In this document: piece by piece, positions 1 through 64,000 of the stretch
How the letters are laid out: each line of letters begins with the position of its first letter
Numbering within the stretch: the first letter of the stretch is position 1
DNA from: an uncultured Dehalococcoidia bacterium
Lineage (GTDB): Bacteria; Chloroflexota; Dehalococcoidia; DSTF01; RBG-16-68-14
Reading direction: 5' to 3'
DNA length: 64,000 nt
Assembly (NCBI GenBank): GCA_964406605.1
Contig: CAYOSF010000014.1
Span: forward strand, 5,095-69,094
Made by a program: the position numbers and the translations under genes
Notes under the pieces: model-generated
Databases searched by the model: none
Seen by the model: the letters and a program-made list of their open reading frames with translations, nothing else
What the model was told of the DNA's origin: nothing

Positions 1-9
1 ACCGGTCTT

Positions 10-170
10 GTAGGGGCAGGCCCCTGCGCCTGCCCTTCCCTGGGTAGGCCCGGGCACCCGGGCCAGATACGAAATGCGCGTGCGCGCAGACAGAATGCCA
101 TGATCCTGCGAAACAGATTTGCCCCCGCACCAGCCACGAACCTCGTCGGGGCACCCCCCTGTGGGTGCCC
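10..170 (+). repeat. Cluster of GTAG/GTCG-type REP-like palindromes
   Basis: GTAG-GGGCAGGC-ccctgc-GCCTGCCC (10-35); GTAG followed by GGCCCGGG/CCCGGGCC hairpin (44-64); GTCG-GGGCACCC-ccctgt-GGGTGCCC (145-170). Intergenic, downstream of the acyl-CoA dehydrogenase gene. Confidence 0.6.
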
Positions 171-353
171 AACGCCCTTCTCGGGCCTGCCGGCGCACCA
201 AACAATCAAACAGGGCCTGGAAGAAACGCCCGTGACGAATACGAAAGGATCGATCACAGATGAAACAATCAGACCCCGCCTTGGGCCGCGTCGCTCCGGG
301 CCCTCTGCAAAGGCCGCCATGTCACCCCGTAGGCGCCTGCGACCGTTCCCATG

Positions 354-373
354 CCCCAGCCTTCAGGCTGGGG
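354..373. repeat. Perfect hairpin resembling an IS200/IS605 subterminal palindrome
   Basis: CCCCAGCC-TTCA-GGCTGGGG, 21 bp downstream of the ACAD stop; no transposase nearby. Confidence 0.4.
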
Positions 374-394
374 TGCCGTTTCCTCCGGCCCCCG

Positions 395-1627
395 CTATCC
401 GCCCGGCTCGTCCAGCAGCTCCCGCGCTCCCGACAGCGCGAGCACGTCGTTCGCCCCGTCCTCGATGAGCGCCGCCCGCGCGTCCCGCAGCAGTTGCTCC
501 ACCAGCACGCCCTTGGCCAGACCCATGCCCCCATGCAGTTGCACCGCGTCGGACGCCACCTCGAACGCGGCCTGCGTGCAGTAGACCTTGGCCGCCATCG
601 AGTAGTGATGCGTTGGCAGGCCGCTGGCCAGGCGCGCGTTCGCCTTGCGCGAGATAGCATCGGCCGCCTGGACCTTCATGAACATGTCGAACAGCTTGCG
701 CTGCACCAACTGATGCTGCGCGATGGGCACGCCGCCCTGCACCCGTTGCTGTGCGTAGGCCAGCGCCTCCTCGAACCCGGCACGGGTCACGCCGGCGAAC
801 GTCGCGCTCATCAGCGCGTTCGCTGCCGCAAAGATGTTGTTGGACAGGACCGAGTACGCCGGCGGCTCGATCAGCATGTAGTGCCCCGGTATGCGAACGT
901 CGTCGAAGAAGATCTCACCCTGGTTGAGGGCCCGCTGGCCGAGCTTGTTCAGCGGCTTGCCCTTCGAGACGCCCGGCAGGTTCGACGGCACCAGCGCGAT
1001 GCCGGTGCCGTTCATGCCCAAGGCCGGATCGACACACACGTACACCAGCGCGTGCGTGGCGATTGTCCCGTTGGACACCCAGGCGGATTTCTGGCCGTTG
1101 ATCACCCACTCGTCGCCGTCTTTGTGCGCCCTACAGCCGAGGTGCACGTCCGGACGGGCGTGCTCGCCCACCGGCAGGATGGTGTCGGAGCCGTGCTCCG
1201 GCTCCGTCCCCGCCCAGCAGCCGATGTGCTTCCCTTCGCGGTCCTCCACGAACGGCATCACCACCTCGCGCATCAGGTCAGGGTGACCTCTCATAGCTGC
1301 GAAGCGGAACGGCATGGTCGCGACGGACAGGCTGATGGCGAGACCGCCGCTGCCCCATCCCATCTCCTCAGAGACGACATACTGATCGCCGGGACCGAGG
1401 TTGCCGCCGCCCAGCTCCTCCGGGAACCCACGCAGATGGTACTCCGCCTGGTAGGCCGTCTTGAACACATCCCGCAGCCGGGATCCCGGGGCGATCACCT
1501 CGTCCGGGGAGAGCGCGTCCAGCTCCATGCTCGCCGGCCGGAGCACCTCTTCGGCGAAGCGATGCGTCTCCTGCTTGAGCGTGATCTGCTCAGGTGTCAG
1601 GTGGTAGGTGTCGGGCGCGTACGGCAT
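395..1627 (-). CDS. Acyl-CoA dehydrogenase
   Basis: CWAGTEPEHGSD, WVINGQKSAWVSNG, KLGQRALNQGEIFFDDVRIP, QRVQGGVPIAQHQLVQ, VQLHGGMG and IEDGAND motifs. Confidence 0.95.
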   Translation of the reverse strand: MPYAPDTYHLTPEQITLKQETHRFAEEVLRPASMELDALSPDEVIAPGSRLRDVFKTAYQAEYHLRGFPEELGGGNLGPGDQYVVSEEMGWGSGGLAISLSVATMPFRFAAMRGHPDLMREVVMPFVEDREGKHIGCWAGTEPEHGSDTILPVGEHARPDVHLGCRAHKDGDEWVINGQKSAWVSNGTIATHALVYVCVDPALGMNGTGIALVPSNLPGVSKGKPLNKLGQRALNQGEIFFDDVRIPGHYMLIEPPAYSVLSNNIFAAANALMSATFAGVTRAGFEEALAYAQQRVQGGVPIAQHQLVQRKLFDMFMKVQAADAISRKANARLASGLPTHHYSMAAKVYCTQAAFEVASDAVQLHGGMGLAKGVLVEQLLRDARAALIEDGANDVLALSGARELLDEPGG

Positions 1628-1658
1628 GGCCGTGACCTCCTCTCGATGAGAGCTCTCC

Positions 1659-2711
1659 TCAGACGCCGATCTCTACGACGATCCGCTCGGGGTCTCCCTC
1701 CTTCGTCCGCAGCAGCTCCAGGCCCGCTGCCACCTCATCGAGGCGGAGCCGATGTGAGATGGACGCACCGATGTCGATCTTGCCTTCCGCCTCGAGTCGC
1801 AGGACTTCGGCCAGGTCATCCACATGCGACGCGAAGCTTCCGAGCACGCTGAGCCCGCGCAGCCCAAAGGCGACCAGTGGCAGATCGATGCGCGGCGGCT
1901 GCATGCAGACACCAACCAGGACCAGCCTGCCGCTGGGGGCCAACGCGCTGACCGCGCTGGCGACCACCTCTGGCCTGCCGACGCATTCGAGCGCAAGGTC
2001 GGCGCCACCGCCTGTCGTCTCCTGTACGAGCGCCGCCGTATCCTCTCCCGGCACGGCGAGCACCGTGTCCGTCGCGCCACGCGCCGAGGCCCGTTTCAGC
2101 GCCGTCTCGGAGACGTCCACCGCCACCACCTGGGCGGCGCCCAGAACCGCCGCGAGACCCACCGCCTGGCTGCCGAGCCCTCCCACGCCGAAGACGGCGA
2201 CCCGGTCCCTGGGCGTGAGCCCGCCCCGACAGGTGAGCGCGTGGTAGGGCGTCGCCACACAGTCGGTCGCGACAGCCGCCGCCTCGAGCGACACAGCGTC
2301 CGGCACCCTCACGAGACAGTCGCTGGGCACCCGAATGGCCTCGGCGAACGCTCCATCGATGTGCAGGCCCGGCGCCCGGATCGACGCACAGCTCATGGGG
2401 TGTCCTGAAAGACAGTCTCGACACGTTCCACAGCCGCTCCCGAGATGGAGCGCCACGCGGTCCCCCGGCTCCCAATCCGCTACCCCCGGGCCGACCGATT
2501 CGATCACGCCTGCGGGCTCGTGTCCCATCGTGATGGGCATGGTCGGGAGCGGCACGTCTTCCATGAAGTGCAGATCCGAGCCACAGATCCCGCAGGCGGC
2601 CACCCGGACGACGACTTCGCCGCGACCGGGCTCGGGATAGGGAACCTCCTCTATTCGCACCGGCTTTCCGATGCCGTGGAGGCGTGCCGCAAGCATGGTC
2701 CGGCCGCTCAA
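1659..2711 (-). CDS. Zn-dependent alcohol dehydrogenase (MDR family)
   Basis: CGICGSDLH, GHE, structural Zn CGTCRDC..C, GVGGLG Rossmann motif. TTG start overlaps the upstream TGA; alternative ATG at 2696. Confidence 0.93.
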   Translation of the reverse strand: MSGRTMLAARLHGIGKPVRIEEVPYPEPGRGEVVVRVAACGICGSDLHFMEDVPLPTMPITMGHEPAGVIESVGPGVADWEPGDRVALHLGSGCGTCRDCLSGHPMSCASIRAPGLHIDGAFAEAIRVPSDCLVRVPDAVSLEAAAVATDCVATPYHALTCRGGLTPRDRVAVFGVGGLGSQAVGLAAVLGAAQVVAVDVSETALKRASARGATDTVLAVPGEDTAALVQETTGGGADLALECVGRPEVVASAVSALAPSGRLVLVGVCMQPPRIDLPLVAFGLRGLSVLGSFASHVDDLAEVLRLEAEGKIDIGASISHRLRLDEVAAGLELLRTKEGDPERIVVEIGV

Positions 2712-3445
2712 GCTACCTGCTCCTTCCGCGTGATCCGCTTCAGCACCTCGCCCGCGGGGATTGTGTTATCGGAGAGCATCACGATCATGGGGCCCTCGGT
2801 GTCGGGCACCAGGTCGGCGATGGGATCGAGGTCGGAGGGCTCACAGCGCACCGTTGCCCGGCCTACCTCCTGCTCGCGCGGAACGATCTCGATCTGGGTC
2901 TTCGTGATCTCCTCGATCGCGATGCCGCCAGCCGGGTCCGGGATCAGCTTGTAGTTGATCGCCGGGGCGCCAGCCGCCGGGCCTCGTGCAGCAGCCCCCT
3001 CGCCGGGCATCGGCCCCTGGACCGTGCCCTCAACCGTCAGGATCGTCTTGCCCCAGCGGGTCACCGATCCGTGGACGCGGTCGCCTTCGCGCTCCCACTC
3101 GACCTGCGCCAGCTTCTTGGGGAACCCAGCGATCTCGCGACCGGGGATCAGCGCCTCGTCCGTCGTCACGTAAATGTAGGGCACGTAGTTGCCCAGCGTG
3201 CCATCGACGCGAACGGGCACCAGCACGACGAGCTCCTTGAACGGGTGCGCGAACTCTGTTTGCGGGTAGCTGAGCAGCGTGATCAACCCCGACCCGTCGG
3301 CGGGCTCCATGCCCGGTGGCAGAATGCGCGCCACCGCTCCGGAACGCGGCGCGAACGGGAAGACGGCCATCCGCACCCCCTGCCACTTGTGAGGCAGCTC
3401 GGGGAAGACGGGCGCGGACCAGGGCATGCTGATGGGCTGAGTCAT
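2708..3445 (-). CDS. Acetoacetate decarboxylase family protein
   Basis: LPPGMEP, YVPYIYVTTDEALIPGREIAGFPKKLA (Schiff-base Lys motif) and INYKLIPD. Confidence 0.88.
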   Translation of the reverse strand: MTQPISMPWSAPVFPELPHKWQGVRMAVFPFAPRSGAVARILPPGMEPADGSGLITLLSYPQTEFAHPFKELVVLVPVRVDGTLGNYVPYIYVTTDEALIPGREIAGFPKKLAQVEWEREGDRVHGSVTRWGKTILTVEGTVQGPMPGEGAAARGPAAGAPAINYKLIPDPAGGIAIEEITKTQIEIVPREQEVGRATVRCEPSDLDPIADLVPDTEGPMIVMLSDNTIPAGEVLKRITRKEQVA

Positions 3446-3540
3446 GGATCATCCTCCTCGGACGGCTCGATGGCGACGCCTCCAGATGGGCTATCGCCAT
3501 GGCATTCCTCTCCCTCCACAGGCGATCTGCGTCGAGGAAA

Positions 3541-5100
3541 CTAGACGTTGTGGGCTTCGCGGTCCCAGGTGTTGGGACCCACTCCGTCGCCTTTCAGGCT
3601 GCTCTTCTGGACGCGATGAGTTCCCGTCTTCGGCAATGCGTCGCGGAACTCGATGTAGCGGGGAACCATGAACCGAGCCATCCGCTCCTCGCAGTGACGG
3701 ATCAGGTCCTCTGGCGCGAGCGTCTCGCCCTCCTTCAGCACCACGACGGCCATCACGTCGTCCTCACCGAGATCCGAGGGAACTCCGAACACCGCAGATT
3801 CTAGGATCGCTGGGTGGCTGTCGATCCCGCGCTCGACCTCCCAGGAGGAGATGTTCTCACCGCGGCGTCGCAGCGAATCCGTCTTGCGGTCCACGAAATA
3901 GAGATTGCCCTCTTCGTCGGCGTAGACAAGGTCGCCGGTGTGGAACCAGCCGTCTTGGATCTTGGCGTTGCTGGCCTCTTCGTTCTTGTAGTACTCCACA
4001 CGCCGGCGCCTGGCGTCGTCCACCTCGAAGAGGAGCTCACCGGGTTGCCCTGGAGCCACCTCGCGGCCCTGGTCATCGACGATGCGGATCGGGGTGGGCG
4101 GCTTGCCGATCGATCCCTTCGGCGAGTTCCCGATGTTGACGACGCTGAACCCACCGCCGTCGACGGCCGCATATCCCTCGACGATGTGCACCCCGAAGCG
4201 CTTCTCGAACTCGGCCCAGACCGAGGCGGGGCAGGCCGCGCTGATGACCAGGCGTACCGGGTTCTCCGCGTCGTTGGGCCGCTCTGGCTGCTTCATCAGG
4301 ATAGGAATCATGGCCCCCAGCGCGTTGAAGGTTGTGACTCCGTAGCGCCGGATCTCGTCCCAGAAGCGGCTGGCCGAGAAGCGGCGCGAGAGAGCCATCG
4401 GAAAGCCCATGGCGAGTGCCCGCATCGTAGTCAACTGAAGAGCATTGGCGTGGAAGAGCGGCAGACAGGTGTAGAGCACACTGTCGGGGTCCAGCGTCCC
4501 ACCGAGCAGCCGAACGCCGACGACATTCATCGCCCTGTAGCGGCTGACCACACCCTTGGGCGCGCCGGTCGTTCCCGAAGTGTACAGGATCACAGAGATC
4601 GCATCCTCTTCGATCTCTGCCTCGGGGTCCGCATCGGACGCCGCCATCAGCTCGGCGAGCGGCAGCCAGTCTTCCGGCACCGCTGCCTCGGCTGCATCGA
4701 TGATGATCCGGCTCAGCTTGGGGAGCGAGCTGAAAACAGCCTGGACCGCATCGACGTAGTCGGCGTGACAGACCAGAATGGACGAATCTGAGTGATCCAC
4801 CACGTGCCGCAGACCCTCTCCCTTAAGCGCGACATTCACCGGGACGGCATAAGCGCCGAGCTTCTGGACGGCAAAGTACACGAAGAGCCACTCGGGGCAG
4901 TTCGGCATCATGATCGCGACGCCGACGCCCGTCTTCACGCCGAGGGCGGCCAGACCGTTGGCGGCACGGTTCACCTGCCGGTTGAGTTCGGCAAAGCTGA
5001 TGACGCGATCTTCGAAGTAGAGGAAGGGCTTGTCGCCCAAGGCCTTTGCCTGCGCTTCGATGAGCGCTCTGAGCGTCGTGGGTTCGTCTGCCATCGGCAT
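3541..5100 (-). CDS. ATP-dependent acyl-CoA ligase (CaiC-like AMP-binding protein)
   Basis: YTSGTTGAPKG, LPLFHANA, WFHTGDL, DRKTDSLRRRGENIS and LPKTGTHRVQK. Start trimmed to MPMADEP (5100, or 5094). Confidence 0.93.
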   Translation of the reverse strand: MPMADEPTTLRALIEAQAKALGDKPFLYFEDRVISFAELNRQVNRAANGLAALGVKTGVGVAIMMPNCPEWLFVYFAVQKLGAYAVPVNVALKGEGLRHVVDHSDSSILVCHADYVDAVQAVFSSLPKLSRIIIDAAEAAVPEDWLPLAELMAASDADPEAEIEEDAISVILYTSGTTGAPKGVVSRYRAMNVVGVRLLGGTLDPDSVLYTCLPLFHANALQLTTMRALAMGFPMALSRRFSASRFWDEIRRYGVTTFNALGAMIPILMKQPERPNDAENPVRLVISAACPASVWAEFEKRFGVHIVEGYAAVDGGGFSVVNIGNSPKGSIGKPPTPIRIVDDQGREVAPGQPGELLFEVDDARRRRVEYYKNEEASNAKIQDGWFHTGDLVYADEEGNLYFVDRKTDSLRRRGENISSWEVERGIDSHPAILESAVFGVPSDLGEDDVMAVVVLKEGETLAPEDLIRHCEERMARFMVPRYIEFRDALPKTGTHRVQKSSLKGDGVGPNTWDREAHNV

Positions 5101-5126
5101 CACCTCAGCGTTCGTTGAATCTCTCT

Positions 5127-6359
5127 CTAGCGTGTGAGAATCGTTACGCACATTGAGGCCGCTCCGTTTCCCACCACGCCGCCTCCGTTGTGTGCCAGAG
5201 CGGCCGTCACGCCTTCGACCTGTCGCTCCCCACACCGCCCCTGCAACTGCTCCGTGAGCTCGACGATCTGGGCGACACCGGTGGCGCCCACGGGATGACC
5301 CTTGCGGAGCAGGCCGCCGGAGGTGTTCACGGGCACGCGGCCCCCAAGCCTTGTGGCTCCCTCTTCGATGAGCCTCCCCGACTCGCCGCTGCGGCACAGA
5401 CCGATCGACTCGTAGGCCAAAAGCTCGCCGATGGCGGAGGCGTCGTGGAGCTCGATGACTCCTATGTCCTCGGGACCGACACCGGCCTCCTCGCGTGCTT
5501 CTTCTGCGCACAGCCTGGCGGAATCCGACTCCCCCGGGTCGCCGTCCCACCCGGAGTGGAGAACGCTGGAAACCACGCGCACCGGGTTCTTGCAACCCAG
5601 TTCGCCCGCCTTGCGCTCGCTGACCACCACGGCGGCCGCCGCACCGTCGCCGATCGGTGAACACATCGGTCGCGTGAGTGGCTCGACGATCATCGGCGCT
5701 CCAAGCACGTCCTCGACGGTCAACACCTCGCGGAACTGGGCCCGCGGGTTGAGGCTCCCGTGCAGCGAGTTCTTCGCCGAGACTCCGGCCAACTGCTCCA
5801 CGGTCGTCCCGTACCGCGCCATGTGGGCCCGCGCAACGTTGGCATAGAAGTCCATGGCGACCGACCGCTTGTCACCTCCGTTGCCACTCCTGGGCGCCCC
5901 TCCGGCTGATGGTTCGTGCGCAGCAAACATGGCGAGCGCCGACTCGATCGCCTCGACATCCATTCCGCCTCGCAGCGCCAGGAAGGTCCTCTGCTTGTCT
6001 GGGTGGTAGAGCTTCTCCACGCCCAGAGCGAGGACCACATCGTAGCACCCGGTAGAGACCATGGCGCAGGCCTGATAGAACGCGGTGGAGCCGCCGCCAC
6101 AGGCGTTCTCGACATTGATGACGGGAATCCGCCCGATGCCCATCGGACGCAGGATGACCTGTCCGCGAATGCACTCCTGTCCGGTGATCAGACCGGCCAT
6201 CGCGTTGCTGACGTAGGCCGCCTCGATGGCGGCCGCACCGACGCCCGCGTCTTTGAGCGCCGCCCCGACTGCCTCCGCACCGAGGGCCTTGAGCCCCGTG
6301 TCCATGTGCTTCCCGAACCGGGTCATGCCGACGCCGGCCACGATCGCCTTCATTCGCAT
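5127..6359 (-). CDS. Thiolase family protein (SCP-x / lipid-transfer type)
   Basis: GVGMTRFGKH, NVENACGGGSTA, CSPIGDGAAA, ELHDA and NTSGGLLRKGHPVGATG. Start trimmed to MRMKAIV after an AGGAG SD. Confidence 0.92.
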   Translation of the reverse strand: MRMKAIVAGVGMTRFGKHMDTGLKALGAEAVGAALKDAGVGAAAIEAAYVSNAMAGLITGQECIRGQVILRPMGIGRIPVINVENACGGGSTAFYQACAMVSTGCYDVVLALGVEKLYHPDKQRTFLALRGGMDVEAIESALAMFAAHEPSAGGAPRSGNGGDKRSVAMDFYANVARAHMARYGTTVEQLAGVSAKNSLHGSLNPRAQFREVLTVEDVLGAPMIVEPLTRPMCSPIGDGAAAAVVVSERKAGELGCKNPVRVVSSVLHSGWDGDPGESDSARLCAEEAREEAGVGPEDIGVIELHDASAIGELLAYESIGLCRSGESGRLIEEGATRLGGRVPVNTSGGLLRKGHPVGATGVAQIVELTEQLQGRCGERQVEGVTAALAHNGGGVVGNGAASMCVTILTR

Positions 6360-6375
6360 GCCCTTCTCCTTTCTG

Positions 6376-9162
6376 CTAGCGCTCGGCACTCTCCATGCGG
6401 TCCCGCTCGCCCTCGAAGGGCTCACAGGAGACGTTGACGCAGCGGTCGAAAGGCACCGGCTGCCACTCGATGGGACTGTGGTAGAGGTGCCCGTAGTCTC
6501 CCGCCAGGTGCAGCCACTTCACCATGCCGGGCTCGACCTCGTTGGAGCCGTTGCCGCCCGGGAACAGGAAACCCTCGAAACCGTTGTAGACCGTGAGAGC
6601 GTCGGGACGCTGTGCGGGGCTGGTGCGAGCGGGCGCCACGAACTCGCCTACGTCGTTCCAGACCCGCACCAGCGCATCGTCAGCGATCCCGCTGTTGCGT
6701 GCGACGGCATCGTTGATCAGCACGAAGGGCTTGCCGCGATGCGTCTCCATCATCAACGGATTGGTCATGTTCATAGCATGGATGCTCCAGCGGGCGTGGC
6801 CGCCGGAGAGACGGAACGGGTGGTTGCCGCCCATCGAGGGTGGCTCCTTGTGACACGGCAGATCCTCCCCGGCTTCCCGGTACCAGGGGTGGTCGATCAG
6901 GAACTGGGCACGCCGGGTGAGCGTCGGATAAGGGTGACCCAGTTCGATGTGGTTGCGCAACGGTGAGTGCGTCTCGTTTCGCGGGAACGGAGAGGCGTTA
7001 GCCCTCAGCAGGGCGATGAAGGCCCAGTCATTGTAGTGGCTGTAGCCCTTCTCACGGAAGGTCTCGAGCGTGGTTCCAGGCGGCATGTTACCGAAAGCCA
7101 CCGAATCCGCGAGCATTTCCCGGGCGACGCTCTCACCGTCGATGAGCGTTCCCTTGAGCGTGAAGAGGTCCCACAGCTCGTCGTAGCGGCGCCATCCCCC
7201 GCTGCGGTGCTGGAAGCCCTCCAGACCGCGCTCTTTGGCCCGCTCGGCGATCTTCTTCAGGAGCCCACCGAGCGCCTCCCACTCGCCCCGGGACTCTCCG
7301 TAGGGCGGCACCACGGCATGAGACATGGACAGGATGAAGGGCCAGGGCGTCGGCATGCTGAAGGCGGCCTTCTCGTAGTGCTGAGTGGCGGGCAGCACGA
7401 TGTCTGCGTAGAGCGCCGTCTGCGACATGCGGTAGTCCATGCACACGATCTTGGTCAGCTTTGGCCAGAGATTGCGGAGCAGGGCGTTCTTGCCGCCCCG
7501 CGTCCGCCGGAGCGTGTTGCCCCCTACCTCGAGCAGTACACGCGGCGGCTTGGTGGCGGCGATCTCGGCCGCCGGGTCCCAGGCCCTCGACCCCACTGCC
7601 TCCTGATAGTACTGATCGAAGTCGCGCGGCATGCTCGCGTCGCTCCAGTCGCGGTTGTTCCAACGCTCGCGATAGCCGGCGTGCGTGTACCAGAAGAAGG
7701 CCGGCGGTAGCATCATGCCGCTGCCAACGGTGCGCATGATCACGCGGTCTGCCAGTTCACCGGTCAGAGTGGGATCCTGCTCTATCAACTGCTCGCGGAC
7801 AACCTGGGCACCTTTCCGCAGCGCCTTTCCCGCCTCGACACCGGCTTCGGTCTTGGCCATCGCTATCGAGCCGCCGTCGAACATGAACGAACACCAGCTA
7901 CCCACGCCGGCGCCCTTCTTGCCCCAGTTCCCGGTCAGCCCAAAGAGCAGCAGAATGGCCCGGTCCATGAGGTCACCGTGGTAGTACTTGGAGATGCCCA
8001 CCCCGACGCTCAAGCGGGTCTTTCGGGACGCCATCTTGCGCGCGAGCAGCCGAATGGCGTCGGGGTGTGCCTCGCAGATCTCGCTGGCTCGCTCCGGTGT
8101 GTAGTGCGCGTCCAGCATGCGTCGGAGACGCGCGAACAACGGTTCGACGGGGATCCGCCCGGCGTCGAGTGTCTCGACTTCCACTGTTCCCTCTGCAAGG
8201 GGCTCAAAATCCAGCAACAGATTGGCGGGATCGGCCGGAACCACACCCCTTTCGGGATGAAACTGGTAGAAGCGGTCGTCACGCCCATCCCGTTCGACGT
8301 GACCCTGGCGCAGGTACTGCCCGGTGTCGGTGCGGACCAGCAGCGAGAGATCGGTCTGCGAGGCGGCGAAGCTCCAGTCCACCAGTCCCTCGGATATGAC
8401 GACCTGGCAGGCGGCCAGAGCCAGGGCGGCATCGGTGCCGTGGCGCACCGGGATGTGGTAGTCGACATGGCTGTGCGAGGGGCTCACGTCCGTGGAGATC
8501 AGGAAGACTTCCGCGCCTCGGTATCGCGCCTCGGTCATGTAGTGGAACCACGGGACGTTCGTATACGCAGGGTTCGAGTGCCAGATCAGAATGAGATCGG
8601 AGTGGAAGGTGTCGTCGTTGGAATGCGCGAAGGAGGACTTGCCGAAGGTCTGCTGATAGCCGGCGTGGAAGTCATTGATGGTGGCGTTCACGTCCAAGAC
8701 CTGTCCGCCAAGAACGCCCACGAAGCGCGAGCTCGGCCCGGTGGTCACGATCTGGGGACTCAGCTCGTGCACGAGGGACTCGGGGCCGACCTCCTCGATG
8801 GCGTCGACGATGGCGTCGGCAACCTCGGTCAGCGCCGCGTCCCAGGAGATGCGTTCCCAGCGCCCCTCGCCGCGCTCACCGGCGCGGCGCAGCGGGTACT
8901 TGATCCGATCCGGCGCCTCCATCTCCAGACTCCAGGCCAGCCCCTTCTGACAGATCATCGGGTTCATGTCGGGGACGCCGGACTCGACCTGCTCGCGCAC
9001 GCCCGCGGCCTCCTCCCGCACCACCCTGCCATCCTTGACCAGCACGTAGATCGGGCAGTCTCCCGGCACACAGTTCACGCAGTGGGTGCCGAAATGCGCC
9101 TCGTCCCACTCCTGTTCGACACGGCTGCGCTGGCGCTCCTCCGTCCGGTTTGGGCGGCTCAT
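6376..9162 (-). CDS. Type II DMSO-reductase-family molybdoenzyme alpha subunit (EbdA/S25dA-like), paralog 1
   Basis: FS0 motif GTHCVNCVPGDC...NPMICQKG, Mo-ligand region DVNATINDF, KYYHGDL, GNWGKKG, YPTLTRRAQF, GHARWSIH. ATGA overlap with the beta-subunit stop; no twin-Arg leader. Confidence 0.93.
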   Translation of the reverse strand: MSRPNRTEERQRSRVEQEWDEAHFGTHCVNCVPGDCPIYVLVKDGRVVREEAAGVREQVESGVPDMNPMICQKGLAWSLEMEAPDRIKYPLRRAGERGEGRWERISWDAALTEVADAIVDAIEEVGPESLVHELSPQIVTTGPSSRFVGVLGGQVLDVNATINDFHAGYQQTFGKSSFAHSNDDTFHSDLILIWHSNPAYTNVPWFHYMTEARYRGAEVFLISTDVSPSHSHVDYHIPVRHGTDAALALAACQVVISEGLVDWSFAASQTDLSLLVRTDTGQYLRQGHVERDGRDDRFYQFHPERGVVPADPANLLLDFEPLAEGTVEVETLDAGRIPVEPLFARLRRMLDAHYTPERASEICEAHPDAIRLLARKMASRKTRLSVGVGISKYYHGDLMDRAILLLFGLTGNWGKKGAGVGSWCSFMFDGGSIAMAKTEAGVEAGKALRKGAQVVREQLIEQDPTLTGELADRVIMRTVGSGMMLPPAFFWYTHAGYRERWNNRDWSDASMPRDFDQYYQEAVGSRAWDPAAEIAATKPPRVLLEVGGNTLRRTRGGKNALLRNLWPKLTKIVCMDYRMSQTALYADIVLPATQHYEKAAFSMPTPWPFILSMSHAVVPPYGESRGEWEALGGLLKKIAERAKERGLEGFQHRSGGWRRYDELWDLFTLKGTLIDGESVAREMLADSVAFGNMPPGTTLETFREKGYSHYNDWAFIALLRANASPFPRNETHSPLRNHIELGHPYPTLTRRAQFLIDHPWYREAGEDLPCHKEPPSMGGNHPFRLSGGHARWSIHAMNMTNPLMMETHRGKPFVLINDAVARNSGIADDALVRVWNDVGEFVAPARTSPAQRPDALTVYNGFEGFLFPGGNGSNEVEPGMVKWLHLAGDYGHLYHSPIEWQPVPFDRCVNVSCEPFEGERDRMESAER

Positions 9163-10220
9163 GGCTGCTTTGCTCTTGCGGCCTCTACGACGGCGGGCTC
9201 CTTCCCGAAGGGGCCGAAGAGCGTCTTCCACTGATAGACGATCAGCGTGTCGAGCAGCTCCGAGCTGCCTCCGCCACGCGCCCGCTCGATCTCGCGGCGC
9301 AGCGTCGCCAGCGCCTCGTGCACGCCCGGCCCGAACAGCGACTCCAGATACTCCGGCGGGATGCGCATGGTCTCGGTATCGATCGAGCGGTCATCGCGCA
9401 GCCGGTAAGGCGAGAGGGGAGGTACATAGAAGACGTTGGGCTCGGTACCGACCTCCGGGTGGAGGGGCAGGGCGACCTTCCACTCGTACACCAGCCTGTG
9501 GATCGGGCCGCCCTCGTCGCCGAGCACGCCCACGAAGACGCACCGGCCCGGACAGTTTCGCGCGCAGACCGGGGCCACTCCCTCCTCGAGCCGTGGGAAA
9601 CAGAGATTGCAGTGCTGCGCCACGCCCCGCGCCTGGTTGAAGTAGACCTTCTTGTAGGGACACCCCCGCATGCACTCTCGCGACCCCTGGCAGAGGTCCT
9701 CGTCGCGGAGCACGATCCCGTCCTCCTCGCGCTTGTACATCGCCCCCGACGGACAGGCCTCGACACAGGCCGGGCGCGCGCAGTGGTTGCAGATGCGTGG
9801 CAGGTAGAAGAAGTAGGCGTTCGGGAACTCGCCCCCACCTTGGTCCTCGTCCCAGTTCGGACCCCAGGTGGGCGGACCGCCCTCGGCGGTGGTGGGCTTC
9901 AGGTGCACGGACTGGGCCTTGCCCCCAAAGAACACTTCCTCCTTGTTGAACTGCCAGCCGCCTCCGAACTCCTCCAGCGTCGGTTCGCGTCCCAGCACCA
10001 GCTCGCCGCCGCGATAGCCGCCTCCCATCTGCTCCCAGTCCCGCGGCGCGCCGCGACCGGGCATGGTGTTGACCGTGCACCACCACTGGTGCGCCTCGCC
10101 CTCCTCACGGGTCCAGAGCATCTTGCAGGCCACGCTGCAACTCTGGCATCCCATGCACTTGTTCAGGTCAAAGACCATCGCCACCTGGTTCGGCCTGCTT
10201 GCGGGCATTGTGGTGGTCAC
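9159..10220 (-). CDS. Fe-S beta subunit (NarH/EbdB-like) of the molybdoenzyme
   Basis: MVFDLNKCMGCQSCSVACK, YLPRICNHCARPACVEACP, CPYKKVYFN, CNLCFPR, LPLHPEVGTEPNVFYVPP. GTG start overlaps the TetR TGA. Confidence 0.93.
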   Translation of the reverse strand: MTTTMPASRPNQVAMVFDLNKCMGCQSCSVACKMLWTREEGEAHQWWCTVNTMPGRGAPRDWEQMGGGYRGGELVLGREPTLEEFGGGWQFNKEEVFFGGKAQSVHLKPTTAEGGPPTWGPNWDEDQGGGEFPNAYFFYLPRICNHCARPACVEACPSGAMYKREEDGIVLRDEDLCQGSRECMRGCPYKKVYFNQARGVAQHCNLCFPRLEEGVAPVCARNCPGRCVFVGVLGDEGGPIHRLVYEWKVALPLHPEVGTEPNVFYVPPLSPYRLRDDRSIDTETMRIPPEYLESLFGPGVHEALATLRREIERARGGGSSELLDTLIVYQWKTLFGPFGKEPAVVEAARAKQP

Positions 10221-10921
10221 CGCGCCCGCCCCTCGCTCGACCGCTCTCCCAGTCGGGGGTGTGCTCCGGTGGGACGCACCGTCGCACCCTCGTACACGGG
10301 CAGAGGCCGTCTGGCGATCTCGGCCGCTTCCTCCTCCGGCAGGCCAAGCAACCGCAGCAGGTTCCGAGCCAGCAGGCAATCCGCGTCGTCCGGCACTTCG
10401 CCCTTCAGCCGGGCCTGCATCACGCCGAGTATGGCTCCCGCGATCATGGCGAGCGTCGTTACCTCGTTGTCGCTGATGAAGCGGCCCGTGCTCAGCCCGA
10501 GACCCAGGTCTCGCAGCAGACGGTGGCCGAGCGCCGACCATAGCTCCTGGATGTAGATACCAGCACGCACGACGAACGAGCCCCAGACTGGGTCGTCGTC
10601 GACCATCCGGATGGTGAGCCGCGCGCTCGCGGCGAACACTTCGGCCACGTCGGTCATGTCCGCGGTCAGCCGGTCCAGGATCTGTCCGTGGGTCTCCACG
10701 GTCTCACTGACCACCGCCTGAAACAGATCCTCCCTCGAGTCGAAGTGGTTGTAGAAGGAGCCCACGCCGACATCGGCTTCCTCAGTTATCTCGCTGATCG
10801 GCACGGCCTCTATCGTCCCCCGGGAAGCGATGATCCGTCGCGCGGCAGCGACAAGGCGCCCCCGCGTCTCCCGACGCCGGCGTGCGCCGCGATCCATTCT
10901 CGCAACTGCTATCTGGGTCAT
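10217..10921 (-). CDS. TetR/AcrR family transcriptional regulator
   Basis: RRRRETRGRLVAAA...ISEITEEADVGVGSFYNHFDSREDL HTH; first gene of the operon. Confidence 0.93.
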   Translation of the reverse strand: MTQIAVARMDRGARRRRETRGRLVAAARRIIASRGTIEAVPISEITEEADVGVGSFYNHFDSREDLFQAVVSETVETHGQILDRLTADMTDVAEVFAASARLTIRMVDDDPVWGSFVVRAGIYIQELWSALGHRLLRDLGLGLSTGRFISDNEVTTLAMIAGAILGVMQARLKGEVPDDADCLLARNLLRLLGLPEEEAAEIARRPLPVYEGATVRPTGAHPRLGERSSEGRAR

Positions 10922-10947
10922 GCTCCTGCTCCGGTGCAGTCGACGGT

Positions 10948-10976
10948 ATTGTGACGGAATCTTCAAATATGTGCAA
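10948..10976 (-). promoter_or_regulatory. Sigma70-like promoter with overlapping imperfect palindrome (candidate TetR operator)
   Basis: Minus strand TTGCAC-N17-CACAAT. TGACG-GAAT-CTTCA (10952-10965) is one mismatch from a perfect palindrome. Confidence 0.5.
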
Positions 10977-11210
10977 GGCGTCATTTCTCGGTCGCTTCGG
11001 GATGACACGAGGGATCGGACTGGGACCAGAGGGCATCGATGGCCGGCTGCGACTTGTCGTTACTGGATGATGGGAGCCAGACGGGGCGGCATCACGCGGA
11101 ACGTCCATCGGCTGCCGTCTCGTTGATCCTCTCGCTCTCGCCCCCAATAATGGCAGGAACAAGGATGGCTGATGCGCCAAAAGGCGCCGACGAGCGAGGA
11201 AAGCACGACG

Positions 11211-12935
11211 ATGACGACGAAGAACTACTGGCGCCGGTTTCAGCATGAGCGCATCTCGCGGAGGCGCCTGCTGCGTGCGGCGGGCACCGGCGCGGCCGGG
11301 CTGACGGTGGCGGCAGCCTGCGGCGGGGGCGACGGAGACGGCAACAAGACTCCGGCGGGGGGCGGGACCCCCACGACGGGCGCGACGCCTGCGGCCGGGA
11401 CGCCCAAGCGCGGTGGTCGCTACAAGGCCCCGACGCCCGTCGATTGGGGAACGCTCGACCCAGCGACCAGTGTCGGCGGGTTCACCGCCATAGCCGCCCG
11501 CATCTACAATGGGCTACTCGACCGGTCCAGGACGAACCCTGATTGGTGGTTCTTCGACCTGGCGGAGACGATGGAGCAGCCCGACGACGAGAACTATATC
11601 TTCAACCTACGTACGGGCGTCAAGATCGCCCCCAACGACTACGGCATCGAGGAACGGGATATGGATGCTTTCGACGCCAAGGTCTGGCAGGACCGCATCG
11701 CCGAGGACGAAGGCGCCGGGCTGCGCTCCTTCACTGAGCCGTGGCTGAACTCGTACGAGGCGTCCGAGGCGCAGACCTTCATCTTGAAGAGCACCGGCCC
11801 CTACGCCTACTTCACCTTCCACACCGGCCCTCCCGGCGGCGGCTCGATCCCACCGCGCGAGTTCTGGGAGCGGGGAGTGAGCCTTGCCGACGGCGGTGTT
11901 GGAGGGGGCCCCTACACTATCCAGCCCGACTCCTATCAGGAGACCGGCGGCATCAGCCTGGACCGCAACCCCAACTACTACCGCACCGACGAGAACAACG
12001 ACAACGCGCAGCTCCCCTACTGGGACGGGATAGACGTCGCCCGCATCACCGACCGTCTGGCGAGGCGGACCGCCTTCCAGGACGCTCAGATCTATCAGTA
12101 CGGCGCTGCGGACAAGGCCGAGCGGGACGAGCTTCTCCGGCAGAAGCCCGACTACTTCGTCATCGAAGAGCCGATCAACACCTTCATCTCATTCACCATG
12201 AACCCCACGCGATCGCCCTGGGACGACGAGCGGATCCGCAAGGCGGCCAACTTCGCTCTCAACCGGCAGGAGTTCGCCGACCGCATCTTCGGTGAGGGCG
12301 GAGCGAAGCCGGACGGGCTGGTGCACTGGCCGATGGGCGCCTTCGCGCTCGATCCAGCGGAGCTGGAGGAGCTCCAGCCCTACGATCCTCAGCGCGCGCG
12401 AGATCTGATCAAGGACGCGACCGGGGAGGACACGATCAAGATCAAGGTCATGTACCCGACCGGCGTGGACATCTTCTTCCACGCCGAGCACCTGCCCATC
12501 TGGCAACAGCAGATGCGGAATGCGGGCTTCGAGTTGGACGAGGAGGCGCTGGACTTTGGCTCGTGGCTGAGCCGGTACACGACGGTTGACTACGACTCGT
12601 CGTTGGCGCTCAACCAAATCTATGAGCTTGCCGACGGCGCGTTGAAATGGCAGCACTCCCTGGGGCCGCAGGGCAACGGCAACTACGGTATCGGCATCGG
12701 AAAATTCTACCCGGAGATAGACGATGCGATCCAGAACTCGAAGCAGACCGCTGATCTGGATGTGGCAGCCGAGCGGGTGCGGGAGGTGCAGCGCCTCTGC
12801 TACGAGAAGGGGCCGGCTTTCCTCCCGATTGTGAGCTGGATCGAATACTCGATGGGCCAGCCCTTCGTCAAGAATGTCACCCCGGGCCTGGGGAACGCGG
12901 GACAGTACCTCAACGACATGTGGCTGGACCTGTAG
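11211..12935 (+). CDS. ABC transporter substrate-binding protein (family 5, OppA/DppA-like), Tat-exported lipoprotein
   Basis: SRRRLLRAAG twin-Arg leader, AAACGGG lipobox, PKRGG, TLDP, NPNYY, PWDDERIRKAANFALNRQ. Confidence 0.9.
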   Translation: MTTKNYWRRFQHERISRRRLLRAAGTGAAGLTVAAACGGGDGDGNKTPAGGGTPTTGATPAAGTPKRGGRYKAPTPVDWGTLDPATSVGGFTAIAARIYNGLLDRSRTNPDWWFFDLAETMEQPDDENYIFNLRTGVKIAPNDYGIEERDMDAFDAKVWQDRIAEDEGAGLRSFTEPWLNSYEASEAQTFILKSTGPYAYFTFHTGPPGGGSIPPREFWERGVSLADGGVGGGPYTIQPDSYQETGGISLDRNPNYYRTDENNDNAQLPYWDGIDVARITDRLARRTAFQDAQIYQYGAADKAERDELLRQKPDYFVIEEPINTFISFTMNPTRSPWDDERIRKAANFALNRQEFADRIFGEGGAKPDGLVHWPMGAFALDPAELEELQPYDPQRARDLIKDATGEDTIKIKVMYPTGVDIFFHAEHLPIWQQQMRNAGFELDEEALDFGSWLSRYTTVDYDSSLALNQIYELADGALKWQHSLGPQGNGNYGIGIGKFYPEIDDAIQNSKQTADLDVAAERVREVQRLCYEKGPAFLPIVSWIEYSMGQPFVKNVTPGLGNAGQYLNDMWLDL

Positions 12936-13006
12936 AGCGGCCCCACCGGCCGGGACAGGTCGCCTTCGCGCCTGCTGACGCTCTGGTTTGTCGCCGCCGT
13001 CGCTTG

Positions 13007-13975
13007 TTACCCGGCGCCCGTCCCGCAGTCGTGGCGGTACGAGTCTATCACGTGAAGAATATCGTCAACGAGGATCTGCCCGCTCGGTGGACCCAGCCTC
13101 CACGGCTCCTTTGCCGTCTCCGGGATGGCGGTCCGGTCGTACTTCTCGTCGTAGCCCGGGTCACCCTCTCGCAGGAAGTAGTGGTTCACCAGAAGCAGCA
13201 CGTCGTCGATGCGATTCTTCCCGTCGTTCGTCGGGTTGAAGTAGTCCCACGGGTTGTGCGGGTCACGTCGGCCGCCGAGTTTCTCGTCGAAGCCATTCTC
13301 ATTCACGTCCGGGCAGCCATCGTTGTCGTCGTCCGGATCGGCGCTGTTGGGCACCGTATCCCCGTCCGTATCGCCGTCCGGCGCCTTGGTGGGCATCGGC
13401 GTGGCCGTGGGTCTCGGCGTCCCATCCTCGCACTTGATGACCAGCACATCCGGACCGGACTCTACCTGGGTCGATCCCTTGTCGTCGATGACCAGCGTGT
13501 CAGCTGTGGAGTGTGTCAGGCTGACGCTACCATCTGCATCACATCTGAAGCTGCCTGTCGCGACGACCCCCGTGTACGTGGAGAAGGGTTCGCCAATGCC
13601 GATCGAGCAGCCCACCGACTCCCAATCAGGGCCGTAAGCATTCGCACAAAACAGGCCGTCCGGCCACACCATGTCAATCAGGCCGTTGGGCGTCACACCG
13701 TCGTAGGCAACGGTAACAGCCACGGCTTCGTATGCCCCATTCGGCAGAGCCGAGACACCCTCGAGAATCACCTTGACAGTGAAGTCCGTATCCACAGGGA
13801 TGTAGCACTTGTCGTAGCCGCGGGAGGTGTCACAATCCCCGACGGCTATCGAGAAGTCCACGGCCTCCGTTTGGGCCTCGATGGCGCTCCTGTGTCCCCA
13901 GGTGAAGACCACCACAACCATCACAGCAACGGCCATCACCGCGCCCAGAACCACCAGGTTTCGTCGCGATCGCAT
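13007..13975 (-). CDS. Secreted surface protein with C-terminal Ca-binding dockerin-like (flexitail-type) domain
   Basis: Signal peptide, beta-rich domain, PTATP linker, DTDGDTVPNSADPDDDNDGCPD, GGRRDPHNPWDYFNPTNDGKNRIDD, GPPSGQILVDDIL..HDC. Confidence 0.7.
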   Translation of the reverse strand: MRSRRNLVVLGAVMAVAVMVVVVFTWGHRSAIEAQTEAVDFSIAVGDCDTSRGYDKCYIPVDTDFTVKVILEGVSALPNGAYEAVAVTVAYDGVTPNGLIDMVWPDGLFCANAYGPDWESVGCSIGIGEPFSTYTGVVATGSFRCDADGSVSLTHSTADTLVIDDKGSTQVESGPDVLVIKCEDGTPRPTATPMPTKAPDGDTDGDTVPNSADPDDDNDGCPDVNENGFDEKLGGRRDPHNPWDYFNPTNDGKNRIDDVLLLVNHYFLREGDPGYDEKYDRTAIPETAKEPWRLGPPSGQILVDDILHVIDSYRHDCGTGAG

Positions 13976-14168
13976 GCCACACCTCCCGCCTGCGGTCGGT
14001 GATGGGCTGCCCGCCGTGCGGGACACGCGCCCGCCACTGACCACCAGCTCCGTACGCGGCGATCCTAGCGTGCCAGGGACGGCTTGTCAACAAGCACTTG
14101 TTGCCTACCGGCACAGCTCGTAACGGCAGCCTCGAGGCCGAAGCCTGTGGCTATAGGACAGGATGGCG

Positions 14169-16025
14169 TCACACCACCGCCGGCTCGGCCGTACCGGTAC
14201 CGAATTGGCGCATGAACAGCTCATAGTACCGCCCGCGCGCGGCCATCAGCTCGTCGTGGTTGCCCTGCTCCACCATCACGCCACTCTCTAGGAAGTAGAT
14301 GCGGTCCACGTTGCGGATGGTCGAGAGGCGGTGCGCGACGATGAAGACCGTGCGGCCCTCCATCAGCTCGGCCAGACCATCCAGGAAGTCCGCCTCGGTA
14401 TGGAGGTCGAGGGCGGATGTCGGCTCATCGAGCAGCAGGATCGGCGCGTCCTTGAGGAACGCCCTCGCGATCGAAATGCGCTGCTGCTGCCCAACGGAGA
14501 GCTTGACGCCGCGTTCGCCCACTTCGGTCTCGTACTTGGCAGGCAACTCCTGGACGAACGCGTCGGCGCGAGCCGCCCGGGCCGCCGCCTCAACCGCTTC
14601 CGCACTCGCGTCGAGACGCCCATAGAGGATGTTCTCGCGTACCGTCGCCGAGAAGAGCAACGGCTCCTGCGGCACCATGCTCACCAGGTCACGCAGCGAC
14701 GCGATCTTCAGCCGCCGGACGTCCACATCGTCTATCTCGACCGAGCCGCCCGTGACGTCGTAGAGTCGCGGCATGAGGTTGAGGATCGTCGTCTTGCCGG
14801 AGCCGGTCTCCCCGACAATGGCGATCTTCTCGCCCTTGCGCGCCTCGAAATCGATGCGCTCCAGCACGGGCCGGCCGGCATCGTACTCGAACCGCACCTG
14901 CCGGAAAGCGACGCCGCGCTCCAGGGCGGGCTTCTCGACGGCGTCCGGCGCCTCCCGGATGTCCGGCGTCTCGTCCAGCACCTGGAACGCCCGCCCAACA
15001 CCGACAACAGCGTCCTGGAACGGGCCGTAAACGAACATGATCTGGTTCATCATCTGGTAGATGCTCTGCATGTAGGTGACGAAGACCCATAGAGCCCCTA
15101 CCGTGAGCGGTCCGTCGACGACCCGGTAGGCCGCGAAGAGGAGCACCGATGCCGTACCCAGCCCCGTGATCGCCACGGTGGCCACGTTCAGCACCTGCTC
15201 CGCAAGGCGGAAGCGCAACTGGGCCCGCACGAAGTTCATGCTTGTTCCCGCGAAGCGCTCCCGCTCCCGGCCCTCGCGACCGAAGACCTGCACCGCACGG
15301 ATTGCACCCATCGTCTGCTCGATGAGCGAGGTCAGGCGGCTCATGTGTTCCCGGCTCTCCTGCGAGGCACGCTGGATGCGGCCGGTCAGCCGGTGGATCG
15401 CGAAGAATAGCAACGGCAGCACGCCGAGCGAAACGATGGTGAGCCACGGGTCCAGCAGCAGCATGAGCGCGATCATCACCAGCAGCCGGAAGATCAGCGC
15501 CGACCACGTCTGGACGCCGAAGATCATCACTTCCTGGATGCCGCGGGCGTCGTTGATGGCGCGCCAGATGCTGTCGCCGACCGATTGGCCGGAGTGGTAG
15601 CGAAGCGACAGCGTCCGCATGTGCCCGACGATCCGCGAACGGAGCGTGTGGATCATCAAGAGCGCCGTCCGCGCGATGACGTAATAGCTGCCGGCGTTGA
15701 TCAGCACCCCACCGACCGTGATCGCGAGATACGTCGCCGCCAGCCAGCCCGCTGCCACGAACTTCTCTCTGTTCGTCTGGGTGACCACCTCGCCCAGCGG
15801 CCCCAGGTCCAGCCGGTCGCTGGCAAGCACGCCGTCTATGAGAAACTTGATCGGCCATGGCATGAAGGCGACCAACAGCGAGCCGCACATCAGCAGCACC
15901 ACGCTCAACCCGACGCCGCCACGGAACTCCCCGATGTACGAGATGATCCGGCGGTAGACGTGGGCGACCGGCGCCTCCGTCCCTTCTGGGCCGAGCGGCG
16001 CGTTCGGATCGAACAGGCGAGTCAC
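14169..16025 (-). CDS. ABC exporter, fused permease/ATPase (MsbA-like)
   Basis: About 6 TM segments, GETGSGKT, LSVGQQQRISIARA, LLLDEPTSALD. Confidence 0.95.
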   Translation of the reverse strand: MTRLFDPNAPLGPEGTEAPVAHVYRRIISYIGEFRGGVGLSVVLLMCGSLLVAFMPWPIKFLIDGVLASDRLDLGPLGEVVTQTNREKFVAAGWLAATYLAITVGGVLINAGSYYVIARTALLMIHTLRSRIVGHMRTLSLRYHSGQSVGDSIWRAINDARGIQEVMIFGVQTWSALIFRLLVMIALMLLLDPWLTIVSLGVLPLLFFAIHRLTGRIQRASQESREHMSRLTSLIEQTMGAIRAVQVFGREGRERERFAGTSMNFVRAQLRFRLAEQVLNVATVAITGLGTASVLLFAAYRVVDGPLTVGALWVFVTYMQSIYQMMNQIMFVYGPFQDAVVGVGRAFQVLDETPDIREAPDAVEKPALERGVAFRQVRFEYDAGRPVLERIDFEARKGEKIAIVGETGSGKTTILNLMPRLYDVTGGSVEIDDVDVRRLKIASLRDLVSMVPQEPLLFSATVRENILYGRLDASAEAVEAAARAARADAFVQELPAKYETEVGERGVKLSVGQQQRISIARAFLKDAPILLLDEPTSALDLHTEADFLDGLAELMEGRTVFIVAHRLSTIRNVDRIYFLESGVMVEQGNHDELMAARGRYYELFMRQFGTGTAEPAVV

Positions 16026-16029
16026 AGCG

Positions 16030-17241
16030 TCACCAGTAGGCCAAATCCGTGTACGGCCTGGTCAGCTTCACGTTCAAGTCTCTTGCCGCGCCGATCGGCT
16101 GCCAGTAGATCGGGCGGGCCTCCGTCACCGGCTCGTAGCTCGCGAGCGACTCCACCACCGAAGGCAGGAACTGGAGCGGCGCCATGAGCTGGCCGCGACC
16201 GAGACTGTGGGTCACGCCAATAAGATAGCCGACGAGCCGCGCCATCGCGTCCTCCCGACCCTCCGCGCAGCCGAAGTCCATGAGCGCCGTGTTCTCGATA
16301 ACACGCTTCTCGCCGGTCTTCCTGTGGCGCCAAACCTCGCGCATGTGCTTGCCTTTGTCCCAGAGCCCCGCACAGGCGACGATTCGTCCGCCCTCCTCGA
16401 GCACGTAGTAGTCCTGCCAGCCGTAGACCGGCACCCAGAAGTCCGGCTTTGGCCCCCAGAACGAATCGTCCAGCTTCCCCTGCAGGTGCTCGACGGTATA
16501 GGGGCGGAACAGGTCCAGGCCCCGGTGAGTCCTGTTGATCAGCGCCACGCAGCGCCGGACATCAGATCGACGCGAGGGCCTGATGCCATCGGCCTCGCCC
16601 TCGAAAGGACAACACGCGAAGCAATGGATGCTGGCCGTGGTGCCCCGCCGGCTCCGGCGGCGACGGTAGTAGTACGTGGCCAGGGCCTCCCAGCCCAGGG
16701 CGCGTCGGGGTACCGTGCGCAACAGACGGCCCAGTCCCTGTCCTCTGGCGTCCGTCCGGGTCCTCCATGCCGACTCGATCTGGACGGTGACGCGCTTCCC
16801 CCCGACCAGCGTGTTCCTCGCCGAGTGCACGATCGCCGCCAGGATGGCCCCTCGGTCCTCGGCCACCTGGATGCTCACGTTCTCCTGCAGCCGGAATTGG
16901 GCAAAGGCGTACGGGCTGCGTTCCACCGTCACCTCCCACTCGCCGTCGTTCTCGGGCGAGTGGGCGTAGAGCTCGGCGAGCGCCTCGTCGTCGCCCCACG
17001 TCGCCTCCCGGACCCGCAGCGTGCCGCTGATCAGCCGTTCGCGCCGGTCGAGGTCCCGCTGAATCCTCTTGAGCGCTCCCTGGCCTCGCCTCAGCCAGCG
17101 ACCGACGTCGGCGCGGCGCACTCGGAGCTCGTACGCCCGCTCGAGCACCGGTTCGGGCCAGCCATGCTCTCGCCAGGCTGCACGCACCGCATCCGGTATC
17201 TCCCCCGGCCGCTCGAAGATCGAGCGATCGCCGGCCATCAC
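16030..17241 (-). CDS. Putative tandem GNAT-fold protein
   Basis: LRVREATWGDDEALAELY, acyl-CoA-binding-like WRTRTDARGQGLG, second repeat IRPSRRSDVRRCVALIN...GRIVACAGLWD. GGAGG SD; GTG at 17241 or ATG at 17238. Confidence 0.6.
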   Translation of the reverse strand: MMAGDRSIFERPGEIPDAVRAAWREHGWPEPVLERAYELRVRRADVGRWLRRGQGALKRIQRDLDRRERLISGTLRVREATWGDDEALAELYAHSPENDGEWEVTVERSPYAFAQFRLQENVSIQVAEDRGAILAAIVHSARNTLVGGKRVTVQIESAWRTRTDARGQGLGRLLRTVPRRALGWEALATYYYRRRRSRRGTTASIHCFACCPFEGEADGIRPSRRSDVRRCVALINRTHRGLDLFRPYTVEHLQGKLDDSFWGPKPDFWVPVYGWQDYYVLEEGGRIVACAGLWDKGKHMREVWRHRKTGEKRVIENTALMDFGCAEGREDAMARLVGYLIGVTHSLGRGQLMAPLQFLPSVVESLASYEPVTEARPIYWQPIGAARDLNVKLTRPYTDLAYW

Positions 17242-17259
17242 TTACCTCCCAGGAAACCT

Positions 17260-17290
17260 GCGAGCCCGCCTCCTCAGGAAGCGGGCTCGC
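17260..17290 (-). terminator. 14-bp GC-rich hairpin between the leader ORF and the GNAT-like gene (weak U-tract)
   Basis: Minus strand GCGAGCCCGCTTCC-TGA-GGAGGCGGGCTCGC followed by AGGTTT. Confidence 0.5.
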
Positions 17291-17314
17291 GCAATCTACT
17301 CTATGTAACTTCCG

Positions 17315-17410
17315 TCAGAAACGCCCGCTTCGTCCCCAGTCGCCACCGCTCCGGCCGCATGGAACCAGCAACCGTGGGCGTGGGTGGGAGTACCTTGAGC
17401 CATCTGCCAT
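17315..17410 (-). CDS. Candidate 31-aa leader or precursor peptide MADGSRYSHPRPRLLVPCGRSGGDWGRSGRF
   Basis: GAGG SD 7 nt before ATG, directly downstream of a TTGACG-N17-TAGGAT promoter; below the ORF-track cutoff. Confidence 0.45.
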   Translation of the reverse strand: MADGSRYSHPRPRLLVPCGRSGGDWGRSGRF

Positions 17411-17436
17411 ATCGATACCTCTTAGCGTGCTCCACT

Positions 17437-17465
17437 ATCCTACGCGGAGCATGGCCGCTCGTCAA
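17437..17465 (-). promoter_or_regulatory. Sigma70-like promoter
   Basis: TTGACG (17465-17460), 17-nt spacer, TAGGAT (17442-17437). Confidence 0.6.
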
Positions 17466-17510
17466 GTGCGCGATCTGCCGACCGGCGACGACCGACGCGA
17501 GTTCTGCGTC

Positions 17511-20363
17511 TCAGGCTGAGCCCGTCTGCGCGACAAGTGCTCGACTGCCTGATGCCGGGCGAGGCCGCCTGTTCTCTCCCAGCTTCTGGACGTCCACGCG
17601 CACCGCCCGGTCCACCGGCGTCGGCTGCCACTGCAGAGGCCAGTAGCGTAGGTGGCCGTAGCCGCCCGCCAGGTGCAGCCACTTCACCATCCCCGGCTCC
17701 ACGTCCATCGAGCCCCGCCAGCCCCGGAACTGGTACGGGTCCCAGCCGTTGTAGCAGATCACCTGCCCCGGCCTGACCGAAGGCGATAGCTTCACCGGTA
17801 CCAGGAAGTCCCCCGCATCGTTGTAGACCCGCACCTCCTCGTCGTCCTCGATGCCCCGCGCCTGCGCGTCCACCGGGCTCATCACCAGGTGCGGCCGTCC
17901 CCGGTGCGTCTGCAGCAGCATCCGGTTCGCGATGTTGATGGAGTGGATGCTCCAGCGGTTGTGGCCTGAGGTCATGGCGAAGGGGTAGTCGCCGCCCATC
18001 TTCGGGTTCTCCTTGTGGGTGGGGAACCCCTCGCCCGCCTCCAGGAACCAGGGGTGGTCGATGTAGAACTGGGCGCGGCGGGTGAGCGTCGGGTACGGCA
18101 GCTTCTTCTGGGTGTGCCAGGTCGAGTGGACGAATGTCTCGTCCGGCTTGATGTCGCTGGCTTGATTCGCGTCCATTACGGAAAGACCCAGGTGCGTGAA
18201 GCGCCGGTATCCATCTCTTTTCAGCGTTGACAGCGTCGTGTCCTCCGGCAGGGATCCGGCGGCAACACCGTCGCGCACCATCTCGCCGGCCATCCGCTCC
18301 TCCGTGGCAAGGGCGCCCCCTAGCGTGAGTTGGTCGTGCAGTCCCCGCAACGAACGGGCATTGCCCTGGCCGTCGGCGTACTCCTTGAGACCTCGCGCTC
18401 GTGCGCGCTGTTCCAGCTTCGTGGCCAGGAGCAGTGATATCTCCCACTCGGTCTTCGCATCGCCCGGCGGCTTCGCCGACTGCTCCGTGTGGATGAGCAA
18501 CAGCATGTGGGGCGTCGACATGTGGAAACCCGACGACTCGTACTCGTTGGCTACAGGCAGCACGATGTCCGACCAGCGCGCCGTGGTGCTCATGCGCCAA
18601 TCGAGTGTCACCACTTTGTTCAGCTTCGGCCACAGGTGGCGCAGCAGTTGTGTCCCTCCCCCGCGCACCCGCCGCAGGGTGTTGCCGGCGACATTGAACA
18701 GCACGCGCGGGCGGGTCTTCGGCGCGGGCCGGGCGACGCCTTGCCACCACCCCTTGTCCACCGCCTCCCGGAAGTACTCGTCGAAGGGACGCTTCATGGC
18801 GGGGTCGCCCCACTCGCGGTTGTTCCATCGCTCGCGGTAGCCGCAGTGGTGGTACCAGAAGAATGCCGGCGGGATGAGGAGGAGGCTCCCCGCAGACGCG
18901 GCCCGGCAGGCCATCTCGATGCCCGCCATCTCCTCGGTCCAGGTGGTATCGGCGCTCTTCACTTCGGCCAGCATGTTCGCGTAGACGCCCAGGACCGTCT
19001 TCGTCGCGCGCCGGCCCGGCCGGCCCTTCCGGGCCACGATGCCGGGCCCGTCGAAGAAACCCACGGACCAGCAGCCCACTCCTGTCCCCTTGCGCCCCCA
19101 GTTTCCGGTCAACCCGAGGAGCAGGAGGATCGACCGAAGCATCAGGTCCGCGTGGTAGTACTTGAGCGACGTGCCGCCCGCCCAGACCTGCGTCCGCTTC
19201 TGGGCCGCCTTACGCCCCAGCGACCGTATCGCATCCGGATGAACGCCGCAGATCTTCGAGGCCTTCTCCGGTGTGTAGCTGCGGTTCAGATGCTGCCGCA
19301 GCAGCTCGAACGCAGACGCGACCGTCACCCGCGAGCCGTCCTTCAGACGCACGCGGTGCCGTCCCTCCAAAGCCGGCTTCACCTTCCCCCACCGCAGCGT
19401 TCCCTTTGGTGCGGCCGCCAGGCGGCGCTTCTCCGTGTCCCAGGCATAGAACTGCTCGTCCGAGCCGCCTTCCTTGAGATCGGATTCCCGCAGGAATCGC
19501 CCGGTATCGAGACGCACGAGCAGCGGGAGGTCCGTCTGCTCCTTCACGAACCGCTCGTTATAGATTCCCTCCTCGATGATCACCTGCGAGGCGGCGAGCG
19601 CCCAGGCCGCGTCGGTCCCCGTGCGCACCGGGTAGTAGTAATCGGCCTGGATGTGCGATGGGCTGCAGTCCGGGGCGAACAGCACAACCTCTGTCCCCTG
19701 GTAGCGGGACTCGACGGTGTAGTGCGACGTCGCGATGACGGTGTAGACCGGATTGGCCTGGAATATGATCAGAAGCTCCGTATGAAAGGCATCGTCCAGG
19801 CTGCTGCAGACGTTGAACTTGCCGAAGGTGAGGTAGATGCCCGGGCTGAAATCGTTGATCTCCGCGTTGACGTCCGTCGTCAGGCCGCCGAGCATGTTCA
19901 TCAGCCGCCCGTGGCCGGAGCCGGTCCACGTGCCGCCCTCGGCGCCCATCGCGGTGATGATCGACTCAGGCCCGACCTCCTCGATGGCGTCGAGCAGCGC
20001 GTCTGCGACCTCGGTGACCGCCGTGTCCCAGGAGATCTCCTCCCACTTCCCTTCACCCCGCTTGCCCACGCGTCGGAGTGGGTGAAGCACCCGCTCCTGG
20101 CCGTACAGAGTGCGGCTCCAGGCCACGCCCTTCTGACAGCCCATCGGGTTGTAGTCCGGCACGCCCTCCTCGATCATCTTGAACGTGCCGGCCTGCTCCT
20201 CCCGCACGACCTTGCCGTCGCGGACATAGACGCGCATCGGGCAGTTGCCGGGGTAGCAGTCGACGCAATGGGTCCCCCAGTGGACCTCATCCCAGGACCA
20301 CCTGTCACGGTAGGCATCCGTCCACGACCCCGCTGCACCTCGCCCTCTGACTCGCGGTTTCAT
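17511..20363 (-). CDS. Type II DMSO-reductase-family molybdoenzyme alpha subunit (EbdA/S25dA-like), paralog 2, orphan
   Basis: WGTHCVDCYPGNC...YNPMGCQKG, DVNAEINDF, KYYHADL, YPTLTRRAQFYIDH, GHNRWSIH. Start trimmed to MKPRVRG after GAGGAGG; no Tat motif. Confidence 0.93.
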   Translation of the reverse strand: MKPRVRGRGAAGSWTDAYRDRWSWDEVHWGTHCVDCYPGNCPMRVYVRDGKVVREEQAGTFKMIEEGVPDYNPMGCQKGVAWSRTLYGQERVLHPLRRVGKRGEGKWEEISWDTAVTEVADALLDAIEEVGPESIITAMGAEGGTWTGSGHGRLMNMLGGLTTDVNAEINDFSPGIYLTFGKFNVCSSLDDAFHTELLIIFQANPVYTVIATSHYTVESRYQGTEVVLFAPDCSPSHIQADYYYPVRTGTDAAWALAASQVIIEEGIYNERFVKEQTDLPLLVRLDTGRFLRESDLKEGGSDEQFYAWDTEKRRLAAAPKGTLRWGKVKPALEGRHRVRLKDGSRVTVASAFELLRQHLNRSYTPEKASKICGVHPDAIRSLGRKAAQKRTQVWAGGTSLKYYHADLMLRSILLLLGLTGNWGRKGTGVGCWSVGFFDGPGIVARKGRPGRRATKTVLGVYANMLAEVKSADTTWTEEMAGIEMACRAASAGSLLLIPPAFFWYHHCGYRERWNNREWGDPAMKRPFDEYFREAVDKGWWQGVARPAPKTRPRVLFNVAGNTLRRVRGGGTQLLRHLWPKLNKVVTLDWRMSTTARWSDIVLPVANEYESSGFHMSTPHMLLLIHTEQSAKPPGDAKTEWEISLLLATKLEQRARARGLKEYADGQGNARSLRGLHDQLTLGGALATEERMAGEMVRDGVAAGSLPEDTTLSTLKRDGYRRFTHLGLSVMDANQASDIKPDETFVHSTWHTQKKLPYPTLTRRAQFYIDHPWFLEAGEGFPTHKENPKMGGDYPFAMTSGHNRWSIHSINIANRMLLQTHRGRPHLVMSPVDAQARGIEDDEEVRVYNDAGDFLVPVKLSPSVRPGQVICYNGWDPYQFRGWRGSMDVEPGMVKWLHLAGGYGHLRYWPLQWQPTPVDRAVRVDVQKLGENRRPRPASGSRALVAQTGSA

Positions 20364-20699
20364 CTCGCCTCCTCTCAAGCCACCGGCGGCCCGTCTCCGA
20401 TGCCACGCACTCCGCCGGCGTGGCGCGATGACGGCCCAAGGGTAGTGATTTTGCTCTGCGGCGTCAAACGGCGCGAACGATGAAGCGGCAGGCGGCATAC
20501 GGCCAGACATCACGCCGAGTGCCGCCCATATCAAAGCGAAACCCCGTTGCCGGCACGCTGGCTGGATGAGCTCGCGCGCCACGGATGCCGGCCTTCTAAC
20601 GCATTTGCCCGCTGGTCGAGCGCCTGCTATAGCACTCGCAGACCCCATTCAGCCTCGCCATTGACCGCGTTGGTGGGGCAGGGGTACCCCACGAAAGGA

Positions 20700-22013
20700 G
20701 TGCAGCTGCTCTTCGGCAAGGCCTCGCGCCCCGGCCGGCCGGCAGGAAGGAACCGGCCGTTCTACGGCTGGGTCATCGTCGGCGTGGCGGTGATCGTATC
20801 TTTATGTCAAGTCAGCTTCTTCAATCCAGTCCTCGGTGTCTTCTTCGAGCCGCTGAGCAAGGAGTTCGGCTGGAACCGGGCCACCATGTCGGCGGCCATC
20901 ACCATCGGCAGCATCGGCGGGGCGGTCATTTCCCCCCTGATCGGACGGATCATCGACCGCTGGGGCTCGCGGCTGGTGGTGGCCTTCGGCAGCGCGCTCT
21001 GGGGGGTCTGCCTCCTGGCCCTGGCATTCACGCCGGCTCTGTGGTGGTTCTACCTCTTCTACGGTGCGGGCCGGACGACGGCGACGGGGGCCACCAGCCT
21101 GGGAACGACCGTCACCGTGTCGAATTGGTTCGTCAGGAACCGTGGATTCGCTCTCGGAGTCATGCTCCTGGGCAATCGCGCCGGCATGGCCCTCCTGCCC
21201 CTGGCGGTGCAGCTCGTTCTGCTGGTGTCGAGCTGGCGGACTGCCTGGGCAATGATGGCCATCATGGTCCTGTCCCTATCTGTGCTGCCCAGCCTGCGGT
21301 TCCTTCGCCGCCGTCCCGAAGACATGGGCCTGCTGCCGGACGGCGCGGCCAGTGAGGCCGAAGCGGCCGAGATGTCCGTGGCGACCGCCGCCGAATCGGA
21401 GGAGCAGTGGACCCTGCGGGAGGCGCTCCGGACGCCCGCCCTGTGGTTGCTCACGCTGGCCACTTCCCAGATATTCATGGTGGGGGCCGCCATCAACCTC
21501 CACCAGATGCCCCATCTGGTAGACCAGGGTCTGTCCTCGACCCTGGCCGTGGGAGTGGTGAGCACGTTCGCGGTCTTCGGGGGCATCGGGGGCCTGCTCG
21601 GCGGGGTGGTGCAGCGCCGCCTTGGCGCCCGGTGGACCCTGGCGGCCTCTCTGGCAGCCGCGGCCTCGGGCATCGTGCTGCTGATCCACGCGGACAACCC
21701 AGGGCTCGCCTATCTGTACGGCGTCTGGTACGGGCTCGTGTTCGGGTCGGTCGTCACCATGATGCAGGTGGTGTACGCGGAGTACTTCGGCCGCGACTCC
21801 CTGGGCAGCATCCGAGGGGCGGTGGCGCCCATTCAGATGACCTTCAACGCCACTGGACCGCTGCTCGCAGGCTGGGCCTTCGACGTCGCGGGAGACTACA
21901 CGCGGATCTTCTGGATCTACGCGGGATTGCTGCTCCTTGCGTCGTTCTGGATGGTCATTGCGCGACGGCCCCGGCGGCCTGTCGCAGAGTCTGATGTAAG
22001 TCGAGGAAGCTGA
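20700..22013 (+). CDS. MFS transporter (OFA/MCT-like)
   Basis: FYGWVIV, GRIIDRWGSR motif A, NWFVRNRGFALG, EYFGRDSLGSIRG, about 12 TMs; GTG start after AAGGA. Confidence 0.9.
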   Translation: MQLLFGKASRPGRPAGRNRPFYGWVIVGVAVIVSLCQVSFFNPVLGVFFEPLSKEFGWNRATMSAAITIGSIGGAVISPLIGRIIDRWGSRLVVAFGSALWGVCLLALAFTPALWWFYLFYGAGRTTATGATSLGTTVTVSNWFVRNRGFALGVMLLGNRAGMALLPLAVQLVLLVSSWRTAWAMMAIMVLSLSVLPSLRFLRRRPEDMGLLPDGAASEAEAAEMSVATAAESEEQWTLREALRTPALWLLTLATSQIFMVGAAINLHQMPHLVDQGLSSTLAVGVVSTFAVFGGIGGLLGGVVQRRLGARWTLAASLAAAASGIVLLIHADNPGLAYLYGVWYGLVFGSVVTMMQVVYAEYFGRDSLGSIRGAVAPIQMTFNATGPLLAGWAFDVAGDYTRIFWIYAGLLLLASFWMVIARRPRRPVAESDVSRGS

Positions 22014-22384
22014 GCGCAGCCACAGCCTGCCGCCTCCCCAGCGAGCGGTGTGGTCCGGCGATGGCTGGACGCTTCTCCCTGCGGGCCACCAAAGTAAGGG
22101 TGAAAGCACAGCACCGCAGTGCGTGTTCAACGCTCAGCGCATATGAGCGAGCGGGGAAGGAGGCCATCCCGCAACGGCCAGGAGCCGGCACGCTGGGTCC
22201 CAAGCATGTGGCAGGACAGACACAGCAGGTGGTACCGTTCGTGAAAACAGACCCACTCGCCGACACCAAAGGCATCCGCGGAGGAGCCGCGCCGAAGAGA
22301 CACGGACCGCCGGAATGCTGTCAAGGTACGGAGCGATTCGACGCCAGGGGTAGAGACGCCGACACAGGGAGAAGGAGCCCCACG

Positions 22385-23416
22385 GTGGAACAGACGCCCT
22401 CAGATGTCTTCTTCACGCCGCGAGATGACGGCTACCTAAGGCAGCTCCGAGAGGAGGAGGGCTTCTGGGACGAGCACGAGCAAACGCTGAGTTCCAGGCC
22501 GCCGCCCCCCGCTCTCCAGAGCTACTTCAATGAGCAAATGACCGGGGATCCGAACCGTGAGTGGTTTGAAACGATCGCGGACTACGGTGATTTCCAGCAC
22601 GGTTGCGTGCTCGGGGCCGGACCTGGCTTCGTGGAGACCCACTTGTTGGCCAAGCACCCCCAGCTACACCTGATAATCCGCGACATCAGCCGAGGCGCAC
22701 TCGAACGACTCCACACCCTGCTTGAGCGCGACTTCCCGGGGCGATCGGAAACTCAGCAGATCGACCTCAACTTCGTGGAACTCCCCGCCGACGCGTACGA
22801 TCTCGTCGTCGCTCGGTCGACGATGCACCACATCCTGAATCTCGAGCATCTGGCGTACCAGACAAATCGCAGCCTGACCGCCGATGGCTACTTCTTCATG
22901 CAGGACGTGGTGTGCGAATCTCGCTTCCAGTTCAGCAAAGAGAAGAAGCGCCTCTTCGAAGCGTTCGTCGAGGGGACGTGGGATAGCCACGACTCCAAAC
23001 CGAAGTTCCGCTGGCCGGATCGTGACAATTGGGCCTTCAGTCCGTTCGAATGCGCACGCTCGGATGAGATTCTAGAGATCTGCGGCCGTTACTTGGAGAC
23101 GGTATCAGTGCGGACGGCGGGGGCGCTGGCGACCTCGAACCTGTGGGTCGACCAGCCCGGATTCCTCCCACCCCCGGGAGACAGCCGTGCGCGGGCCCTG
23201 ATACGCGCATTAAGACACGCCGCGTCACGCATGCGGCGCAGAATGCTCGGCCCACGACTTGACGTTGAGCTTGCACGATCTCGGGAGAACCTGCTGTTCA
23301 GCATGGACAGAATCGTCAGCGAAACAGGATACCTGACACCGTTCCTCGCGTTCGCTATCTACCGGCGCCGCGCAGCAGCGCCAGGCCCCGATCTGGGCAA
23401 CGCGGAGCCCCTCTAG
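22385..23416 (+). CDS. Class I SAM-dependent methyltransferase
   Basis: VLGAGPG motif I, DIS, DLNFVELPADAYDLVVARSTMHHI; start after AAGGAG. Confidence 0.8.
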   Translation: MEQTPSDVFFTPRDDGYLRQLREEEGFWDEHEQTLSSRPPPPALQSYFNEQMTGDPNREWFETIADYGDFQHGCVLGAGPGFVETHLLAKHPQLHLIIRDISRGALERLHTLLERDFPGRSETQQIDLNFVELPADAYDLVVARSTMHHILNLEHLAYQTNRSLTADGYFFMQDVVCESRFQFSKEKKRLFEAFVEGTWDSHDSKPKFRWPDRDNWAFSPFECARSDEILEICGRYLETVSVRTAGALATSNLWVDQPGFLPPPGDSRARALIRALRHAASRMRRRMLGPRLDVELARSRENLLFSMDRIVSETGYLTPFLAFAIYRRRAAAPGPDLGNAEPL

Positions 23417-23496
23417 CCTGCCCCACGGCCCACAGGGTCGCCGTCCGTTGTACACTGGGGGCGTTCGCATCGGACGCAGCACAGAGGAGGACAGAG

Positions 23497-24903
23497 ATGG
23501 TGCAGGACCTGGCTACTCGCAGCTACTGGCTCGGGCTGGACGAGTACGAACCCGACGCCCCGTTGGAGGGCGAGATGCAGGCCGATGTTGTCATCGTCGG
23601 CGGCGGCTTCAGCGGGCTATGGACTGCCTACCACCTTCTCAAGGCCGACCCAGCCATGACGGTGGTCGTTATCGAGGGGAGCGCCGTCGGCTACGGCGCC
23701 TCCGGGCGCAACGGCGGCTTCGCCATGACACTCCTGCACCGGAGCCTGCAGGACCTGGTCGATGCCGTAGGCGCGGATGAAGCGAAGGCGCTTCACCTCG
23801 GATCCGCTGAGGCGGTCCGCAACATCGGCAGCGTCTGTGAGGCCGAGGGGATCAATGCCGACCTGCAGCCCAACGGTATCCTGACCGTCGCCAACAACCC
23901 GCTCCAGGACGAGCACATCACGCGCGAGCTGGAAACGGCGCAGCGGCTTGGGCTGAGCGGCTTCCAGTTCCTCGAGAAGGATGAGGTCCAGGCGGCGGTG
24001 CACTCGGAGACGTTCCGGTGCGCGCTCCGGGAGGAGACCTGCACCCTCCTCAACCCGGCCCGCCTTGCTCGAGGGCTCAAGGAGGCCGTCATCCGTGCGG
24101 GGGGCCGCGTCTTCGAGCAGACGCCGATGGACCGCTTCGACGAGACCAACGGAGGCGTCACCGTCCTTACGCCGAAGGGCAAGATCACTGCTCAGCGCAC
24201 CCTCCTCGCCACGAACGCGTACAGCTCCCGCATCCCCGCCCTGAGCAAGCACGTGATGCCGTTCTACTCGTACATTCTGCTCAGTGATCCCCTGACGGAG
24301 GAGCAATGGTCGCGGGTGGGCTGGGCCGGCCGCGAAGGCATGGAGGACCGCCGGGTGTTCCTCCACTACTTCCGCCCGACGGTGGACGGCCGCCTCATGT
24401 GGGCCGGCCGCGACGCCCCCTATCGACCCAACGGACCCGATCCCAAGTACGACCGCGACGATCGCGTCTTTGGTCGACTGGAGGAAAGCTTCGCCTGGAC
24501 CTTCCCGCAGCTCAGCGATGTGAGCTTCCCGCACCGCTGGGGCGGCCCGATCGGGATCACCGGCACCTTCGTGCCCTGCGCCGGCTGGTTGAAGGGCGAG
24601 CGCGTCGCCTACGCCTTCGGCTTCAACGGCCACGGCGTCTCCAACACCAACCTCGTGGCGATGGCGATGCGCGACCTCATCCTGGGTCGCGATACCGATT
24701 ACACCCGACTCGCGATCATCGGCAAGAAGCCCATCGATCTCGGCCCGCGGTTACTGCGCGACCCCATGGTGCGCGCCAGCGTCGACTACCAGATCCGCCA
24801 GGACGACCTCGGGCAACCAGTGAAGCCTCCCCTCCTTGCCCGCTTGATGGAACGCATCGCCCCGGCCACCCAGAGCATGCGCAAGGACGGCGAGGACAAG
24901 TAG
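23497..24903 (+). CDS. FAD-dependent oxidoreductase (DadA/PuuB-like amine oxidase)
   Basis: SYWL, DVVIVGGGFSGLWTA, GASGRNGG, LNPARLARGL, WGGPIG, GFNGHGV. Confidence 0.9.
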   Translation: MVQDLATRSYWLGLDEYEPDAPLEGEMQADVVIVGGGFSGLWTAYHLLKADPAMTVVVIEGSAVGYGASGRNGGFAMTLLHRSLQDLVDAVGADEAKALHLGSAEAVRNIGSVCEAEGINADLQPNGILTVANNPLQDEHITRELETAQRLGLSGFQFLEKDEVQAAVHSETFRCALREETCTLLNPARLARGLKEAVIRAGGRVFEQTPMDRFDETNGGVTVLTPKGKITAQRTLLATNAYSSRIPALSKHVMPFYSYILLSDPLTEEQWSRVGWAGREGMEDRRVFLHYFRPTVDGRLMWAGRDAPYRPNGPDPKYDRDDRVFGRLEESFAWTFPQLSDVSFPHRWGGPIGITGTFVPCAGWLKGERVAYAFGFNGHGVSNTNLVAMAMRDLILGRDTDYTRLAIIGKKPIDLGPRLLRDPMVRASVDYQIRQDDLGQPVKPPLLARLMERIAPATQSMRKDGEDK

Positions 24904-24937
24904 CGACCTCGAAATCAAGGGCCCACAGGAGGCAGGC

Positions 24938-26188
24938 ATGGTCTACGATCTGTCCAAGTCCTACGAGATGCTCGAACGCGCCGCGCGCGTCATCCCTGGC
25001 GGCGTCTACGGCCCGCGGTCGCCGCGCTTTGCCACCTTCGGCGACTTCCCGGTGTTCGCCCGCAGCGCCCGCGGCTGTCGCATCACGGACATCGACGGCA
25101 ACGAGTACATCGACTTCATGTGCGCGTTCGGCCCAATCGTACTCGGCTACAACCATCCCGCGGTGCAGCAGGCGGCGATGGGCCAGGAGGAGCAGGTCAA
25201 CACATCCAGCATCTCGATCGACCGCATGGTCGAGCTGGCGGAGACGCTGATAGCGCGCTTCCCGTTCGCCGGCTGGTCCATGTTCGCCAAGAACGGATCG
25301 GACGTGACCACGCTTGCCACCCGAGTGGCCCGGGCGAACACCGGGCGCATGAAGCTGCTCGTGGCCGCCGAGGCTTATCACGGTGTCGATCCCTGGGCGG
25401 TGCCCGGCGGCGCAGGCGTGCCCCCTGCTCACCGGAGCGAGCGCGACGAGTTCATCTGGAACGACGTGCCGAGCGTCCACGCCGCCTTCGACCGGAACAA
25501 GGGCGACGTCGCGGCGGTGATGATCTGCCCGCTCAAGCATGACGCGACCGAAGCCGTCGAGGACCCTTCCCAGGAGTTCCTCGCGGCGATCAACGAGCGC
25601 GTTGCAGGAGAGAGCGCCCTGTTGATCATCGACGACGTCCGCTGCGGCTTCCGCCTGCATCCGTCGGGCGCGTCGCACCTTCGATACGGCTTGGAGCCCG
25701 ACGTGGTCTGCTTCGGTAAGGCGATCGCCAACGGCCATCCCATCTCGGTGCTGGTCGGCCGCGAGGACCTGCGCGAGACGGCCAAATCGCTCTTCTTCAG
25801 CGCCACGCACTTCTTCGCCGCCGCGCCCATGGCCGCTGCCCTAGCGACGATGGCGGCCTATGACGCCGAGGGCGCGTTCGAACAGATGCGGAGCGCCGGC
25901 CGCACGCTCCGGGAAGGGATCAGCGGGGCCGCGGCGAAGGCGGGCGTCGGCATCCGCTACACCGGCCCGGACACAATGCCCTACCTGGTCTTCGAGGACG
26001 ACCCGAAGTTGAGCCGCGTTCGTCGCTTCTCGGGCCTGGCGGCCCGGCGCGGCGTGATCTTCCACCCGCACCACAACTGGTTCCTCTCCGCCGCCCACAC
26101 GCCGGACGACGTCGCGCAGGCCGTGGCCGTCGCGGAGGAGTGCTTCGACCTGGTGGCAAAGGAGATCGCGGCCGGCGAGCTGGAGTAG
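24938..26188 (+). CDS. Class III PLP aminotransferase (GSA-aminomutase-like)
   Basis: IPGGV, DIDGNEYIDFMCAFGPIVLGYNHP, KNGSD, DDVRCGFR, FGKAIANGHP. Confidence 0.9.
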   Translation: MVYDLSKSYEMLERAARVIPGGVYGPRSPRFATFGDFPVFARSARGCRITDIDGNEYIDFMCAFGPIVLGYNHPAVQQAAMGQEEQVNTSSISIDRMVELAETLIARFPFAGWSMFAKNGSDVTTLATRVARANTGRMKLLVAAEAYHGVDPWAVPGGAGVPPAHRSERDEFIWNDVPSVHAAFDRNKGDVAAVMICPLKHDATEAVEDPSQEFLAAINERVAGESALLIIDDVRCGFRLHPSGASHLRYGLEPDVVCFGKAIANGHPISVLVGREDLRETAKSLFFSATHFFAAAPMAAALATMAAYDAEGAFEQMRSAGRTLREGISGAAAKAGVGIRYTGPDTMPYLVFEDDPKLSRVRRFSGLAARRGVIFHPHHNWFLSAAHTPDDVAQAVAVAEECFDLVAKEIAAGELE

Positions 26189-26302
26189 CGGGGTTCCGGC
26201 GCCTGGCACCGCGCTCCACCCGTAGATCGGGAGGGCGCGCGAGGGCCGGGCCTCGAGGTGTCGCGCCACGCCTCAGCGACAACGACCACGCAAGGGCCAA
26301 AG

Positions 26303-26509
26303 ATGGACTGCACCAACGAGATGACCACGAGGCTGGAAGAGGGGCCTCATGGCAACGTCATAGAGGTAACGGTCTTCACGTGTCCGCTGCCGGCACAGCT
26401 CTGCGCCAACAGCGAACCGCACGCGCCACACGATTGGGTGAGCCCGAAAGGGCAGCTAGTGCACTGCGTCGGCGTGCTGGAGGAAGAGGACGACGATGCG
26501 CCCGGGTAG
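26303..26509 (+). CDS. Small Cys/His-rich hypothetical protein (possible Zn finger)
   Basis: CPLPAQLCANSEPHAPHDW...VHCVG with an acidic tail. Confidence 0.5.
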   Translation: MDCTNEMTTRLEEGPHGNVIEVTVFTCPLPAQLCANSEPHAPHDWVSPKGQLVHCVGVLEEEDDDAPG

Positions 26510-26567
26510 CCAGCGTCTAGGCCCACCACCGGCTACCGTGCAGCGCTCGTCGTTGCAGGGAGCGATA

Positions 26568-26771
26568 TCAGGAGGCGGCTCGGCCGGGTAGGCGGCTGCC
26601 GGCTTCCTTGGCCATGCGATCAGCTTCGCCGATCGCATGCGGCGTGTGCGGCCCAGCCCCAGGACCTGACATTGCGGACTGGCCCGCGCGGATCTGCTGC
26701 CGGACGCTCAGAACGGCGTAGGTGAGGGCGTCGAGCGCCTGGATGATGCGCTCGTACTGCTCGTCATTCAT
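26568..26771 (-). CDS. Small hypothetical protein
   Basis: GGAGG SD before MNDEQYERIIQALDALTYAVL, an amphipathic helix. Confidence 0.55.
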   Translation of the reverse strand: MNDEQYERIIQALDALTYAVLSVRQQIRAGQSAMSGPGAGPHTPHAIGEADRMAKEAGSRLPGRAAS

Positions 26772-26883
26772 CGTGCACCTCCCACCAGGTATGTCGGCCA
26801 CAGTGTGGCGTCCCGCCAGGCGTCCACACACCTCGGCCTAAGGCCCGACTCCTGATCGCCCACCCGACCCAGGACCTAAGCCA

Positions 26884-26910
26884 GTACCGGCCGCTCCCGC
26901 ACGGTCCCTT
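26884..26910. repeat. Direct repeat copy 1, duplicating the ABC-F 3' end
   Basis: GTACCGGCCGCTCCCGCACGGTCCCTT; 26/27 identical to 28453-28479. Confidence 0.85.
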
Positions 26911-27018
26911 TCTCTAGGAGGTTCCGCCCAACTCAGTCCGGCTGAGATGAATCCCGGTTTGCTGGCCCTGGGCCGCAGTGGGTAGCATGTCATTGGCGCA
27001 TGTCGGCACCGCGGGATC

Positions 27019-28374
27019 ATGAAACCTGAAGAACCCTCCGAGCCGGATAACTCCCTTTCAGCTGACGCCACCCGCTTGGCCATTCCTATCTCCGCGCGTC
27101 TGACAAGCGACGAGCAGTTCCGCGGATACCTGGAGACCTTGGTCTCCCTCTTGCAGCGCAGCCGCGACTCGCGGAATGACGCTCACGAACTGCTGGGAGT
27201 GCAGGTTGATATGGCGAACTTCCTCCTTTCCAGTCAGGAAGCACAAAAGCGGCTTGAGGCAGAACTGGACCGAACTCCCTCCCACGCATCGCGCGAACGG
27301 AAGGAGTTGAAGGTGCTGATTGGCGTCTGCAAGCGTCTCCAGGGAATCGTTAGGCAGATCGCGGACGGCATAGCGTGGCGTTCACTGGCCTACGACCGAC
27401 CCGTTCTCCACCTCCTCGCCTTGAAGCCACACACAGGTCACATGGATCGATCAACAGCGATCACGGAATTCGCGCAGGCGGAGACGCACGTAGCTAGGAC
27501 CAGCGACCGTGTGGTTCTGAACGACCTGACGAACTTCCTGCGATACGGTGACTTCACGTCGGTGGGCGCTGACGGTGTGAGGATTCATGAAGTGAAGGCT
27601 GGGCGGGGAGCAGCGAAGAGCGGGCGCGCGACCAGGCAGAAGCGGAGGACGGCGGAAGTTCTTGAGTTCATAGAGCGGGGATTCACCAGGACAGAGGAAG
27701 GGTTGCGACGAATAGTCCTCCTTGATACGCAGCCGGTTTCGCATCTAGCGGCCGTAAAGAGCCTCCTTCGGGCTGCGCGGGAAGATGGCGCAGCCGAGGC
27801 GAGACTTAGCGACTGCCTGGCGGTGCAGGTCTTCGAAACCAGCGTGATGGCTGACGAGTTCGACCGCCCAAGCGCGGAGCGTCGAGCCCGGATCCACAAC
27901 CCATTCGAGCACTCGAGGGACGCAAGAGTGTTTGACACTCTCAAGCTGTTCACTCGGTTCACCTGGAACGTTGCGCCGTATTCGGTGTTTCCCATTACGG
28001 CTGACGATTCCCTGGCCATCATGACGGGAAGGTTGTGGTTGATCAGCTACTTCAACCTAGGAAACCTAGTCCGGTGCCTACGGCGACGCAATCTCCTTGT
28101 CAAGCCACCGACAAAGGAAGGATACGCCAACCTGCGAGGTCTGTTGCCTGGACAAATCGCGCGACGCGAACTGGACAACCCCTTGATGGTCTCGCGCGGG
28201 CGGCCACACCCCGTCCTGAAGATCCCCATCGCGTCTCTGACTCGCCTCTTCTATGAGTTCCTGGATGAGGAATCGTTTGCGGATGGCATCGAGGAAGAGC
28301 TAGATCTCCCAGACATCGACGAGCCGACATTTCTTCACACGGCGTTCCGCGCAGAGGCGCAACTCTGGGACTAG
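27019..28374 (+). CDS. Hypothetical protein with coiled coil and PD-(D/E)XK-like motif
   Basis: Long ORF; NDLTNFLRYGDFTSVGADGVRIHEVKAG; more A/T-ending codons than the flanking genes. Confidence 0.65.
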   Translation: MKPEEPSEPDNSLSADATRLAIPISARLTSDEQFRGYLETLVSLLQRSRDSRNDAHELLGVQVDMANFLLSSQEAQKRLEAELDRTPSHASRERKELKVLIGVCKRLQGIVRQIADGIAWRSLAYDRPVLHLLALKPHTGHMDRSTAITEFAQAETHVARTSDRVVLNDLTNFLRYGDFTSVGADGVRIHEVKAGRGAAKSGRATRQKRRTAEVLEFIERGFTRTEEGLRRIVLLDTQPVSHLAAVKSLLRAAREDGAAEARLSDCLAVQVFETSVMADEFDRPSAERRARIHNPFEHSRDARVFDTLKLFTRFTWNVAPYSVFPITADDSLAIMTGRLWLISYFNLGNLVRCLRRRNLLVKPPTKEGYANLRGLLPGQIARRELDNPLMVSRGRPHPVLKIPIASLTRLFYEFLDEESFADGIEEELDLPDIDEPTFLHTAFRAEAQLWD

Positions 28375-28444
28375 AGAACGATGGTCACCACAGACCGGCC
28401 GCGCAAGCAGCGTCTTGGTTGCGCTCCCTGGTCCATCGCGCACC

Positions 28445-30073
28445 TCACACCCGTACCGGCCGCTCACGCACGGTCCCTTCTTCGATATGAAGCGCGCTGG
28501 AGGCGTATGCCTCGACGAAGAAGCGGTCGTGGCTCACCACCAGCACCGTCCCCTCGAACGTCTCCAGCGCCTCCTCAAACGCTTCCCGCGACGCGATATC
28601 CAGGTGGTTCGTCGGCTCGTCGAGGAGCAGCAGGTTGACCCCCTGCAGCGCCAGCTTCGCCAGCGCCAGCCTCGCCCGCTGTCCGAAGCTCAGCTTGGCG
28701 GCCGGCGTGCGCACGTCTGCGGCGGTGAACAGGTAGTGGTGGAGGAAGCGGCGGAGCTCGCCCTCGTCCATCCTCGCAACCGGCCGCAGCGTCTCGACCG
28801 GATTGAGCGTCGGGTCCAGGCCCTCGTGTCCTTGCGCCAAGAGCGCGGGACGCACCCCCGCACCGATCCGGACCCGGCCGGCCTCCGGCCGTAGCTCGCC
28901 TACGATGGCGCGGAGAAGCGTCGTCTTTCCGCTGCCGTTCGGCCCCAGCAGCGCCACCCGCTCGCCGTAGCGCAGGCCGAAGTCGGCGTCCCGAAGGAGC
29001 GTCCGGCCTCCCACGCTCAAACACAGACTCTCGACCGAGAGCACGTCGTCCCCGGAGCGTGCGGCGGCCGGGACCTGCGGCCGGAGACGTGCCTCGCGCT
29101 TCGGGCGCTCCACACGTTCCTCGGAGTCCAGGAACCGCTCCAGCCTGCGTTCGGTCGTCTTCGCGTGGCGGGCGATGCGGGCCGCCCGCTTGCGATAGTG
29201 AAAATGGATGGTGGTGTTCTCGATCCGTTGCGCCCACTGCTTCAACCGCCGGATCTGGTCCCTGATCTGCCGTTCCTGTCTCTGCTGCTGGCCGTATGCC
29301 GCCCGCTGCCTCGCCAGCTCCCGCTCCTTTGCCTCCAGGAACGCCGCGTACGAACCGCCGAAGGAGCGCCAGCCGCCCCCTTCGGGCGCCAGCTCCAGGA
29401 GCGACGTGGGGATCCTCGCGAGAAGAGCGCGGTCGTGCGTGACCAGGACCAGCGCTCCCTTGAAATCGGCGAGCCAGTCCTCGAGCGCCTCGATCCCCTC
29501 CAGATCCAGGTGGTTGGTGGGCTCGTCCAGCAGCAGGACATCCGGCCGTTGCGACAGCAGCCGCGCCAGGCCGAGCCGCGTCTGCTCGCCGCCGCTGAGC
29601 GATGCGACCGGCCGGTCTCGTTCGACCGAGCCGAGTCCCCACTCATGAAGCAGCGGCTCGGTACCCATCTCGATCTTCTTCGCGACTCCGGCCAGCTCGT
29701 CCAGCGCCGAGGCATAGGCCTCCGAGAGCGAAGCCGGCGCGTCCTCCTGCCGCGCGATCAGGCCGGCGAGCCGGTTCACCTCGCACTCCAGTTCGCGCTT
29801 TCGGTCGAGCTCCGGGATGGCCGTATCGAGCCGGAGGTCCGGCTGGTCGTCGTAGCCTTGCGGCAGGTAACCGAGCTGAAGTGAGGGCGGCGACAGCGCC
29901 ACCCGGCCGGCGTCGGGCGTCTCGATCCCCACCACGATCCGAAGCAGCGTGCTCTTGCCGCAGCCGTTTGGGCCGAACACGGCCAGCCGCTCGCCGGCGT
30001 TGACGACGAACGACAGGTCACACAGGACCTCCTTGTCGCCGTACGACTTGCTGATGTTGTGCACCTGCAGCAT
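28445..30073 (-). CDS. ABC-F family ATPase, probable ribosomal protection (ARE) type
   Basis: Two NBDs (GPNGCGKS / GPNGSGKT; LLLDEPTNHLD twice), no TM, long interdomain linker QWAQRIENTTIHFHYRKRAARIARHAK. Confidence 0.92.
   Translation of the reverse strand: MLQVHNISKSYGDKEVLCDLSFVVNAGERLAVFGPNGCGKSTLLRIVVGIETPDAGRVALSPPSLQLGYLPQGYDDQPDLRLDTAIPELDRKRELECEVNRLAGLIARQEDAPASLSEAYASALDELAGVAKKIEMGTEPLLHEWGLGSVERDRPVASLSGGEQTRLGLARLLSQRPDVLLLDEPTNHLDLEGIEALEDWLADFKGALVLVTHDRALLARIPTSLLELAPEGGGWRSFGGSYAAFLEAKERELARQRAAYGQQQRQERQIRDQIRRLKQWAQRIENTTIHFHYRKRAARIARHAKTTERRLERFLDSEERVERPKREARLRPQVPAAARSGDDVLSVESLCLSVGGRTLLRDADFGLRYGERVALLGPNGSGKTTLLRAIVGELRPEAGRVRIGAGVRPALLAQGHEGLDPTLNPVETLRPVARMDEGELRRFLHHYLFTAADVRTPAAKLSFGQRARLALAKLALQGVNLLLLDEPTNHLDIASREAFEEALETFEGTVLVVSHDRFFVEAYASSALHIEEGTVRERPVRV
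28453..28479. repeat. Direct repeat copy 2, inside the ABC-F 3' end
   Basis: GTACCGGCCGCTCACGCACGGTCCCTT, encoding ...GTVRERPV on the minus strand. Confidence 0.85.
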
Positions 30074-30091
30074 GAGACACCTCGAAACGAC

Positions 30092-30119
30092 AAAAGGCCA
30101 CGAGCCTCGCTCGTGGCCT
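30092..30119 (-). terminator. Intrinsic terminator in the ABC-F leader (attenuator)
   Basis: Minus strand AGGCCACGAGC-GAG-GCTCGTGGCCT followed by TTTGTCGTTT, about 20 nt upstream of the ABC-F ATG. Confidence 0.8.
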
Positions 30120-30246
30120 CGGGGCAGTGGCCTGTTTTCGGTTCGTTACGTCCTAGACTCTGGGTCTCCGTAACCGGAGCGGAGCAACACTCTGCATGGC
30201 GCGCCCGCATGGGATACGCCGTCTGCTCCGCTTCTCATTGCCCCGG

Positions 30247-30267
30247 CTACTAGCGCATTGCCTCCTC
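30247..30267 (-). promoter_or_regulatory. Minimal uORF Met-Arg-stop-stop with strong SD
   Basis: Minus strand GAGGAGG-CA-ATG-CGC-TAG-TAG; extended -10 TGcTATCCT at 30297-30289. Confidence 0.6.
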
Positions 30268-30332
30268 GTCCCTACTGTTGTCGGTCTCAGGATAGCACAT
30301 GGAGTCAAGGGGTCAGTGCGGATCGTGGTCCT

Positions 30333-33119
30333 CTACCTCGCCCGCTCCACCTCGACGCGCACGGCGCGCTCGTTGGGGACCGGCTGCCACTCGAACGACC
30401 AATAGCGCAGGTGGCCGTAGCCGCCTGCGAAGCCCAGCCACTTCACCAGGCCCGGCTCCACGTCCTCGGCCCCCTGCCAGCGGGCGAACTGGTACGGCTC
30501 CCAGCCGTTGTACATCACCACCAGCCCCGGCGCGACGCCCGGCGCCAGCCGCGCGTGCACGCGGTACCGGCCGACATCGTTGTGAACGGTGACCGGGTCA
30601 TCGTCCGCTATGCCGCGGGCGACGGCGTCGCCCGGGTTCAGGAACACGAAGGGATGCCCTCGGTGGGTGGCGAGCATCAGCCGGTTCACCTGGTTGGTCG
30701 AGTGGCTGCTCCAGCGGTTGTGGCCGCTGATCAGCCGCAGCGGGTAGTCGCCTCCCTGTTCGGGCGGGGGCTTGTGGCAGGGCAGTTCCTCGCCCGCCTC
30801 CAGGAACCACGGATGCTCGATGTAGAACTGTGCCCGCCGCGACAGCGTCGGGTAAGGCTGTAGTCGCTCGACGTGGTTGCGGAACGGCGTCAGGGTCTCG
30901 TTCGGGGATGGGTCGGCGGCCTGCGTGAGCCCATAGGGCGAGATGCCCCAGGACAGGAATCGCATGAATCCGCGCTCTCGCATGGTCTCCATCGTCGTGC
31001 CGGGCGGCAGGTTACCGGCGACGACCGTGTCGGTCACCATCTCCTCGGCCACCTGCTCGGCGGTGAGGACGGCGCCGCCCTTGCTCAGCGACTGGAACAG
31101 GCCGGCGATGCGACGTGTCTGTCCCGACGCGTCGACGAACTCCTCGATCCCGCGGGCCGCGGCGCGCTCCTCGAGCTTCCGCGCAAGCGCCAGGGCGATC
31201 TCCCACTCGCTCTTCGACTCGCCCGCCGGCGGCACGGCGCGGTCGGAGAAAGTGATCCCCATCGACCGCGGCATCGGCATCTGGAACGACGCTTTCTCGT
31301 AATGCTGCGCCGCCGGCAGCACGACGTCCGAGTGCATCGCCGTAGTGGACATGCGCCAGTCGCCGGTGACGACCAGCTTCAGCTTGGGCCACAACTCCCT
31401 CAGCAGCAGCCGCTGGCCGCCGCGCGTCCGCCGCAGGAAGTTGCCGCCGCACTCAACGAGCACGCGGGGCTCCACGTCCGCCGCGGGCCGGGCCGACGGC
31501 CACCACCCCGACTCTTCGGCCTCCCGCACGTACTCGTCGAACGTCCGCTTCATCGACGGATCGGTCCACCGACGCCAGCGCTCCGCGTGGCCGGTGTGCC
31601 GGTGCCAGAAGAAGGCGGGAGGCGACGAGCCGCCGCCCTGCCCCAGGCGCTGCGACAGCTCGACGGATGCGATCTCGTCCGTCATCGTCGGATCCTCGGC
31701 CCGGATGGCATCGACCATCGCGCGGCGGGCGGCCAGGACTTGGCGGGCCGCCTCGGGGCCGGCGGCGGGCTTCATGCCGAATACGAACGCCCCGTCGAAG
31801 CCGGCCACCGCCCACTGGTGAAAGCCGGTCCCTTTGCGGCCCCAGTTGCCGGTGAGGCCCGCGAGGAGCGCGTAGGAGCGCTGGATCAGGTCGCCGTGGA
31901 AGTACTTGCCGGAGGTCAGTCCCAGCAGGAAATTCGTGCGCCGCGCCGCCACCTTCCTGGCCAGCGATCGCACGACGTCCGGGTGGACGCCGCACAGCTC
32001 GGGCGCGCGCTCCGGCGCGTAGTCCGCCAGCCGCTCGCGGAGCGCCTCGAACACAGGCCGCACCCGCACCGTCGACCCGTCCGCCAGCGTGACGTCCCGT
32101 TCTCCCTCCAGTGCCGGCTCGACTCCGTTCGTATCAAGCGTCCCGCGGGGCGCCTCCACCGGTCTTCCGGTCCGCTCGTCCAGCCAGTAGAGCTGCGCTC
32201 CGCTACCTCCGTCCTGCATGTCCGATGCTCTCAAGTATCGGCCCGTATCGCGGCGCAGGAGCAGCGGCAGATCGGTCTGGCGCAGGACGAACTCGGGGTC
32301 GAACAGCCCCTCGTCCAGCACGACGCGACACAGGCAGAGCGCAAGCGCCGCGTCACAGCCGGCCCGGACGGGCACGTACCGGTCGGCGTGTGTTGCCGAC
32401 GGCGAGCAGTCCGGCGCAATTGTCACCACCTCGCAGCCCTGATAGCGGGCCTCCGCGATGAAGTGGTACTGCGTGATCCAGGTGTAGACGGGGTTGGCGC
32501 AGGCGATAAGAATCAGCTCCGAGTGGAACCAGTCGTCCGCGCTGGCCATCGAGTTGAACTTGCCGAAGGTGAGGTAGAGACCGGGCCCAAAGTCGTTGAT
32601 GTTGGCGTTGACGTCGGTCTGCACCGCTCCCAGGTGCCCGAAGACAGAGCCGAACAACGTGGTCGCCAGGAGGCCGCCTTGGGCCGGCGTCCCCTCGTAG
32701 ATGATGGAATCCGGTCCCGCCTCTTGGAGCGCGTCCAGGAGGCCGTCCGCCACGACACTCAGGGCCTCGTCCCAGGACACCCGCCTCCAGCGGCCACCTC
32801 CCCGCTCTCCATCCCGGAGCAGCGGACACAGCACCCGCTCCGGCGCATCCAGCATCCGGCTCCAGGCGACGCCCTTCTGGCAGCCGCTGGGGTTCATGTC
32901 CGGCACGCCCTCCTCGACCGTGTCGAACACGCCGGACTGCTCCTCGCGGACGACCCGATCGCCCACGATGTACGCCTTGAACGGACACGCCTCCGGGTAG
33001 CAATCGACGCAGTGCGTCACCGAGGCGACGCGCTCCCACTTCCACATGTCGCGGTAGCGATCGAACGTCGTCCGCACGTCGACGGACTTCGATATTCGGG
33101 ATAGCTGTTTCTTGCTCAA
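30333..33119 (-). CDS. Type II DMSO-reductase-family molybdoenzyme alpha subunit (EbdA/S25dA-like), paralog 3, orphan
   Basis: VTHCVDCYPEAC...MNPSGCQKG, DVNANINDF, KYFHGDL, YPTLSRRAQFYIEH, GHNRWSSH. TTG start after GGAGG; no Tat motif. Confidence 0.93.
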   Translation of the reverse strand: MSKKQLSRISKSVDVRTTFDRYRDMWKWERVASVTHCVDCYPEACPFKAYIVGDRVVREEQSGVFDTVEEGVPDMNPSGCQKGVAWSRMLDAPERVLCPLLRDGERGGGRWRRVSWDEALSVVADGLLDALQEAGPDSIIYEGTPAQGGLLATTLFGSVFGHLGAVQTDVNANINDFGPGLYLTFGKFNSMASADDWFHSELILIACANPVYTWITQYHFIAEARYQGCEVVTIAPDCSPSATHADRYVPVRAGCDAALALCLCRVVLDEGLFDPEFVLRQTDLPLLLRRDTGRYLRASDMQDGGSGAQLYWLDERTGRPVEAPRGTLDTNGVEPALEGERDVTLADGSTVRVRPVFEALRERLADYAPERAPELCGVHPDVVRSLARKVAARRTNFLLGLTSGKYFHGDLIQRSYALLAGLTGNWGRKGTGFHQWAVAGFDGAFVFGMKPAAGPEAARQVLAARRAMVDAIRAEDPTMTDEIASVELSQRLGQGGGSSPPAFFWHRHTGHAERWRRWTDPSMKRTFDEYVREAEESGWWPSARPAADVEPRVLVECGGNFLRRTRGGQRLLLRELWPKLKLVVTGDWRMSTTAMHSDVVLPAAQHYEKASFQMPMPRSMGITFSDRAVPPAGESKSEWEIALALARKLEERAAARGIEEFVDASGQTRRIAGLFQSLSKGGAVLTAEQVAEEMVTDTVVAGNLPPGTTMETMRERGFMRFLSWGISPYGLTQAADPSPNETLTPFRNHVERLQPYPTLSRRAQFYIEHPWFLEAGEELPCHKPPPEQGGDYPLRLISGHNRWSSHSTNQVNRLMLATHRGHPFVFLNPGDAVARGIADDDPVTVHNDVGRYRVHARLAPGVAPGLVVMYNGWEPYQFARWQGAEDVEPGLVKWLGFAGGYGHLRYWSFEWQPVPNERAVRVEVERAR

Positions 33120-33259
33120 GCGCACCTCCAACGGCCGATGGCTCCGAGCGCCCTCTTTCAAGACGCGGACATGGTATCACCGCAGGCCCGCCAGCGGTGG
33201 GGACACGGCGGCAACGGACGCCAAGCGGCCAACCTGGCGTTTCTCCGGCAGATCCTGGA

Positions 33260-33308
33260 TGACAAGTCGCTGCTATACTTGCGTGACAAGATGCTGCATA
33301 CTAGTATG
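33260..33308. repeat. Tandem imperfect direct repeat plus 12-bp palindrome in a divergent promoter region
   Basis: TGACAAGTCGCTGCTATACT (33260-33279) and TGACAAGATGCTGC-ATACT (33284-33302); CATACTAGTATG (33297-33308). Confidence 0.65.
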
Positions 33309-33525
33309 TAAACCTGTGGCCAGTGCCGAGCGGCCGGTCTCAAGGTTCCTGGCAGATCCGCTCGGGTTCGGCTTTGAAGGTTCGCAGGCCGGGTGCTAGG
33401 ACAGGTACCCGTCTTGTAGCCCAGGATGGGGCTGGCCTTTCCGCGTGGACCGCGCGGGCGGGGCAGCAAGCAGGGCGATGGCCGAGGGAATTCGGCCATG
33501 CGGCCCGGAGGGAGATGACGATCGC

Positions 33526-34113
33526 ATGACAACTGTGGACAAGTTGCCGGCCTTGGCCAAGAAGGGCCTCACCCAAGCGGAAGCGGCCAGGAAGTTGGGC
33601 GTTTCTCGGCAGCGCGTGAGTCAACTCGTGGCCAAACTCCGTCTGAAGTTCAGAACCTATGCTCGACCCGTGAAGACAGCCCGCCTGGCCGCGCTCGCGA
33701 AGCGGGGGCTGACACAGACGGAGACCGCCAAGCAGCTCGGGGTGTCTCAGCAGCGCGTCAGCAAACTGGCCTCAGAGCACGGCATCACCTTCTCGCCGCT
33801 GTCGATGAGGCCGAGGGCTCCTACCACCAAGCTCGGAAAGGTGATGCAGGGGGCAAGGCTGAAGCACGGCTACAGCTACACGAAGCTCGCCGCCCTATCG
33901 GGCCTTGACCGCCACCACATCACCGCCATCGAGGTGGGGCGCGTGAAGCGGCCTACCCCCAGAACGCTGCGTTCGCTGGCGAAGTGCCTCCGGCCCCACA
34001 CGTCCTATGCGGACCTCGCGAAGGCCGCCCAGGCCAAGGACGGCACGGGCCGCCGGGCAGCCAGCAAGAAGAGGCAGCGCACCGGCTCTCGCACGAGGAA
34101 AGCGAAGCGGTAG
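33526..34113 (+). CDS. Triple helix-turn-helix DNA-binding protein (2 tandem HTH repeats plus Xre HTH)
   Basis: LAKKGLTQAEAARKLGVSRQRVSQL and LAKRGLTQTETAKQLGVSQQRVSKL repeats; GYSYTKLAALSGLDRHHITAIEVGRVKRPT; basic tail. Confidence 0.8.
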   Translation: MTTVDKLPALAKKGLTQAEAARKLGVSRQRVSQLVAKLRLKFRTYARPVKTARLAALAKRGLTQTETAKQLGVSQQRVSKLASEHGITFSPLSMRPRAPTTKLGKVMQGARLKHGYSYTKLAALSGLDRHHITAIEVGRVKRPTPRTLRSLAKCLRPHTSYADLAKAAQAKDGTGRRAASKKRQRTGSRTRKAKR

Positions 34114-34134
34114 GGTCTTACCCCGACGAGACGC

Positions 34135-34824
34135 TCAAACCAGCTCGGCCTGAACGGCTTCCGACAGCAGGTCCGGGTCGTCGTTCCGAACGTTGTTCAC
34201 TCGCTTCGAGACCGGCTTCGCCGCGAGCAGCTCGTTGGGTGCCGGGACGAGGAGCGCCTGAAGCCGCTCCGCGTCGGTGTGCCCTGAGAACATCCACTCG
34301 TCAGCTTTCTCATCCGGCAGAATGACCGGCATCCGGTCATGGAAGCGCCCGACAGCGTCGTTCGCATCGGTGGTGATGATGGTGAACGTGGGCTCCCACT
34401 GGTCCGGCTCCGGTTGCCACGACTCATAGAGCCCAGCGAACAGGATCAGGCCCCCGTCCGGCCGGTGAAACCAGAGCGGCTGCCGCGCGCCCTTCCGCCC
34501 GGCCCACTCGAAGAAGCCGTCTGCCGGCACGACACAGCGCCGCTTCTTGAACGCGTCGCGGAAGGCGGGACGCCGCCCCACGGTCTCTGCCCGTGCGTTG
34601 ATCTGCTTGGGCCCCTCGTTCCGGTCCTTCGCCCAGTGGTTGATCAAGCCCCACCGCGCTTGCAGAACGGCGCGGTCTTCGTGCTCCATCCGCAGCACCA
34701 GGTGAGTCTGGCCGGGCGCGATGTTGTAGCGAGGCCGGTAGTCCCGCAGCGCCTCGGCCGGCACGCCGAGCTCGGCAGCCAGTTCGTCGGCTTCCCGCCT
34801 GGTGAGGGTGAAGCGACCACACAT
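34135..34824 (-). CDS. SOS response-associated peptidase (SRAP/YedK, abasic-site protection)
   Basis: N-terminal MCGRF, RYNIAP, INARAET, RRCVVPADGFFEW, HDRMPVIL. Confidence 0.95.
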   Translation of the reverse strand: MCGRFTLTRREADELAAELGVPAEALRDYRPRYNIAPGQTHLVLRMEHEDRAVLQARWGLINHWAKDRNEGPKQINARAETVGRRPAFRDAFKKRRCVVPADGFFEWAGRKGARQPLWFHRPDGGLILFAGLYESWQPEPDQWEPTFTIITTDANDAVGRFHDRMPVILPDEKADEWMFSGHTDAERLQALLVPAPNELLAAKPVSKRVNNVRNDDPDLLSEAVQAELV

Positions 34825-34909
34825 CCCACTCGAGTGTACCAGGGCCAGGGTGAAGGAGACTACGTTTTGCTGCCCGGAGGCACGGGGCGCCCCGGTGTTC
34901 GGCGCGCGC

Positions 34910-36793
34910 CTAGCGGCCCACGACACTCGGCCGTGGCGACAACCGACGTTCCGCAAGTAGTCCGGCGGTCCACGAACCTGGGAACCAACCCACGACGCTC
35001 TTGACCAGGGCGAACCGCGGCAAGCTAGCCGCAATGCGGAGGTCCGTGGCCTTCGCGGCAACGATTGCGAGAGCGGCGGCCAGCGCCGGTGTCGCGAGGT
35101 TCACGCCGACGACTGCGACCGGTATCAGGAAGAACAATACGGACGGCACCGCAACGGCGAAGACATCGCGCCGGTAGGCCACCAGGAGCGCCGCGGGCAG
35201 CAGCAGAATCTGGAGGTCCTGTATGTGGATGTGCGGGCTGGTGAGGATGGTCGCGGTCGCCAGGGCAAGCGCCGGTCGGGAGCCGTCGTCCAGGCGATCG
35301 CAGCGGCGCCACACGTGGACCGCCGCCATCAGCGTGGCGACCGTCGCGACGCCGGACAACACCAGGGAAGTCGGCCGTGAGACGCCCGGGAGCGCCGCCG
35401 CGAGGAACGAGGCCCAGCCGTACATGTGCGCCCTGTCCACGCCGTATTCCGCCTGCCAGCTCAGGCTTTCGAGGATCAGAGTTGGATACGAGACGAACGT
35501 CACATCGGGGCCGACCAGCGCCACCGATGCGGCTCCCAGGATTGCGGCTCCCGCCGCGTACCCACCCAGAGCCCGCCAACGGCGCGTCGCGACCAGATAG
35601 ACGATGGGCACAAGTGCCAGGTGGGGCTTGATGAGAGATGCTGCCAGCACCAGCCCGGCGGGAGCTTCGCGGCCGCCCTTCAGCAGCCTGTAGAAGAGCA
35701 CCCATGAGAGAAGCACCAGAGATGAGAGCTGGCCGTAGAGCAGGGACCAGAATACCGGGAACGACGCCAGCGCCGCGAGCACGAAGACCAGGGCCCAGCG
35801 TCGAGGCACCCGCCTAAGCTCCGGCAGCAGCAATGCGACAGACGCAAAGACGGCCAGGGCACTGATGGCAAACCAGAGCGCCTGAGCCCGTCCGTACGGC
35901 AGGTGAGCCAGCGGCTCGAACAAGCCGGCCACGAACGGCGGATTGAGGTACACGAGTCCGTTGTGCAGTCCAGCCGGGCGGCCGAGTATCTCCCGTTCCC
36001 GTGCCGCCACAGTGTCCGGTTCGTAGAGCAAGTGGCCGAGATCGTCTCGGACCAGGGAGCCCGCCGCGTAGAAAGCGACAATGTCCTCGCGCTGATCCGC
36101 CCCACGGCCGTCCCAGCCATCGATCACACGGACGATCAGATAGCCCCAAAGCCCGATCGCCAGGAAGGCGAGGGCTGCGGCGAGCGCGTACGGAACTGCC
36201 AAGCGGGCCCGCGAGAGGGTCTGCGCGAGGATGAGGCGATCCGGCGACGCCGACACGGCCTTTTTCCGGGTCCGGCCCCAGATCACTCGTGAGTCCCAGA
36301 ACCAGTTCCAGACGAAGGCGACCAGCGTGCCTAGTGTGGCTGCCACGTACGGCTCAATGCCGAAGTGGCCGCTGAGGACATTGACGCCAACCGTGAGGAT
36401 GCCAAAGGTCGAGACGGCGGACTTGATATGGAACTGGGTCAGTCGCCGCCACCAGCTACCGGTCGCGGAAAGCTCCCGAAACGTCCAGCAGCCATGGATG
36501 CAGAAGACGGCGAGGATGGACGCCTCCGCCGCCACCAGCGTAGCTACCAGCAGGCGCGCGTCCGGCGCTACGAAGAGAGGCAGACGAGCGGTCGCGCCGG
36601 GCGGCGGGAGCAGTGGCAGAGCGCCCGACTGCCCGAAGAAGAGAACCGCCTGATACACGAGATAGCCCGCCGTTCCCGCAATGACGAACCGGGCGAACGT
36701 CGGCGCGGTTTGTGCCTGCTGGAGCGCCCGCCGCCACAGGTGTGACACTTCTGAGAACGTCTCGCGTCGCCTGAGTGCTCGAACGGCCACCAT
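34910..36793 (-). CDS. GtrA-like flippase domain fused to a GT87 (DUF2029) membrane glycosyltransferase
   Basis: N-terminus ARFVIAG..F..H..WTF..WNWFWDSRVIW; C-terminus DIVAFYAAG, YLNPPF, LLYGQLS, IKPHL, SPHIHIQD. Confidence 0.8.
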   Translation of the reverse strand: MVAVRALRRRETFSEVSHLWRRALQQAQTAPTFARFVIAGTAGYLVYQAVLFFGQSGALPLLPPPGATARLPLFVAPDARLLVATLVAAEASILAVFCIHGCWTFRELSATGSWWRRLTQFHIKSAVSTFGILTVGVNVLSGHFGIEPYVAATLGTLVAFVWNWFWDSRVIWGRTRKKAVSASPDRLILAQTLSRARLAVPYALAAALAFLAIGLWGYLIVRVIDGWDGRGADQREDIVAFYAAGSLVRDDLGHLLYEPDTVAAREREILGRPAGLHNGLVYLNPPFVAGLFEPLAHLPYGRAQALWFAISALAVFASVALLLPELRRVPRRWALVFVLAALASFPVFWSLLYGQLSSLVLLSWVLFYRLLKGGREAPAGLVLAASLIKPHLALVPIVYLVATRRWRALGGYAAGAAILGAASVALVGPDVTFVSYPTLILESLSWQAEYGVDRAHMYGWASFLAAALPGVSRPTSLVLSGVATVATLMAAVHVWRRCDRLDDGSRPALALATATILTSPHIHIQDLQILLLPAALLVAYRRDVFAVAVPSVLFFLIPVAVVGVNLATPALAAALAIVAAKATDLRIAASLPRFALVKSVVGWFPGSWTAGLLAERRLSPRPSVVGR

Positions 36794-36994
36794 CGTCTCC
36801 TCCTGCTCCGTCCCTCTATCGTCAACGCCACCGTACGCCGAAGCCGGGAGGCTGATAAGGCACGAATGCTCCAATTCGACCTGGTGCCGATCGCGCAACC
36901 TGGACTGGTACAGACGTACTACGAGGGGGGTACGAACGGGCGATTGACGGTCCCTTCCGGCCGCCGATACAGTAACGATCGATCGCTGAGGACC

Positions 36995-38281
36995 ATGATG
37001 GCCGCGCAGACGCTGGAGAGGGCGCGGGACGCGCGAACCGGGCTGCGTCGTTGGTGGGGACGCGAGCGGCCTACCGGCGTGGCCTTGTACCTGTTCGGCG
37101 TGCGTTGGGCGGCATGGGCCGTCGCCGCCTTCATCGTGATTCTGGACGTTGTGCCCAAGGCCAACGTGCAGCGAGAACCGGCGCTCCTCATGGGCACGCT
37201 TGTCCAGAGCGCCACAGCGACCCTCTACCTCCCCCTGCTCCGCCCGCGAGTGCGCGACCTGATCCAGCGGTCTATCGGACGCGAAGTCGACGACATCTTG
37301 ATAGTAAGCCTGCTGGACATGACACTCGCCCTTTGCATCGTCTTTCTCAGCGGCGGCTGGGAGAGCCCCTACTACCTCTTCGCGGTCGCTTCACTTCTCG
37401 TGCCGTCATCGATCCTCGGGCTTCGGAGCAACCTGGCACTCACCGGCGGCTTCGTCGGCGCCTACGTTGCGATTGTGTCGACGGCGGGACAGGGGACCGA
37501 TGGCCCGTGGCGCGGGGCTGAGCTGAACAACTTCGCGGTCTTCATCGCAATACCGTTCATCGTCGCCCTCGTCGTGCAGTTCTTCGGTTGGATGTCCCGA
37601 CAGTTGGCCGCGGAGCGCGAGACGGCGCGCCAGGTCCTGGAGGAGAACATCCGCCTGCAGCGGGAGCGCGAGGATCTGGCTGCGCAACAGGAGCGGCACC
37701 GGGTCGCGCGTGAGATCCACGACGGCATCGGCCAGTCGATCTACATGCTCTCACTGAACTTGGAGGCGGCCGCGGAGGCGGCCGCCGACCAGCCCGGCCT
37801 GGGGGAGCGCCTGCAGAGCCTGGTAGCGCTGGCGAAACAGACACTGCTGGAGGTGCGGTACTACATCTTCGATCTGAAGCCGCTGTTGGAGGGCCAGGCC
37901 GGCATCGCGGCGGCGCTGCGCAACCAGGTCCAAGAGTTCGGGACGGTCACCGGGCTGCCGGTATCGATAGAAGTAGAGGGCGAGGAGCGGAAGCTGTCCC
38001 TGGCCAAAGGTACAGCCCTCTATCGCATCGCCCAGGAGGCGCTGGCCAACACGTACCGCCACGCGAACGCATCGGAAGGACGGATACGTCTCGCCTTCGA
38101 CGCGGCAACCGTGACGCTGGAGGTGCGCGACGACGGCGACGGATTCCGGCCGGACGGTTCCGGCGGCCATGGCCTGGCCAACATCCGCCGACGGGTAGAG
38201 GAGCTTTCCGGTACGCTCACTATCGAGAGCGAACCCGGAAAGGGCACGGTGGTGCATGCCACCCTACCGGTGGAGGAGTGA
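36995..38281 (+). CDS. Membrane sensor histidine kinase (HisKA_3 / NarX-like)
   Basis: ERHRVAREIHDGIGQ, RIAQEALAN, DDGDGF, GHGLANI; about 6 TMs. Confidence 0.95.
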   Translation: MMAAQTLERARDARTGLRRWWGRERPTGVALYLFGVRWAAWAVAAFIVILDVVPKANVQREPALLMGTLVQSATATLYLPLLRPRVRDLIQRSIGREVDDILIVSLLDMTLALCIVFLSGGWESPYYLFAVASLLVPSSILGLRSNLALTGGFVGAYVAIVSTAGQGTDGPWRGAELNNFAVFIAIPFIVALVVQFFGWMSRQLAAERETARQVLEENIRLQREREDLAAQQERHRVAREIHDGIGQSIYMLSLNLEAAAEAAADQPGLGERLQSLVALAKQTLLEVRYYIFDLKPLLEGQAGIAAALRNQVQEFGTVTGLPVSIEVEGEERKLSLAKGTALYRIAQEALANTYRHANASEGRIRLAFDAATVTLEVRDDGDGFRPDGSGGHGLANIRRRVEELSGTLTIESEPGKGTVVHATLPVEE

Positions 38282-38940
38282 TGGGCGACATCCGGATTCT
38301 CGTCGTAGACGACCATGAAGTGGTGAGGACGGGACTGCGCACGCTGCTGGCCGATGCCGAAGGCTTGGTGTTCGCGGGCGAGGCAACCACCGCCGACGAG
38401 GCCGTCGCGCGGGCGCAGGCTATTCGTCCCGACCTGGTGCTGATGGATGTGCGGCTAGGGGCCGAGGGCGACGTTGGCGGGATCGAGGCGTGCCGTGAGA
38501 TCCGGAGCGCCCTACCGGAGACCCGCGTGCTCATGTTCTCCTCCTACGGAGAGCGCGAGGCGGTCGTCTCATCGATCATGGCGGGCGCGGCAGGCTATCT
38601 GACGAAGAACGTGGCGCGAGCCCAGCTCCTGGACGCGCTCCGAGCGGTGGCGAGAGGCGAGTCGCTGCTGGATTCCAAGGTGACGGCTCCCCTCCTCGAC
38701 CGGCTCAAGGAGCTCTCCGCCAGGGAAGAGCCTTCCGACGATCCGCTATCGCCGCGGGAGCGAGAGGTCCTGGCGCTGATTGCCCGCGGTCTGACGAATC
38801 GAGAGATCGCCGAGGAACTGACGATCAGCGAGCACACGGCGCGCAACCACGTGACCAGCATCCTCGACAAGCTGGGCCTCTCGCGGCGCGCGGAGGCGGC
38901 CGTCTACGCAGCCCGCCTCGGCCTGCTTCCGGAAGAATAG
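38278..38940 (+). CDS. NarL/FixJ-type response regulator
   Basis: VVDDHEVVR, LMDVRL, GYLTK, LSPREREVL LuxR HTH. Confidence 0.95.
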   Translation: MMGDIRILVVDDHEVVRTGLRTLLADAEGLVFAGEATTADEAVARAQAIRPDLVLMDVRLGAEGDVGGIEACREIRSALPETRVLMFSSYGEREAVVSSIMAGAAGYLTKNVARAQLLDALRAVARGESLLDSKVTAPLLDRLKELSAREEPSDDPLSPREREVLALIARGLTNREIAEELTISEHTARNHVTSILDKLGLSRRAEAAVYAARLGLLPEE

Positions 38941-38979
38941 GCGCCGGCCGAACGCGGACCCGGACCACGAAGGACGCTG

Positions 38980-39639
38980 CTACTTGAGGGTCTGGCCGAT
39001 CTCCTTGGCCAGGGCGTCCGCACCGGCGGGACTCTCTCCGGCGCTCACCGAGGCCAGGACAGGGATGCCCGGTAGCACGGCTGCCGGCGTCCACCGCTTC
39101 GCCTTCTCGTCCCAGCAGGCAATCCGTCGGTCGGTCACGACGACGTTCGTTGCTCCTCCATCATTGGACGCCAGGAGATCTCGATAGGCCGCCTGCACCT
39201 CTGGGCCATCGTAGAGCGCGTCGGCAGGTGGAACACGCGTCTCACGGTCCTCGTATTCCGGGAGCGTTCGGGCGCGGAAGCGCGCCTCCTCATGATCGAC
39301 CTCGCCGCGCAGGGGGAGCATCCGGTACTCCTGCTTCTCTGGGTCTCGGACGCGAGCCCAGGCCAGACGGCCGGCCAGAGCTGCGACAACGTCCCGCACC
39401 TCGCTTTGGGGCCGTCCTACCAGGGAGGACACGACCTCACCTCCTACCGCGCCGCCCAGGTGCTCGGCAAGCGCCGCAATGTCTACATCGACGGTTGAAC
39501 CGTCCACGTAGACACGCAGACCGGGCGCCTCTTTCGCCGCGCCCGCCTTGGCCGTCTCTCGAAGCTCCTTGGCGGGCACCTTCGGCAGGTAGATAGGCCG
39601 TGTGGAGATGGGGTTCTTGCGCTTTGGTCGTACTGCCAT
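38980..39639 (-). CDS. Hypothetical protein (resembles the N-terminal part of DUF6775 putative metallopeptidases)
   Basis: LYDGPEVQ, VVVTDRRIACWD and PVLASVS motifs; no HExxH seen. Confidence 0.5.
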   Translation of the reverse strand: MAVRPKRKNPISTRPIYLPKVPAKELRETAKAGAAKEAPGLRVYVDGSTVDVDIAALAEHLGGAVGGEVVSSLVGRPQSEVRDVVAALAGRLAWARVRDPEKQEYRMLPLRGEVDHEEARFRARTLPEYEDRETRVPPADALYDGPEVQAAYRDLLASNDGGATNVVVTDRRIACWDEKAKRWTPAAVLPGIPVLASVSAGESPAGADALAKEIGQTLK

Positions 39640-39643
39640 GCTC

Positions 39644-40375
39644 TCACTCCTTGACTTCGGTCGGTGCGGCTCCAGCGGGAGCAGAAGTCAGCTCCTGAAC
39701 CCGTTTGTTGGCCAGTCCCTCCGATGCCCAGTCCCCTCCTCGACACCGACCAGCCTTGATCGCTGCCACCACGTCTCGCTCGTCCTTGATCTCGTCTGCG
39801 AACACGGTGAAGCAAGCGGCCACGTCCATCAGGCGGTGCGTATCGCTGCCGCCGGTTGTCGGCAGGTCCAGACGCCGGGCCAGCTCGGCAGCCATCCGGC
39901 GCTGGGGCGCCGCTTCGAGCCCGCTGTGCACCTCCACGGCGTCGACCAGGCGTGGCCGGTAGCGCCCCGCCGTCTCCTCCCAGAACGCCTCGCCGGACCG
40001 CGCCTGCCGCGTGGTCGGGAGCGCAGCGCGGAAGGGGTGCGCGGCGACGATGACGCCGCCGGCCTCATCGACGTCAGCCCGAAGCTCCTCGAGCGTCGGG
40101 AGCCGGTTCCAGCGGCGCGGCCCCTCAAGCCCGAAGACCAGCATGTGCCCCACATCGGTATCCACCTCGACACCTCCGATGACCGCGAAACCGTGGCGCC
40201 GACGCAGCATTTCGATCTTCTCCGGGTCCCAGAGCTGGTTGTGCTCGGTGATCGCTATGCCGTCCAGTCCCCAGTGCCGGGCGCGTTTGATGAGGTCTGA
40301 CGGATCGAGGTGGCTGTCGCCGGACCCCCACCCGGTGTGGTTGTGGAGGTCGATGAGCATGCCCCGATCTGCCAC
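39644..40375 (-). CDS. PHP-domain metallohydrolase
   Basis: IDLHNHT, DGIAITEHN, GVEV..GHML, AAHPFR, GGSDTH. Confidence 0.92.
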   Translation of the reverse strand: MADRGMLIDLHNHTGWGSGDSHLDPSDLIKRARHWGLDGIAITEHNQLWDPEKIEMLRRRHGFAVIGGVEVDTDVGHMLVFGLEGPRRWNRLPTLEELRADVDEAGGVIVAAHPFRAALPTTRQARSGEAFWEETAGRYRPRLVDAVEVHSGLEAAPQRRMAAELARRLDLPTTGGSDTHRLMDVAACFTVFADEIKDERDVVAAIKAGRCRGGDWASEGLANKRVQELTSAPAGAAPTEVKE

Positions 40376-40391
40376 GTCTGCCGGGCGAGCG

Positions 40392-40967
40392 TCAGGCCCG
40401 TACTACCCTGAACTGACAGTATTCGTCAGCAGGCATGGTGGCGCCCATCGTGACGTTGACGTCGAACCCGAAATGCTTGAAGGCCACCTCGCACGCTGCA
40501 ACGCAGGCGGCCTTGCAGTGGAGCTGGTTCGCGAACTCCTCTCCGATGGTCTCCTGTATCGCCTTGAAGTAGCCGCAGAAGGGCATCTTGAAGACGAGGC
40601 CCTGCGCCCCATTCTCCACGATGGGCACGGTGTAGATCGGCTGCGTACTGAGATATGCGATCTCGATGTAGCGCTGGGAGAGGAAGGGGAACCTAAGCTC
40701 CTCAATGCCCTCGGCCGCCTCTTTCAGCACTTCGAACGTGCGGTCCGGGTGCTGTTCGCCGACCTCCAGGACGCGCTCCATCCAACGGCGGCCGAAATCG
40801 CCGAAGAACGCAGCGGCCTGCGCCTCGTCAGGCACGCCGCCGGGGCTGTCGCCGGCGATCTTCTGGAGCTCTCCGCGCAGCACATCCGGGCCGAACTCCT
40901 GCTCCAACTGCTGCACCATCTCCTCCGCCAGGTCCCACGAGCGGCTCTTCGTATCGGTAGCGGTCAT
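40392..40967 (-). CDS. Hypothetical protein with V4R-like C-terminal Cys pattern
   Basis: KMPFCGYF, LHCKAAC, EYCQFRV; ATGA-coupled to the upstream ferredoxin. Confidence 0.6.
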   Translation of the reverse strand: MTATDTKSRSWDLAEEMVQQLEQEFGPDVLRGELQKIAGDSPGGVPDEAQAAAFFGDFGRRWMERVLEVGEQHPDRTFEVLKEAAEGIEELRFPFLSQRYIEIAYLSTQPIYTVPIVENGAQGLVFKMPFCGYFKAIQETIGEEFANQLHCKAACVAACEVAFKHFGFDVNVTMGATMPADEYCQFRVVRA

Positions 40968-41242
40968 GCCGGCACCCCCTCGGGCATCGCGACGGTGAGG
41001 GCATCCGCGGGACAAACCTCGACGCACTTCATGCAGCCGGTGCACTTGTCGCGGTAGGTGGCTGTCAGCACGTAGGCGCCCGGCTCCTTCTTGTCGGTCA
41101 GCTCGCCGCGGACCATCTTCACGGTATGAACCATGAAGACGGCGGGCGGGCAGATCCGGAGGCAGCGCTTGCAGTCGAACGGAGTGGTGCAGCGCTCCCG
41201 GTCGATGGTGATGACAGGGTTGACTGGGTTCATGGCCGTCAT
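40964..41242 (-). CDS. 2x[4Fe-4S] ferredoxin
   Basis: CTTPFDCKRCLRICP and CTGCMKCVEVCP. Confidence 0.9.
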   Translation of the reverse strand: MTAMNPVNPVITIDRERCTTPFDCKRCLRICPPAVFMVHTVKMVRGELTDKKEPGAYVLTATYRDKCTGCMKCVEVCPADALTVAMPEGVPA

Positions 41243-41252
41243 TCCTCCGTCT

Positions 41253-42089
41253 CTACCAAACCTGCTGGAGGGCCACGTACTGCTTCCGCGGCACCAAGTC
41301 GATCGCCTTGCGGTTGCAGGCGGTCATGCAGAGCCCGCAGCCGAAGCACACCATCGGGTCGATGTTGGGCTTGTCGATCGTGGACTCGTACTTAAGGGCG
41401 TTGAACTGGCACCGGCCTAGGCATTCGCCGCAGCCGTTGCACTTCTCGTAATCCACTTCGCAGATGTACTCGCCCTTCACCAATTGGTAGTTGAGGCCGT
41501 AGTCGACGCGCATCCGGATGGGACCGCAGTCCGGGTAGTCACAGTTGCAGAGGCCGCCGATGAAGTCGCCGCCCTCCTGCATCAAGATGTGGACCATGCC
41601 TCGCTGGTCCCAGTACTCAAGCCACTCCGCGGCCTGCTTCGGGCTCAAGAACTCGACGCCACCACGATAGCGCTCCGGCCAGCGTTCCCACTTGAACATG
41701 CCGGTGCCCAGGCCCATGCAACTGAACTCGTTGACGTTGTTCTCTTCCTCACCCCGCGTGTTCTTGCGGCAGATGCAGTGCATGATGCCTATTGGCGTCC
41801 CGACGTCCTGCAGCAGTTCGATGCAGTCTTGCAGCGGCGCCACTTGGGTGCCCGGCCGGGTGGCATGGCGCTCGTTGAGCTTCTTGATGATCTGGGAATA
41901 GGTATCCAGGTCGCCGTCCGCCTTCGCCTGGATTGCCTCGTTCAGACCGGGGCCGAGGCTCTGCGCGTCGCCTCTGAACGCGCTCCTCTTGGCGTCGGGC
42001 TCCCGGAGCTTGTACATCCGGTTGGCGTAGTTCTTCGGGTGCTTGTACCAGACGGTGCCGTCGCCGAGCCAATCGCACATTCGACACAT
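41253..42089 (-). CDS. 4Fe-4S dicluster-domain protein with Cys-rich N-terminal domain
   Basis: MCRMC, HCICRK, LCNCDYPDC, CNGCGECLGRCQF, CFGCGLCMTAC. Confidence 0.88.
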   Translation of the reverse strand: MCRMCDWLGDGTVWYKHPKNYANRMYKLREPDAKRSAFRGDAQSLGPGLNEAIQAKADGDLDTYSQIIKKLNERHATRPGTQVAPLQDCIELLQDVGTPIGIMHCICRKNTRGEEENNVNEFSCMGLGTGMFKWERWPERYRGGVEFLSPKQAAEWLEYWDQRGMVHILMQEGGDFIGGLCNCDYPDCGPIRMRVDYGLNYQLVKGEYICEVDYEKCNGCGECLGRCQFNALKYESTIDKPNIDPMVCFGCGLCMTACNRKAIDLVPRKQYVALQQVW

Positions 42090-42442
42090 AGGCCAGCGCC
42101 TCCTTCCCTCTGCTGGAGCCGGGCCGGGATCATGCCCCCCGGGGCACCGGCCTCGTCTCAATGCGGAAGTGAGATTTGCTACAGGCTACACGCGCGCCCG
42201 GCAGGCGGGCAAGAGCCGAACGGCACGTTCGGGCTGTGTACCGGGCCGGGCAGACCATCCATGGCCACCGGGCTGCACGCACCTGGCAGTGCCAACGAGG
42301 AATTCGTTTCGCAAAAACGCCCTTTTTCTGCATATGCCGATTAGCATTTGGTAGGGCGCTATTCAGGTCCGGGCGCCACATTAGCACATGCGTTCGGACG
42401 GCGCAAGTGCTTCATGGCTTGCGAACCGGCGCGATCAGTAGC

Positions 42443-43501
42443 TCACCCACCTGCGGCTCCGCGGCTGCGGGCCCTGATGAAGACGACGACGCCGACCACC
42501 ACCACCAGACCAAGCCCCGCGGCCAACACGTACCACCACGCCGAGATGCCCCCTCCGCCGTCTTCTTCCGCGCCACCGCCGCCGGCCTCTGTCGGCGCGA
42601 CGGCCGTCTCCGCAGCCGTGCCCGTCGGCTCCAAAGCGGTCTCCCGGGGCGTGCTCGTCGGTCCTTCCTCCGCTGCCGCGGCGGGGATGTCACCGCACGC
42701 CACGTGCGTGTTGGGGTCGTCGCGCGATTGCTGGACGTTGACCGCGAGGTTGCCGGTCTGCAGATCGCTCAGCGGCACGTCGAGCACCGTCGCAGATATG
42801 CCCCCTCTGGCATCCTGCAGGGCGTACGCCACAGCCCCCAACTCGGCGCAGGAGCCTTCGTGGATGCTGACGGGCTGCGGCACGCCCTCGGGACCGGGCA
42901 TGGAGAGCGAGACCGTGACGGCCGTCCGGTCGCCGAATCCCAGCAGTTGCGCCCAACCCGGTATCTGACCGGTCGGGTGATCGGGCGCCAACTGCACGGA
43001 GACCGTGTTGGCTCCCACCTCAGCGAGGAAAGCGGCAGTCTCGGAGTCGCTCACGTCGAAATCGAACCGCTGCTGCGCGATCTTGTCGCCGCTCAGCTCA
43101 ACGAGGTAGGACGAGACGAACCTCTCCGCCCCCGCCCCGCGTACCATGTCCGATTCGATCTGGGCGGAACCGGTCACCATGCTGCCGGAGACCTCTGAGC
43201 TGACGATCGTGATGTGAATGTTGTCGGCAACGTAGAACTCCACCGCGTTTCGGATGGCGCCCTTGCCGCCGCACTCGACCGGCGCGCACGGAACGATACC
43301 GGCGAAAACGGCGCCGTCAGCGTAGAGCTCCATCACGGCATCCACGTCGCCGCGGTTAAAGGCGTCGACACCCTGGTTGAGAATATCGGCCGGGTCTGCC
43401 TGGGCCGACGCCGGACTGGCGCCGTCCCGCAGCCCCCAAGCGCCCGCGAGGAGCACCACTGCTACCAGCGACGCCGTGAGCGTGAGGATTCCTGTACGCA
43501 T
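42443..43501 (-). CDS. Exported membrane-anchored protein: SnoaL/NTF2 domain, Cu/Zn-SOD-like beta domain and C-terminal TM
   Basis: Signal peptide, DAFNRGDVDAVMELYADGAVF, QPVSIHEGSC...VACGDI, WWYVLAAGLG..RARSR. Confidence 0.7.
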   Translation of the reverse strand: MRTGILTLTASLVAVVLLAGAWGLRDGASPASAQADPADILNQGVDAFNRGDVDAVMELYADGAVFAGIVPCAPVECGGKGAIRNAVEFYVADNIHITIVSSEVSGSMVTGSAQIESDMVRGAGAERFVSSYLVELSGDKIAQQRFDFDVSDSETAAFLAEVGANTVSVQLAPDHPTGQIPGWAQLLGFGDRTAVTVSLSMPGPEGVPQPVSIHEGSCAELGAVAYALQDARGGISATVLDVPLSDLQTGNLAVNVQQSRDDPNTHVACGDIPAAAAEEGPTSTPRETALEPTGTAAETAVAPTEAGGGGAEEDGGGGISAWWYVLAAGLGLVVVVGVVVFIRARSRGAAGG

Positions 43502-43783
43502 GACCTTCTGCCTCCTGCTGTCACAAGACACGCCCCCCCGGCGCGACCGCATCCTACACAGTCGCAGTCTGAGCGACAAGCCGTCGCGGAATCGCGAGCC
43601 GGCTTCGAGGTACTGCCGGCGCAAGCGACCGGCCTGCTCACCGCTCTCAGCATACCGCGCGTGCGCACGGGCTGTTGAAGGAGCACCGAGGATCTGGGTA
43701 TCGTAGCTCACGAGGTGGGAACGCCATGAACGAACAGAGCGAGGCCAAGAGCAGAAGCTCCGACGGATGAAGGGAGGCTACGG

Positions 43784-44578
43784 ATGAAGATCAGCGCGAA
43801 CGGGATCCAGCAAAGCTACGAGCTGGCCGGGCAGGGAACCTGCCTGGTACTGATCCACGGGGCGGGCGACAACCTCCATATGTGGTGGGAGCAGGTGCCG
43901 GTGCTGTCGGAGCGGTTCCGGGTGCTCACCTACGACGTGCGCGGCTTCGGGGAGACCGAGTTCCCGGAGTCCGAGATAAGCATGGACCTGCTGGGCGACG
44001 ACCTGTACGAGCTGCTGCGCGCCCTCGATATCGACGGCGCGTACGTGCTTGGCTACTCGATGGGCGGGCGCATCGGGCTCCAGGTCGCCCTGCAACACCC
44101 CGAGATGGTGAAGGCGCTCGTCCTGGCCAACAGCGGCGTGGGCGCCGCCCCGCGCCGGCCCGACGCGGAGGAGCGGCGGCGCGCCATGGTCTCGATGCTG
44201 GAGGCCGGAGACATCGAGGCGATATCCGAGCAGATGGCGGTGAACTCGTTTTCGCCCGGCTTCAAGGAGCGCAACCCGAAGCAGTTCCAGCGCTACAAGG
44301 ACGTGAAGCTGCGCAACGACCCGGGCGGGTTCGCTCGGTTGTGGGGAGCGATGGGCACGGCCTCGCCGCCCGCGCTGGGCGACCTCACCTGCCGGGTCCT
44401 GATCATTGCGGGCGACAAGGACGGCTACATGCCGCTGGAGGGAGCGCGGGCCTCCCAGGCCGCCATCCCGGGCAGTCGTCTGGAGATCCTGCCCACCGGC
44501 CACGCCGCCGCCATCGAGGCGCCGGAGGACTTCAACCGGATCGTGCTGGAGTTCTTGGCGGGTGTGGAAAGCGGGTAG
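43784..44578 (+). CDS. Alpha/beta fold hydrolase
   Basis: LIHG, YDVRGFG, GYSMGG nucleophile elbow, GDKD, GH. Confidence 0.93.
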   Translation: MKISANGIQQSYELAGQGTCLVLIHGAGDNLHMWWEQVPVLSERFRVLTYDVRGFGETEFPESEISMDLLGDDLYELLRALDIDGAYVLGYSMGGRIGLQVALQHPEMVKALVLANSGVGAAPRRPDAEERRRAMVSMLEAGDIEAISEQMAVNSFSPGFKERNPKQFQRYKDVKLRNDPGGFARLWGAMGTASPPALGDLTCRVLIIAGDKDGYMPLEGARASQAAIPGSRLEILPTGHAAAIEAPEDFNRIVLEFLAGVESG

Positions 44579-44653
44579 GGCTCACGGCCCCATGGCCAAG
44601 GTGGGTGAGCGAGAACTGGTATTGTGAAACGGCCCTTCTCGAGTTTGGCCAGA

Positions 44654-45484
44654 TTAGGCCAAGTCTCTGGATTTCAGCAGATCCACTACGGTGTCCACTA
44701 TCGTGGATGACTTGTAGACGATGCCGAGATCAAGCATTTCTCTGGTGGTTACTACGGGCACGTTGGCGGCCGGGATCGATACGAAGTCTATCTTGCCGTG
44801 CTCTTTTCGAAAGGCCACCTCCGCTATCATGCCCAGCAAGAGTACACGGGTCCCGAAACGGAAGCCCTTCTTCGTCGAGTAACCTCCTGTGTTGCAGATG
44901 AGCACCGGACTGCCGCTGGACCCCGGAAACACTGACGCGTCCACCAGGAAGACGGGCTGTCCACCATAGTCCAACTGTGGGGGCGTCGCCGTGGTGCCTC
45001 TCCGGGCTATCGGCATGAGGTTATGCGTGTCGTAGATACCGCTTGGGTAGCCTACGAACAGAACTTCCTCGATGGCGTCCAGCTCACTGATCTGATCACG
45101 GCTGGGAACCAGGGAGTTAGGCAGCATTCTGAGGAAGAGGCTTTTCCCTTCAGCATGTGCCTTCTCCACGATCGGGGCGATAGGCATGACCGCAACATCG
45201 ATGGTCCCTTCGGGGTGCCCATGCCATGCCGAGGTCACATCTTCGAGCGTGACGTCAAGCCGCTCTCCGATTTTCGGCTGGCTGCCTTCTCTCAGCGTGA
45301 AGAAGAACCGCACTTGCTTGGCCTCGGCCAACACATGCTTGTTTGTGACAAGGACGGGCAGCATCTTCCCGTTCCACTCGTACTGGAATAGGAACGCGGT
45401 GGCGGTTCCTAGGCCGCTAGGACCGGTAACTTCCAGTCTGATTGTGCTGAAGAAGATCTGTTCATGAGGTGTTGTGACTTGCAT
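44654..45484 (-). CDS. Trypsin-like serine protease without signal peptide
   Basis: VTNKHV, IDVAV and DASVFPGSSGSPV catalytic-triad motifs. Confidence 0.88.
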   Translation of the reverse strand: MQVTTPHEQIFFSTIRLEVTGPSGLGTATAFLFQYEWNGKMLPVLVTNKHVLAEAKQVRFFFTLREGSQPKIGERLDVTLEDVTSAWHGHPEGTIDVAVMPIAPIVEKAHAEGKSLFLRMLPNSLVPSRDQISELDAIEEVLFVGYPSGIYDTHNLMPIARRGTTATPPQLDYGGQPVFLVDASVFPGSSGSPVLICNTGGYSTKKGFRFGTRVLLLGMIAEVAFRKEHGKIDFVSIPAANVPVVTTREMLDLGIVYKSSTIVDTVVDLLKSRDLA

Positions 45485-45564
45485 GCTACTCCCTTCTCAA
45501 CCCCTCCCTCATTTCCCCAGCGTGCTGGATGGCGAGTCAGGGCTGCGATTCTTTTCCGCTTCGC

Positions 45565-45588
45565 GGCGAGGCTGAAGGCCTCGCCTAC
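45565..45588 (-). repeat. GTAG-type REP-like hairpin
   Basis: Minus strand GTAG-GCGAGGC-cttca-GCCTCGCC. Confidence 0.6.
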
Positions 45589-45602
45589 GAAGAGAGGCCA
45601 CG

Positions 45603-45689
45603 TCACTCGGCCGCGTGCTGGAGCGCGGGGTGGAGCTGGAGGCCGAACCCGTCTGCCATGCGGGTGAGGTAGTTAGAGATGCCAGCCAT
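45603..45689 (-). CDS. Candidate 28-aa sORF MAGISNYLTRMADGFGLQLHPALQHAAE
   Basis: GGAGG SD with 6-nt spacing; TATACT -10 candidate at 45734-45729. Confidence 0.35.
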   Translation of the reverse strand: MAGISNYLTRMADGFGLQLHPALQHAAE

Positions 45690-45737
45690 GTCGCGCCTCC
45701 ACCGCGGTGAAAAGAATGTCGCGCGGCCAGTATAGCG

Positions 45738-45762
45738 AAAGGGCCGAACCGAAGTCCGGCCC
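45738..45762 (-). terminator. Intrinsic terminator-like hairpin with UUCG tetraloop
   Basis: Minus strand GGGCCGGAC-TTCG-GTTCGGCCC-TTT. Confidence 0.65.
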
Positions 45763-45803
45763 CTGCCACTGACACCCTATTGTACCGCAGACGGGGAAAT
45801 GAT

Positions 45804-45866
45804 GGAGGCGCGGCTTTCCAGCCGCGCCCGCGTCCGACAGATCCGAGGCTTGAAAGCCTCGGCTAC
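45804..45866. repeat. Inverted REP doublet (GGAG-type on +, GTAG-type on -)
   Basis: GGAG-GCGCGGCT-ttcc-AGCCGCGC on plus and GTAG-CCGAGGCT-ttca-AGCCTCGG on minus. Confidence 0.6.
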
Positions 45867-45870
45867 GGCG

Positions 45871-46050
45871 CTACGGGTCGTCCTCTTGTCGGATCAGCCG
45901 GTCCAATTCGGCCGGATCCATCCGCTTGACCATTGCCTCGACCTTTCGGTCATGCCGCCTATCATTCGACTGTCGAGAGTCCTTCCTGCGTCCATACTGC
46001 TTGAGGAAGTGCTGGACTCGATCCGAGAGATTGGTTCTGCGGTTGGCCAC
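45871..46050 (-). CDS. 59-aa small charged hypothetical protein (missed by the ORF track)
   Basis: GTG start 16 nt past the nadA stop; MANRRTNLSDRVQHFLKQYGRRKDSRQSNDRRHDRKVEAMVKRMDPAELDRLIRQEDDP. Confidence 0.65.
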   Translation of the reverse strand: MANRRTNLSDRVQHFLKQYGRRKDSRQSNDRRHDRKVEAMVKRMDPAELDRLIRQEDDP

Positions 46051-46065
46051 AGCTCCCGATTCCCC

Positions 46066-47274
46066 CTAGACGATCTCCAGCATGCGGTCGAGCGCTACCT
46101 TCGCCCAGCGCTTGGTCTCCTCCGGGACGACGATGCGGTTCACCACCTCGCCCCGGGCCAAGCTCTCGACCGCCCAGCAGAGGTAGGCCGGGTGGACGCG
46201 GTACATGGTCGAGCACGGGCAGACGACGGGGTCCAGGCAGAAGACGGTCTTGTCCGGGTTCTCCTTGGCCAGACGGCTCACCAGGTTGATCTCGGTGCCG
46301 ACGCCCCAGATGCTGCCCGGCGGCGACTCCGTCACCTTTCGCACGATCAGCTCCGTCGAGCCGTCGTAGTCGGCCGCCTGCACCACGTCCATGCGGCACT
46401 CGGGGTGGACGACGATCCGCACGTCCGGGAAGCGCTCCCGGGCGTCCTCGATCTGGTCGACGGTGAAGCGCTGGTGGACCGAGCAGTGGCCCTGCCAGAG
46501 GAGCGCCCGGCCTCGCTCGACATCGGCGTCGCTCATGCCGCCCAGCGAGCCGTAGGGCCTGGTGTAGTCCCACATCGGCATCTCGTCGAGCGGGATGCCC
46601 ATCCTGAGCGCGGTGTTGCGGCCCAGGTGCTGGTCGGGGAAGAAGAAGACTCGCCGGTTCTGCCGGAAGGCCCACTCGAGCACCTTGCCTGCGTTGCTGG
46701 AGGTGCAAACCGCCCCGCCGCGCTCGCCCACGAACGCCTTCAGCGTCGCCGCCGAGTTGATGTAGGTGATGGGCACGATCTCGCCAGCGATGCCCGCTTC
46801 CTCCAGCTCCGCCCAGGCCGCGTAGACGTCCTCGGGCTCGGCCATGTCAGCCATCGAGCAGCCGGCGGCCAGGTTCGGCAGCACCACCTGCTGGTGAGGC
46901 GCGCTCAGGATGTCGGCCGCCTCGGCCATGAAGTGGACGCCGCAGAAGACGGTGTAGTCCGCCTCCTCGTGCCCGGCGGCCCACTGCGAGAGCTTGAGCG
47001 AGTCGCCCCGGTAGTCGGCGAACTGAATGATGTCCTCGCGCTGGTAGTGGTGGCCGAGGACGATGCAGCGCGAGCCGAGCCGCTCCCGCGCGACCCGGAT
47101 GCGCTCGATGATCTCGGGCGCCCGCAGGTCCCAGTATTCGACCGGGATGTCCTGCTGCCAGTGGCCGAACGCGCGTTCCTGGCTGAGCGAGACCGTTTCG
47201 AGGCTGTCGCCCTCGCAGACGATGTCGGCGGGCGGGGCGACCCGTTGGGGAGTTGGGGCGCTGGCTGTAGTCAT
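46066..47274 (-). CDS. nadA: Quinolinate synthase
   Basis: LGHHYQRE, FCGVHFMAE, AGCSMADM, TYINS, CTSSNA, PDQHLG, CSVH, HPEC, CPCSTM. Confidence 0.97.
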   Translation of the reverse strand: MTTASAPTPQRVAPPADIVCEGDSLETVSLSQERAFGHWQQDIPVEYWDLRAPEIIERIRVARERLGSRCIVLGHHYQREDIIQFADYRGDSLKLSQWAAGHEEADYTVFCGVHFMAEAADILSAPHQQVVLPNLAAGCSMADMAEPEDVYAAWAELEEAGIAGEIVPITYINSAATLKAFVGERGGAVCTSSNAGKVLEWAFRQNRRVFFFPDQHLGRNTALRMGIPLDEMPMWDYTRPYGSLGGMSDADVERGRALLWQGHCSVHQRFTVDQIEDARERFPDVRIVVHPECRMDVVQAADYDGSTELIVRKVTESPPGSIWGVGTEINLVSRLAKENPDKTVFCLDPVVCPCSTMYRVHPAYLCWAVESLARGEVVNRIVVPEETKRWAKVALDRMLEIV

Positions 47275-47301
47275 GAGGTACTCCGTTCCAGAACGGACGA
47301 A

Positions 47302-47322
47302 TTAGTGTACTAGTTACACTAA
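47302..47322. promoter_or_regulatory. 21-bp palindrome, NrtR-type operator upstream of nadA
   Basis: TTAGTGTA-CTAGT-TACACTAA, containing the GT-N7-AC core. Confidence 0.75.
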
Positions 47323-47373
47323 CTCTAGCACAGTGCGATGCCAGTCGTCAACCAGTCCCAGAGTGCGACATTA

Positions 47374-47400
47374 TGTCACCCTGAGCGAAGCAAAGGGTCT
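47374..47400 (+). repeat. TGTC-type REP-like element
   Basis: TGTCACCCTGAGCGAAGCAAAGGGTCT resembles the widespread GTCA.CCTGAGCGAAGCGAAGG.TCT repeat; its inverted partner is decayed. Confidence 0.5.
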
Positions 47401-47634
47401 CGCTCTCCTGAAAGAGCGTCAGACTCCTCTCGCCGCAGGGGGCGGGACAGCGTGCCTCGGAATGGCACCGGGTGGAGCGGTGGAGCGCGTGCGCGCCTCC
47501 AACGGAGGCTCCCGCCTGGCCGACCTGATGGTCATTCGCGAAATAGGTCGACCTCAAGACCGTCGCCCAAGACATGGGCTATTCTGTCCATGACCATAAG
47601 GTCGATCCCCACGAACGTTCGGATGGGGAACCAG

Positions 47635-48117
47635 TCAGCGCAGATCTTCGCGCCACCAGCCGGTCTGTCCCGGCATCTCCTCCACACCGACCGTGATGGA
47701 CCCGACGTTGCCCGCGCCTCGCTCCGCAAGCGCGTCCCGCAGCCGCCCTCCGATCCACTCTGCCAGCCGCTCCGCTGTGGTGTTGTCGATGGGCAGCGCT
47801 ACCACGTCCGACTTCGGGAGCACCCAGCCGCGCTCCCCGAAGCGTACCTTCCAGTTGCTATCTCCCTCGTCGATCTCCAGCAGCCTGCTGTCGCGCTGGA
47901 GGAGGAACTTGTGATCCAGCTCCCGGCAGATGTCGCGTGTCATCGACTTCAGCGCGGAGAAATCGATCACCCAGCCGTCCTCCGTCAGCTCGCCCTCCAC
48001 CTCGACGGAGACCTCATAGTTGTGGCCGTGCAGCGGCTCGCAGCGGCCCTCGTACGTCGCGAAGTGGCCCGCGGCGAAGCGCAGCGTGTTCCCTTCTACG
48101 ATGACCTTATGCGCCAT
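47635..48117 (-). CDS. queD: 6-carboxytetrahydropterin / 6-pyruvoyl-tetrahydropterin synthase family
   Basis: FAAGHF, CEPLHGHNY, VIDF, LDHKFL, TTAERLA. Confidence 0.85.
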   Translation of the reverse strand: MAHKVIVEGNTLRFAAGHFATYEGRCEPLHGHNYEVSVEVEGELTEDGWVIDFSALKSMTRDICRELDHKFLLQRDSRLLEIDEGDSNWKVRFGERGWVLPKSDVVALPIDNTTAERLAEWIGGRLRDALAERGAGNVGSITVGVEEMPGQTGWWREDLR

Positions 48118-48155
48118 GACTTCCTCCAGACGGACCCACCGTTCCGATTCAATGG

Positions 48156-49421
48156 CTACAGAGTGGGCACCGGCGCCTCCGGGCGTTGGCGAGTCGGAGC
48201 ACGCTCGCTCAGCCGCCATATGGCGATCGGCAGTGACGCGGCTACCAGAACGAAGCACGCGAGCATCAAGAAGACAGACCCGGTGCCCCACCGGTCCGCG
48301 AAGAAACCGGCGAGCGTTCCCGCCACCGAGCCGATGCCGAAGGCGGCAAAGAACGAAACACCGTAGTTGCGGCCGATCGCGGCCCGCGGCGAGTAGTCCG
48401 CGATGAGGCCGGTGTAGATCGGCTGACCGCTGAAGTTGGCGAAGACGAAGAACCAGGCGAAGAGCACCAACGGCAGGCCGCTCGTGAGCCCCACCAAGAG
48501 CAGGCACGGCGCCATGCTGAACGTCAGCGGCACGGCCAGCCGTTCCAGCCGGTATCGCTCCGAGAGCATGCCGCCGAAGAGCTGTCCCATCGCTCCCCCC
48601 AGCAGTGCAACCGTCGTCAGCGCACCGGCCCATGTCGTAGCAGACGCGCCGAACCAGGAGACGTGAACGTTGTCCTCTATGTGGGTGGGCAGGAACGTGA
48701 TGCTGCCTCGATAGACGAAACCGTTGAGGATGAAGACGCCGTAGACGAGAAGCAGCGGCACGAGCGCGCGCAGCCCGCCCGCAGCCGGTTCGGCGGCAAG
48801 TCCCGGCTGCGCGTCGCCCTCATCATCGACTGCAACGGCCACAGGAGCCGTTTCCGGTGTGGACGCTGCGGGCCACTCGAGACGCACCAGGCGCAGCGAG
48901 ACGGCCATCGCCGCGGTGAGGACGGCGAGGAGCACGTACGCCCATCGCCAATCCGCGGCTTCGGCCACGCCGACCGCAACAACCGGAGTGGCCGCGACGC
49001 CCAGGTTGCCGAGCACGCCGTGCCAGCCCAGGGCGAGCCCTCGCTGCTCCGGCGCCCGCGCGATGAAGGAGATGCCCGCAGGGTGGTAGAGGCCGATGCT
49101 CAGGCCCAGCAAGGCCAGGAACAGGCCGAGCACGACGGGGTTCGGCGACGTGGCCACCAGCAGCGAGGCGCCCGCCGCCATCGCGAAGGCGATCGTGAGC
49201 ACGCGCTGGCTCCCCAGCCTATCGACGAGCACGCCGGACGGCAGGGCGGTAAGTCCGAACGTGAAGGCGAAACCGTTGGCGATGATCCCCAGGGCGAAGA
49301 GGGTCACGCCGAACTCGTCCCCGATGCGGGTGAGGAGGGCGGCGTACGTCAGCTCAGTCGCGTGGATGAGCGCATGCGCGGTCGAGATGTACGCCACCAT
49401 GCCCGCCTGTCGGGGTCTCAA
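48156..49421 (-). CDS. MFS transporter (Fsr-like)
   Basis: AHALIH, GVLVDRLGSQR, LYHPAG, GWHGVLGNLG, about 12 TMs; start 49421 (TTG) or 49400. Confidence 0.88.
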   Translation of the reverse strand: MRPRQAGMVAYISTAHALIHATELTYAALLTRIGDEFGVTLFALGIIANGFAFTFGLTALPSGVLVDRLGSQRVLTIAFAMAAGASLLVATSPNPVVLGLFLALLGLSIGLYHPAGISFIARAPEQRGLALGWHGVLGNLGVAATPVVAVGVAEAADWRWAYVLLAVLTAAMAVSLRLVRLEWPAASTPETAPVAVAVDDEGDAQPGLAAEPAAGGLRALVPLLLVYGVFILNGFVYRGSITFLPTHIEDNVHVSWFGASATTWAGALTTVALLGGAMGQLFGGMLSERYRLERLAVPLTFSMAPCLLLVGLTSGLPLVLFAWFFVFANFSGQPIYTGLIADYSPRAAIGRNYGVSFFAAFGIGSVAGTLAGFFADRWGTGSVFLMLACFVLVAASLPIAIWRLSERAPTRQRPEAPVPTL

Positions 49422-49646
49422 GACGAACGCACCTCCGAAGTCATCATGGGATACAGATTGACTATTGCGTGCGGCGTGGCGGGTGTCAAATGGAGCGGCG
49501 GCTCCGCTTGTCCGCCCTTTCCAGCCCCTGATAGAATGGAGCCCCTAGAGCGGTCGGGCTGAGCCCCACCGAAGCAGCCCTGGAGCGCGCATCCCCGTGA
49601 TCCCTTCCCGTACAAACGCCCGCCGGCCCTGCCACGAGGGCAAGCC

Positions 49647-50762
49647 GTGAGCGGTGCCTTCATGGGCCGGGCGCTGGAGCTGGCCGGCGAAGTCCAGGGC
49701 CGGACCAGCCCGAACCCCGCCGTGGGCGCGGTCGTCGTCAAGGACGGGCGCGTCGTCGGGGAAGGCGCCACCGAACCGCCCGGCGGCCGTCACGCCGAGA
49801 TCGTCGCGCTGGACGCCGCCGGCGACGCGGCGCGGGGCGCGACGCTGTACGTCACGTTGGAGCCGTGCTGCCATCAAGGCCGGACGCCACCCTGCACGGA
49901 CGCCATTCTGCGCGCGGAGGTCGCCGAGGTACGCTTCTCGCACGTGGATCCGGATGCGAACGTGGCCGGAAAGGGCCAAGCACAACTCGAAGCAGCAGGC
50001 GTCCGCGTCGTCGCCGGAGAGGGCGAGACGGAGGCGCGTCGCGTCAATGAGGCGTACCTGAAGCACCGCCAGAGCGGCCTGCCCTTCGTCATGGCCAAGT
50101 TCGCCTGCAGCCTGGACGGCAAGATCGCGGCCACCAGCGGCGACTCCCGGTGGGTGAGCGGGCCTGACACGCTCGCCTGGTCCCATCGCCTCCGCACGCG
50201 CATCGACGCCATCGCCGTGGGCGTGAGCACCATCCTGGTGGACGACCCGCAGCTCACCGCCCGGATCGAGGACTCCGACGGGGGAAGCCGGCTCGCCGAG
50301 CGACAGCCGCTCCGGGTCATCCTCGATTCGCGCGGCCGGACGCCGCGCGAGGCGAAGGCTCTGGCCTGCGGGGCGCCCACCCTCGTCGCCACCACCGGGG
50401 CATCATCCGAAGCCTGGCGCCGCGGAATCGAGGAGACGGGCGGTAAGGTCGCCGTACTCCCGGCCGATGAATCGGACCGGGTCGACCTGCCTGCCCTGCT
50501 GGGGTTGCTCGGCAGGTCGGACGTGCTGACGCTGCTGGTCGAGGGCGGCGGCGTCCTGCTCGGCTCGTTCTTCGACCAGAGGCTGGTCGACAAGGTACAC
50601 GCCGTGGTCGCGCCGATGATCATCGGCGGAGGAACGGCCCCGACCGCCGTCGCCGGGCAAGGAGCGACCCGCATGGCCGATGCACTGCGGCTGAAAGACG
50701 TGGCGGTCGAACAGCTAGGAGAGGACGTATTGGTGACCGGATACCCGGCGGATAGGGCGTAG
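49647..50762 (+). CDS. ribD: Riboflavin biosynthesis deaminase/reductase
   Basis: SPNPAVGAV, HAE, TLEPCCHQGRTPPC, SLDGKIA, VEGGG. Confidence 0.97.
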   Translation: MSGAFMGRALELAGEVQGRTSPNPAVGAVVVKDGRVVGEGATEPPGGRHAEIVALDAAGDAARGATLYVTLEPCCHQGRTPPCTDAILRAEVAEVRFSHVDPDANVAGKGQAQLEAAGVRVVAGEGETEARRVNEAYLKHRQSGLPFVMAKFACSLDGKIAATSGDSRWVSGPDTLAWSHRLRTRIDAIAVGVSTILVDDPQLTARIEDSDGGSRLAERQPLRVILDSRGRTPREAKALACGAPTLVATTGASSEAWRRGIEETGGKVAVLPADESDRVDLPALLGLLGRSDVLTLLVEGGGVLLGSFFDQRLVDKVHAVVAPMIIGGGTAPTAVAGQGATRMADALRLKDVAVEQLGEDVLVTGYPADRA

Positions 50763-50781
50763 GCCCGGAAAGGAGACGGAG

Positions 50782-51642
50782 GTGCCATTCTTCTTCAGCG
50801 TGGTTCCGGAGTACAAGAGGTTGGTTCACTTTCGATTTGGGAAGCTCGTTGGAAAGGGCGAGAAGGGACCCGGCTTCATCTTCCCCTTGTGGCCCATCAT
50901 CGACCAGGTAGTCAGTGTCGACCTGCGTGAGGACGTACTGGACGTGGAGCCGCAGACCTGCATCACCCAGGACAACGCGCCGGTGTCGGTCGACATGCTG
51001 GTCTACCTCAGGGTCGTCCAGCCTGTTGAGTCTGTGGTGAAGGTAGAGAACTTCATGTGGGCCGCCCGCGGGATGGCCATCACCACCCTGCGCGCCGTGG
51101 TCGGCGACATCATCCTGGACGACGTGCTGGCCAAGCGGGACCAGATCAACGCCACGATGCAGGTCAAGCTGGACGAAGTGACCGACCGCTGGGGCGTCAA
51201 GGTCATGGCCGTCGAGATCAAGGAGATTACGCCGCCCCGCGACATCCAGGACGCGATGAGCCGACAGATGTCCGCCGAGCGCAACCGGCGCGCGGCCGTC
51301 CTGGATGCGGAAGGGCAGCGCGAGGCCGCGATCAAGGTGGCCGAGGGGAACAAGCAAGCCGCGATCCTCAATGCGGAGGGCGAGAAGCAGTCGGCCATAC
51401 TCCATGCTGAAGGAAGACGGCAGGCCGCCATGCTGGAGGCGGAGGGGTACGCCGCCGCGCTCACCAAGATACATGAGGTGGCCCGGGGCGTGGACCCGAA
51501 CACCATGGGGCTTCAATACTTGGAGATGATGAAGGGGCTCGCCTCGAGCGAGGCCAGCAAGTGGATCGTGCCCACGGAGTTGACGCAGTTCATCTCCGCC
51601 TTTGCCCAGAACACCGGGAAGTCCGGGGACGGGCAGCAGTAG
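50782..51642 (+). CDS. SPFH/Band 7 (QmcA/stomatin-like) protein
   Basis: VDLRE, ITQDNAPVSVD, TTLRAVVG, WGVKVMAVEIKEITPP, QMSAERNRRA, repeated AEG. Confidence 0.92.
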   Translation: MPFFFSVVPEYKRLVHFRFGKLVGKGEKGPGFIFPLWPIIDQVVSVDLREDVLDVEPQTCITQDNAPVSVDMLVYLRVVQPVESVVKVENFMWAARGMAITTLRAVVGDIILDDVLAKRDQINATMQVKLDEVTDRWGVKVMAVEIKEITPPRDIQDAMSRQMSAERNRRAAVLDAEGQREAAIKVAEGNKQAAILNAEGEKQSAILHAEGRRQAAMLEAEGYAAALTKIHEVARGVDPNTMGLQYLEMMKGLASSEASKWIVPTELTQFISAFAQNTGKSGDGQQ

Positions 51643-51657
51643 AGAGGACAACGACGC

Positions 51658-52248
51658 GTGTTTACCGGCATCATCGAGGAGATAGGAACCATCCGGGAGG
51701 CGCAGACCGGCAGGCTGGTCATCAACGCCGAAAAGGTGCTCGAGAGCGCGAAGCTGGGCGACAGCATCGCCGTCAATGGCGTGGACCTCACCTGCGCCGA
51801 GCGAGATGACACCAGCTTCCTCGTCAACGTCATGCCGGAGACGTACCGCCGCACCAACCTGAGCGACCTGAAGCCGGGCGATCTCGTGAACCTGGAGCGC
51901 GCTCTGACGCTGGCCGACCCGTTGGGCGGGCACCTGGTCCGCGGCGTGGTGGAGGCTACCGGCACCCTGGAATCGCTCACGCCGGAGGCGGACGCCATCA
52001 TCGCGACGTACCAGGCTCCCCCGGAGATCCTCCGCTACGCGGTTGTGAAAGGCCCCATCACGGTCGACGGAACGAGCCTCACCGTCATCGACAAAACGGA
52101 GGACACATTCGCCGTTTCCCTGGTGGAGTACACCCAGGAGCACACCAATCTCACTCGCCGGAGTCCGGGAGATCGGGTAAACTTGGAGACGGATATCATC
52201 GCGCGCTACGTCGAGCAGCTCCTGCAAGAGCGGCCGTGGGTGAAGTGA
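51658..52248 (+). CDS. ribE: Riboflavin synthase (alpha chain)
   Basis: N-terminal MFTGIIEE, VNLERAL, GGHLV, KGPITVDGTSLTV. Confidence 0.96.
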   Translation: MFTGIIEEIGTIREAQTGRLVINAEKVLESAKLGDSIAVNGVDLTCAERDDTSFLVNVMPETYRRTNLSDLKPGDLVNLERALTLADPLGGHLVRGVVEATGTLESLTPEADAIIATYQAPPEILRYAVVKGPITVDGTSLTVIDKTEDTFAVSLVEYTQEHTNLTRRSPGDRVNLETDIIARYVEQLLQERPWVK

Positions 52249-52287
52249 CGGCGACGGGATCCACGGGCCCATAAGCCGTCTAGGACA

Positions 52288-53538
52288 ATGACCATGACGA
52301 AACACCAGGGTTCGCAATCCAAGGGCCTGGCCACCATCGAGGAGGCCATCGAGGAATACCGCGAGGGACGCTTCGTCGTCATCATCGACAACGAAGAGCG
52401 TGAGAACGAAGGTGACCTAACGCTCCCCGCGCAGTTCGTAACGCCCGAGGCGATCAACTTCATGTCCAAGTATGGCCGCGGCCTCATCTGCGTGCCCATG
52501 ACGAGGGAACGCGTCGAGCAGCTTGGCATCCCAATGATGGTCAGCCGGAACGACTCCCACTTCGGCACTCCCTTCACCGTGTCCGTCGAGGCGCGATCGG
52601 GTGTAAGTACCGGCATCTCGGCGGCGGACCGCTCGCGCACGGTGCAGGTGCTGATCGATCCCAAGAGCCGGCCGGAAGATCTGGTCATGCCCGGCCACAT
52701 GTTCCCGTTGCGCGCCCGCGAAGGCGGCGTCCTGGTACGGGCGGGCCAAACGGAGGCGGTCATCGACATGTGCAAGCTAGCCGGGCTGTACCCCGCCGGC
52801 GTCGTGTGCGAGATCATGAAGCGGGACGGCACCATGGCGCGCCTGCCGGACCTGCGGCGCTTCGTTACCCGACACGGGCTAAAGATCATCAGCGTCGACC
52901 AGCTCATCGCCTACCGCAAGCAGAATGAAAAGCTGGTGCGGAGGGTGACGGAGACCGTACTGCCCACCGAGTATGGCGAATGGCGGGCCATCGCCTACAG
53001 AAGCTCCATCGATGCCGACGAGCACGTCGCGCTGGTCATGGGTGACGTCTCCACGCCGGAGCCGGTGCTCGTGCGCGTGCACAGCCAGTGCCTGACCAGC
53101 GATGTGTTCGGCAGCCAACGGTGCGACTGCGGCGAGCAGCTCCGCTCCTCGATGCGCATGATTGAGCGGGAAGGTCGGGGCGTGGTGGTATACATGCGTC
53201 AGGAAGGCCGGGGCATCGGCCTGCACAACAAGCTGAAGGCGTACGCTCTCCAGGATGAAGGCCTGGACACGGTGGAGGCGAACGTGGCCCTCGGCTTCCC
53301 TGCCGACCGGCGTGACTATGGTATCGGCATGCAGATCCTGGTCGACCTGGGGCTGCGCGACGTCCGGATCCTGACCAACAACCCGGCAAAGCGAGCCGGA
53401 CTGGAAGGCTACGGTCTGCGGCTGGTGGAGCGAGTTCCCATCATCACCAAGCCAAACGCGCACAACGTTCGCTACCTAGAGACAAAGCGCAAGAAGCTGG
53501 GCCACGAGCTGGATCCTCCCGTGGAAGGAAGCCTGTAG
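52288..53538 (+). CDS. ribBA: Bifunctional DHBP synthase / GTP cyclohydrolase II
   Basis: ERENEGDL, TGISAADR, RVHSQCLTSDVFGSQRCDCG, QEGRGIGL, TNNPAK. Confidence 0.97.
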   Translation: MTMTKHQGSQSKGLATIEEAIEEYREGRFVVIIDNEERENEGDLTLPAQFVTPEAINFMSKYGRGLICVPMTRERVEQLGIPMMVSRNDSHFGTPFTVSVEARSGVSTGISAADRSRTVQVLIDPKSRPEDLVMPGHMFPLRAREGGVLVRAGQTEAVIDMCKLAGLYPAGVVCEIMKRDGTMARLPDLRRFVTRHGLKIISVDQLIAYRKQNEKLVRRVTETVLPTEYGEWRAIAYRSSIDADEHVALVMGDVSTPEPVLVRVHSQCLTSDVFGSQRCDCGEQLRSSMRMIEREGRGVVVYMRQEGRGIGLHNKLKAYALQDEGLDTVEANVALGFPADRRDYGIGMQILVDLGLRDVRILTNNPAKRAGLEGYGLRLVERVPIITKPNAHNVRYLETKRKKLGHELDPPVEGSL

Positions 53539-53547
53539 ATCGCGGCA

Positions 53548-54021
53548 ATGGGCACGACCTTCCAAGGTGAGCTGAAGGGAGACGGTCTGCGACTGGCGCT
53601 CGTCGTCTCACGCTTCAACGAGGTGGTGACCTCGCGGCTTCTCGCCGGGGCGCGCAGCGCCCTGGAGCGGCACGGCGTGCGAGAGGAGGACGTGGACGTC
53701 GCGTGGGTGCCCGGCTCCTTCGAGCTGCCGATGGCCGCTCATCGCCTCGCAGAGAGCCACCGCTATGACGCCCTGGTCTGCCTGGGCACCGTCATTCGCG
53801 GCGAGACGCCTCATTTCGAGTTCATCGCGGCGGAGGCGGCCCGCGGCATCGGGCAGGCTGCGCGAGACACGGGCGTGCCCATCACCTTCGGGGTGCTCAC
53901 CCCGAACACGCTGGAGCAGGCATTGGAGCGGGCCGGCGGCAAGGTGGGCAACAAGGGGTACGACGCCGCGGTGAATGCCATCGAGATGGCAAACCTCGTA
54001 CGCCAGCTCAGGCCGGACTAG
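53548..54021 (+). CDS. ribH: 6,7-dimethyl-8-ribityllumazine synthase
   Basis: [26 protein letters not shown]. Confidence 0.97.
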
Positions 54022-54133
54022 CGCACCTCTAGTGCGCCCCACGGCCTTTCCATGAAAGCGCCGACAGTGGTACGCTGGGCATCTAGCCCTCATCCGGAAT
54101 CGCGGGGTGCGTATCGGACAGGAGGCCGCCGAC

Positions 54134-54553
54134 ATGACTCGTACCGTTGATCGCCCTCAGACGACTGACGACGACCACGAAGAACTGTGGGAGCACGTGG
54201 ATGGCGAGAGCCCGGACAGGGCGACCCGCCAGGCGCTGAACCTGGCCCATCGCGCCACTGAGAAATTCCCAGATCTGGTCCGTCGCTACAGCACGTTTGC
54301 CGGACGAGCCGCGGTCGTGTCCGGCGCTCTGATGGCGCTCGCCGGCGTGGCCGTCGCCCGCCGTGCCCGGCGCGGGCAGCAGCCCGAGGAGATCTTGGAG
54401 CAGATCACGCCGGAGGAGATCGAGCAGGCTGCGAACGTGACCAGCAGGCACAACCGGTGGTGGCGTATGATCGTGCGCATCGCGCGTCGGCGGCGCGACT
54501 CAGAAGACGAATCCAGCGGGCCCTCAGACGACGAGCAGTCCAGCTCGCCCTGA
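54134..54553 (+). CDS. Hypothetical membrane-associated protein
   Basis: AGGAGG SD; one hydrophobic segment AAVVSGALMALAGVAVA. Confidence 0.65.
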   Translation: MTRTVDRPQTTDDDHEELWEHVDGESPDRATRQALNLAHRATEKFPDLVRRYSTFAGRAAVVSGALMALAGVAVARRARRGQQPEEILEQITPEEIEQAANVTSRHNRWWRMIVRIARRRRDSEDESSGPSDDEQSSSP

Positions 54554-54564
54554 CGAGACGACGC

Positions 54565-54984
54565 TTGGCATCCGAACGCGGGGCGAGCCGTTCCCAGCCA
54601 GAACCCCGGCTGCTCTCCCTCGCCGTCCGCTTGGGGATCAACGCCGCAGCGCTGTGGCTGGCGGCTCAGTGGGTGCGCGGTTTCGAGATCGACGGGTGGC
54701 AGTCGCTGGTGGCGACAGCCGCCATATTCGCGGTCGTCAACACCTTCGTCAAGCCGGTAGCCCAACTGCTTGGCCTACCGATCACCTGCCTCACACTGGG
54801 CCTTTTCATTCTGGTGGTCAACGCCGCCATGCTGGCCCTGGCCGTGTGGATAGCCGGGCAATTCAATCTGGATGTGAAGATCGACGGGTTCCTGGCGGCG
54901 CTACTCGCAGCGCTGCTGGTGAGCGTCGCCAGCGGGGTGCTGAACCTTCTCGTAGGGCGGCCGGTGCGGCGCGCCCTCAGGTGA
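54565..54984 (+). CDS. YvlD-like 4-TM membrane protein (phage holin superfamily IV)
   Basis: INAAALWLAA, VNTFVKPV..LPITCLTLGLF.LVVNA..L, GF.AALL; start uncertain. Confidence 0.85.
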   Translation: MASERGASRSQPEPRLLSLAVRLGINAAALWLAAQWVRGFEIDGWQSLVATAAIFAVVNTFVKPVAQLLGLPITCLTLGLFILVVNAAMLALAVWIAGQFNLDVKIDGFLAALLAALLVSVASGVLNLLVGRPVRRALR

Positions 54985-55228
54985 CCTTGTACACCACGTC
55001 GCCGTCGCGACAACGGTCCGGCACCTTGATGCCGATGGCGTCGCCTGCCTTCGCCTCCTGCACCTGCTCGTGCTCGATCTGCATTGAATCGACGGGCTGT
55101 TCCAGGTCGGTGGTGTGGCCCTTGATATGGATGGTATCCCCCACCCGGAGTGTTCCCTCCACGTCGATGCCAGCGACACCGATCCGAGCGAAGTAGTCCT
55201 TCACGACTCCGACGCGTTCCTCAGGCAT
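54977..55228 (-). CDS. Small EF-Tu domain II-like protein (translation elongation factor-like)
   Basis: VGVVKDYFARIGVA, LRVGDTIHIKGHTTD, SMQIEH, GIKVPDRCRDGDVVYKV; AGGAGG SD. Confidence 0.85.
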   Translation of the reverse strand: MPEERVGVVKDYFARIGVAGIDVEGTLRVGDTIHIKGHTTDLEQPVDSMQIEHEQVQEAKAGDAIGIKVPDRCRDGDVVYKVT

Positions 55229-55535
55229 GGTGGGCCTCCTGCTCCCTGTGGTGGAGGGATTGTAGCACCAGGGGGCCGGCGGACTCAACGCCGGCGCGGC
55301 CAGCCACGGCGGGCCCCACATCCTATGAGCCTCCACACGACGGACAACCTCGCAGAACCGCCTGCTCGACGAAGCGAGCGGTCGGCGGCGTTGGAGCGGC
55401 GGCTGGCTGAATTCGGATTGGCGATGCCGGGCTTGGATGCAGTAGAATGGGCGCGCGCATGTGCCGGTGACAGCCGGTTGGCCGGCGCGCATTCCCATGC
55501 GGCTGATCGTGGTTGGGAAGGGGAGAGTCCGTGCA

Positions 55536-58349
55536 ATGGCGAAGAACCGCACTTCTGCGAAATCCAGGGCGATGGCGTCTTCTAAGCGGCCAGCCCGCAA
55601 GAGGACACCGCAGGATGTAGCGCTGCGCGAATCCGAGGAGAAGTGGCGATCCATCCTTGAGAATGTCCGCGATTTCATCTTCCTCTTGGGCCCTGATCTG
55701 AAGATCCGGTATATCAACCGCACCCTACCGGGCTTGGAACGGGAAGACGTCATCGGCAAGAACGCCCTCGACTACGTTCCGCCCGAGCGTCACGATGTCG
55801 CGCGAGCAGCGCTGCAGCGGGTCCTGCAGGAGGGCAGGACCGAGACCTACGAGACCGTCGGTGCCGGGCCGCGCGGCGAGCAAGCATGGTATTCCACCCG
55901 CCTCGGACCCGCCAGGCTGAACGGGGAAATCGTCGCGGCGGTGTGTGTCGCCACCGACATTACTGAGCACCATCGGGCAAGGGAAGTGCTGCAAAGCAGG
56001 AATAGGATCGCCGACATCTTCCTCACCGTCCCCGACGAGCGAATGTACGGAGATGTGCTCCAGGTCATCCTTGACGTGATGGAAAGCCAGCATGGCGCCT
56101 TCGGATTCATCGATGAGAACGGCGCCATTGTCTTCCCCTCTATGACCAGAGACATCTGGGAGCAGTGCCAGGTTCCGGACAAGGACATCGTGTTCCCGCG
56201 TGAGACGTGGGGCGGCATCTGGGGCCGGGCACTCACCGAGAAGCGCAGCCTGTATTCCAACGGGCCGCTAAACGTGCCCGAAGGACACATACCCGTGTGC
56301 AGGGCGCTGAGCGTGCCCATCACCCATCGCAAAGAGGTCATCGGACTTCTCCTGGTCGGGAACAAGGCGACGGACTATGAGAACAAGGACCGAGAACTGC
56401 TGGAAACCATCGCCGTGCACATAGCTCCGGTGCTGAATGCGAGGTTGGAGAGAGAAAGACAGGAGGCAAAGCGCCATCAGGCGGAGGCGGCCCTGCGGGA
56501 GAGCGAGGAACGCTACCGGACCCTGTTCGAGAAGGATCCGGATGGCGTCGCCCTGGTCATTGACGGGAAGATAGCCGTATGCAATCCCGGCTTGGCCGAA
56601 CTAGTCGGCCGTTCTCCGGGCGAAGTAGAGGGACGCTCTCCCACCTCGCTGGTAGTCCCAGGCGAACGAAAGCGGGCCGGCGAGCGAATCAGGGAACTCA
56701 TGCAGGGGGGCCCCGAGTACCGCTCAGAGTACCGGCTTCTGGCCAAGGGTCGGAGCGCCGTGCCGGTGGAGGTCCTGGCACGACAGATCCAGTACGACAA
56801 CCGGCCGGCGCTGCTTGTCATCATCCGCAATATCAGCGCCCGCAAGGAAGCCGAAAGGGCGTTGGTCGAGAGCGAAGAGAAATGGCATTCCCTGGTCGAG
56901 AACGCACACGACTTCATCTTCCTCGTGGACCGAGACCTGAAGATCCAGTACATCAACCACACCGTACCGGGCCTGGAACGCGATGGAGTTATCGGCAGGA
57001 GCATCTTCGACTACATAACTCCCGAGTATCACGACGTGGCTCGCAAGGCCGTCAGACGGGTCTTCCGAACGGGAGGATTCCAGACTTACGAGAACAAAGG
57101 CACTGGACCGAACGGTGAGGAGGCTTGGTATTCGGCACGGCTCGGACCGGTCGAGTTCGGTGGTAGAGTTGTCGCAGTGGCGTACGTTGCAACCGACATG
57201 ACATCGCGCAGGCTGACGGAGGAGGCGCTACGGGACAACGAGCAGCGTCTGCGCACCCTGGTCACAAACGCCCCCGTGATACTGTTTGCCGTTGACTGCA
57301 ACGGTGTGTTCACGGCAGCAGAGGGGAAAGGGATGAGTCTCGTGGGGCTCCGTCCGGAGGAACACGTGGGACGCTCCATCTTCGAACTGTACGGTAACGT
57401 TGCCGCGGTGACTGACGCCGCGCGCCGCGCGTTGGGTGGCGAAGCGTTCACGACGATCGTTGAGTTGCGGATGTCCACGTTCGAGGCTCACGTCACCCCG
57501 ATTCGAGATGGGGATGGGGAGATCACGGGCGCAATCGCCGTCGCCACGGACATCACGGCGCGTAGGCGTGCGGAGCAAGAAATCCAACTCCTGCAGAGCA
57601 CGACGCAGGCGATAAGCCAGGCGCAGGACTTCAATGCGGCTTTGGAGGTCGCGCTGGCCAAGATGTGTGAGGCGACGGCGTGTGACTTCGGCGAGGCGTG
57701 GGTTCCTCGCGCGGACGGGAGGGGTCTGGAATGCTGCCCGGCCTGGGACGCCAGGACCAAGGGCCTGGAGCGATTCAGGCAGGCGAGCGAACTCGTCACG
57801 TTCTCACCCGGCGTCGGCCTGCCCGGCCGGGTCTGGTCCTCGAAGGTGCCGCAGTGGGTCCAAGACATCTCTACAGCCAAGGACGAGCCGTTTCCCAGGG
57901 TCCAAGGTGCGGCGGACGTCGGGCTCAAGGCGGCCTTGGCCGTCCCTATCATGGCGGAGGGACAAGTGCTCGCCGTTCTCGAGTTCCTCATGCAGGAATC
58001 TCGCGAAGAGGACAAGCGACTTGTCGACCTCATTTCGGCGGTAGCGGCGCAGTTGGGTTCAATCGTCATTCGGAAGCGGGCCGAGGACGCGCTGCGAATG
58101 GCGCGGGGCGAGCTGGAGCGCCGCGTGCAACGCCGCATGCGACGGAAGAACCCCTACCGGCTAAGTCTTCGCGAGTTCACCATCCTGCACCTGGTTGCGG
58201 TGGGACGCACGGACAAAGAGATCGGCGAGCAGCTAGAGATCAGCCATCTCACGGTCCACAAGCACGTGGCAAACCTCCTCACCAAGATAGGCGCCAAGTC
58301 TCGTACCGAGGCCAGCGTCCGCGCGATCCGCGAGGGCCTGCTCGACTAG
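55536..58349 (+). CDS. One-component regulator PAS-GAF-PAS-PAS-PAS-GAF-LuxR HTH
   Basis: Repeated ESEE..Y/W..L.E linkers and ATDIT/ATDMT PAC ends; two GAF domains; C-terminal LSLREFTILHLVAVG..TVHKHVANLLTK. Confidence 0.9.
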   Translation: MAKNRTSAKSRAMASSKRPARKRTPQDVALRESEEKWRSILENVRDFIFLLGPDLKIRYINRTLPGLEREDVIGKNALDYVPPERHDVARAALQRVLQEGRTETYETVGAGPRGEQAWYSTRLGPARLNGEIVAAVCVATDITEHHRAREVLQSRNRIADIFLTVPDERMYGDVLQVILDVMESQHGAFGFIDENGAIVFPSMTRDIWEQCQVPDKDIVFPRETWGGIWGRALTEKRSLYSNGPLNVPEGHIPVCRALSVPITHRKEVIGLLLVGNKATDYENKDRELLETIAVHIAPVLNARLERERQEAKRHQAEAALRESEERYRTLFEKDPDGVALVIDGKIAVCNPGLAELVGRSPGEVEGRSPTSLVVPGERKRAGERIRELMQGGPEYRSEYRLLAKGRSAVPVEVLARQIQYDNRPALLVIIRNISARKEAERALVESEEKWHSLVENAHDFIFLVDRDLKIQYINHTVPGLERDGVIGRSIFDYITPEYHDVARKAVRRVFRTGGFQTYENKGTGPNGEEAWYSARLGPVEFGGRVVAVAYVATDMTSRRLTEEALRDNEQRLRTLVTNAPVILFAVDCNGVFTAAEGKGMSLVGLRPEEHVGRSIFELYGNVAAVTDAARRALGGEAFTTIVELRMSTFEAHVTPIRDGDGEITGAIAVATDITARRRAEQEIQLLQSTTQAISQAQDFNAALEVALAKMCEATACDFGEAWVPRADGRGLECCPAWDARTKGLERFRQASELVTFSPGVGLPGRVWSSKVPQWVQDISTAKDEPFPRVQGAADVGLKAALAVPIMAEGQVLAVLEFLMQESREEDKRLVDLISAVAAQLGSIVIRKRAEDALRMARGELERRVQRRMRRKNPYRLSLREFTILHLVAVGRTDKEIGEQLEISHLTVHKHVANLLTKIGAKSRTEASVRAIREGLLD

Positions 58350-58449
58350 CCGCTTCCCGAACCCTTTCCGAGATCGCGCGAACGCCGCGCGCCGGGTGCG
58401 ATCCCCTGGAGCGATCAACACGAGACCTGATCGCCTCATGGCTCGGAGC

Positions 58450-58495
58450 TTGACATCGAGACGCTCGTGACTCTACGATTAGAACACAGATTCTA
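58450..58495 (+). promoter_or_regulatory. dinB promoter with LexA (SOS) box
   Basis: TTGACA-N18-TACGAT followed by TAGAAC-ACAG-ATTCTA (58480-58495), one mismatch from AGAAC-N4-GTTCT. Confidence 0.8.
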
Positions 58496-58511
58496 AACAT
58501 CAGGCAAGACC

Positions 58512-59756
58512 ATGAACCGGGCTCGGACGATCATGCACGTCGATCTAGATGCCTTCTTCGTGGCCGTGGAGCAGGCCCGTGACCCGGCGCTCAGGGGCCA
58601 GCCGGTAATCGTCGGCGGCGATCCGGACGGGCGGGGAGTGGTCTCGACGGCCTCCTACGAGGCGCGCGCATTCGGCATCGGTTCAGGCATGGCGCTCGCC
58701 ACCGCCAGGCGTCTCTGCCCGCATGCCGTGTTTCTACGAGGTGACTTCGGGGCGTACCGGCGGGTATCCCAGCGTTTCCACAGCATCCTCCGAGACTACT
58801 CGCCGCTGGTGGAATCGGCGGGGCTGGACGAAGCCTTCCTCGACCTCACGGGTTGCGAGCCCATCATCGAGGCCCAGTGCGGCCCGATACCTCCGGGAAC
58901 ATCCGCGCCGGGAGAATGGGCGCGGGCGGCCGGGGAGTCCATACGCGGCCGCGTGCGCGATCAGCTATCGCTCACCGCCTCGGTGGGCATCGCGAGCGGC
59001 AAATCCCTAGCGAAGATCGCCTCGGACGCGGCAAAGCCGGACGGCCTGCTGGCGGTGCCTGCGGGGACCGAGGCGACGTTCCTGGCGCCGAGGCCGGTGC
59101 GGGACCTGCCGGGCCTGGGGCCGAAGGCGGAGACGGAGTTGACCCGACTGGGCGTGCGCACGTTGGGCCAGCTTGCGGCCATGCCCGACGACCGGCTGCG
59201 GCGCCTCTTCGGCAAGTGGGGGCCGGTGCTGGGTGAGCGAGCCCGCGGACAGGACCCAACGCCCGTCGCAGGTGAGCGCGAGGTGGCAAAGTCGGTCAGC
59301 CGGGAGGGGACGTTCGCACAGGACATCGATGACGTATCGACGTTGCGGGCATCGCTGCGCAGCTACGCCGAGCGCATGGGAGCGGACCTGCGGCGTACGG
59401 GGCGGCGGGCACGGTGCGTCACACTGAAGCTACGCTACGGTGACTTCAGCACCATTACCAGGAGCCGGACGCTCGAGCGCCCCACCCTTGCGGACGAGGA
59501 GCTGTACCGGACCGCGGCCGTTCTACTGGACGAAGCTCTCGCCCGGGACGGACGGGCGGTGCGCCTCATCGGGCTGGGCGCCTCGCAACTCGTGGACGAC
59601 GCCGTGCAGGTGGGCCTCTTCGACGAGCGCGAGCTTCCCGCCGACGAGCTGCTGCGCAGCATGGACCGGCTGCGGGCCAAGTACGGCCGCCGCGCCGTCG
59701 AAACGGGCCTCACGTTCTTCGAACAACACGGCGGCTCGTCCGATCCGGAACCCTAG
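58512..59756 (+). CDS. dinB: DNA polymerase IV (Y-family)
   Basis: HVDLDAFFVAVE, STASYEAR, LDEAFLD, AKIASDAAKPDG, TLKLRYGDF. Confidence 0.96.
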   Translation: MNRARTIMHVDLDAFFVAVEQARDPALRGQPVIVGGDPDGRGVVSTASYEARAFGIGSGMALATARRLCPHAVFLRGDFGAYRRVSQRFHSILRDYSPLVESAGLDEAFLDLTGCEPIIEAQCGPIPPGTSAPGEWARAAGESIRGRVRDQLSLTASVGIASGKSLAKIASDAAKPDGLLAVPAGTEATFLAPRPVRDLPGLGPKAETELTRLGVRTLGQLAAMPDDRLRRLFGKWGPVLGERARGQDPTPVAGEREVAKSVSREGTFAQDIDDVSTLRASLRSYAERMGADLRRTGRRARCVTLKLRYGDFSTITRSRTLERPTLADEELYRTAAVLLDEALARDGRAVRLIGLGASQLVDDAVQVGLFDERELPADELLRSMDRLRAKYGRRAVETGLTFFEQHGGSSDPEP

Positions 59757-59857
59757 CGGACCGCAGTACTCTCGTGCCAGACGGCGCTGAGCGGCGCTGG
59801 CGGCCCGTCCGGTGACTGGCTGATAATGTAGGGGCCGGCAGGTCCGCTAGATGTACC

Positions 59858-60049
59858 ATGGCCACACCAGCACTTAAGCCCGGTACGCTCCCTTCGCCGG
59901 AGCTGCTGCGTCAGGCACGGCGGTTGGAGACCCGCGCCCGCCGCGGGTCGCTGGCCTCGGCAAGAGCAGACGTGGTGGAGAATTCCACGGGCGTCTTCTA
60001 CGTGGCACCCGTCGCCTCGTACTTCCAGGCGCGAGCTGGAAGACGGTGA
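59858..60049 (+). pseudogene. Possible DUF58 remnant with a large in-frame internal deletion
   Basis: N-terminus PELLRQARRLETRARR joined to a C-terminus-like ADVVENSTG..YVAPVASYFQARAGRR; GTGA-coupled to the next gene. Confidence 0.45.
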
Positions 60050-60822
60050 TGATGAGGCGGGCATCTCTGGTGACGGTCGCGGTCGTGGCGAGCATCGTCG
60101 CGCTGACCTCGCCGGCCCGGACGCAGGCGACGTTCGATGCAACGCTGGAGCCCGCGCGAGCGACCGCAGGCGACCACCTCACTCTGACCATCACTGCCCA
60201 TCGTTCGTCCGAAGCGCGTCTGGAGGTGCCAAGCTCCCCGGATGAGCCCGAGCCGCTGAACCCAGCCGAACCACGTGATCTCAAGGAGCCTCTACAGGCC
60301 TCGTTAGGTGGAGTGCCCTCCTGGGTCTTGGGGGCGCTGTTCATGGCGGGGTTCGTGTGCGTCAGTGTCCTCACGATCGTGTTCGCCCGAGTGCCGGCGC
60401 GAGGGTCGCCGCCGCCGTTCCAGTCCCCCGCAGCACCCAATGAACCGCCTGACGAGGTTGCCAGACGAGAGTTGGACGCCATCGCCGCCTCCGGCCATCT
60501 CGACCGGGGAGAACTCGCCGAGTACTACCAGCGCATGGCGGCCTGCCTTCGCCAGTATCTTGCGGATCGGTTCGACGTGCCGGCTGTCGCCATGATGCCG
60601 CAGGAACTGCAATCCGGGCTGGAAGCGCTCGACATCGATCAATTGCCGATCCGGTTGGCCGTCAACATCCTCCAGCAGAGCCAGGCCGTGCAATTCGAGG
60701 GCCACGAACCGACGCGCGATCGGGCGGAATCCGACCTGTCCGCAGCGCACGAGATCGTTAGGCTTACGGGCCGGCTCGAGCCGTCCGAGCGAGCCGGCAA
60801 CCAAGCGCGGACGCGGCCATGA
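60046..60822 (+). CDS. Bat-operon-associated membrane protein (DUF4381/BatD-like), possibly shortened
   Basis: Signal peptide, ATAGDHLTLTITA, RDLKEP, one TM, PDEVARRELDAI..YYQRMAACLRQYLADRFDVPA. Confidence 0.65.
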   Translation: MMMRRASLVTVAVVASIVALTSPARTQATFDATLEPARATAGDHLTLTITAHRSSEARLEVPSSPDEPEPLNPAEPRDLKEPLQASLGGVPSWVLGALFMAGFVCVSVLTIVFARVPARGSPPPFQSPAAPNEPPDEVARRELDAIAASGHLDRGELAEYYQRMAACLRQYLADRFDVPAVAMMPQELQSGLEALDIDQLPIRLAVNILQQSQAVQFEGHEPTRDRAESDLSAAHEIVRLTGRLEPSERAGNQARTRP

Positions 60823-60942
60823 GCATGCACCAATGGCAGCGGCGCTGGCCGAGGTTAGAGAGGAGCTGAACCGCCGACTACAGATCAGCCAGGCCGGCGC
60901 GGGGTCAGACCAGCCAGAGAGGCCGGATTACTGAGGCAAGAG

Positions 60943-61179
60943 ATGGCAGAGGATTGGGTTGTTGTGCAGGTGGCACCTGACCATCTCACTGCGGAGATGC
61001 GGGTAGCGTTCCTGCGACAGCAAGGCGTACCGGCGAGGATCAAGGCTTCGGACGCGGTCTCGTTCCTGGGGACATCCCCCTTCGGCTGCAGAGTGCTGGT
61101 GCCGAGGGACCGGCTGGACGAAGCGGAGGCCCTCCTGGCGGACGAGTTTGGAGACGAGGAGCCGCCGGAGCCGGCGTGA
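60943..61179 (+). CDS. DUF2007 family putative signal-transducing protein
   Basis: WVVV..A.D...AEM...FL...GVPA....RVLVPRDRLDEAEALL. Confidence 0.8.
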   Translation: MAEDWVVVQVAPDHLTAEMRVAFLRQQGVPARIKASDAVSFLGTSPFGCRVLVPRDRLDEAEALLADEFGDEEPPEPA

Positions 61180-61299
61180 GGAAGATCGGGCGGTTGACCC
61201 TATCCGGGTCGGCGGCTAGCATACCGTTCAACGCGTCCAGCGCCGACCCAACGACGACCGCGCTGAATCGGAGAGCGCCGGAAGGAATGGGAGCGTATC

Positions 61300-62494
61300 G
61301 TGCTCGACCTGGCCTGGAAGAACATGTGGCAGCGCAAGCTGCGCACGACCCTCACTCTGCTGGGCATCGCGGTGGGCCTGGAGCTGGTGATCCTGATGAC
61401 GGCCATCCTCGATTTCACGGAGCGGAGCATGGACGCCGAACTGGCCAAGTACGCCGGCGCGGGGCAGATGTTCGTGACGTCGCAGACGCTCGAGGGATCC
61501 ACCGGGCAGGAGTTCCCTCCCATCAATAGCACCCTTAGCGAGGAGATCGCGGACAGGATCGTCGCCGAGCTTGGGGGCCGGGTCGACGCATCCAAGACGA
61601 CGCCGGTACTGTTCCGGGAGCTGGCCGGGTCGCCGTATCCGAACGCGCCGTCGGAGGCACTGGCGGTCGGTGTGCACTACGACAAGATACGGGCGTATAT
61701 CGGCGATGAGGCAGAGATCGATCCCGACGGCTATCCGGAAGGCGATCCGCGGCTGGAGGAAGGAGTCCTCGAGTTCTCCGGCCCCGAGGCGGAGGAGGTG
61801 ATCCTGGGCGACATGGCAGCGGGCGTCTTCGATGACGCCATGGTGGGCAGCGAGATCACTGTGGCGGGCCAGTCGTTGCTCGTGGTGGGCCGTATCCAGG
61901 GGAAGGACCTGTTCGATCGGGTGGCCTCCAACCCCGTTCTGATGCCCCTCAAGACTGCCCAGGAGATCTTCCAGCAACCCGCTTCTGTGTCCGCGCTGCT
62001 GATCACCGCGCCCGAGCCTCAGGCGGTCTCTCAGCTCGCGGAGACGATCAGGCGGCAGGAGCCGGACCTGGCCGTCGTCACCGAAGCGGAGATTGCGCAG
62101 AGCCTGAGCGATGCTCTTGCCGGCGAGCGCACGTTCTTCAGGACCATCAACTGGACGGTCTACATCGTAGCCGCGATAGTCGTGGCCATCGTGATGGTGA
62201 TGGCCGTATCCGAGCGAACGAGAGAGATCGGGACCCTGCGGGCGATCGGCTCCAGCCGGGCGCTCGTCCTGGCCACCATCGTTGTCGAGGCGGCCTTCAT
62301 CGGCCTGCTCGGTGGCCTGGTCTCCATCCCGGTGGCCTTCGTGCTGGACATCCTTGTCGGCTTCGGCCTGAGAGAGGTGGTCGAGGTCGCGAGCCTGGTG
62401 CGGGTGATACTCCTGGTCACAGCACTCTCGGGGGTGGCGGCGCTGCTACCGGCCTGGCGCGCCACCAGGATCAGCCCTGTCGAGGCACTCCGCT

Positions 62495-62502
<8 letters not shown>
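61300..62502 (+). CDS. ABC transporter permease (MacB/FtsX-like)
   Basis: AWKNMWQRKLRTTLTLLGIAVG, AVSERTREIGTLRAIG, PAWRATRISPVEALRYE. Confidence 0.93.
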
Positions 62503-63208
<706 letters not shown>

Positions 63209-63276
63209 CCACGAAGGTGTAAGCACAGTTCCCGAGCGGCCCTTACCCGTGCCGTCCAGATGCCGGTCTACGGCGC

Positions 63277-63711
63277 CTACTCGCCTGCGATGTATCCCCG
63301 GTGGGCCCGGTAGTGCTGCGCACCGTCGGCGCGACCGATCGCCTCGACCTCCGCGTCCCAGCGGTCGGGTGGGACAGCCTCGATGGCATCGATCCGATGC
63401 TCGAACGCCGCCCGGGCCCGCTGCCGCGCTTCGGCAAGGCTGAGGGCGCTGTCCTCCTGCTGCCAGCGGGCGTTGACCTCGTCGTCGGTGCCCTCAAGCC
63501 TGGGATGCGAGCGGCCGGCAAGGTGTGCCCCGAGGCGCGCGGTCGAATGCTCGATCCAGCGCGCAAGGTGGGCATAGACGTCGCGGCTGGTCCAGTCCGG
63601 CGAGTTCGGGTCATGGAGCGAGCCCTCCGGGTGCGCCTCGAGGACGGCGACGAGCGCCTCCCACTCGGCACGATCCTCGCGGAGCATCTCCGCGACCGCC
63701 TCGGCGTCCAT
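63277..63711 (-). CDS. DinB/YfiT-like four-helix protein (MDMPI N-terminal / ClbS-like)
   Basis: WTSRDVYAHLARW, DEVNARW, HYRAH. Confidence 0.75.
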   Translation of the reverse strand: MDAEAVAEMLREDRAEWEALVAVLEAHPEGSLHDPNSPDWTSRDVYAHLARWIEHSTARLGAHLAGRSHPRLEGTDDEVNARWQQEDSALSLAEARQRARAAFEHRIDAIEAVPPDRWDAEVEAIGRADGAQHYRAHRGYIAGE

Positions 63712-63729
63712 CAGCTCGCCACCAACGCG

Positions 63730-64000
63730 CTAGACGGCGACGCCTTCCTGGCGCAGCAGCTTCCTCTTCATCGGCAGGCCGCCGCCGAAACCGCCCAGCC
63801 CGCCGTCCGAGCCCACGACGCGATGGCAGGGGATGAGGAGCGGGATCGGGTTAGAGCCGACAGCCTGCCCGACGGCGCGGGCGGCGCCTGGCCGCCCCAC
63901 CCGACGCGCCAGCTCGCCGTACGGGATGGTGCTGCCGTGCGGTATCGAGAGCATCGCCTTCCACACCGAGCGCTGGAACGGCGTACCGCCGATCAGCCGC
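63730..64000 (-). CDS. ogt: Methylated-DNA-protein-cysteine methyltransferase, 5'-partial (runs off the window)
   Basis: [38 protein letters not shown]. Confidence 0.93.

Follow-up and report, generated by a model that had tools for sequence, protein, structure and literature searches.

A candidate TetR-controlled catabolic operon around a Tat-less, EBDH-like molybdenum enzyme in an uncultured Dehalococcoidia bacterium

Introduction

The closest solved relative of the enzyme described here is EbdABC of Aromatoleum aromaticum (PDB 2IVF), which has a gamma haem subunit and an EbdD-type chaperone and is encoded in the context of ped, apc and bal genes. In known EBDH-like enzymes, electrons are passed to the gamma haem and from there to a high-potential cytochrome c, according to the available excerpt of the source (PMC6153880). 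The S25DH enzymes of Sterolibacterium denitrificans are, again as described in excerpts, alpha-beta-gamma enzymes that need the SdhD chaperone and reach the periplasm via a Tat signal. They are EBDH-like molybdenum hydroxylases with many alpha paralogues (eight in S. denitrificans) and fewer beta-gamma sets, which are thought to be shared (excerpt of PMC6016249). Excerpts place CmdABC (p-cymene dehydrogenase) and AhyABC (which putatively hydroxylates alkanes at the C2-methylene) in the same hydroxylase branch (PMC6016249, PMC10100899) and list both as periplasmic (PMC10100899). NarGHI is also a type II-related, Asp-ligated molybdenum enzyme. It lies on the cytoplasmic side, the N-terminus of E. 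coli NarG has no Tat signal, and NarG (about 1250 residues) is anchored in the membrane by NarI and has NarJ as its chaperone.

Here we analyze a 64-kb stretch of DNA from an uncultured Dehalococcoidia bacterium (the window), for which the original prediction had proposed an operon for hydroxylation and beta-oxidation around a Tat-less EBDH-like enzyme. As a whole, this interpretation is partly supported. Metagenome surveys have labelled Dehalococcoidia proteins of more than 40% identity as CmdA- or AhyA-like (excerpt of PMC6472368), and these labels may include the Tat-less alpha family. The excerpts of the survey papers mention neither the absence of a Tat signal or gamma subunit nor this operon, and we found no description of the operon in print.

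Results

The segment from 395 to 10921 consists of eight co-oriented minus-strand genes, arranged end to end (Table 1). Pfam family calls exceed the gathering score for all eight. The tight spacing and common orientation are as had been claimed, and so is the span, which runs exactly from the stop codon of the acyl-CoA dehydrogenase (ACAD) gene to the ATG of the TetR gene. In the order of transcription, the intergenic gaps measure 8, -4, 16, 26, 95, -4 and 31 nt, where the second -4 nt gap holds if the alcohol dehydrogenase (Zn-ADH) starts at TTG (an alternative ATG lies at 2696). The beta stop and alpha start codons overlap in an ATGA, and both the beta-alpha pair and the pair of acetoacetate-decarboxylase-family (ADC) and ADH genes are translationally coupled.

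Table 1. Features of the operon and of related genes in the window
Feature	Coordinates	Strand	Basis
TetR-family regulator (234 aa, starts at ATG), first in the operon	10217..10921	-	Pfam
Fe-S beta subunit, 349 aa	9159..10208	-	Pfam Fer4_11, NCBIfam, EbdB match
Mo-bisPGD alpha1 subunit, 928 aa, Tat-less, EBDH-like	6376..9162	-	Pfam Molybdopterin + Molydop_binding, EbdA match
SCP2/SCPx-type thiolase, 410 aa	5127..6359	-	Pfam Thiolase_N + Thiolase_C_1
Acyl-CoA ligase, 519 aa	3541..5100	-	Pfam AMP-binding + AMP-binding_C
ADC-family protein, 245 aa	2708..3445	-	Pfam ADC
MDR Zn-ADH, 350 aa from TTG start	1659..2711	-	Pfam ADH_N + ADH_zinc_N
ACAD, 410 aa	395..1627	-	Pfam Acyl-CoA_dh N, M, C domains
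Alpha2, Tat-less orphan paralogue, 950 aa	17511..20363	-	Pfam Molybdopterin + Molydop_binding
Alpha3, Tat-less orphan paralogue, start codon uncertain	30333..33161	-	Pfam Molybdopterin + Molydop_binding
Intergenic region, presumed promoter/operator, between TetR and divergent solute-binding-protein gene	10922..11171	.	Position only

The regulator matches TetR_N (43 bits) and TetR_C_40 (94.5 bits), and 14 of 76 related loci have a homologue of 48-77% identity immediately upstream of beta-alpha. The region upstream of TetR is presumed, from its position only, to contain the promoter and operator. A search for inverted repeats of at least 10 nt found none in it, and its single sigma-70-like match is oriented toward the plus-strand gene and at chance level.

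For both subunits of the molybdenum enzyme, the best solved relative is EbdABC, matched over the full length (alpha1 with EbdA 2ivf_A, 627 bits; beta with EbdB 2ivf_B, 406 bits, all four cysteine groups aligned). Perchlorate reductase PcrA and NarG scored 403 and 149 bits against alpha1. Alpha1 is 37% identical to the EbdA equivalog P0316 over 914 residues, 31% to ClrA, 31% to a halophile NarG and 26% to E. coli NarG (the last in a partial alignment). Against curated NCBIfam models, both subunits stay below the cut-offs: TIGR03479 (751 versus 985) and the EbdA equivalog (665 versus 2000) for alpha1, TIGR03478 (447 versus 480.7 bits) and the EbdB model (410 versus 740 bits) for beta.

Alpha1 shares with EbdA the Asp ligand of molybdenum (Asp164, aligned with Asp223), the equivalent of Lys450 (Lys392) and the FS0 motif, whose ligands His27, Cys31, Cys36 and Cys71 are invariant across 13 family members. 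Equivalents of Asp223 and Lys450 occur in all 68 members of the Tat-less clade defined below. Since reductases keep both residues too (13/13 for Asp, 9/13 for Lys), this conservation is uninformative on the direction of the reaction. EbdA His192, in contrast, is found in 14/14 EbdA-clade members and in none of the 68 Tat-less ones. The 26 residues of alpha1 that precede the FS0 His contain neither a twin-arginine motif nor a hydrophobic stretch, as expected for the Tat-less alpha of the original prediction. P0316 carries HRRDFLKRSGAAVLSLSL. Tat-type signals are recognisable in this genome, because the solute-binding protein encoded next to the operon (11172-12935, plus strand) shows a clear SRRRLLRAAGTGAAGLTVAAAC signal.

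The beta gene is the only one in the window. A tblastn search with family proteins (E <= 1e-4) identified no gamma-like or NarJ-like genes in the 64 kb, and EB_dh and Nitrate_red_del domains were absent among the 43 window ORFs scanned with Pfam. The window also has no EbdD-type chaperone. Deeper members of the Tat-less clade have signal-less EB_dh gamma-like and NarJ-like genes, and are also accompanied by a CopD-like membrane protein. The claimed absence of a haem gamma subunit is therefore borne out here and in near relatives of the operon, without being a family trait, and a gamma gene for alpha1-beta could be located elsewhere in this genome.

A genome scan identified 422 relatives. All among the matches listed derive from metagenome-assembled genomes (MAGs), and alpha1 belongs to a large family found, among these matches, in uncultured bacteria only. 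Trees were calculated with FastTree (121 sequences, 931 columns) and in an IQ-TREE quick run (64 of these sequences, 950 columns); among hydroxylases, the reference labels comprised EbdA only, assigned by NCBIfam equivalog score, with S25dA, CmdA and AhyA left out. According to FastTree, the Tat-less clade with alpha1 is monophyletic (support 0.99) and lies within an EBDH-like super-clade (0.998-1.0); ClrA, halophile NarG and the outgroup E. coli NarG branch off earlier. The sister relation of the Tat-less and EbdA clades was supported at only 0.61 in this tree. In the IQ-TREE analysis, SH-aLRT values were 95 for the Tat-less clade, 93 for its sister relation to the Tat-bearing EbdA clade and 99 for the joint clade. 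Grouping of alpha with reductases had been set beforehand as a test. Alpha1 groups with the EbdA lineage and apart from ClrA and both NarG proteins (halophile, E. coli), so the test does not refute the hydroxylase reading. Together with the best solved relatives, this placement upholds the EBDH-like alpha-beta pair of the type II DMSO reductase family. Hydroxylase activity of alpha1 is a prediction from phylogenetic placement alone.

Alpha2 is 48% identical to alpha1 and 42% to P0316. Both alpha2 and alpha3 fall into the Tat-less clade in both trees; no twin-arginine signal was found at the N-terminus of alpha3. No beta gene adjoins either of them, and the ratio of alpha to beta genes in the 64 kb is 3:1, with alphas outnumbering beta as in S25DH1-4. 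Tandem alphas with one beta were also seen in four related loci (L021, L060, L072, L041).

Neighbours of alpha were counted within 7 kb in the 76 related loci. Of these loci, 46 contained one or more of the five catabolic genes (thiolase, CoA ligase, ADC, ADH, ACAD), ACAD being the commonest neighbour (42 loci). In the 44 loci that extend 5 kb or more to each side, the counts were 29 for ACAD, 16 for beta, 13 for thiolase, 12 each for ADC and ADH, 9 for TetR and 8 for CoA ligase. The links of alpha with the five catabolic genes recur in several phyla, and the operon is confirmed as real and as recurring in parts across phyla above chance. Two modules recur, TetR-beta-alpha-thiolase-ACAD-CoA ligase-ADH and TetR-beta-alpha-ADC-ACAD-ADH, and the window operon is a mix of the two. 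The complete eight-gene set was found in none of the 76 relatives, so the expected conservation of the gene set applies to its parts and not to the whole.

In loci with an alpha at least 60% identical, 14 of the 15 that contain ADC have no CoA ligase (the exception is L027). Loci with the order thiolase-ACAD-CoA ligase-ADH (L004, L036) and shorter forms (L001, L071, L078) have no ADC. That ADC and the thiolase/CoA ligase genes belong to rarely co-occurring modules argues against one fixed linear pathway using all of them. The recurrence of ADH beside alpha fits an alcohol product. Substrate inference from neighbours is weak, because even alphas 72% identical to alpha1 differ markedly in their surroundings, as in L010, L011 and L014.

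The thiolase (Thiolase_C_1, 131 bits; Thiolase_N, 58.5 bits) has BbsB (7pxp, 221 bits) and SCP2-thiolase type-1 (6hsj, 220 bits, full-length) as its best solved relatives, and no DUF35 partner gene adjoins it. SCP2-type thiolases handle branched 3-ketoacyl-CoAs. The CoA ligase (AMP-binding, 241.5 bits; PRK06155, 494 bits at an NCBIfam cut-off of 722) was given no specific assignment, because its best PDB match, oxalate-CoA ligase, reached only 207 bits. The ADC-family protein scored 150 bits with Pfam ADC and only 46 bits with the best solved ADC (3c8w). In an alignment of 17 family copies, one Glu is invariant, and the first Lys of the GREIAGFPKK motif is kept in at least 80%, the second not being conserved. 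The domains of the ADH (ADH_N, 101 bits; ADH_zinc_N, 83 bits; best PDB match Geobacillus ADH 1rjw, 188 bits) bear out the claim of an MDR rather than an SDR enzyme. Likewise, a hydantoinase-type acetophenone carboxylase is absent among the 43 ORFs scanned, as had been stated. The ACAD has its best PDB match in 1ukw (152 bits), with an Asp in the position where the YEG motif usually has its catalytic Glu.

Discussion

The reading that we prefer, and to which we give about an even chance, is a TetR-controlled catabolic operon around a cytoplasmic alpha-beta EBDH-like enzyme, in which hydroxylation would lead to alcohol oxidation, CoA activation and beta-oxidation. Inside the cell, alpha would oxidize an activated C-H, located on a sub-terminal methylene, a tertiary carbon or an allylic one, in a hydrophobic compound with an alkyl chain; free acids, ketones and CoA thioesters are candidates. 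Water at the Mo centre would supply the hydroxyl oxygen, and two electrons would pass via FS0 and the four beta clusters to some cytoplasmic or membrane acceptor. The window offers no evident acceptor; one at menaquinone level would be a poor sink for hydrocarbon hydroxylation. The Zn-ADH would convert the new alcohol into a carbonyl, the ADC-family Schiff-base enzyme might then cleave or decarboxylate a beta-carbonyl product, and the resulting acid would enter beta-oxidation via CoA ligase, ACAD and SCP2-type thiolase. TetR would sense substrate or intermediate. S25DH products are analogously subject to CoA activation and beta-oxidation downstream.

Alternatively, though this is unlikely, the substrate may be a branched chain of isoprenoid or sterol-like type, hydroxylated at an allylic, benzylic or terminal methyl to a primary alcohol, as by p-cymene dehydrogenase or in steroid C26 hydroxylation. 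ADH and an aldehyde dehydrogenase encoded elsewhere would yield the acid, the chain would be shortened by CoA ligase, ACAD and SCP2-type thiolase, and the ADC-family protein would be an auxiliary lyase or decarboxylase. The full-length thiolase match to SCP2-thiolase type-1 and the recurrence of such a thiolase together with MDR Zn-ADH, CoA ligase and ACAD in L004 and L036 (shorter forms in L001, L071 and L078) are consistent with this route. So are the several alphas per beta, the S25DH pattern (excerpt of PMC6016249), and the two Mo hydroxylases described for the sterol side chain (excerpt of PMC7411048). The CoA ligase matches the steroid-22-oyl and steroid-24-oyl CoA synthetase models at 237 and 210 bits, but far under the cut-offs of 900 and 750. 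Aldehyde dehydrogenase, enoyl-CoA hydratase and 3-hydroxyacyl-CoA dehydrogenase are all missing from the operon, and the window showed no genes for breakdown of the steroid ring.

Rather improbably, the enzyme might not be a net oxidizing hydroxylase, but a cytoplasmic enzyme that is either redox-neutral (of hydratase or hydroxyl-transfer type) or reductive (dehydroxylating), with beta clusters that have no external partner. Pyrogallol transhydroxylase and acetylene hydratase are cytoplasmic alpha-beta members of the DMSO reductase family without net redox chemistry. The missing His192 would fit, as would the fact that neither the window nor the 10 kb around the TetR-beta-alpha relatives holds a gamma, cytochrome or obvious acceptor gene. 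However, the four cluster motifs of beta are all retained, an oxidizing hydroxylase is the closest relative that has been characterised, and the gamma-like and CopD-like genes of deeper Tat-less members imply real electron transfer.

The operon shares enzyme classes with the anaerobic ethylbenzene pathway (Ebd, Ped, Apc, Bal, thiolase), namely Mo hydroxylase, alcohol dehydrogenase, CoA ligase and thiolase. A rebuilt version of that route, in which a sub-terminal methylene would become a secondary alcohol and a methyl ketone, and the ADC-family enzyme would run in reverse as a carboxylase to supply a beta-keto acid to CoA ligase and thiolase, has a slender chance in our view. Every required enzyme type is within one operon, ADC and ADH are coupled, and the ADC-family protein retains the Schiff-base Lys and conserved Glu. 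Yet the second Lys of FPKK is not conserved, ACAD, the commonest neighbour, is left without a role, and ketone carboxylation without ATP is strongly uphill. We found no support for the carboxylase function, and the modular separation of ADC from thiolase and CoA ligase speaks against the five-step copy that had been envisaged. Unlike the ethylbenzene pathway, the system is cytoplasmic, its gene set is modular across relatives, the context is one of TetR and CoA-dependent genes, and ADC-family and ACAD proteins take the place of the ATP-dependent carboxylase.

It is very improbable that the enzyme reduces or oxidizes oxyanions (nitrate, nitrite, chlorate or selenate type) in the cytoplasm, in respiration or assimilation, and adjoins lipid-catabolic genes by chance: although alpha1 has the type II family membership and Asp ligand of Nar, Nxr, Clr and Ser, and a 59%-identical homologue was auto-named dimethylsulfide dehydrogenase in one public record, its low identity to NarG and ClrA, its separate branching, the recurrence of TetR, ACAD, ADH and ADC genes across phyla, and a window without a NarI-type or other membrane anchor or nitrogen- or chlorine-cycle genes argue against it.

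Under the preferred reading of a cytoplasmic EBDH-like hydroxylase, the single beta subunit probably also partners alpha2 and alpha3. If one beta is indeed common to three alphas, this would provide several substrate specificities, as described for the steroid C25 dehydrogenases.

Organization of the operon

The original prediction described eight genes of an operon for oxygen-independent hydroxylation and beta-oxidation. All eight were present on the minus strand and spanned exactly 395-10921, in a window with a G+C content of about 66%. The Pfam score exceeded the gathering score for every one of the eight family assignments. In transcription order, the intergenic gaps were 8, -4, 16, 26, 95, -4, and 31 nt. 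The overlap between the genes of the Fe-S beta subunit and of the molybdenum-bisPGD subunit (alpha1) is an ATGA, and that between the genes of the acetoacetate-decarboxylase (ADC) family protein and the alcohol dehydrogenase (ADH) is 4 nt long, given TTG as the ADH start codon. A promoter and terminator scan yielded nothing above chance level, and inverted repeats of at least 10 nt, sought as TetR operators, were absent from 10880-11200. Ordinary housekeeping genes in the window (a riboflavin operon and nadA) show that this is chromosomal DNA, with no obvious sign of a mobile island.

Features of the window (coordinates are window positions)
Feature	Position	Strand	Remarks
TetR regulator	10217-10921	minus	first in transcription order
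Fe-S beta	9159-10208	minus	second
Mo alpha1	6376-9162	minus	third
Thiolase	5127-6359	minus	fourth
CoA ligase	3541-5100	minus	fifth
ADC-family protein	2708-3445	minus	sixth
Zn-ADH	1659-2711	minus	seventh
Acyl-CoA dehydrogenase (ACAD)	395-1627	minus	eighth, last
Alpha2	17511-20363	minus	Tat-less, EBDH-like; neighbors: MFS transporter gene, weak GNAT-like ORF
Alpha3	about 30333-33161	minus	Tat-less, EBDH-like; neighbors: ABC-F ATPase gene, HTH regulator gene
ORF	3-320
Family-5 solute-binding protein	11172-12935	plus	divergent
345-aa protein	13007-14044	minus	predicted secreted or membrane-anchored
ORF	16030-17241
nadA	46066-47301
Riboflavin operon	49563-54018		ribD, Band 7 gene, riboflavin synthase, ribBA, lumazine synthase

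The divergently transcribed solute-binding protein carries a twin-arginine lipoprotein-type signal (SRRRLLRAAGTGAAGLTVAAAC), and permease genes do not adjoin its gene. Homologues of this protein and of the two ORFs in the table were absent from all 78 related loci; the three lie outside the conserved system. The 345-aa protein has no significant Pfam match, and its Asp-rich stretch (DGDTDGDT..DPDDDNDGCPD) resembles a calcium-binding repeat.

The molybdenum enzyme

The top NCBIfam models were those of the type II DMSO reductase alpha subunit for alpha1 (TIGR03479, 751 bits, below the trusted cut-off of 984.75) and of the type II beta subunit for beta (TIGR03478, 447.1 bits, below the trusted cut-off of 480.7). 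On the models for the subunits of ethylbenzene dehydrogenase (EBDH), alpha1 scored 665.5 bits (EbdA equivalog NF042978, cut-off 2000) and beta 410 bits (EbdB, cut-off 740); a genuine EbdA equivalog, protein P0316 of our tree, reached 2266.6 bits on NF042978. As the best models stay under their cut-offs, they name the nearest families of both subunits and confer trusted membership of no curated equivalog.

Among solved structures, alpha1 matched EbdA over its full length (2ivf_A, 627 bits), followed by the perchlorate reductase subunit PcrA (403 bits) and NarG (149 bits). Beta matched EbdB with 406 bits, and all four Cys groups aligned (residues 7-339). Sequence identity of alpha1 was 37% over 914 residues to the EbdA equivalog P0316, 31% to ClrA of Ideonella, 31% to NarG of Haloferax mediterranei, and 26% to NarG of E. 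coli. The ligands of the N-terminal Fe-S cluster FS0 (His27, Cys31, Cys36, and Cys71) were invariant across 13 aligned family members. Asp164 of alpha1 occupies the position of the Mo ligand Asp223 of EbdA, and both this residue and the equivalent of EbdA Lys450 were conserved in 68/68 members of the Tat-less clade described below. The EBDH-type cofactor scaffold of the alpha-beta pair is thus intact. Since the Asp (13/13) and the Lys (9/13) were also conserved in the reductase rows of the alignment, neither residue tells a hydroxylase from a reductase. His192 of EbdA was present in 14/14 members of the EbdA clade, in 0/68 of the Tat-less clade, and in 0/11 other Tat-bearing EBDH-like rows, and is therefore confined to the EbdA clade.

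The absence of a Tat signal from alpha1 was borne out: 26 residues precede the FS0 histidine, and a twin-arginine motif is lacking. The N-termini of the Tat-less clade representatives P0121, P0122, and P0124 resemble that of alpha1. Tat signals were readily seen elsewhere, namely on the EbdA equivalog P0316 (HRRDFLKRSGAAVLSL) and, in textbook form (SRRRLL...AAC), on the adjoining solute-binding protein of the same window. Judged from the absent signal, the alpha-beta enzyme is predicted to be cytoplasmic.

Family size and phylogeny

A word-indexed protein search with alpha1 returned 976 relatives (90%-identity clusters) among 7997 scored candidates, and the 120 best of the 976 showed identities of 48-100%. 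Full-length relatives among these 120 measured about 905-970 aa, the length expected for proteins without signal peptide. An exhaustive search of 50%-identity representatives gave 7204 matches at E <= 0.001 and 485 at E <= 1e-30. A scan of species-representative genomes identified 422 relatives, 80 of which were retained as 78 loci. All 78 loci stem from MAGs or uncultured-genome assemblies, and the taxa named in their records include Chloroflexota/Dehalococcoidia, Myxococcota or "delta proteobacterium", Binatia, Acidimicrobiia, and others. Among the matches listed by the protein searches, at least 120 per search, there were no cultured isolates; the named ones were all MAGs, and many were nameless. 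The protein names among the listed matches were generic ("DMSO reductase family type II enzyme molybdopterin subunit" or "molybdopterin-dependent oxidoreductase"), with one automatic "dimethylsulfide dehydrogenase".

For the tree, 88 of the 110 alpha ORFs of the loci and the window (those of at least 850 aa) were combined with 35 full-length representatives, 14 EbdA-side proteins, and three annotated references (ClrA, a halophile NarG, and E. coli NarG). Removal of 19 rows that were at least 88% identical to another reduced the 140 rows to 121. EbdA was identified by its NCBIfam equivalog score and was the only labeled hydroxylase in the alpha trees; S25dA, CmdA, AhyA, SerA, DdhA, and PcrA carried no labels. 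In the FastTree reconstruction (LG+gamma, 931 columns, rooted on E. coli NarG), the earliest branches were the halophile NarG, the ClrA group, and other Tat-bearing groups. Alpha1, alpha2, and alpha3 fell into a single Tat-less clade with a support of 0.99 (0.97 if P0122 is included). This clade adjoined the Tat-bearing EbdA clade (support 0.61), and both lay inside a super-clade with a support of 0.998-1.0. An IQ-TREE quick run (LG+G4, 950 columns) on 64 of the 121 rows, hand-picked across every clade, gave the Tat-less clade an SH-aLRT value of 95; its sister relationship to the EbdA clade received 93, and the clade around both received 99.

Subunit composition

Alpha1 shares 48% identity with alpha2. 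Neither alpha2 nor alpha3 has a beta, gamma, or accessory catabolic gene beside it, and with three alphas in the window, two of them orphans in this sense, the single beta is probably common to all three. An excess of alpha over beta genes is likewise found in Sterolibacterium denitrificans, for which the available text describes eight alpha paralogues, outnumbering the beta-gamma sets, and presumes sharing (PMC6016249). Its steroid C25 dehydrogenase (S25DH) has been produced in Thauera aromatica (PMC6016249).

The original prediction had also excluded a heme gamma subunit. No gene of the EB_dh family, to which gamma belongs, was found in the 64-kb window, and neither EB_dh nor NarJ-like genes occurred within 10 kb of the alphas of the TetR-beta-alpha subclade, to which the window belongs, in any locus examined. 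Over these stretches the claim stands, and it fails deeper in the Tat-less clade. There, L039, L041, L042, L045, L060, and L061 have an EB_dh-family gene (190-240 aa) directly ahead of beta, and in L010 and L014 such a gene adjoins a more distant Tat-less alpha. The copy in L060 scored 40 bits on the Pfam model (cut-off 33) and lacks a signal peptide. With such signal-less EB_dh genes in deeper members, the whole clade is judged to be cytoplasmic, but gamma is not always absent from it. A NarJ-like gene directly follows beta in six loci (L039, L041, L042, L045, L054, and L060), and a gene for a CopD-like membrane protein is often found farther along in loci of these deeper members. Together, the signal-less gamma-like, NarJ-like, and CopD-like genes could specify a membrane-linked version of the enzyme on the cytoplasmic face. 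The respective genes of deeper members are located at 644-3233 (L041), 12767-15098 (L060), about 857-3650 (L039), and 14896-15501 (L010). A chaperone gene of the NarJ/EbdD/SdhD type was not found across the 64-kb window.

Conservation of the gene neighborhood

The eight window proteins were compared with the 78 loci by tblastn, and matches with a query coverage above 50% were kept; 76/78 loci had an alpha match. Neighbors were counted up to 7 kb from the focal alpha, in these 76 loci and in the 44 loci that extend 5 kb or more to each side.

Genes matching operon proteins, up to 7 kb from the focal alpha
Gene	Alpha-bearing loci	Loci extending 5 kb or more to each side
ACAD	42/76	29/44
Beta	27/76	16/44
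ADC family	21/76	12/44
ADH	17/76	12/44
Thiolase	16/76	13/44
TetR	14/76	9/44
CoA ligase	11/76	8/44
At least one accessory gene	46/76	32/44

Alpha is found linked with TetR and CoA-dependent catabolic genes repeatedly, in several phyla. The complete eight-gene set was not present in any of the 76 alpha-bearing loci. Instead, two arrangements recurred. The order TetR-beta-alpha-thiolase-ACAD-CoA ligase-ADH is found in L004 and L036, with shorter versions in L001, L071, and L078. The order TetR-beta-alpha-ADC-ACAD-ADH occurs in L007, L015, L016, L020, L022, and L023, and without ADH in L024. In addition, an ADC-ACAD pair adjoins alpha with no adjacent beta in L027, L030, L034, L037, and others, mostly in records from Acidimicrobiia. 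In the window operon, the thiolase/CoA-ligase set stands together with the ADC-ADH pair.

The nearest locus, L001 from Dehalococcoidia, is 87% identical to the window at the DNA level across TetR-beta-alpha-thiolase (5.9 kb; L001 8113-13975 aligned with window 5127-10987), and the flanks are unrelated, which suggests transfer or rearrangement of this core. A possible remnant is a 76-nt stretch of L001 (15208-15282) that resembles, at 83% identity, the 3' end of the CoA ligase gene (window 3599-3674).

Alphas 72% identical to alpha1 were found in unlike surroundings in L010, L011, and L014, where nearly the same enzyme stands in another catabolic setting. There, the beta-alpha pair lies behind HGD-D family, amidohydrolase_2, and ferredoxin-like genes (about 2107-12772 in L010), together with a gene for a second Mo enzyme, a molybdopterin oxidoreductase with an Fe4S4 domain. 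The HGD-D (2-hydroxyglutaryl-CoA dehydratase D-component) family also includes subunits of benzoyl-CoA reductase. A nitroreductase-family gene (about 260-285 aa) stands beside ACAD, CoA ligase, or thiolase genes in L035, L039, L041, L045, L057, L062, L065, and L072, near alphas 45-53% identical to alpha1; the window operon has no such gene.

Accessory enzymes

The thiolase matched BbsB (221 bits) and, at full length, SCP2-thiolase type-1 (220 bits) among solved structures; a DUF35 partner gene is absent. CoA ligase, ADH, and ACAD matched only generic solved relatives, and for none of the accessory enzymes did the solved relatives, all of them generic, give a clue to the substrate. ACAD has an Asp at the usual position of the catalytic Glu of the YEG motif (IEDGAND, compared with IYEGTNE in 1ukw).

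The ADC-family protein is distant from true decarboxylases, with 46 bits against the best solved ADC and 52 bits on NCBIfam PRK02265 (cut-off 150), and an ESM Atlas search with it retrieved nothing beyond "acetoacetate decarboxylase family" clusters. It carries a GFPKK motif, in which FPKK presumably provides the Schiff-base Lys and its adjacent Lys; in a comparison of 17 family copies, conservation was limited to the first Lys and a Glu. Enzymes with the ADC fold include decarboxylases as well as aldolase-dehydratases, so that either role is possible for this protein.

As predicted, the ADH is an MDR zinc enzyme and not an SDR-type 1-phenylethanol dehydrogenase. A carboxylase of the hydantoinase/oxoprolinase (acetophenone) type was not found among the 43 window ORFs scanned. 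In both respects the window differs from the ethylbenzene pathway, which uses an SDR dehydrogenase and an ATP-dependent acetophenone carboxylase.

Discussion

We favor a catabolic pathway led by hydroxylation, a reading that we consider evenly balanced as a whole. In this pathway, alpha would catalyze the water-dependent oxidation of an activated C-H bond in a compound with an alkyl chain, ADH would oxidize the resulting alcohol, and the ADC-family enzyme would carry out C-C cleavage or decarboxylation, followed by CoA activation and beta-oxidation. Several alphas of differing specificity would be served by one beta. In known EBDH-like enzymes, electrons are described as passing via the gamma heme to a high-potential cytochrome c in the available text of a published account (PMC6153880). 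No equivalent of either is visible in the window, which makes the electron acceptor the weakest point of the hydroxylase reading.

Methyl hydroxylation by a Cmd- or S26-type route offers a serious, if somewhat doubtful, alternative. The missing equivalent of gamma heme and cytochrome c also leaves room for a redox-neutral or reductive role of the Mo enzyme, which we regard as doubtful. The scheme of the original prediction, an analogue of the ethylbenzene route with the ADC-family protein as carboxylase, is unlikely, because its component genes come from separate modules, ACAD is left without a role, and the scheme is energetically unfavorable. An oxyanion reductase is very unlikely; alpha1 did not group with the reductases as labeled in our trees, the outcome that would have contradicted the original prediction, but fell, with high support, outside ClrA and the halophile and E. 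coli NarG proteins, with EbdA as the sole labeled hydroxylase.

To our knowledge, the characterized EBDH-like hydroxylases are all periplasmic alpha-beta-gamma enzymes of a few denitrifying or sulfate-reducing specialists, and they represent the chief known oxygen-free hydroxylation of hydrocarbons and sterol side chains. They have a gamma subunit, a Tat signal, and a dedicated chaperone, whereas none of these was found for the window enzyme in 64 kb. The catalytic scaffold is shared with the known enzymes; compartment, subunit make-up, and pathway context differ. A superfamily review describes, in its available text, the non-Nar Asp-type enzymes as all periplasmic (PMC10100899). We found no published description of the Tat-less EBDH-like clade or of this operon in the openly searchable full-text literature. 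Metagenome surveys, as far as their available text goes, label Dehalococcoidia homologues as CmdA- or AhyA-like by identity alone (PMC6472368). Counts of "AhyA/CmdA/EbdA-like" genes taken as evidence of anaerobic hydrocarbon activation may include the Tat-less family.

The existence of a cytoplasmic clade without gamma in CoA-dependent operons bears on the substrate, on the electron route, and on maturation without a dedicated chaperone, and Tat-less enzymes could serve as catalysts for regioselective, oxygen-free hydroxylation. More tentatively, it is possible that the clade represents a large family of cytoplasmic EBDH-type Mo hydroxylases that act on intracellular lipid-like or CoA-bound substrates without gamma, with a new electron partner and with one beta for several alphas. 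The oxygen would then come from water, and the partner might be, for example, a nearby ACAD-type flavoprotein with an ETF/quinone system. If this is true, the family would parallel P450-style hydroxylation without requiring O2, in MAGs of Chloroflexota, Myxococcota, Binatia, and Acidimicrobiia, and the view of how recalcitrant alkyl and isoprenoid carbon is broken down in soils and sediments would change.

Follow-up and report, generated by a model that had tools for sequence, protein, structure and literature searches.

The window analysed here, a stretch of 64,000 nucleotides from one contig of an uncultured Dehalococcoidia bacterium, carries three intact genes on its minus strand whose products are assigned, by sequence, to the alpha subunits of the type II DMSO reductase family. 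The reading we favour, at a probability of about 0.55, is that they belong to a cytoplasmic, modular family of hydroxylases of the EBDH/S25DH type, in which orphan alphas would borrow beta and gamma subunits made elsewhere in the genome. Each alpha would bind Mo-bisPGD via an Asp residue, carry a His/Cys3 [4Fe-4S] cluster (FS0) and use water to hydroxylate a hydrophobic substrate at a C-H bond, and the two electrons would pass from FS0 through the four clusters of beta and the heme b of gamma to an acceptor.

Three alpha genes and their neighbourhoods

The three paralogous alphas had been recognised in a first-pass annotation of the window, and an ORF check and Pfam profile search (PF00384 and PF01568, above cut-off in all three) confirm them, with the same ends and on the minus strand. 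The features of the window are as follows.

395..1627, minus strand: acyl-CoA dehydrogenase (PF00441, PF02770, PF02771)
1659..2711, minus strand: Zn-dependent alcohol dehydrogenase (PF08240 and PF00107)
2708..3445, minus strand: acetoacetate-decarboxylase-family protein (PF06314, 150 bits)
3541..5664, minus strand: acyl-CoA ligase (PF00501 and PF13193)
5127..6425, minus strand: SCPx-type thiolase/lipid-transfer protein, directly downstream of alpha1, true start probably ~6370 (PF22691, PF00108)
6376..9162, minus strand: alpha1, Tat-less EBDH-like Mo-bisPGD catalytic subunit, 928 aa (TIGR03479, 751 bits)
9159..10208, minus strand: beta, four-cluster iron-sulfur subunit, 349 aa (TIGR03478, 447-448 bits)
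10217..11008, minus strand: TetR-family regulator, directly upstream of beta (PF00440 and PF21306)
11172..12935, plus strand: family-5 solute-binding lipoprotein (SBP) with a Tat leader, probable start 11211 (PF00496)
14169..16025, minus strand: ABC exporter, downstream of alpha2 on the same strand (profile search)
16030..17241, minus strand: 403-aa protein with faint GNAT resemblance, downstream of alpha2 on the same strand (profile search)
17511..20363, minus strand: alpha2, orphan Tat-less EBDH-like catalytic subunit, 950 aa (2ivf_A, 780 bits)
20547..22013, plus strand: MFS transporter, divergent from alpha2 (PF07690)
30333..33119, minus strand: alpha3, orphan Tat-less EBDH-like catalytic subunit, 928 aa from TTG 33119 (TIGR03479, 827.9 bits)

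The TIGR03479 scores of alpha1, alpha2 and alpha3 (751, 873.5 and 827.9 bits) lie below the cut-off of 984.75, as does the best score among the 15 alphas of the genome (970.3). In all three window proteins the match opens at positions 37-49, and the N-terminal 36-48 profile positions, the Tat part, are unmatched. The EbdA equivalog NF042978 gives 665.5, 809.9 and 756.1 bits, respectively, against a cut-off of 2000, and on sequence grounds the window alphas are regarded as relatives of EbdA and not as orthologs.

Alpha1 is the most divergent main-clade paralog of the genome (43-48% identity to the other main-clade alphas) and its nearest relative is a protein from an Actinomycetes MAG (60% identical). 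The nearest paralog of alpha2, at C13:10688 on contig 13, is 81-82% identical; its orthologs in three Chloroflexota MAGs share 76-78% identity, and 577 related stretches were found across species-representative genomes. Orthologs of alpha3 (78-79% identity), likewise without a Tat leader, are present in two Chloroflexota MAGs. Matches to GT87, HisKA_3 and TetR had at first pointed to an actinobacterial source, a reading dropped because the nearest relatives are MAGs of the Chloroflexota/Dehalococcoidia. Among sequencing runs matched to 14001-24000 of the window, the only strong ones are two DNA runs from a single sediment-metagenome study, perhaps the sample of origin, and no RNA run is listed.

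Alpha1 would be co-made with its own beta from a TetR-controlled operon, the further genes of which would take the oxidised product into CoA-dependent breakdown. The thiolase/lipid-transfer ORF matches the lipid-transfer protein model NF006102 at 324.6 bits, below cut-off. The acyl-CoA ligase ORF is overlong as listed, with the family match beginning at residue 185 and placing the true start at ~5130; its scores against NF004808 (493.9 bits) and a steroid-22-oyl-CoA synthetase model (236.9 bits) are both below cut-off. The neighbourhoods of the orphan alphas differ from each other. A conserved partner gene beside them was considered and rejected, as the 403-aa protein, ABC exporter, SBP and TetR regulator of the window had no counterpart in 71 related loci. 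Importer or transporter genes lie beside several alphas, an arrangement that fits a substrate needing entry into the cell.

Leaders, cell location and active sites

The start of alpha1 (ATG 9162) overlaps the stop codon of beta as ATGA, while those of alpha2 (ATG 20363) and alpha3 (TTG 33119) are preceded by AGGAGG and GGAGG, respectively. From these starts the first FS0 ligand, a His, is reached after only 26, 31 and 35 residues in alpha1, alpha2 and alpha3. Residue 12 of alpha2 aligns with residue 62 of 2ivf_A, giving an N-terminus ~50 residues shorter than that of EBDH. The upstream in-frame extensions of the alphas and of beta are judged non-coding because their GC3 is low compared with the genes: that of alpha2 has a GC3 of 0.63 against 0.87 for the gene, and those of alpha1 (0.49) and beta (0.53) run, in a different frame, over the beta and TetR genes. 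At no possible start of the three window alphas does an RR motif precede a hydrophobic stretch, nor does any of them have an N-terminal hydrophobic region or membrane-like segment. The GC3 comparison and the leader scan thus yielded no upstream true start with a Tat motif, in agreement with the first-pass annotation, which had described the alphas as leaderless.

The trend extends to the rest of the genome, where 14 of the 15 alphas have no Tat leader and the single Tat-bearing alpha has VTRRGFLKAATLG. Among 73 alpha ORFs from 71 loci in other genomes no convincing Tat leader was detected; one ORF matched by a strict test and one by a loose regular expression, both in non-coding upstream sequence. 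The Tat pathway is in use in this organism, which encodes TatC (220.5 bits) and a DmsA-like protein with RRRFLAAG. The twin-arginine leader that had been noted on the SBP at 11211 is also genuine: it is of the Tat lipoprotein type, ISRRRLLRAAGTGAAGLTVAAACGG (ISRRRLLRAAG...AACGG). The SBP has 18 paralogous places in the genome, and its leader shows, as an internal control, that Tat leaders can be recognised there.

In phylogenetic trees the Tat-less main clade, which spans Chloroflexota and Actinomycetota, has a support of 100 (FastTree, 90 rows) and 100 SH-aLRT (IQ-TREE, 42 rows), and its sister in the latter is a group of 13 Tat-bearing rows (97 SH-aLRT). The outgroups were the Tat-bearing ClrA and haloarchaeal NarG. 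Kinship to the studied enzymes is read solely from PDB scores, the characterised EbdA, S25dA, CmdA and AhyA being absent from the trees.

Because they lack an export signal, the Tat-less alphas are probably cytoplasmic, as the first-pass annotation had proposed; leaderless starts, leaderless orthologs, a single clade and the use of Tat elsewhere in the cell all support this placement, and the enzymes would remain in the cytoplasm. Chloroflexota are treated in this reading as single-membrane bacteria. The lack of a signal peptide on the gammas was rejected as a sign of cytoplasmic location, since the EBDH gamma chain, which aligns with them from residue 1, has none either. The same alignment is what an exported complex could appeal to: EBDH-type beta and gamma subunits travel without signals of their own, so the alphas might be exported after all by a Tat-bearing partner, or from unrecognised upstream starts, and the 95-codon in-frame extension of alpha2 does contain one hydrophobic stretch, FALIWAALGVMSG. 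This is very unlikely. The extension has the low GC3 given above and no RR motif ahead of FALIWAALGVMSG, and neither the 82% paralog nor the 76-78% orthologs have it, their frames closing 61-71 codons ahead of the FS0 motif. No beta or gamma of the genome carries a leader and the Tat-less state characterises the whole clade. There is no obvious acceptor for a high-potential heme b enzyme in the cytoplasm, which counts against the favoured reading.

The cofactor sites are intact, with the four FS0 ligands (His/Cys3), the Mo-ligand Asp (equivalent to EBDH Asp223) and the equivalent of Lys450 kept in all 15 genomic alphas. It is barely credible that the solitary alphas are decaying, non-functional duplicates, as their many paralogs, some recent (73-82% identity), and the lack of partner genes nearby might suggest: the frames are open over their full length without internal stops, GC3 is strongly coding (0.85-0.90), all cofactor ligands are retained and orthologs are conserved at 76-83% in other genomes.

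The alphas most likely hydroxylate a C-H bond of a hydrophobic substrate with water, to judge from the closest structure and the gene context. Opposite EBDH His192 the alphas have G, T, S or E, in a part of the alignment that is variable and gappy; as this residue seems not to be conserved, the chemistry may differ from that of EBDH. Together with the low EbdA equivalog scores (665-810 bits), this would suit type II enzymes that stay in the cytoplasm but catalyse a different reaction, such as reduction of oxyanions or other oxo-transfer substrates or alcohol oxidation, and nitrate, chlorate, perchlorate and selenate reductases are indeed type II enzymes. We regard such a chemistry as decidedly unlikely. 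Alpha2 is far closer to the EBDH alpha chain (2IVF_A, the closest solved structure; 780 bits, E 3.2e-233) than to PcrA (perchlorate reductase, 4ydd_A; 460 bits) or NarG (160 bits), and ClrA and haloarchaeal NarG, at 31-34% identity, fall outside both clades. The gene context is that of lipid/CoA catabolism (thiolase/lipid-transfer protein, acyl-CoA ligase, acyl-CoA and alcohol dehydrogenases, SCP2-like proteins and CrtO/CrtI-family flavoenzymes), and the neighbourhoods scanned contain no chlorite dismutase, nitrite-handling or similar gene.

Partner subunits in the genome and its relatives

As the first-pass annotation had reported, only alpha1 has an adjacent beta, which sits 5′ of the alpha gene, not after it, and is translationally coupled to it. 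This beta scores below the TIGR03478 cut-off of 480.7 bits, which the three other betas of the genome pass. It is 54-66% identical to these, and all four keep 15/15 of the conserved Cys columns, which are common to ClrB as well. In this subunit family four Cys groups serve three [4Fe-4S] clusters and one [3Fe-4S] cluster. Gene order is beta-alpha in the window and gamma-beta-delta-alpha in the hub clusters on contigs 6 and 13 and in relatives. The paralog of alpha2 lies in the contig 13 cluster with another beta and a gamma.

The genome-wide subunit count proposed in the first-pass annotation gives 15 alphas, 4 betas, 2 heme b gammas and one type II chaperone (delta), in an assembly that is 95% complete in 29 contigs, so that a few beta or gamma genes could be missing from the census. 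The earlier statement that gamma and delta are lacking holds for the contig of the window, where a profile search found neither, and fails for the genome. The two gammas score 92 and 51.9 bits against PF09459 (above cut-off), 164 and 145.5 bits against TIGR03477 (below the cut-off of 169.85) and 128 and 92 bits against the EBDH gamma chain of 2IVF, and both conserve the equivalents of the heme ligands Met108 and Lys201. A nitroreductase-family gene adjoins the gamma on contig 13; counterparts occur in 4 loci, not consistently beside gamma. A NarI-type anchor was dropped as a candidate, as the only two NarI-family matches are on contig 1, far from any alpha.

Since two gammas that retain their heme ligands and a type II chaperone are encoded elsewhere in the genome, the different electron acceptor suggested in the first-pass annotation is not required. 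Its modular scheme stands in part. Alphas outnumber betas, and the solitary alpha2 and alpha3 would assemble with beta and gamma from the hub clusters; the only type II chaperone of the genome and a MobB-FmdE protein, likewise encoded in the hubs, would mature them. The beta at 9159 is not singled out as their partner, because it is coupled to alpha1 and the alpha2 paralog clusters with another beta.

Orphan status is conserved by clade. A neighbouring beta is present in 0/12 determinable loci of the C6:60799 clade and in 8/8 of the C13:4938 clade, and lies upstream in two of three determinable loci of the alpha2 subclade. Overall, 11 of the 15 genomic alphas have no neighbouring beta, and among alphas of other genomes 32 of 73 have none within 1 kb despite adequate flanks. 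Some members of the wider family work as single subunits, for example assimilatory nitrate reductase and formate dehydrogenase H. The orphans (alpha2, alpha3 and nine others) could likewise function without beta, FS0 passing electrons to a ferredoxin, a flavoprotein or another soluble carrier, and the dissimilar orphan neighbourhoods would agree with this. We consider it unlikely, since all 17 other alpha-bearing genomes found also carry betas, as do all five genomes reached through the never-linked clade (3-4 betas elsewhere; one of the five is apparently identical to one of the 17). Orthologs of some orphans are beta-linked elsewhere, the orphans are 50-80% identical over their full length to beta-linked paralogs, and the S25DH alphas are a precedent for solitary genes using a beta-gamma pair in trans.

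Borrowing of beta and gamma is also consistent with the wider sample. Alphas occur in 13 of 41 related genomes. In each of these the beta matches (2-6) and gamma matches (1-4) are outnumbered by the alpha matches, of which exactly one covers the TIGR03479 profile from position 1; the skew towards alphas seen here is shared by 12 relatives. When 150 other genomes were sampled across the class, the same five had both alpha and beta, and the remaining 145 had neither. Alpha and beta would occur together in any case if every genome retained one or more complete operons.

A broader proposal, which we hold tentatively and at slightly less than even odds, is that single-membrane Chloroflexota and Actinomycetota possess cytoplasmic combinatorial hydroxylases in which at least 10 interchangeable alphas, each suited to its own imported substrate of the isoprenoid, sterol or alkyl type, would share 2-4 iron-sulfur/heme b modules, which would hand the electrons to an acceptor in the cytoplasm. 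To our knowledge, water-dependent C-H hydroxylation is so far known only from a few proteobacteria, where it takes place outside the cytoplasmic membrane. If the proposal is true, such hydroxylation would also occur inside cells, as a widespread means of degrading recalcitrant lipids in soils and sediments. An alpha clade that is large, cleanly separated and leaderless, in phyla presumed to have no periplasm, raises the questions of where anaerobic C-H hydroxylation occurs, what re-oxidises a high-potential heme b enzyme within the cell and how 15 catalytic subunits are managed in one cell that has 4 iron-sulfur partners and 1 chaperone. The best 120 homologs of the Tat-bearing alpha have generic names only; as the alpha family is large and only generically named, much of the degradation of sterols, hopanoids, carotenoids or hydrocarbons that proceeds without oxygen in sediments could be hidden in it. 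The leaderless alphas are also of interest as regioselective hydroxylation catalysts. The literature searched gave no account of a leaderless EBDH/S25DH-type clade in Chloroflexota or Dehalococcoidia, and subscription reviews may bear on it.

Comparison with known systems

Type II Mo-bisPGD enzymes with alpha-beta modules on the cytoplasmic side include NarGHI and the Nitrobacter-type nitrite oxidoreductase, so loss of export is compatible with the architecture. They differ from the proteins described here in their distant sequence (NarG, 160 bits), in having a NarI-type di-heme anchor instead of an EB_dh-type gamma and in acting on nitrogen oxyanions. ClrABDC of Alicycliphilus denitrificans (pALIDE01) and haloarchaeal pNarGH share the four-subunit make-up, including a gamma of the EB_dh type and a chaperone of the TorD/NarJ type. 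Unlike the window alphas, their catalytic subunits bear Tat leaders, belong to oxyanion reductases and, as noted, lie outside both clades.

EBDH (EbdABC(D)) of Aromatoleum aromaticum, structure 2IVF, is the closest solved structure for alpha and gamma, the likeness of beta and delta being by family model. Shared features are the FS0 His/Cys3 motif, the Asp ligand of Mo, the Lys450 equivalent, the Met/Lys heme ligands and a gamma without a signal. By contrast, the gene order differs, the His192 equivalent, in its gappy region, seems not to be kept and the EbdA scores are far below cut-off. The EBDH alpha also has the longer N-terminus, and EBDH is listed as periplasmic (PMC10100899), while the alphas here are leaderless. 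The characterised ethylbenzene, p-cymene and steroid C25 and C26 dehydrogenases are described as periplasmic and Tat-exported in two sources (PMC10100899, PMC7411048), the second of which reports TAT sequences for S25DH and S26DH and assigns them to the periplasm.

The S25DH1-4 and S26DH1 enzymes of Sterolibacterium denitrificans are the nearest parallel for the subunit economy. One genome holds eight alpha paralogs, several of them solitary, and alpha1-4 of S. denitrificans were each obtained as an active complex with the same beta3-gamma3 and one chaperone (PMC6016249); S25DH has also been used for 25-hydroxyvitamin D3 (PMC6016249). The genome studied here similarly has more alphas than betas, gammas or deltas, with solitary alpha genes, in a similar lipid-type gene context. 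It differs in its host, which is from the Chloroflexota and not proteobacterial, in its paralog number, of which S. denitrificans has about half, and in its leaders, which the S25DH/S26DH enzymes bear and 14 of the 15 alphas here lack. In S25DH, interchangeable alphas using one common electron module thus have a direct precedent.

The alpha and beta genes and their N-termini

The three EBDH-like catalytic subunits of the window (alpha1, alpha2 and alpha3; EBDH, ethylbenzene dehydrogenase) and the iron–sulfur subunit adjoining alpha1 (beta) are encoded as follows, the alpha reading frames being taken from the first possible start codon.

6376-9231, minus strand: alpha1, molybdopterin oxidoreductase and dinucleotide-binding domains
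9159-10541: beta, type II iron–sulfur subunit (TIGR03478), 349 residues from its real start, ATG 10208
17511-20648, minus strand: alpha2, molybdopterin oxidoreductase and dinucleotide-binding domains
30333-33161, minus strand: alpha3, molybdopterin oxidoreductase and dinucleotide-binding domains

The top NCBIfam match of alpha1, alpha2 and alpha3 is TIGR03479, the molybdopterin subunit of type II DMSO reductases (751, 873.5 and 827.9 bits, all below the cut-off of 984.75 bits), followed by the EBDH alpha model (665.5, 809.9 and 756.1 bits; cut-off 2000 bits). Beta scores 447-448 bits against TIGR03478 (cut-off 480.7). Alpha2 matches the EBDH alpha chain (2ivf_A) over almost its full length (780 bits, E 3.2e-233), compared with 460 bits for perchlorate reductase (4ydd_A) and 160 bits for NarG. 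The three alphas share 47-53% pairwise identity in an alignment of the genome's 15 alphas.

Alpha1 starts at ATG 9162, where ATGA overlaps the TGA of beta, and alpha2 at ATG 20363, preceded by AGGAGG; the most likely start of alpha3 is TTG 33119, preceded by GGAGG. The first-pass annotation had placed the starts shortly before the His of FS0, the His/Cys3 [4Fe-4S] site, and the distances read from the sequences are indeed short (26, 31 and 35 residues). The N-terminus of alpha2 is about 50 residues shorter than that of EBDH, its residue 12 falling opposite residue 62 of the EBDH chain. The in-frame upstream extensions of alpha1, alpha2 and beta are non-coding: GC3 is 0.63 in the 95-codon extension of alpha2, compared with 0.87 within the gene, and 0.49 and 0.53 in those of alpha1 and beta, which overlap the beta and TetR genes, respectively, in another reading frame.

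That annotation had also proposed that the three alphas lack a Tat leader and that the solute-binding protein at 11211 carries one. Both proposals hold. From no start option of the window alphas was an RR motif with a hydrophobic stretch found, the extensions being non-coding by GC3, while the leader of the solute-binding protein reads ISRRRLLRAAGTGAAGLTVAAACGG. Tat leaders are recognisable elsewhere in this genome, on one contig 6 alpha (VTRRGFLKAATLG) and on a DmsA-like enzyme on contig 22 (RRRFLAAG), and TatC is encoded (220.5 bits); among the 15 type II alphas only one has such a leader. Membrane-helix hydrophobicity is not reached by any stretch of 19 residues in the alphas or in the window's beta. 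We give little weight to export of the alphas by a hidden route.

Subunit census and cofactor sites

The assembly comprises 29 contigs at 95% completeness. TIGR03479 has 19 matches, comprising 15 full-length type II alphas and four pieces, two from the Tat-bearing DmsA-like protein of contig 22 and two, weak, from another molybdoenzyme on contig 12. The genome further encodes four betas (two on contig 6, one on contig 13 and that of the window), two EB_dh-type heme b subunits (gamma; contigs 6 and 13) and two NarJ/TorD-type chaperones, of which the contig 6 copy passes the type II chaperone (delta) cut-off (158.2 versus 152.3 bits) and the other belongs with the DmsA-like enzyme. The picture of several alphas with one beta and neither gamma nor delta was thus right in part: genome-wide, alphas outnumber betas (15 versus 4), but gamma (two copies) and a type II chaperone (one) exist outside the window. 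The multi-subunit clusters, or hubs, and a neighbouring gene group are these.

C6 (contig 6) hub: gamma, beta, delta, MobB-FmdE fusion, Tat-less alpha, second beta, Tat-bearing alpha, in this order
C6:162268-166442 (2268-6442 of locus L100), immediately upstream of the gamma-beta-delta genes of the hub: a pair of CrtO/CrtI-family FAD oxidoreductase paralogues with a small, weak-match SCP2-like protein
C13 (contig 13) hub: an alpha paired with a beta, another alpha (82% identity with alpha2), gamma

From the placement of the betas in the window and on contigs 6 and 13, four alphas have a beta in cis and 11 are solitary. Within the window only alpha1 adjoins beta, as first annotated, and alpha2 and alpha3 count among the solitary ones. 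The MobB-FmdE fusion of the contig 6 hub (C6:168905-170176, L100 8905-10176; MobB functions in molybdopterin guanine dinucleotide synthesis) lies between chaperone and alpha, occurs once in this genome and has no counterpart in 71 related loci. The contig 22 locus (C22:18047-23086, L109) encodes the DmsA-like molybdoenzyme with its own small iron–sulfur subunit and TorD/NarJ-type chaperone, probably a respiratory reductase outside the membrane.

In the alignment, the four FS0 ligands are kept in all 15 genomic alphas, with Cys replacing His in the contig 9 paralog. The Asp aligned with the EBDH molybdenum ligand Asp223 and the equivalent of Lys450 are likewise kept in all 15. The column of EBDH His192 is not conserved. 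Fifteen Cys columns of ClrB are common to all four betas, and the heme ligands Met108 and Lys201 are conserved in both gammas. The EBDH gamma chain aligns from residue 1, so the lack of a signal peptide on the gammas is nothing unusual.

Distribution, solitary alphas and proposed loss of the leader

Stretches encoding alpha2 relatives number 577 in species-representative genomes. The nearest (76-78% identity) are in Chloroflexota MAGs, with more in Dehalococcoidia, Anaerolineae-type and Actinomycetota MAGs. One record labelled as a Deltaproteobacteria MAG (L095), from an isolate series shared with Chloroflexota MAGs, encodes an alpha 80% identical to the C25:2211 alpha of this genome, explained by recent transfer or else by misbinning. 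None of the 73 full-length alpha ORFs with the N-terminal motif (71 loci kept) has a convincing Tat leader, a count that is no prevalence estimate because the loci were fetched with alpha2 patterns; one strict-test and one loose-regex match lie far upstream, outside the conserved N-terminus.

Alphas are present in 13 of 41 genomes (40 related ones and this one; 3-16 matches each), accompanied in every case by beta (2-6) and gamma (1-4) matches that are fewer than those of alpha. In each of the 13, exactly one alpha match spans the profile from position 1; in this genome it is the Tat-bearing type, the motif itself having been checked here and in one further protein set, and profile coverage elsewhere. 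Among 150 other genomes sampled across the class, with five candidates per genome scored for alpha, alpha and beta occur in the same five and neither in 145.

Among the 73 alphas of other genomes, 31 have a beta within 1 kb on the same strand and 32, all flanked on either side by 1.4 kb or more, have none; for the remaining 10 the beta neighbourhood is not determinable. Relatives of the contig 13 beta-linked alpha have beta upstream in 8/8 determinable loci and those of the C6:60799 alpha in 0/12, so that the presence or absence of a neighbouring beta tracks clade. All five genomes holding an alpha of the never-linked C6:60799 clade have 3-4 betas elsewhere. Decay of the solitary genes and a different chemistry for the alphas are given low weight. 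The main rival reading is that solitary alphas function without any beta; it is made less probable by the retention of FS0 in these alphas, the perfect co-occurrence of alpha and beta at genome level and the beta-linked orthologues of some of them. An operon of gamma, beta, delta and a Tat-less alpha recurs in Actinomycetota and Anaerolineae-type loci.

Trees were constructed with FastTree (105 rows: the 15 alphas, the contig 22 protein, the 73 ORFs of other genomes and 16 homologous proteins) and by a quick IQ-TREE search (58 rows, with 25 of the 73 foreign ORFs spanning the clades, the other 48 and the contig 22 row being left out; outgroups chlorate reductase ClrA and haloarchaeal NarG). 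The characterised hydroxylases are in neither tree. In both, alpha1-3 and 10 other alphas of this genome fall in a single Tat-less clade (support 100 and 100), the sister of which consists of 13 Tat-bearing sequences including the contig 6 alpha (94 and 97). The contig 9 alpha is placed outside both clades. Given Tat-bearing outgroups, this topology would suggest a single ancient loss of the leader, after which the clade radiated, with a second loss in the contig 9 line; the rooting is provisional, given the long outgroup branches and the low support for their join (76). The contig 9 alpha (C9:71696-74764, minus strand; L101 7696-10635), a Tat-less type II protein 35-45% identical to the others, has as neighbours ETF alpha, ETF beta and an old-yellow-enzyme/pyridine-nucleotide-disulfide oxidoreductase fusion. 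Contig 9 also encodes a nickel superoxide dismutase, and a whole-genome Pfam search for heme-copper oxidase subunit I gave nothing above cut-off (best 26.9 versus 34.8 bits).

Gene context and comparison with known systems

Alpha1 lies in a co-directional row of TetR, beta, alpha1, SCPx-type thiolase/lipid-transfer protein, acyl-CoA ligase, acetoacetate-decarboxylase-family protein, Zn alcohol dehydrogenase and acyl-CoA dehydrogenase, plausibly a route from a hydroxylated product into CoA-dependent cleavage. In three loci of Solirubrobacteraceae (L080, L082 and L094), the CrtO/CrtI pair with the SCP2-like protein likewise adjoins gamma-beta-delta-alpha. Transporter genes (family-5 solute-binding proteins, ABC permeases, MFS, MMPL) lie beside several alphas. 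This context hints at hydrophobic, isoprenoid- or sterol-like substrates imported into the cell.

Family-5 solute-binding lipoproteins with a Tat-type leader are encoded in 18 places (window 11172-12935 and 17 others; 62-75% identity or more); copies adjoin alphas at C6:60799 (two), on contig 19 (one, with two permeases) and near the window's beta-alpha1 pair (one). Two nitroreductase-family paralogues (C13:13720-14589 and C6:160001-160654, 69-73% identical) have counterparts in four related loci, and one lies directly downstream of the contig 13 gamma on the same strand. Two further window genes gave no Pfam match: 13007-14044 (minus strand; searched at 1e-5), a 345-residue protein that begins with a membrane or signal segment and contains Asp-rich repeats resembling calcium-binding ones (DTDGDTVPNSADPDDDNDGCPD), and 27019-28374 (plus strand; searched at E 0.01), a 451-residue ORF between aminotransferase and ABC-F genes.

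Chloroflexota are taken to have a single membrane. Judged from sequence, the alphas are best read as a putative cytoplasmic hydroxylase family of the EBDH/S25DH type (S25DH, steroid C25 dehydrogenase), in which many catalytic subunits would be served by few electron-transfer modules. In Sterolibacterium denitrificans, eight alpha paralogues are described, of which alpha1-4 of that organism were each produced together with a common beta3-gamma3 and a common chaperone (PMC6016249). These enzymes are reported to have TAT sequences and a periplasmic placement (PMC7411048), and a family survey lists S25dA, CmdA and EbdA as periplasmic (PMC10100899). The S25DH system of S. denitrificans is a precedent for several alphas on a shared electron module, as proposed here, but there the alphas are TAT-bearing and periplasmic.

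Follow-up and report, generated by a model that had tools for sequence, protein, structure and literature searches.

Leader-peptide attenuators are a textbook form of regulation, but nearly all of those mapped so far belong to Proteobacteria, Firmicutes or Actinobacteria. A stretch of 64,000 nucleotides from an uncultured Dehalococcoidia bacterium (contig CAYOSF010000014.1; hereafter the window) raises the question of what a 31-codon open reading frame (ORF) and a hairpin do ahead of the genes for an acyltransferase-like enzyme and an ABC exporter. A preliminary description had located on the minus strand a promoter, a Shine-Dalgarno site, the ORF, a 14-bp hairpin and a 9-nt complement of one hairpin arm, and had offered two interpretations: a leader-peptide attenuator controlling the two genes, or a peptide precursor that their products modify and export. 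Here, we report an analysis of this locus and of its relatives, from which we conclude that a ribosome-dependent (leader-peptide) transcription attenuator probably heads the operon; the operon would then consist of three cistrons, namely the leader ORF, the tandem-GNAT acyltransferase-like gene and the ABC exporter gene.

The promoter, Shine-Dalgarno site, ORF, hairpin and complement are all present where they had been placed (Table 1). The promoter boxes are TTGACG (17465-17460) and TAGGAT (17442-17437), separated by a 17-nt spacer; the pattern scan also picked up this site, with 9 of 12 matches, and found two promoter-like sites in the interval 13500-18500 against a shuffle mean of 0.6 (sd 0.8). 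The hairpin is composed of a 5' arm (17290-17277), a TGA loop (17276-17274) and a 3' arm (17273-17260). Its stem comprises 14 pairs, one of them G-U; a repeat finder also detects it, as an inverted repeat of 15 nt that is 93% complementary. The post-stem tail in the window is only AGGUUUCCU, a short and weak U run, and a consensus terminator scan did not call the hairpin; the tail is homologous to the AGTGTTTT and TAGTAGTTTT tails of relatives, which are followed by GGGGG or GGAGG. The leader ORF is codon-poor, its codon adaptation of 0.457 lying at the 1.6th percentile of 31-codon windows from the genome's own genes. The start codon of the exporter gene lies 4 nt past the stop codon of the acyltransferase-like gene.

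Table 1. Leader elements and structural genes of the operon (positions in the window)
Feature	Position	Strand	Basis or remark
Putative sigma-70-type promoter	17437..17465	-	Read from the sequence, and pattern scan
Shine-Dalgarno site AAGAGG	17418..17423	-	7 nt before the leader ATG at 17410
Leader ORF, 31 codons + TGA, encodes MADGSRYSHPRPRLLVPCGRSGGDWGRSGRF	17315..17410	-	Sequence reading
Antiterminator strand GAAGCGGGC	17323..17331	-	Within the last leader codons; ends 5 nt before the stop
Putative terminator hairpin	17260..17290	-	Begins 24 nt past the leader stop codon
Tail AGGTTTCCT, a weak U-tract, then GGGAGG (17250-17245), Shine-Dalgarno of the first structural gene	17244..17259	-	
Tandem-GNAT acyltransferase-like gene, 402-403 aa	16030..17241	-	Unannotated family; predicted fold N-myristoyltransferase-like
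ABC exporter gene, 618 aa, MsbA-like, fused transmembrane and ATPase domains	14169..16025	-	

The central feature of the leader is a competition between two helices. The strand in the last leader codons is 100% complementary over 9 nt to positions 17286-17278 of the hairpin 5' arm, and the antiterminator and terminator helices are thus mutually exclusive, as had been pointed out earlier. Folding agrees with this: a transcript cut at 17276, before the 3' arm, contains the 9-bp antiterminator in both its minimum-energy and its centroid fold, and the full sequence folds into the terminator hairpin. As a chance control, all hairpins in the genome with a stem of 10 pairs or more were collected; of these 2454 strong hairpins, only 8, the one in the window included, are preceded at 12-75 nt by a 9-mer that perfectly complements their 5' arm.

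These elements suggest the following mechanism. Transcription would start at the TTGACG-N17-TAGGAT promoter, and the GAAGCGGGC strand could pair with the hairpin 5' arm; since the polymerase makes this strand first, the antiterminator could already be folded when the 3' arm is still to come. A ribosome keeping pace with RNA polymerase would reach the stop codon, 5 nt past the strand, and cover the strand, the more stable terminator hairpin would form and transcription would end. If translation instead lagged, or stalled further upstream, the strand would be free to pair with the 5' arm, the terminator would be blocked and the polymerase would read into both structural genes. The leader ORF is presumably translated and the hairpin presumably terminates transcription, with slow translation as the state that would yield read-through. 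The natural signal may be that translation as a whole slows down, as it would under ribosome-targeting compounds, and not that a single amino acid runs short.

Related loci allow this design to be compared across considerable divergence. A covariance model of the 3' part of the leader gave full-length forward-strand matches in 30 of the 74 sources encoding acyltransferase-like homologs, 29 of them with E <= 5.1e-10 and one (L028) with E 0.0087; 25 of the 30 were rows on which the model had been trained. The matched loci all belong to uncultured Dehalococcoidia or Chloroflexota or lie on unnamed metagenome contigs. Each of the 24 curated leaders is preceded by a promoter of the form TTGACN / 16-18 nt / TANNNT that matches at 9 or more of 12 positions, and in 15 cases its -10 box is TAGGAT. 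Fourteen leaders have a 5' UTR of 21-30 nt, and 13 of them contain a Shine-Dalgarno core; the remaining ten begin 6-10 nt past the -10 box and look leaderless.

The pairing itself is also retained. In an alignment of 25 leaders, 85.7% of the cells of the terminator stem are paired and 6 of its 14 pairs have changed on both sides (29 cells), values that none of 500 shuffles reached. For the antiterminator, 79% of the cells are paired, against at most 48.7% with slid partners, and the six core pairs are standard in 21-25 of the 25 rows (84-100%). Both-side changes affect 5 of its 12 pairs, with a covariation score that 1 of 500 shuffles matched; this covariation is thin (7 cells), since the arm hardly varies. 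An example is L059, where arm CCCGTTTCC and antiterminator GGAGACGGGC carry a change from G-C to A-U. In every one of the 25 aligned leader ends, two codons separate the antiterminator strand from the stop, and the hairpin begins 17-27 nt past the stop. The sequence neighbouring the conserved elements has diverged beyond alignment across the 24-25 loci. The maximum per 8-nt tail window is 4-7 T in 17 of the 25 rows, by a scripted count in which four rows, the window's own included, were mis-trimmed. An exception is L021, the closest enzyme ortholog whose DNA was examined (75% identity): its leader has a stem of approximately 100 nt ending in U7, without a stop-proximal antiterminator, and the leader covariance model finds no match there. 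The attenuator design is conserved in the other direction of the comparison, a small ORF and a complementary arm being present in the 24-25 curated or aligned leaders.

The peptide has fared differently from the frame that encodes it. All 24 curated leaders have an ORF of 27-34 codons, and over their 728 codons the three reading frames contain 0, 29 and 13 stop codons. Conservation of the peptide itself, for which the preliminary description had proposed to look, was not borne out: the mean column identity is 27%, and the initial Met and one Gly are the only invariant residues in the 24-peptide alignment. In four of six same-length pairs pN is close to pS (for example, 0.26 versus 0.23 and 0.39 versus 0.39); the close pair L052/L054 has a pS of 0.13 versus a pN of 0.01, resting on four differences. 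The central codon of the antiterminator encodes Ser, Arg, Asp or Gly (AGC, CGC, CGT, GAC, GGC) with pairing kept; therefore, the conserved feature behaves as RNA and not as peptide. The peptide sequence appears to drift almost neutrally, and no enriched amino acid is shared across the 24 leader peptides. Inspection by eye shows two weak peptide features for which RNA pairing gives no explanation, namely a His at about residues 6-12 and a Pro at about residues 12-15. Taken comparatively, the retention of promoter, ORF length, antiterminator position and terminator, but not of the peptide, supports the attenuator that had been proposed.

A terminator/antiterminator switch might nevertheless respond to something else than the ribosome (a small ligand, an RNA-binding protein or a tRNA, for instance), with the ORF being incidental. 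Two mutually exclusive helices are, strictly, what the data establish, and open frames of 30 codons are frequent in high-GC DNA. However, Rfam 15 covariance models gave no match at E <= 1 in positions 13000-19000 and none but a tRNA in seven related loci. The stretch from promoter to antiterminator has no sequence conservation among the relatives and thus no visible aptamer-like core, and a search upstream for a partner of the antiterminator strand found none (mean z +0.27) and no third helix. The frame of the ORF, its start right after the promoter or Shine-Dalgarno site and its fixed stop position are conserved. We therefore regard control by a non-ribosomal factor as unlikely.

The same hardware could also run with the opposite logic, the regulated quantity being the dwell of the ribosome at the leader stop (through release or recycling, or C-terminal arrest), so that a ribosome slow to leave the stop codon would switch the genes off and one released quickly would switch them on. 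Translation termination is slow after Pro, 8 of the 24 leader peptides end in Pro, and in each of the 25 aligned leaders the antiterminator is close enough to the stop codon to fall under the footprint of a ribosome there. The last residue, however, is not conserved (Val in 8, Pro in 8 and others in 8), the peptide of the window ends in Phe, and the stop codon may be TGA (14 leaders), TAG (8) or TAA (2). Regulation by dwell at the stop codon seems quite improbable to us.

The nature of the regulated genes bears on the other interpretation given in the preliminary description. The enzyme had been called GNAT-like. A tandem-GNAT fold is indeed predicted, but a Pfam search returned only GNAT matches below the cut-offs (17.9 and 17.6 bits against 25 and 27), so the label depends on sub-threshold matches together with the predicted fold. 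The AF2 model of the enzyme has a pLDDT of 93.1, and its top Foldseek matches are all N-myristoyltransferases (NMTs; E 1.9e-14, TM 0.55-0.59). In VIA-align comparisons, the model gave Z scores of 21.9 and 20.2 with NMTs, against at most 17.1 with other tandem GNATs; the best alignment superimposes model residues 43-402 on NMT chain residues 66-455 (312 residues, Z 21.9, rmsd 4.1) and extends to the last C-terminal residue. Its predicted fold is therefore closest to that of eukaryotic NMT, a tandem GNAT of the NMT type. The C-terminal carboxylate of NMT acts in catalysis. In the present family the C-terminus is fixed, ending in YW in 81 of 81 members, and the first lobe contains an acyl-CoA-type R-x-x-G-x-G motif. 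Like eukaryotic NMT (for example, PDB 2p6e and 8fbt), the enzyme is by predicted fold a tandem GNAT pseudo-dimer; unlike it, the enzyme comes from a bacterium, begins with an additional helical segment and is encoded next to an exporter, and the two share 10-12% sequence identity. A Pfam search found no NMT family at E <= 0.01, an NCBIfam search gave no match, and the enzyme profile found nothing below E 1.3 among PDB sequences. The family numbers at least 349 homologs, all of which are unnamed or called 'hypothetical'.

The exporter matches the Pfam families ABC_membrane and ABC_tran, with no peptidase domain. An ABC homolog starts within 140 nt past the acyltransferase-like gene in 30 of the 74 sources, many of the others being too short downstream to be judged. 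Fourteen loci, the named ones mostly Acidimicrobiia, have the enzyme and exporter together but match neither the leader model nor a CCCG[CT]T-type hairpin. In two phyla, the enzyme thus goes closely together with an MsbA-like exporter that is itself highly conserved. The pair may act in drug or metabolite detoxification, as the preliminary description suggested. The leader geometry, for its part, also heads other genes in the same bacterial order: class I SAM methyltransferase genes (including one on contig C3 of the same genome), Acetyltransf_3 GNAT genes and zinc-ribbon adenylate cyclase-like genes. These are single genes with no exporter alongside.

Could the locus then be a RiPP-like or secreted-peptide cluster, in which the 31-aa product is a precursor, the NMT-like enzyme modifies it, the ABC exporter secretes it and the hairpin is a partial terminator that fixes how much precursor is made per enzyme? 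Many RiPP operons have a similar layout, with a small ORF followed by hairpin, enzyme and exporter, the exporter lies directly downstream of the enzyme, the predicted fold is closest to that of peptide N-acyltransferases, and the peptide length is constant at 27-34 aa. Yet neither a leader nor a core is conserved in the peptide, which evolves with pN close to pS in most of the pairs compared, and its sole conserved stretch varies in residue while keeping the RNA pairing. Pfam detects no RiPP-type domain in the enzyme. NMT substrates start with Met-Gly, and the leader peptides do not. The pair occurs without this small ORF in the Acidimicrobiia loci, where the search for other small ORFs was not exhaustive, and the unrelated single genes share the leader geometry without an exporter. 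A precursor-peptide cluster is thus disfavoured and seems to us a slim prospect. Least credible of all is an ordinary terminator or mRNA-stabilising hairpin, perhaps ending read-through from the upstream oxidoreductase gene, with the ORF and complement arising by chance: GCCCGC...GCGGGC-type sites are common in the genome (98) and the whole-leader folding energy is unexceptional (z -1.03), but the complement is rare among strong hairpins and is retained with promoter and ORF in 24-25 loci, whose divergence also argues against recent copies of one mobile sequence.

The ribosome-dependent attenuator that we favour can be set beside several known systems. The trp and his leaders of E. coli have runs of cognate codons and a four-segment design, and in them the lack of translation leads to termination. 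As in those attenuators, which PMC4191407 also describes, a leader peptide and alternative hairpins would be read by ribosome position. Unlike them, the present leaders have no enriched amino acid and three segments only, and the downstream genes are not biosynthetic. The vmlR and msrD leaders are reportedly antibiotic-responsive and located ahead of resistance genes. The likeness here would be attenuation by ribosome state ahead of resistance-type functions (acetyltransferases, a methyltransferase and an exporter, whose role in resistance is putative); the difference is that arrest peptides are usually conserved and the present leader peptides are not.

The closest counterpart appears to be bmrB-bmrCD of Bacillus subtilis, whose bmrB leader was experimentally dissected (Reilman et al. 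2014, PMC4191407). According to that study, termination is favoured when bmrB is translated efficiently and read-through when its translation is slowed, the default state depends on rare codons, and BmrB is 53 aa long, with the terminator inside the coding region and a predicted anti-anti-terminator. The two systems would share a small ORF ahead of an ABC exporter operon and a terminator opposed by a weaker antiterminator, and the codon-poor leader of the window recalls the rare codons of bmrB as given there (PMC4191407). The leaders here differ from bmrB in having approximately 30 codons, a terminator 17-27 nt past the stop and only the antiterminator strand within the ORF; there is also no third helix found, no sequence similarity and a host of another phylum, and the first regulated gene encodes an acyltransferase-like enzyme.

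A bolder reading, which we hold to be rather unlikely, is that the element belongs to a lineage-wide translation-surveillance regulon of Dehalococcoidia and that the NMT-like enzyme genuinely does in prokaryotes what NMT does in eukaryotes, acylating a product that is then exported in lipidated form. An often leaderless mini-ORF, a stop-proximal antiterminator and a terminator would in that case put modifying enzymes under the pace of the ribosome, among them the NMT-like acyltransferase with its MsbA-like exporter, the SAM methyltransferase, RimJ/AAC-like acetyltransferases and the adenylate cyclase.

The leader described here would represent a well-conserved attenuator family of uncultured Dehalococcoidia that matches no Rfam 15 model in the searched regions, and an unusually clear case in which an ORF is kept while the sequence of its peptide drifts. 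The locus further draws attention to a family of unannotated enzymes with a predicted NMT-like fold. Since the same leader geometry heads several enzyme genes, it may mark a set of genes that are presumably switched on when translation falters, and could thereby provide a lead to the stress and antibiotic responses of these bacteria.

The leader that precedes the acyltransferase-like gene (the enzyme gene) and the ABC exporter gene holds the elements that the preliminary description had read from the sequence: the promoter, the Shine–Dalgarno site with its 31-codon ORF, the 14-bp hairpin, and a complement between the last codons of the ORF (the antiterminator strand) and the 5' arm of the hairpin. 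A pattern scan calls the promoter among 2 promoter-like sites in 5 kb (shuffle mean 0.6). A repeat finder picks up the hairpin as well as the complement, which is perfect over 9 nt (17331–17323 with 17286–17278). In a genome-wide chance control on hairpin stems of at least 10 pairs, only eight of 2454 hairpins are preceded, 12–75 nt upstream, by a 9-mer perfectly complementary to the 5' arm. The observation is weakened by the short U run behind the terminator stem and by the unremarkable folding energy of the complete leader (z −1.03). A consensus terminator scan did not call the leader hairpin, and Rfam gave no match at E <= 1 within 13000–19000 of the window and tRNA as the sole match on seven related loci.

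Leader and structural genes of the operon in the window, read on the minus strand
Feature	Position	Strand	Remark
-35 box TTGACG	17465–17460	-	read from sequence
-10 box TAGGAT	17442–17437	-	17-nt spacer after -35; read from sequence
Shine–Dalgarno site AAGAGG	17423–17418	-	read from sequence
Leader ORF, 31 codons, MADGSRYSHPRPRLLVPCGRSGGDWGRSGRF	ATG at 17410, TGA at 17317–17315	-	read from sequence
Hairpin GCGAGCCCGCTTCC-TGA-GGAGGCGGGCTCGC	17290–17260	-	14 pairs including one G-U; 24-nt gap after leader stop
Tail AGGTTTCCT, then Shine–Dalgarno site GGGAGG	3' of hairpin stem	-	read from sequence
Enzyme gene, 402/403 codons	17241/17238–16030	-	start just 3' of GGGAGG
ABC exporter gene	16025–14169	-	starts 4 nt past enzyme-gene stop codon

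The gene upstream of the leader (17511–20648) encodes a DMSO-reductase-type II/ethylbenzene-dehydrogenase-like molybdopterin subunit. Immediately past the exporter gene lies a second promoter-like site, TTGACA-N17-TAGGAT (14062–14090 (-), 10/12 matches), which shares the unusual -10 hexamer TAGGAT with the leader promoter and precedes a 345-aa ORF (13007–14044 (-)) with a flexitail surface-protein domain (NF041520, E 4.6e-25).

Folding calculations bear out the earlier claim that two mutually exclusive structures are available. In a transcript cut after the 5' arm (17430–17276), GAAGCGGGC pairs with GCCCGCUUC in the minimum-energy and centroid structures; once the 3' arm is included, the terminator hairpin outcompetes the antiterminator. 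These predicted folds are the ones that a kinetic terminator/antiterminator switch should show. The mean energies are −17.3 kcal/mol for the antiterminator–arm duplex and −23.1 kcal/mol for the hairpin. Duplexes of the upstream ORF with the antiterminator strand, which would form an anti-anti-terminator, are not stronger than those of shuffled sequences (mean z +0.27); as no conserved upstream partner of the antiterminator was found, the design consists of three segments.

Homologs of the enzyme (402 aa) occur in 13 of 41 related genomes, at 28 loci in species-representative genomes (by record title Dehalococcoidia or Chloroflexota, Acidimicrobiia and a few others) and at a further 45 metagenome loci. 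The upstream regions of many share one order: TTGACA-N17/18-TAGGAT is followed by an ORF of some 30 codons and a spacer, after which come a hairpin of the form (A/G)GCCCGCTTCC-loop-GGAAGCGGGC(C/T), a tail (AGTGTTTT or TAGTAGTTTT, for example) and a Shine–Dalgarno site. A covariance model was built from an alignment of 25 non-identical leaders, spanning the last nine codons through the tail. Of 74 sources (loci encoding homologs of the enzyme), 30 match the model at full length on the forward strand and 44 have no match; 29 of these matches have E <= 5.1e-10 and the last (L028) has E 0.0087, although 25 of the 30 matched sources are training rows that match by construction. On a quick maximum-likelihood tree of the enzyme the leader-bearing genes cluster, the label needing four changes, a value as low as which was seen in 0 of 500 shuffles. 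There the window's enzyme groups with the one from L021 and with the second copy of the tandem pair in L049, both related loci.

Both helices are conserved over this alignment, and the compensatory changes sought among orthologs were found. The terminator stem is 85.7% paired (slid controls at most 51.1%), and both partners vary in six of its 14 pairs (29 cells), values reached by 0 of 500 shuffles. The antiterminator helix (columns 13–24 with 58–69) is 79% paired (slid controls at most 48.7%), its six core pairs being standard in 21–25 of 25 rows (84–100%). Five of its pairs change on both sides (7 cells), with a covariation score reached by one of 500 shuffles; this double-change support is thin because the arm is nearly invariant. 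Such substitutions as are present carry information: the arm CCCGTTTCC (L026, L059, L061) is met by the antiterminators GGAAGCGGGC, GGAGACGGGC or GGAGGCGGGC, every one of which pairs. The surrounding signals are kept as well. All 24 curated leaders have a promoter at 9/12 matches or better; the start codon lies 6–10 nt past the -10 box in ten, which are apparently leaderless, and 21–30 nt past it in 14, a Shine–Dalgarno core being present in 13 of these. The leader stop codon always falls two codons past the antiterminator strand, and the hairpin starts 17–27 nt after the stop.

The peptide itself is not conserved: among 24 aligned leaders only Met1 and one Gly are invariant, and mean column identity is 27%. 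The middle codon of the antiterminator reads S, R, D or G (AGC, CGC, CGT, GAC, GGC) with pairing kept. Eleven close pairs were examined for pN/pS, of which the six of equal length were scored: pN is about equal to pS in four (0.26/0.23, 0.24/0.28, 0.39/0.39, 0.28/0.39), a fifth gives 0.03/0.05 from three differences in all, and L052/L054 gives 0.01/0.13 from four. The leader ORFs span 27–34 codons, with 0, 29 and 13 stops per frame over 728 codons, a count that is partly circular since frame 0 is defined as the ORF. In these sequences, translation to a fixed point is what appears to be conserved, not its product, which fits a regulatory leader rather than a precursor peptide. The alternative that the 31-aa peptide is a RiPP-like precursor, modified and exported by the downstream pair, is accordingly very improbable, as the product drifts while the ORF frame and stop position hold. 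The codon adaptation index of the window's leader (0.457) stands at the 1.6th percentile of 31-codon gene windows of its own genome, the two structural genes having 0.71 and 0.75; such poor codons would fit either a tuned default state or a simple absence of selection.

The comparative evidence (conserved frame, stop position and both helices) thus supports the leader-peptide attenuator interpretation, and the window leader is probably a ribosome-dependent transcription attenuator. A ribosome paused or terminating at the leader stop would cover the antiterminator strand, whose end lies 5 nt upstream of the stop, and would leave the terminator free because the latter starts 24 nt downstream. 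In E. coli, one study reports, the ribosome represses terminators that lie only a few bases behind a gene, and terminators placed further away work again (PMC4824070). Translation keeping abreast of transcription would then let the terminator form and turn the operon off; with a ribosome that is late, stalled early or never initiating, the antiterminator would form first and the polymerase would read through. Which way the switch turns, and what signal it answers to, are our inferences. Since no amino acid is enriched over the 24 aligned leader peptides, a general slowing of translation is favoured over a specific starvation signal.

The same design also stands ahead of other genes. At E <= 0.01 the covariance model matches in 20 of 93 genomes of the order, and by Pfam assignment full-length matches also head genes other than enzyme orthologs. 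A class I SAM methyltransferase follows the leader in the window's own genome (contig C3, 266607–266706 (-)) and at L099, L101 and L102. The C3 leader (the L118:1500–1600 region) has the promoter TTGACA-N17-TATCAA, a 21-codon ORF MNGRAIIGRLLVGLCCWAVGD, the antiterminator strand GGCAGTGGGC directly before GAC-TGA and a hairpin 21 nt past the stop, followed by a 271-aa methyltransferase gene. Throughout the methyltransferase leaders, the ORF has 21 codons, GGCAG(C/T)GGGC directly precedes GAC/GGC-TGA, the hairpin starts 21–24 nt past the stop, and the strand–arm duplex energies are −23 to −27 kcal/mol. Other matches precede Acetyltransf_3 GNAT genes (L114, L104, L105, L113) or genes that combine a zinc ribbon with an adenylate/guanylate cyclase (L115, L106, L107); the methyltransferase family is more clear-cut than the weaker of these matches (L105, L113, L115). 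On another contig of the same genome (C6:135819–135846 (+)), a hairpin GAGCCGCCCCGAGAGGTCGGGGCGGTTC with tail CCTGTTTTCTGAGG precedes a gene beginning MPIRAVVFDLWGTL; its perfect 9-mer complement lies in an upstream gene that is longer than a mini-ORF, two codons ahead of the stop. The stop-proximal complement design may, from such arrangements, extend beyond leader ORFs.

Several further features accompany the leaders of relatives. Palindromes (A)CTGACA-N5-7-TGTCA, placed either in the interval from terminator to enzyme gene or immediately ahead of the leader promoter, occur in many (L050, L051, L053, L062, L063, L065, L066, L082, L022, L024, L026, L027, L092, L102), that of L102 adjoining a methyltransferase leader. 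They resemble operator sites of a common transcription factor; TGACA-N5-7-TGTCA is absent from the window and is not enriched in its genome (3 sites against about 3.5 expected). Some leaders are flanked by short tandem repeats (CGTACCT-type heptamers; CCCTTGAC-type units), which lie upstream of the leader promoters in L056 and L027 and between the terminator and the enzyme gene in L051, which also carries a GCCGCGGGTTTCAACCCGCGG hairpin in two copies. A same-strand neighbour ending in a conserved ...GHIPFELDD..E..IHG.DERVS.ENL... motif, which we take to resemble an M20-type peptidase or deacylase, is found upstream of the leader in several relatives (L023, L024, L025, L052, L054, L058, L060, L065, L083) and directly upstream of leaderless paralogs (L035, L039, L071, L076).

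The leader of L021, the closest enzyme ortholog with available DNA sequence (75% identity), differs. Its promoter is followed by an extended stem of about 100 nt closed by GGGCCCGCUUGC/GCAAGCGGGCCC and then U7 (L021:3125–3290 (+); minimum free energy −85.1 kcal/mol, z −3.95), and no stop-proximal antiterminator was found there; the stem is a different regulatory structure, possibly a derived one. On one metagenome contig, of which L057 and L049 are adjacent ranges, a leader and enzyme gene (L057) and a second leader, two tandem enzyme paralogs and an exporter (L049) stand in order. The second L049 paralog is the closest relative of the window's enzyme apart from L021, so the window's operon may derive from a two-enzyme operon of this kind.

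At E <= 1e-5 at least 349 homologs of the enzyme were found; the 120 listed are all nameless or 'hypothetical' and carry no recorded Pfam domain, and NCBIfam gives no match for the enzyme. An AF2 model from an 81-sequence alignment (pLDDT 93.1) replaced one from five sequences (pLDDT 47.7). Its best Foldseek matches are all N-myristoyltransferases (NMTs; E 1.9e-14 and weaker, TM 0.53–0.59, about 10% identity), and a structure search independent of Foldseek likewise places two NMTs first, 2p6e_A (Z 21.9, 312 residues, model 43–402 with chain 66–455) and 8fbt_B (Z 20.2). Other tandem GNATs follow at Z of at most 17.1 (MAB_4324 17.1, Eis-type 13.8–15, MshD 14.3, FemX/FemA 12–13), and an ESM Atlas search returned generic GNAT clusters only. 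The motif RGQGLG lies at residues 165–170, and all 81 aligned family members end in YW. Pfam and a profile search against PDB sequences showed no sequence-level link to NMT or any solved structure, the profile search giving only an insignificant match (E 1.3), which covers the C-terminal part of an FNR-type regulator; we therefore call the protein, on its predicted structure, NMT-like in fold and not an NMT. Prokaryotes are described in one abstract as being without endogenous NMT activity (PMC2852408). Residues 1–72 are modelled as an N-terminal four-helix segment (helices 16–24, 29–37, 42–51, 53–71) with conserved Trp27 and Trp48, which most structural matches do not reach.

The exporter resembles MsbA-type half-transporters but scores under every curated cut-off. 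In 30 of the 74 sources (16 with and 14 without the leader) an ABC homolog starts at most 140 nt past the enzyme gene, many of the remainder being too short downstream to show one; the leaderless sources with record titles are mostly Acidimicrobiia. In leader-bearing loci with at least 470 exporter residues aligned, the exporter is more conserved than the enzyme (69–77% versus 49–55% identity). Since the exporter stands beside the enzyme with and without the leader, the pair appears to be an older functional module, to which the leader is, judging from these gene neighbourhoods, a later regulatory addition in Dehalococcoidia.

Keyword searches of the open-access literature returned general precedents only and no description of the leader family or of bacterial NMT-like enzymes. 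The module of NMT-like enzyme and exporter is the most interesting by-product of the leader analysis. The element itself, as far as comparative sequence evidence goes, represents a known type of regulator in a new family from an uncultured lineage, and it recurs ahead of several enzyme genes.
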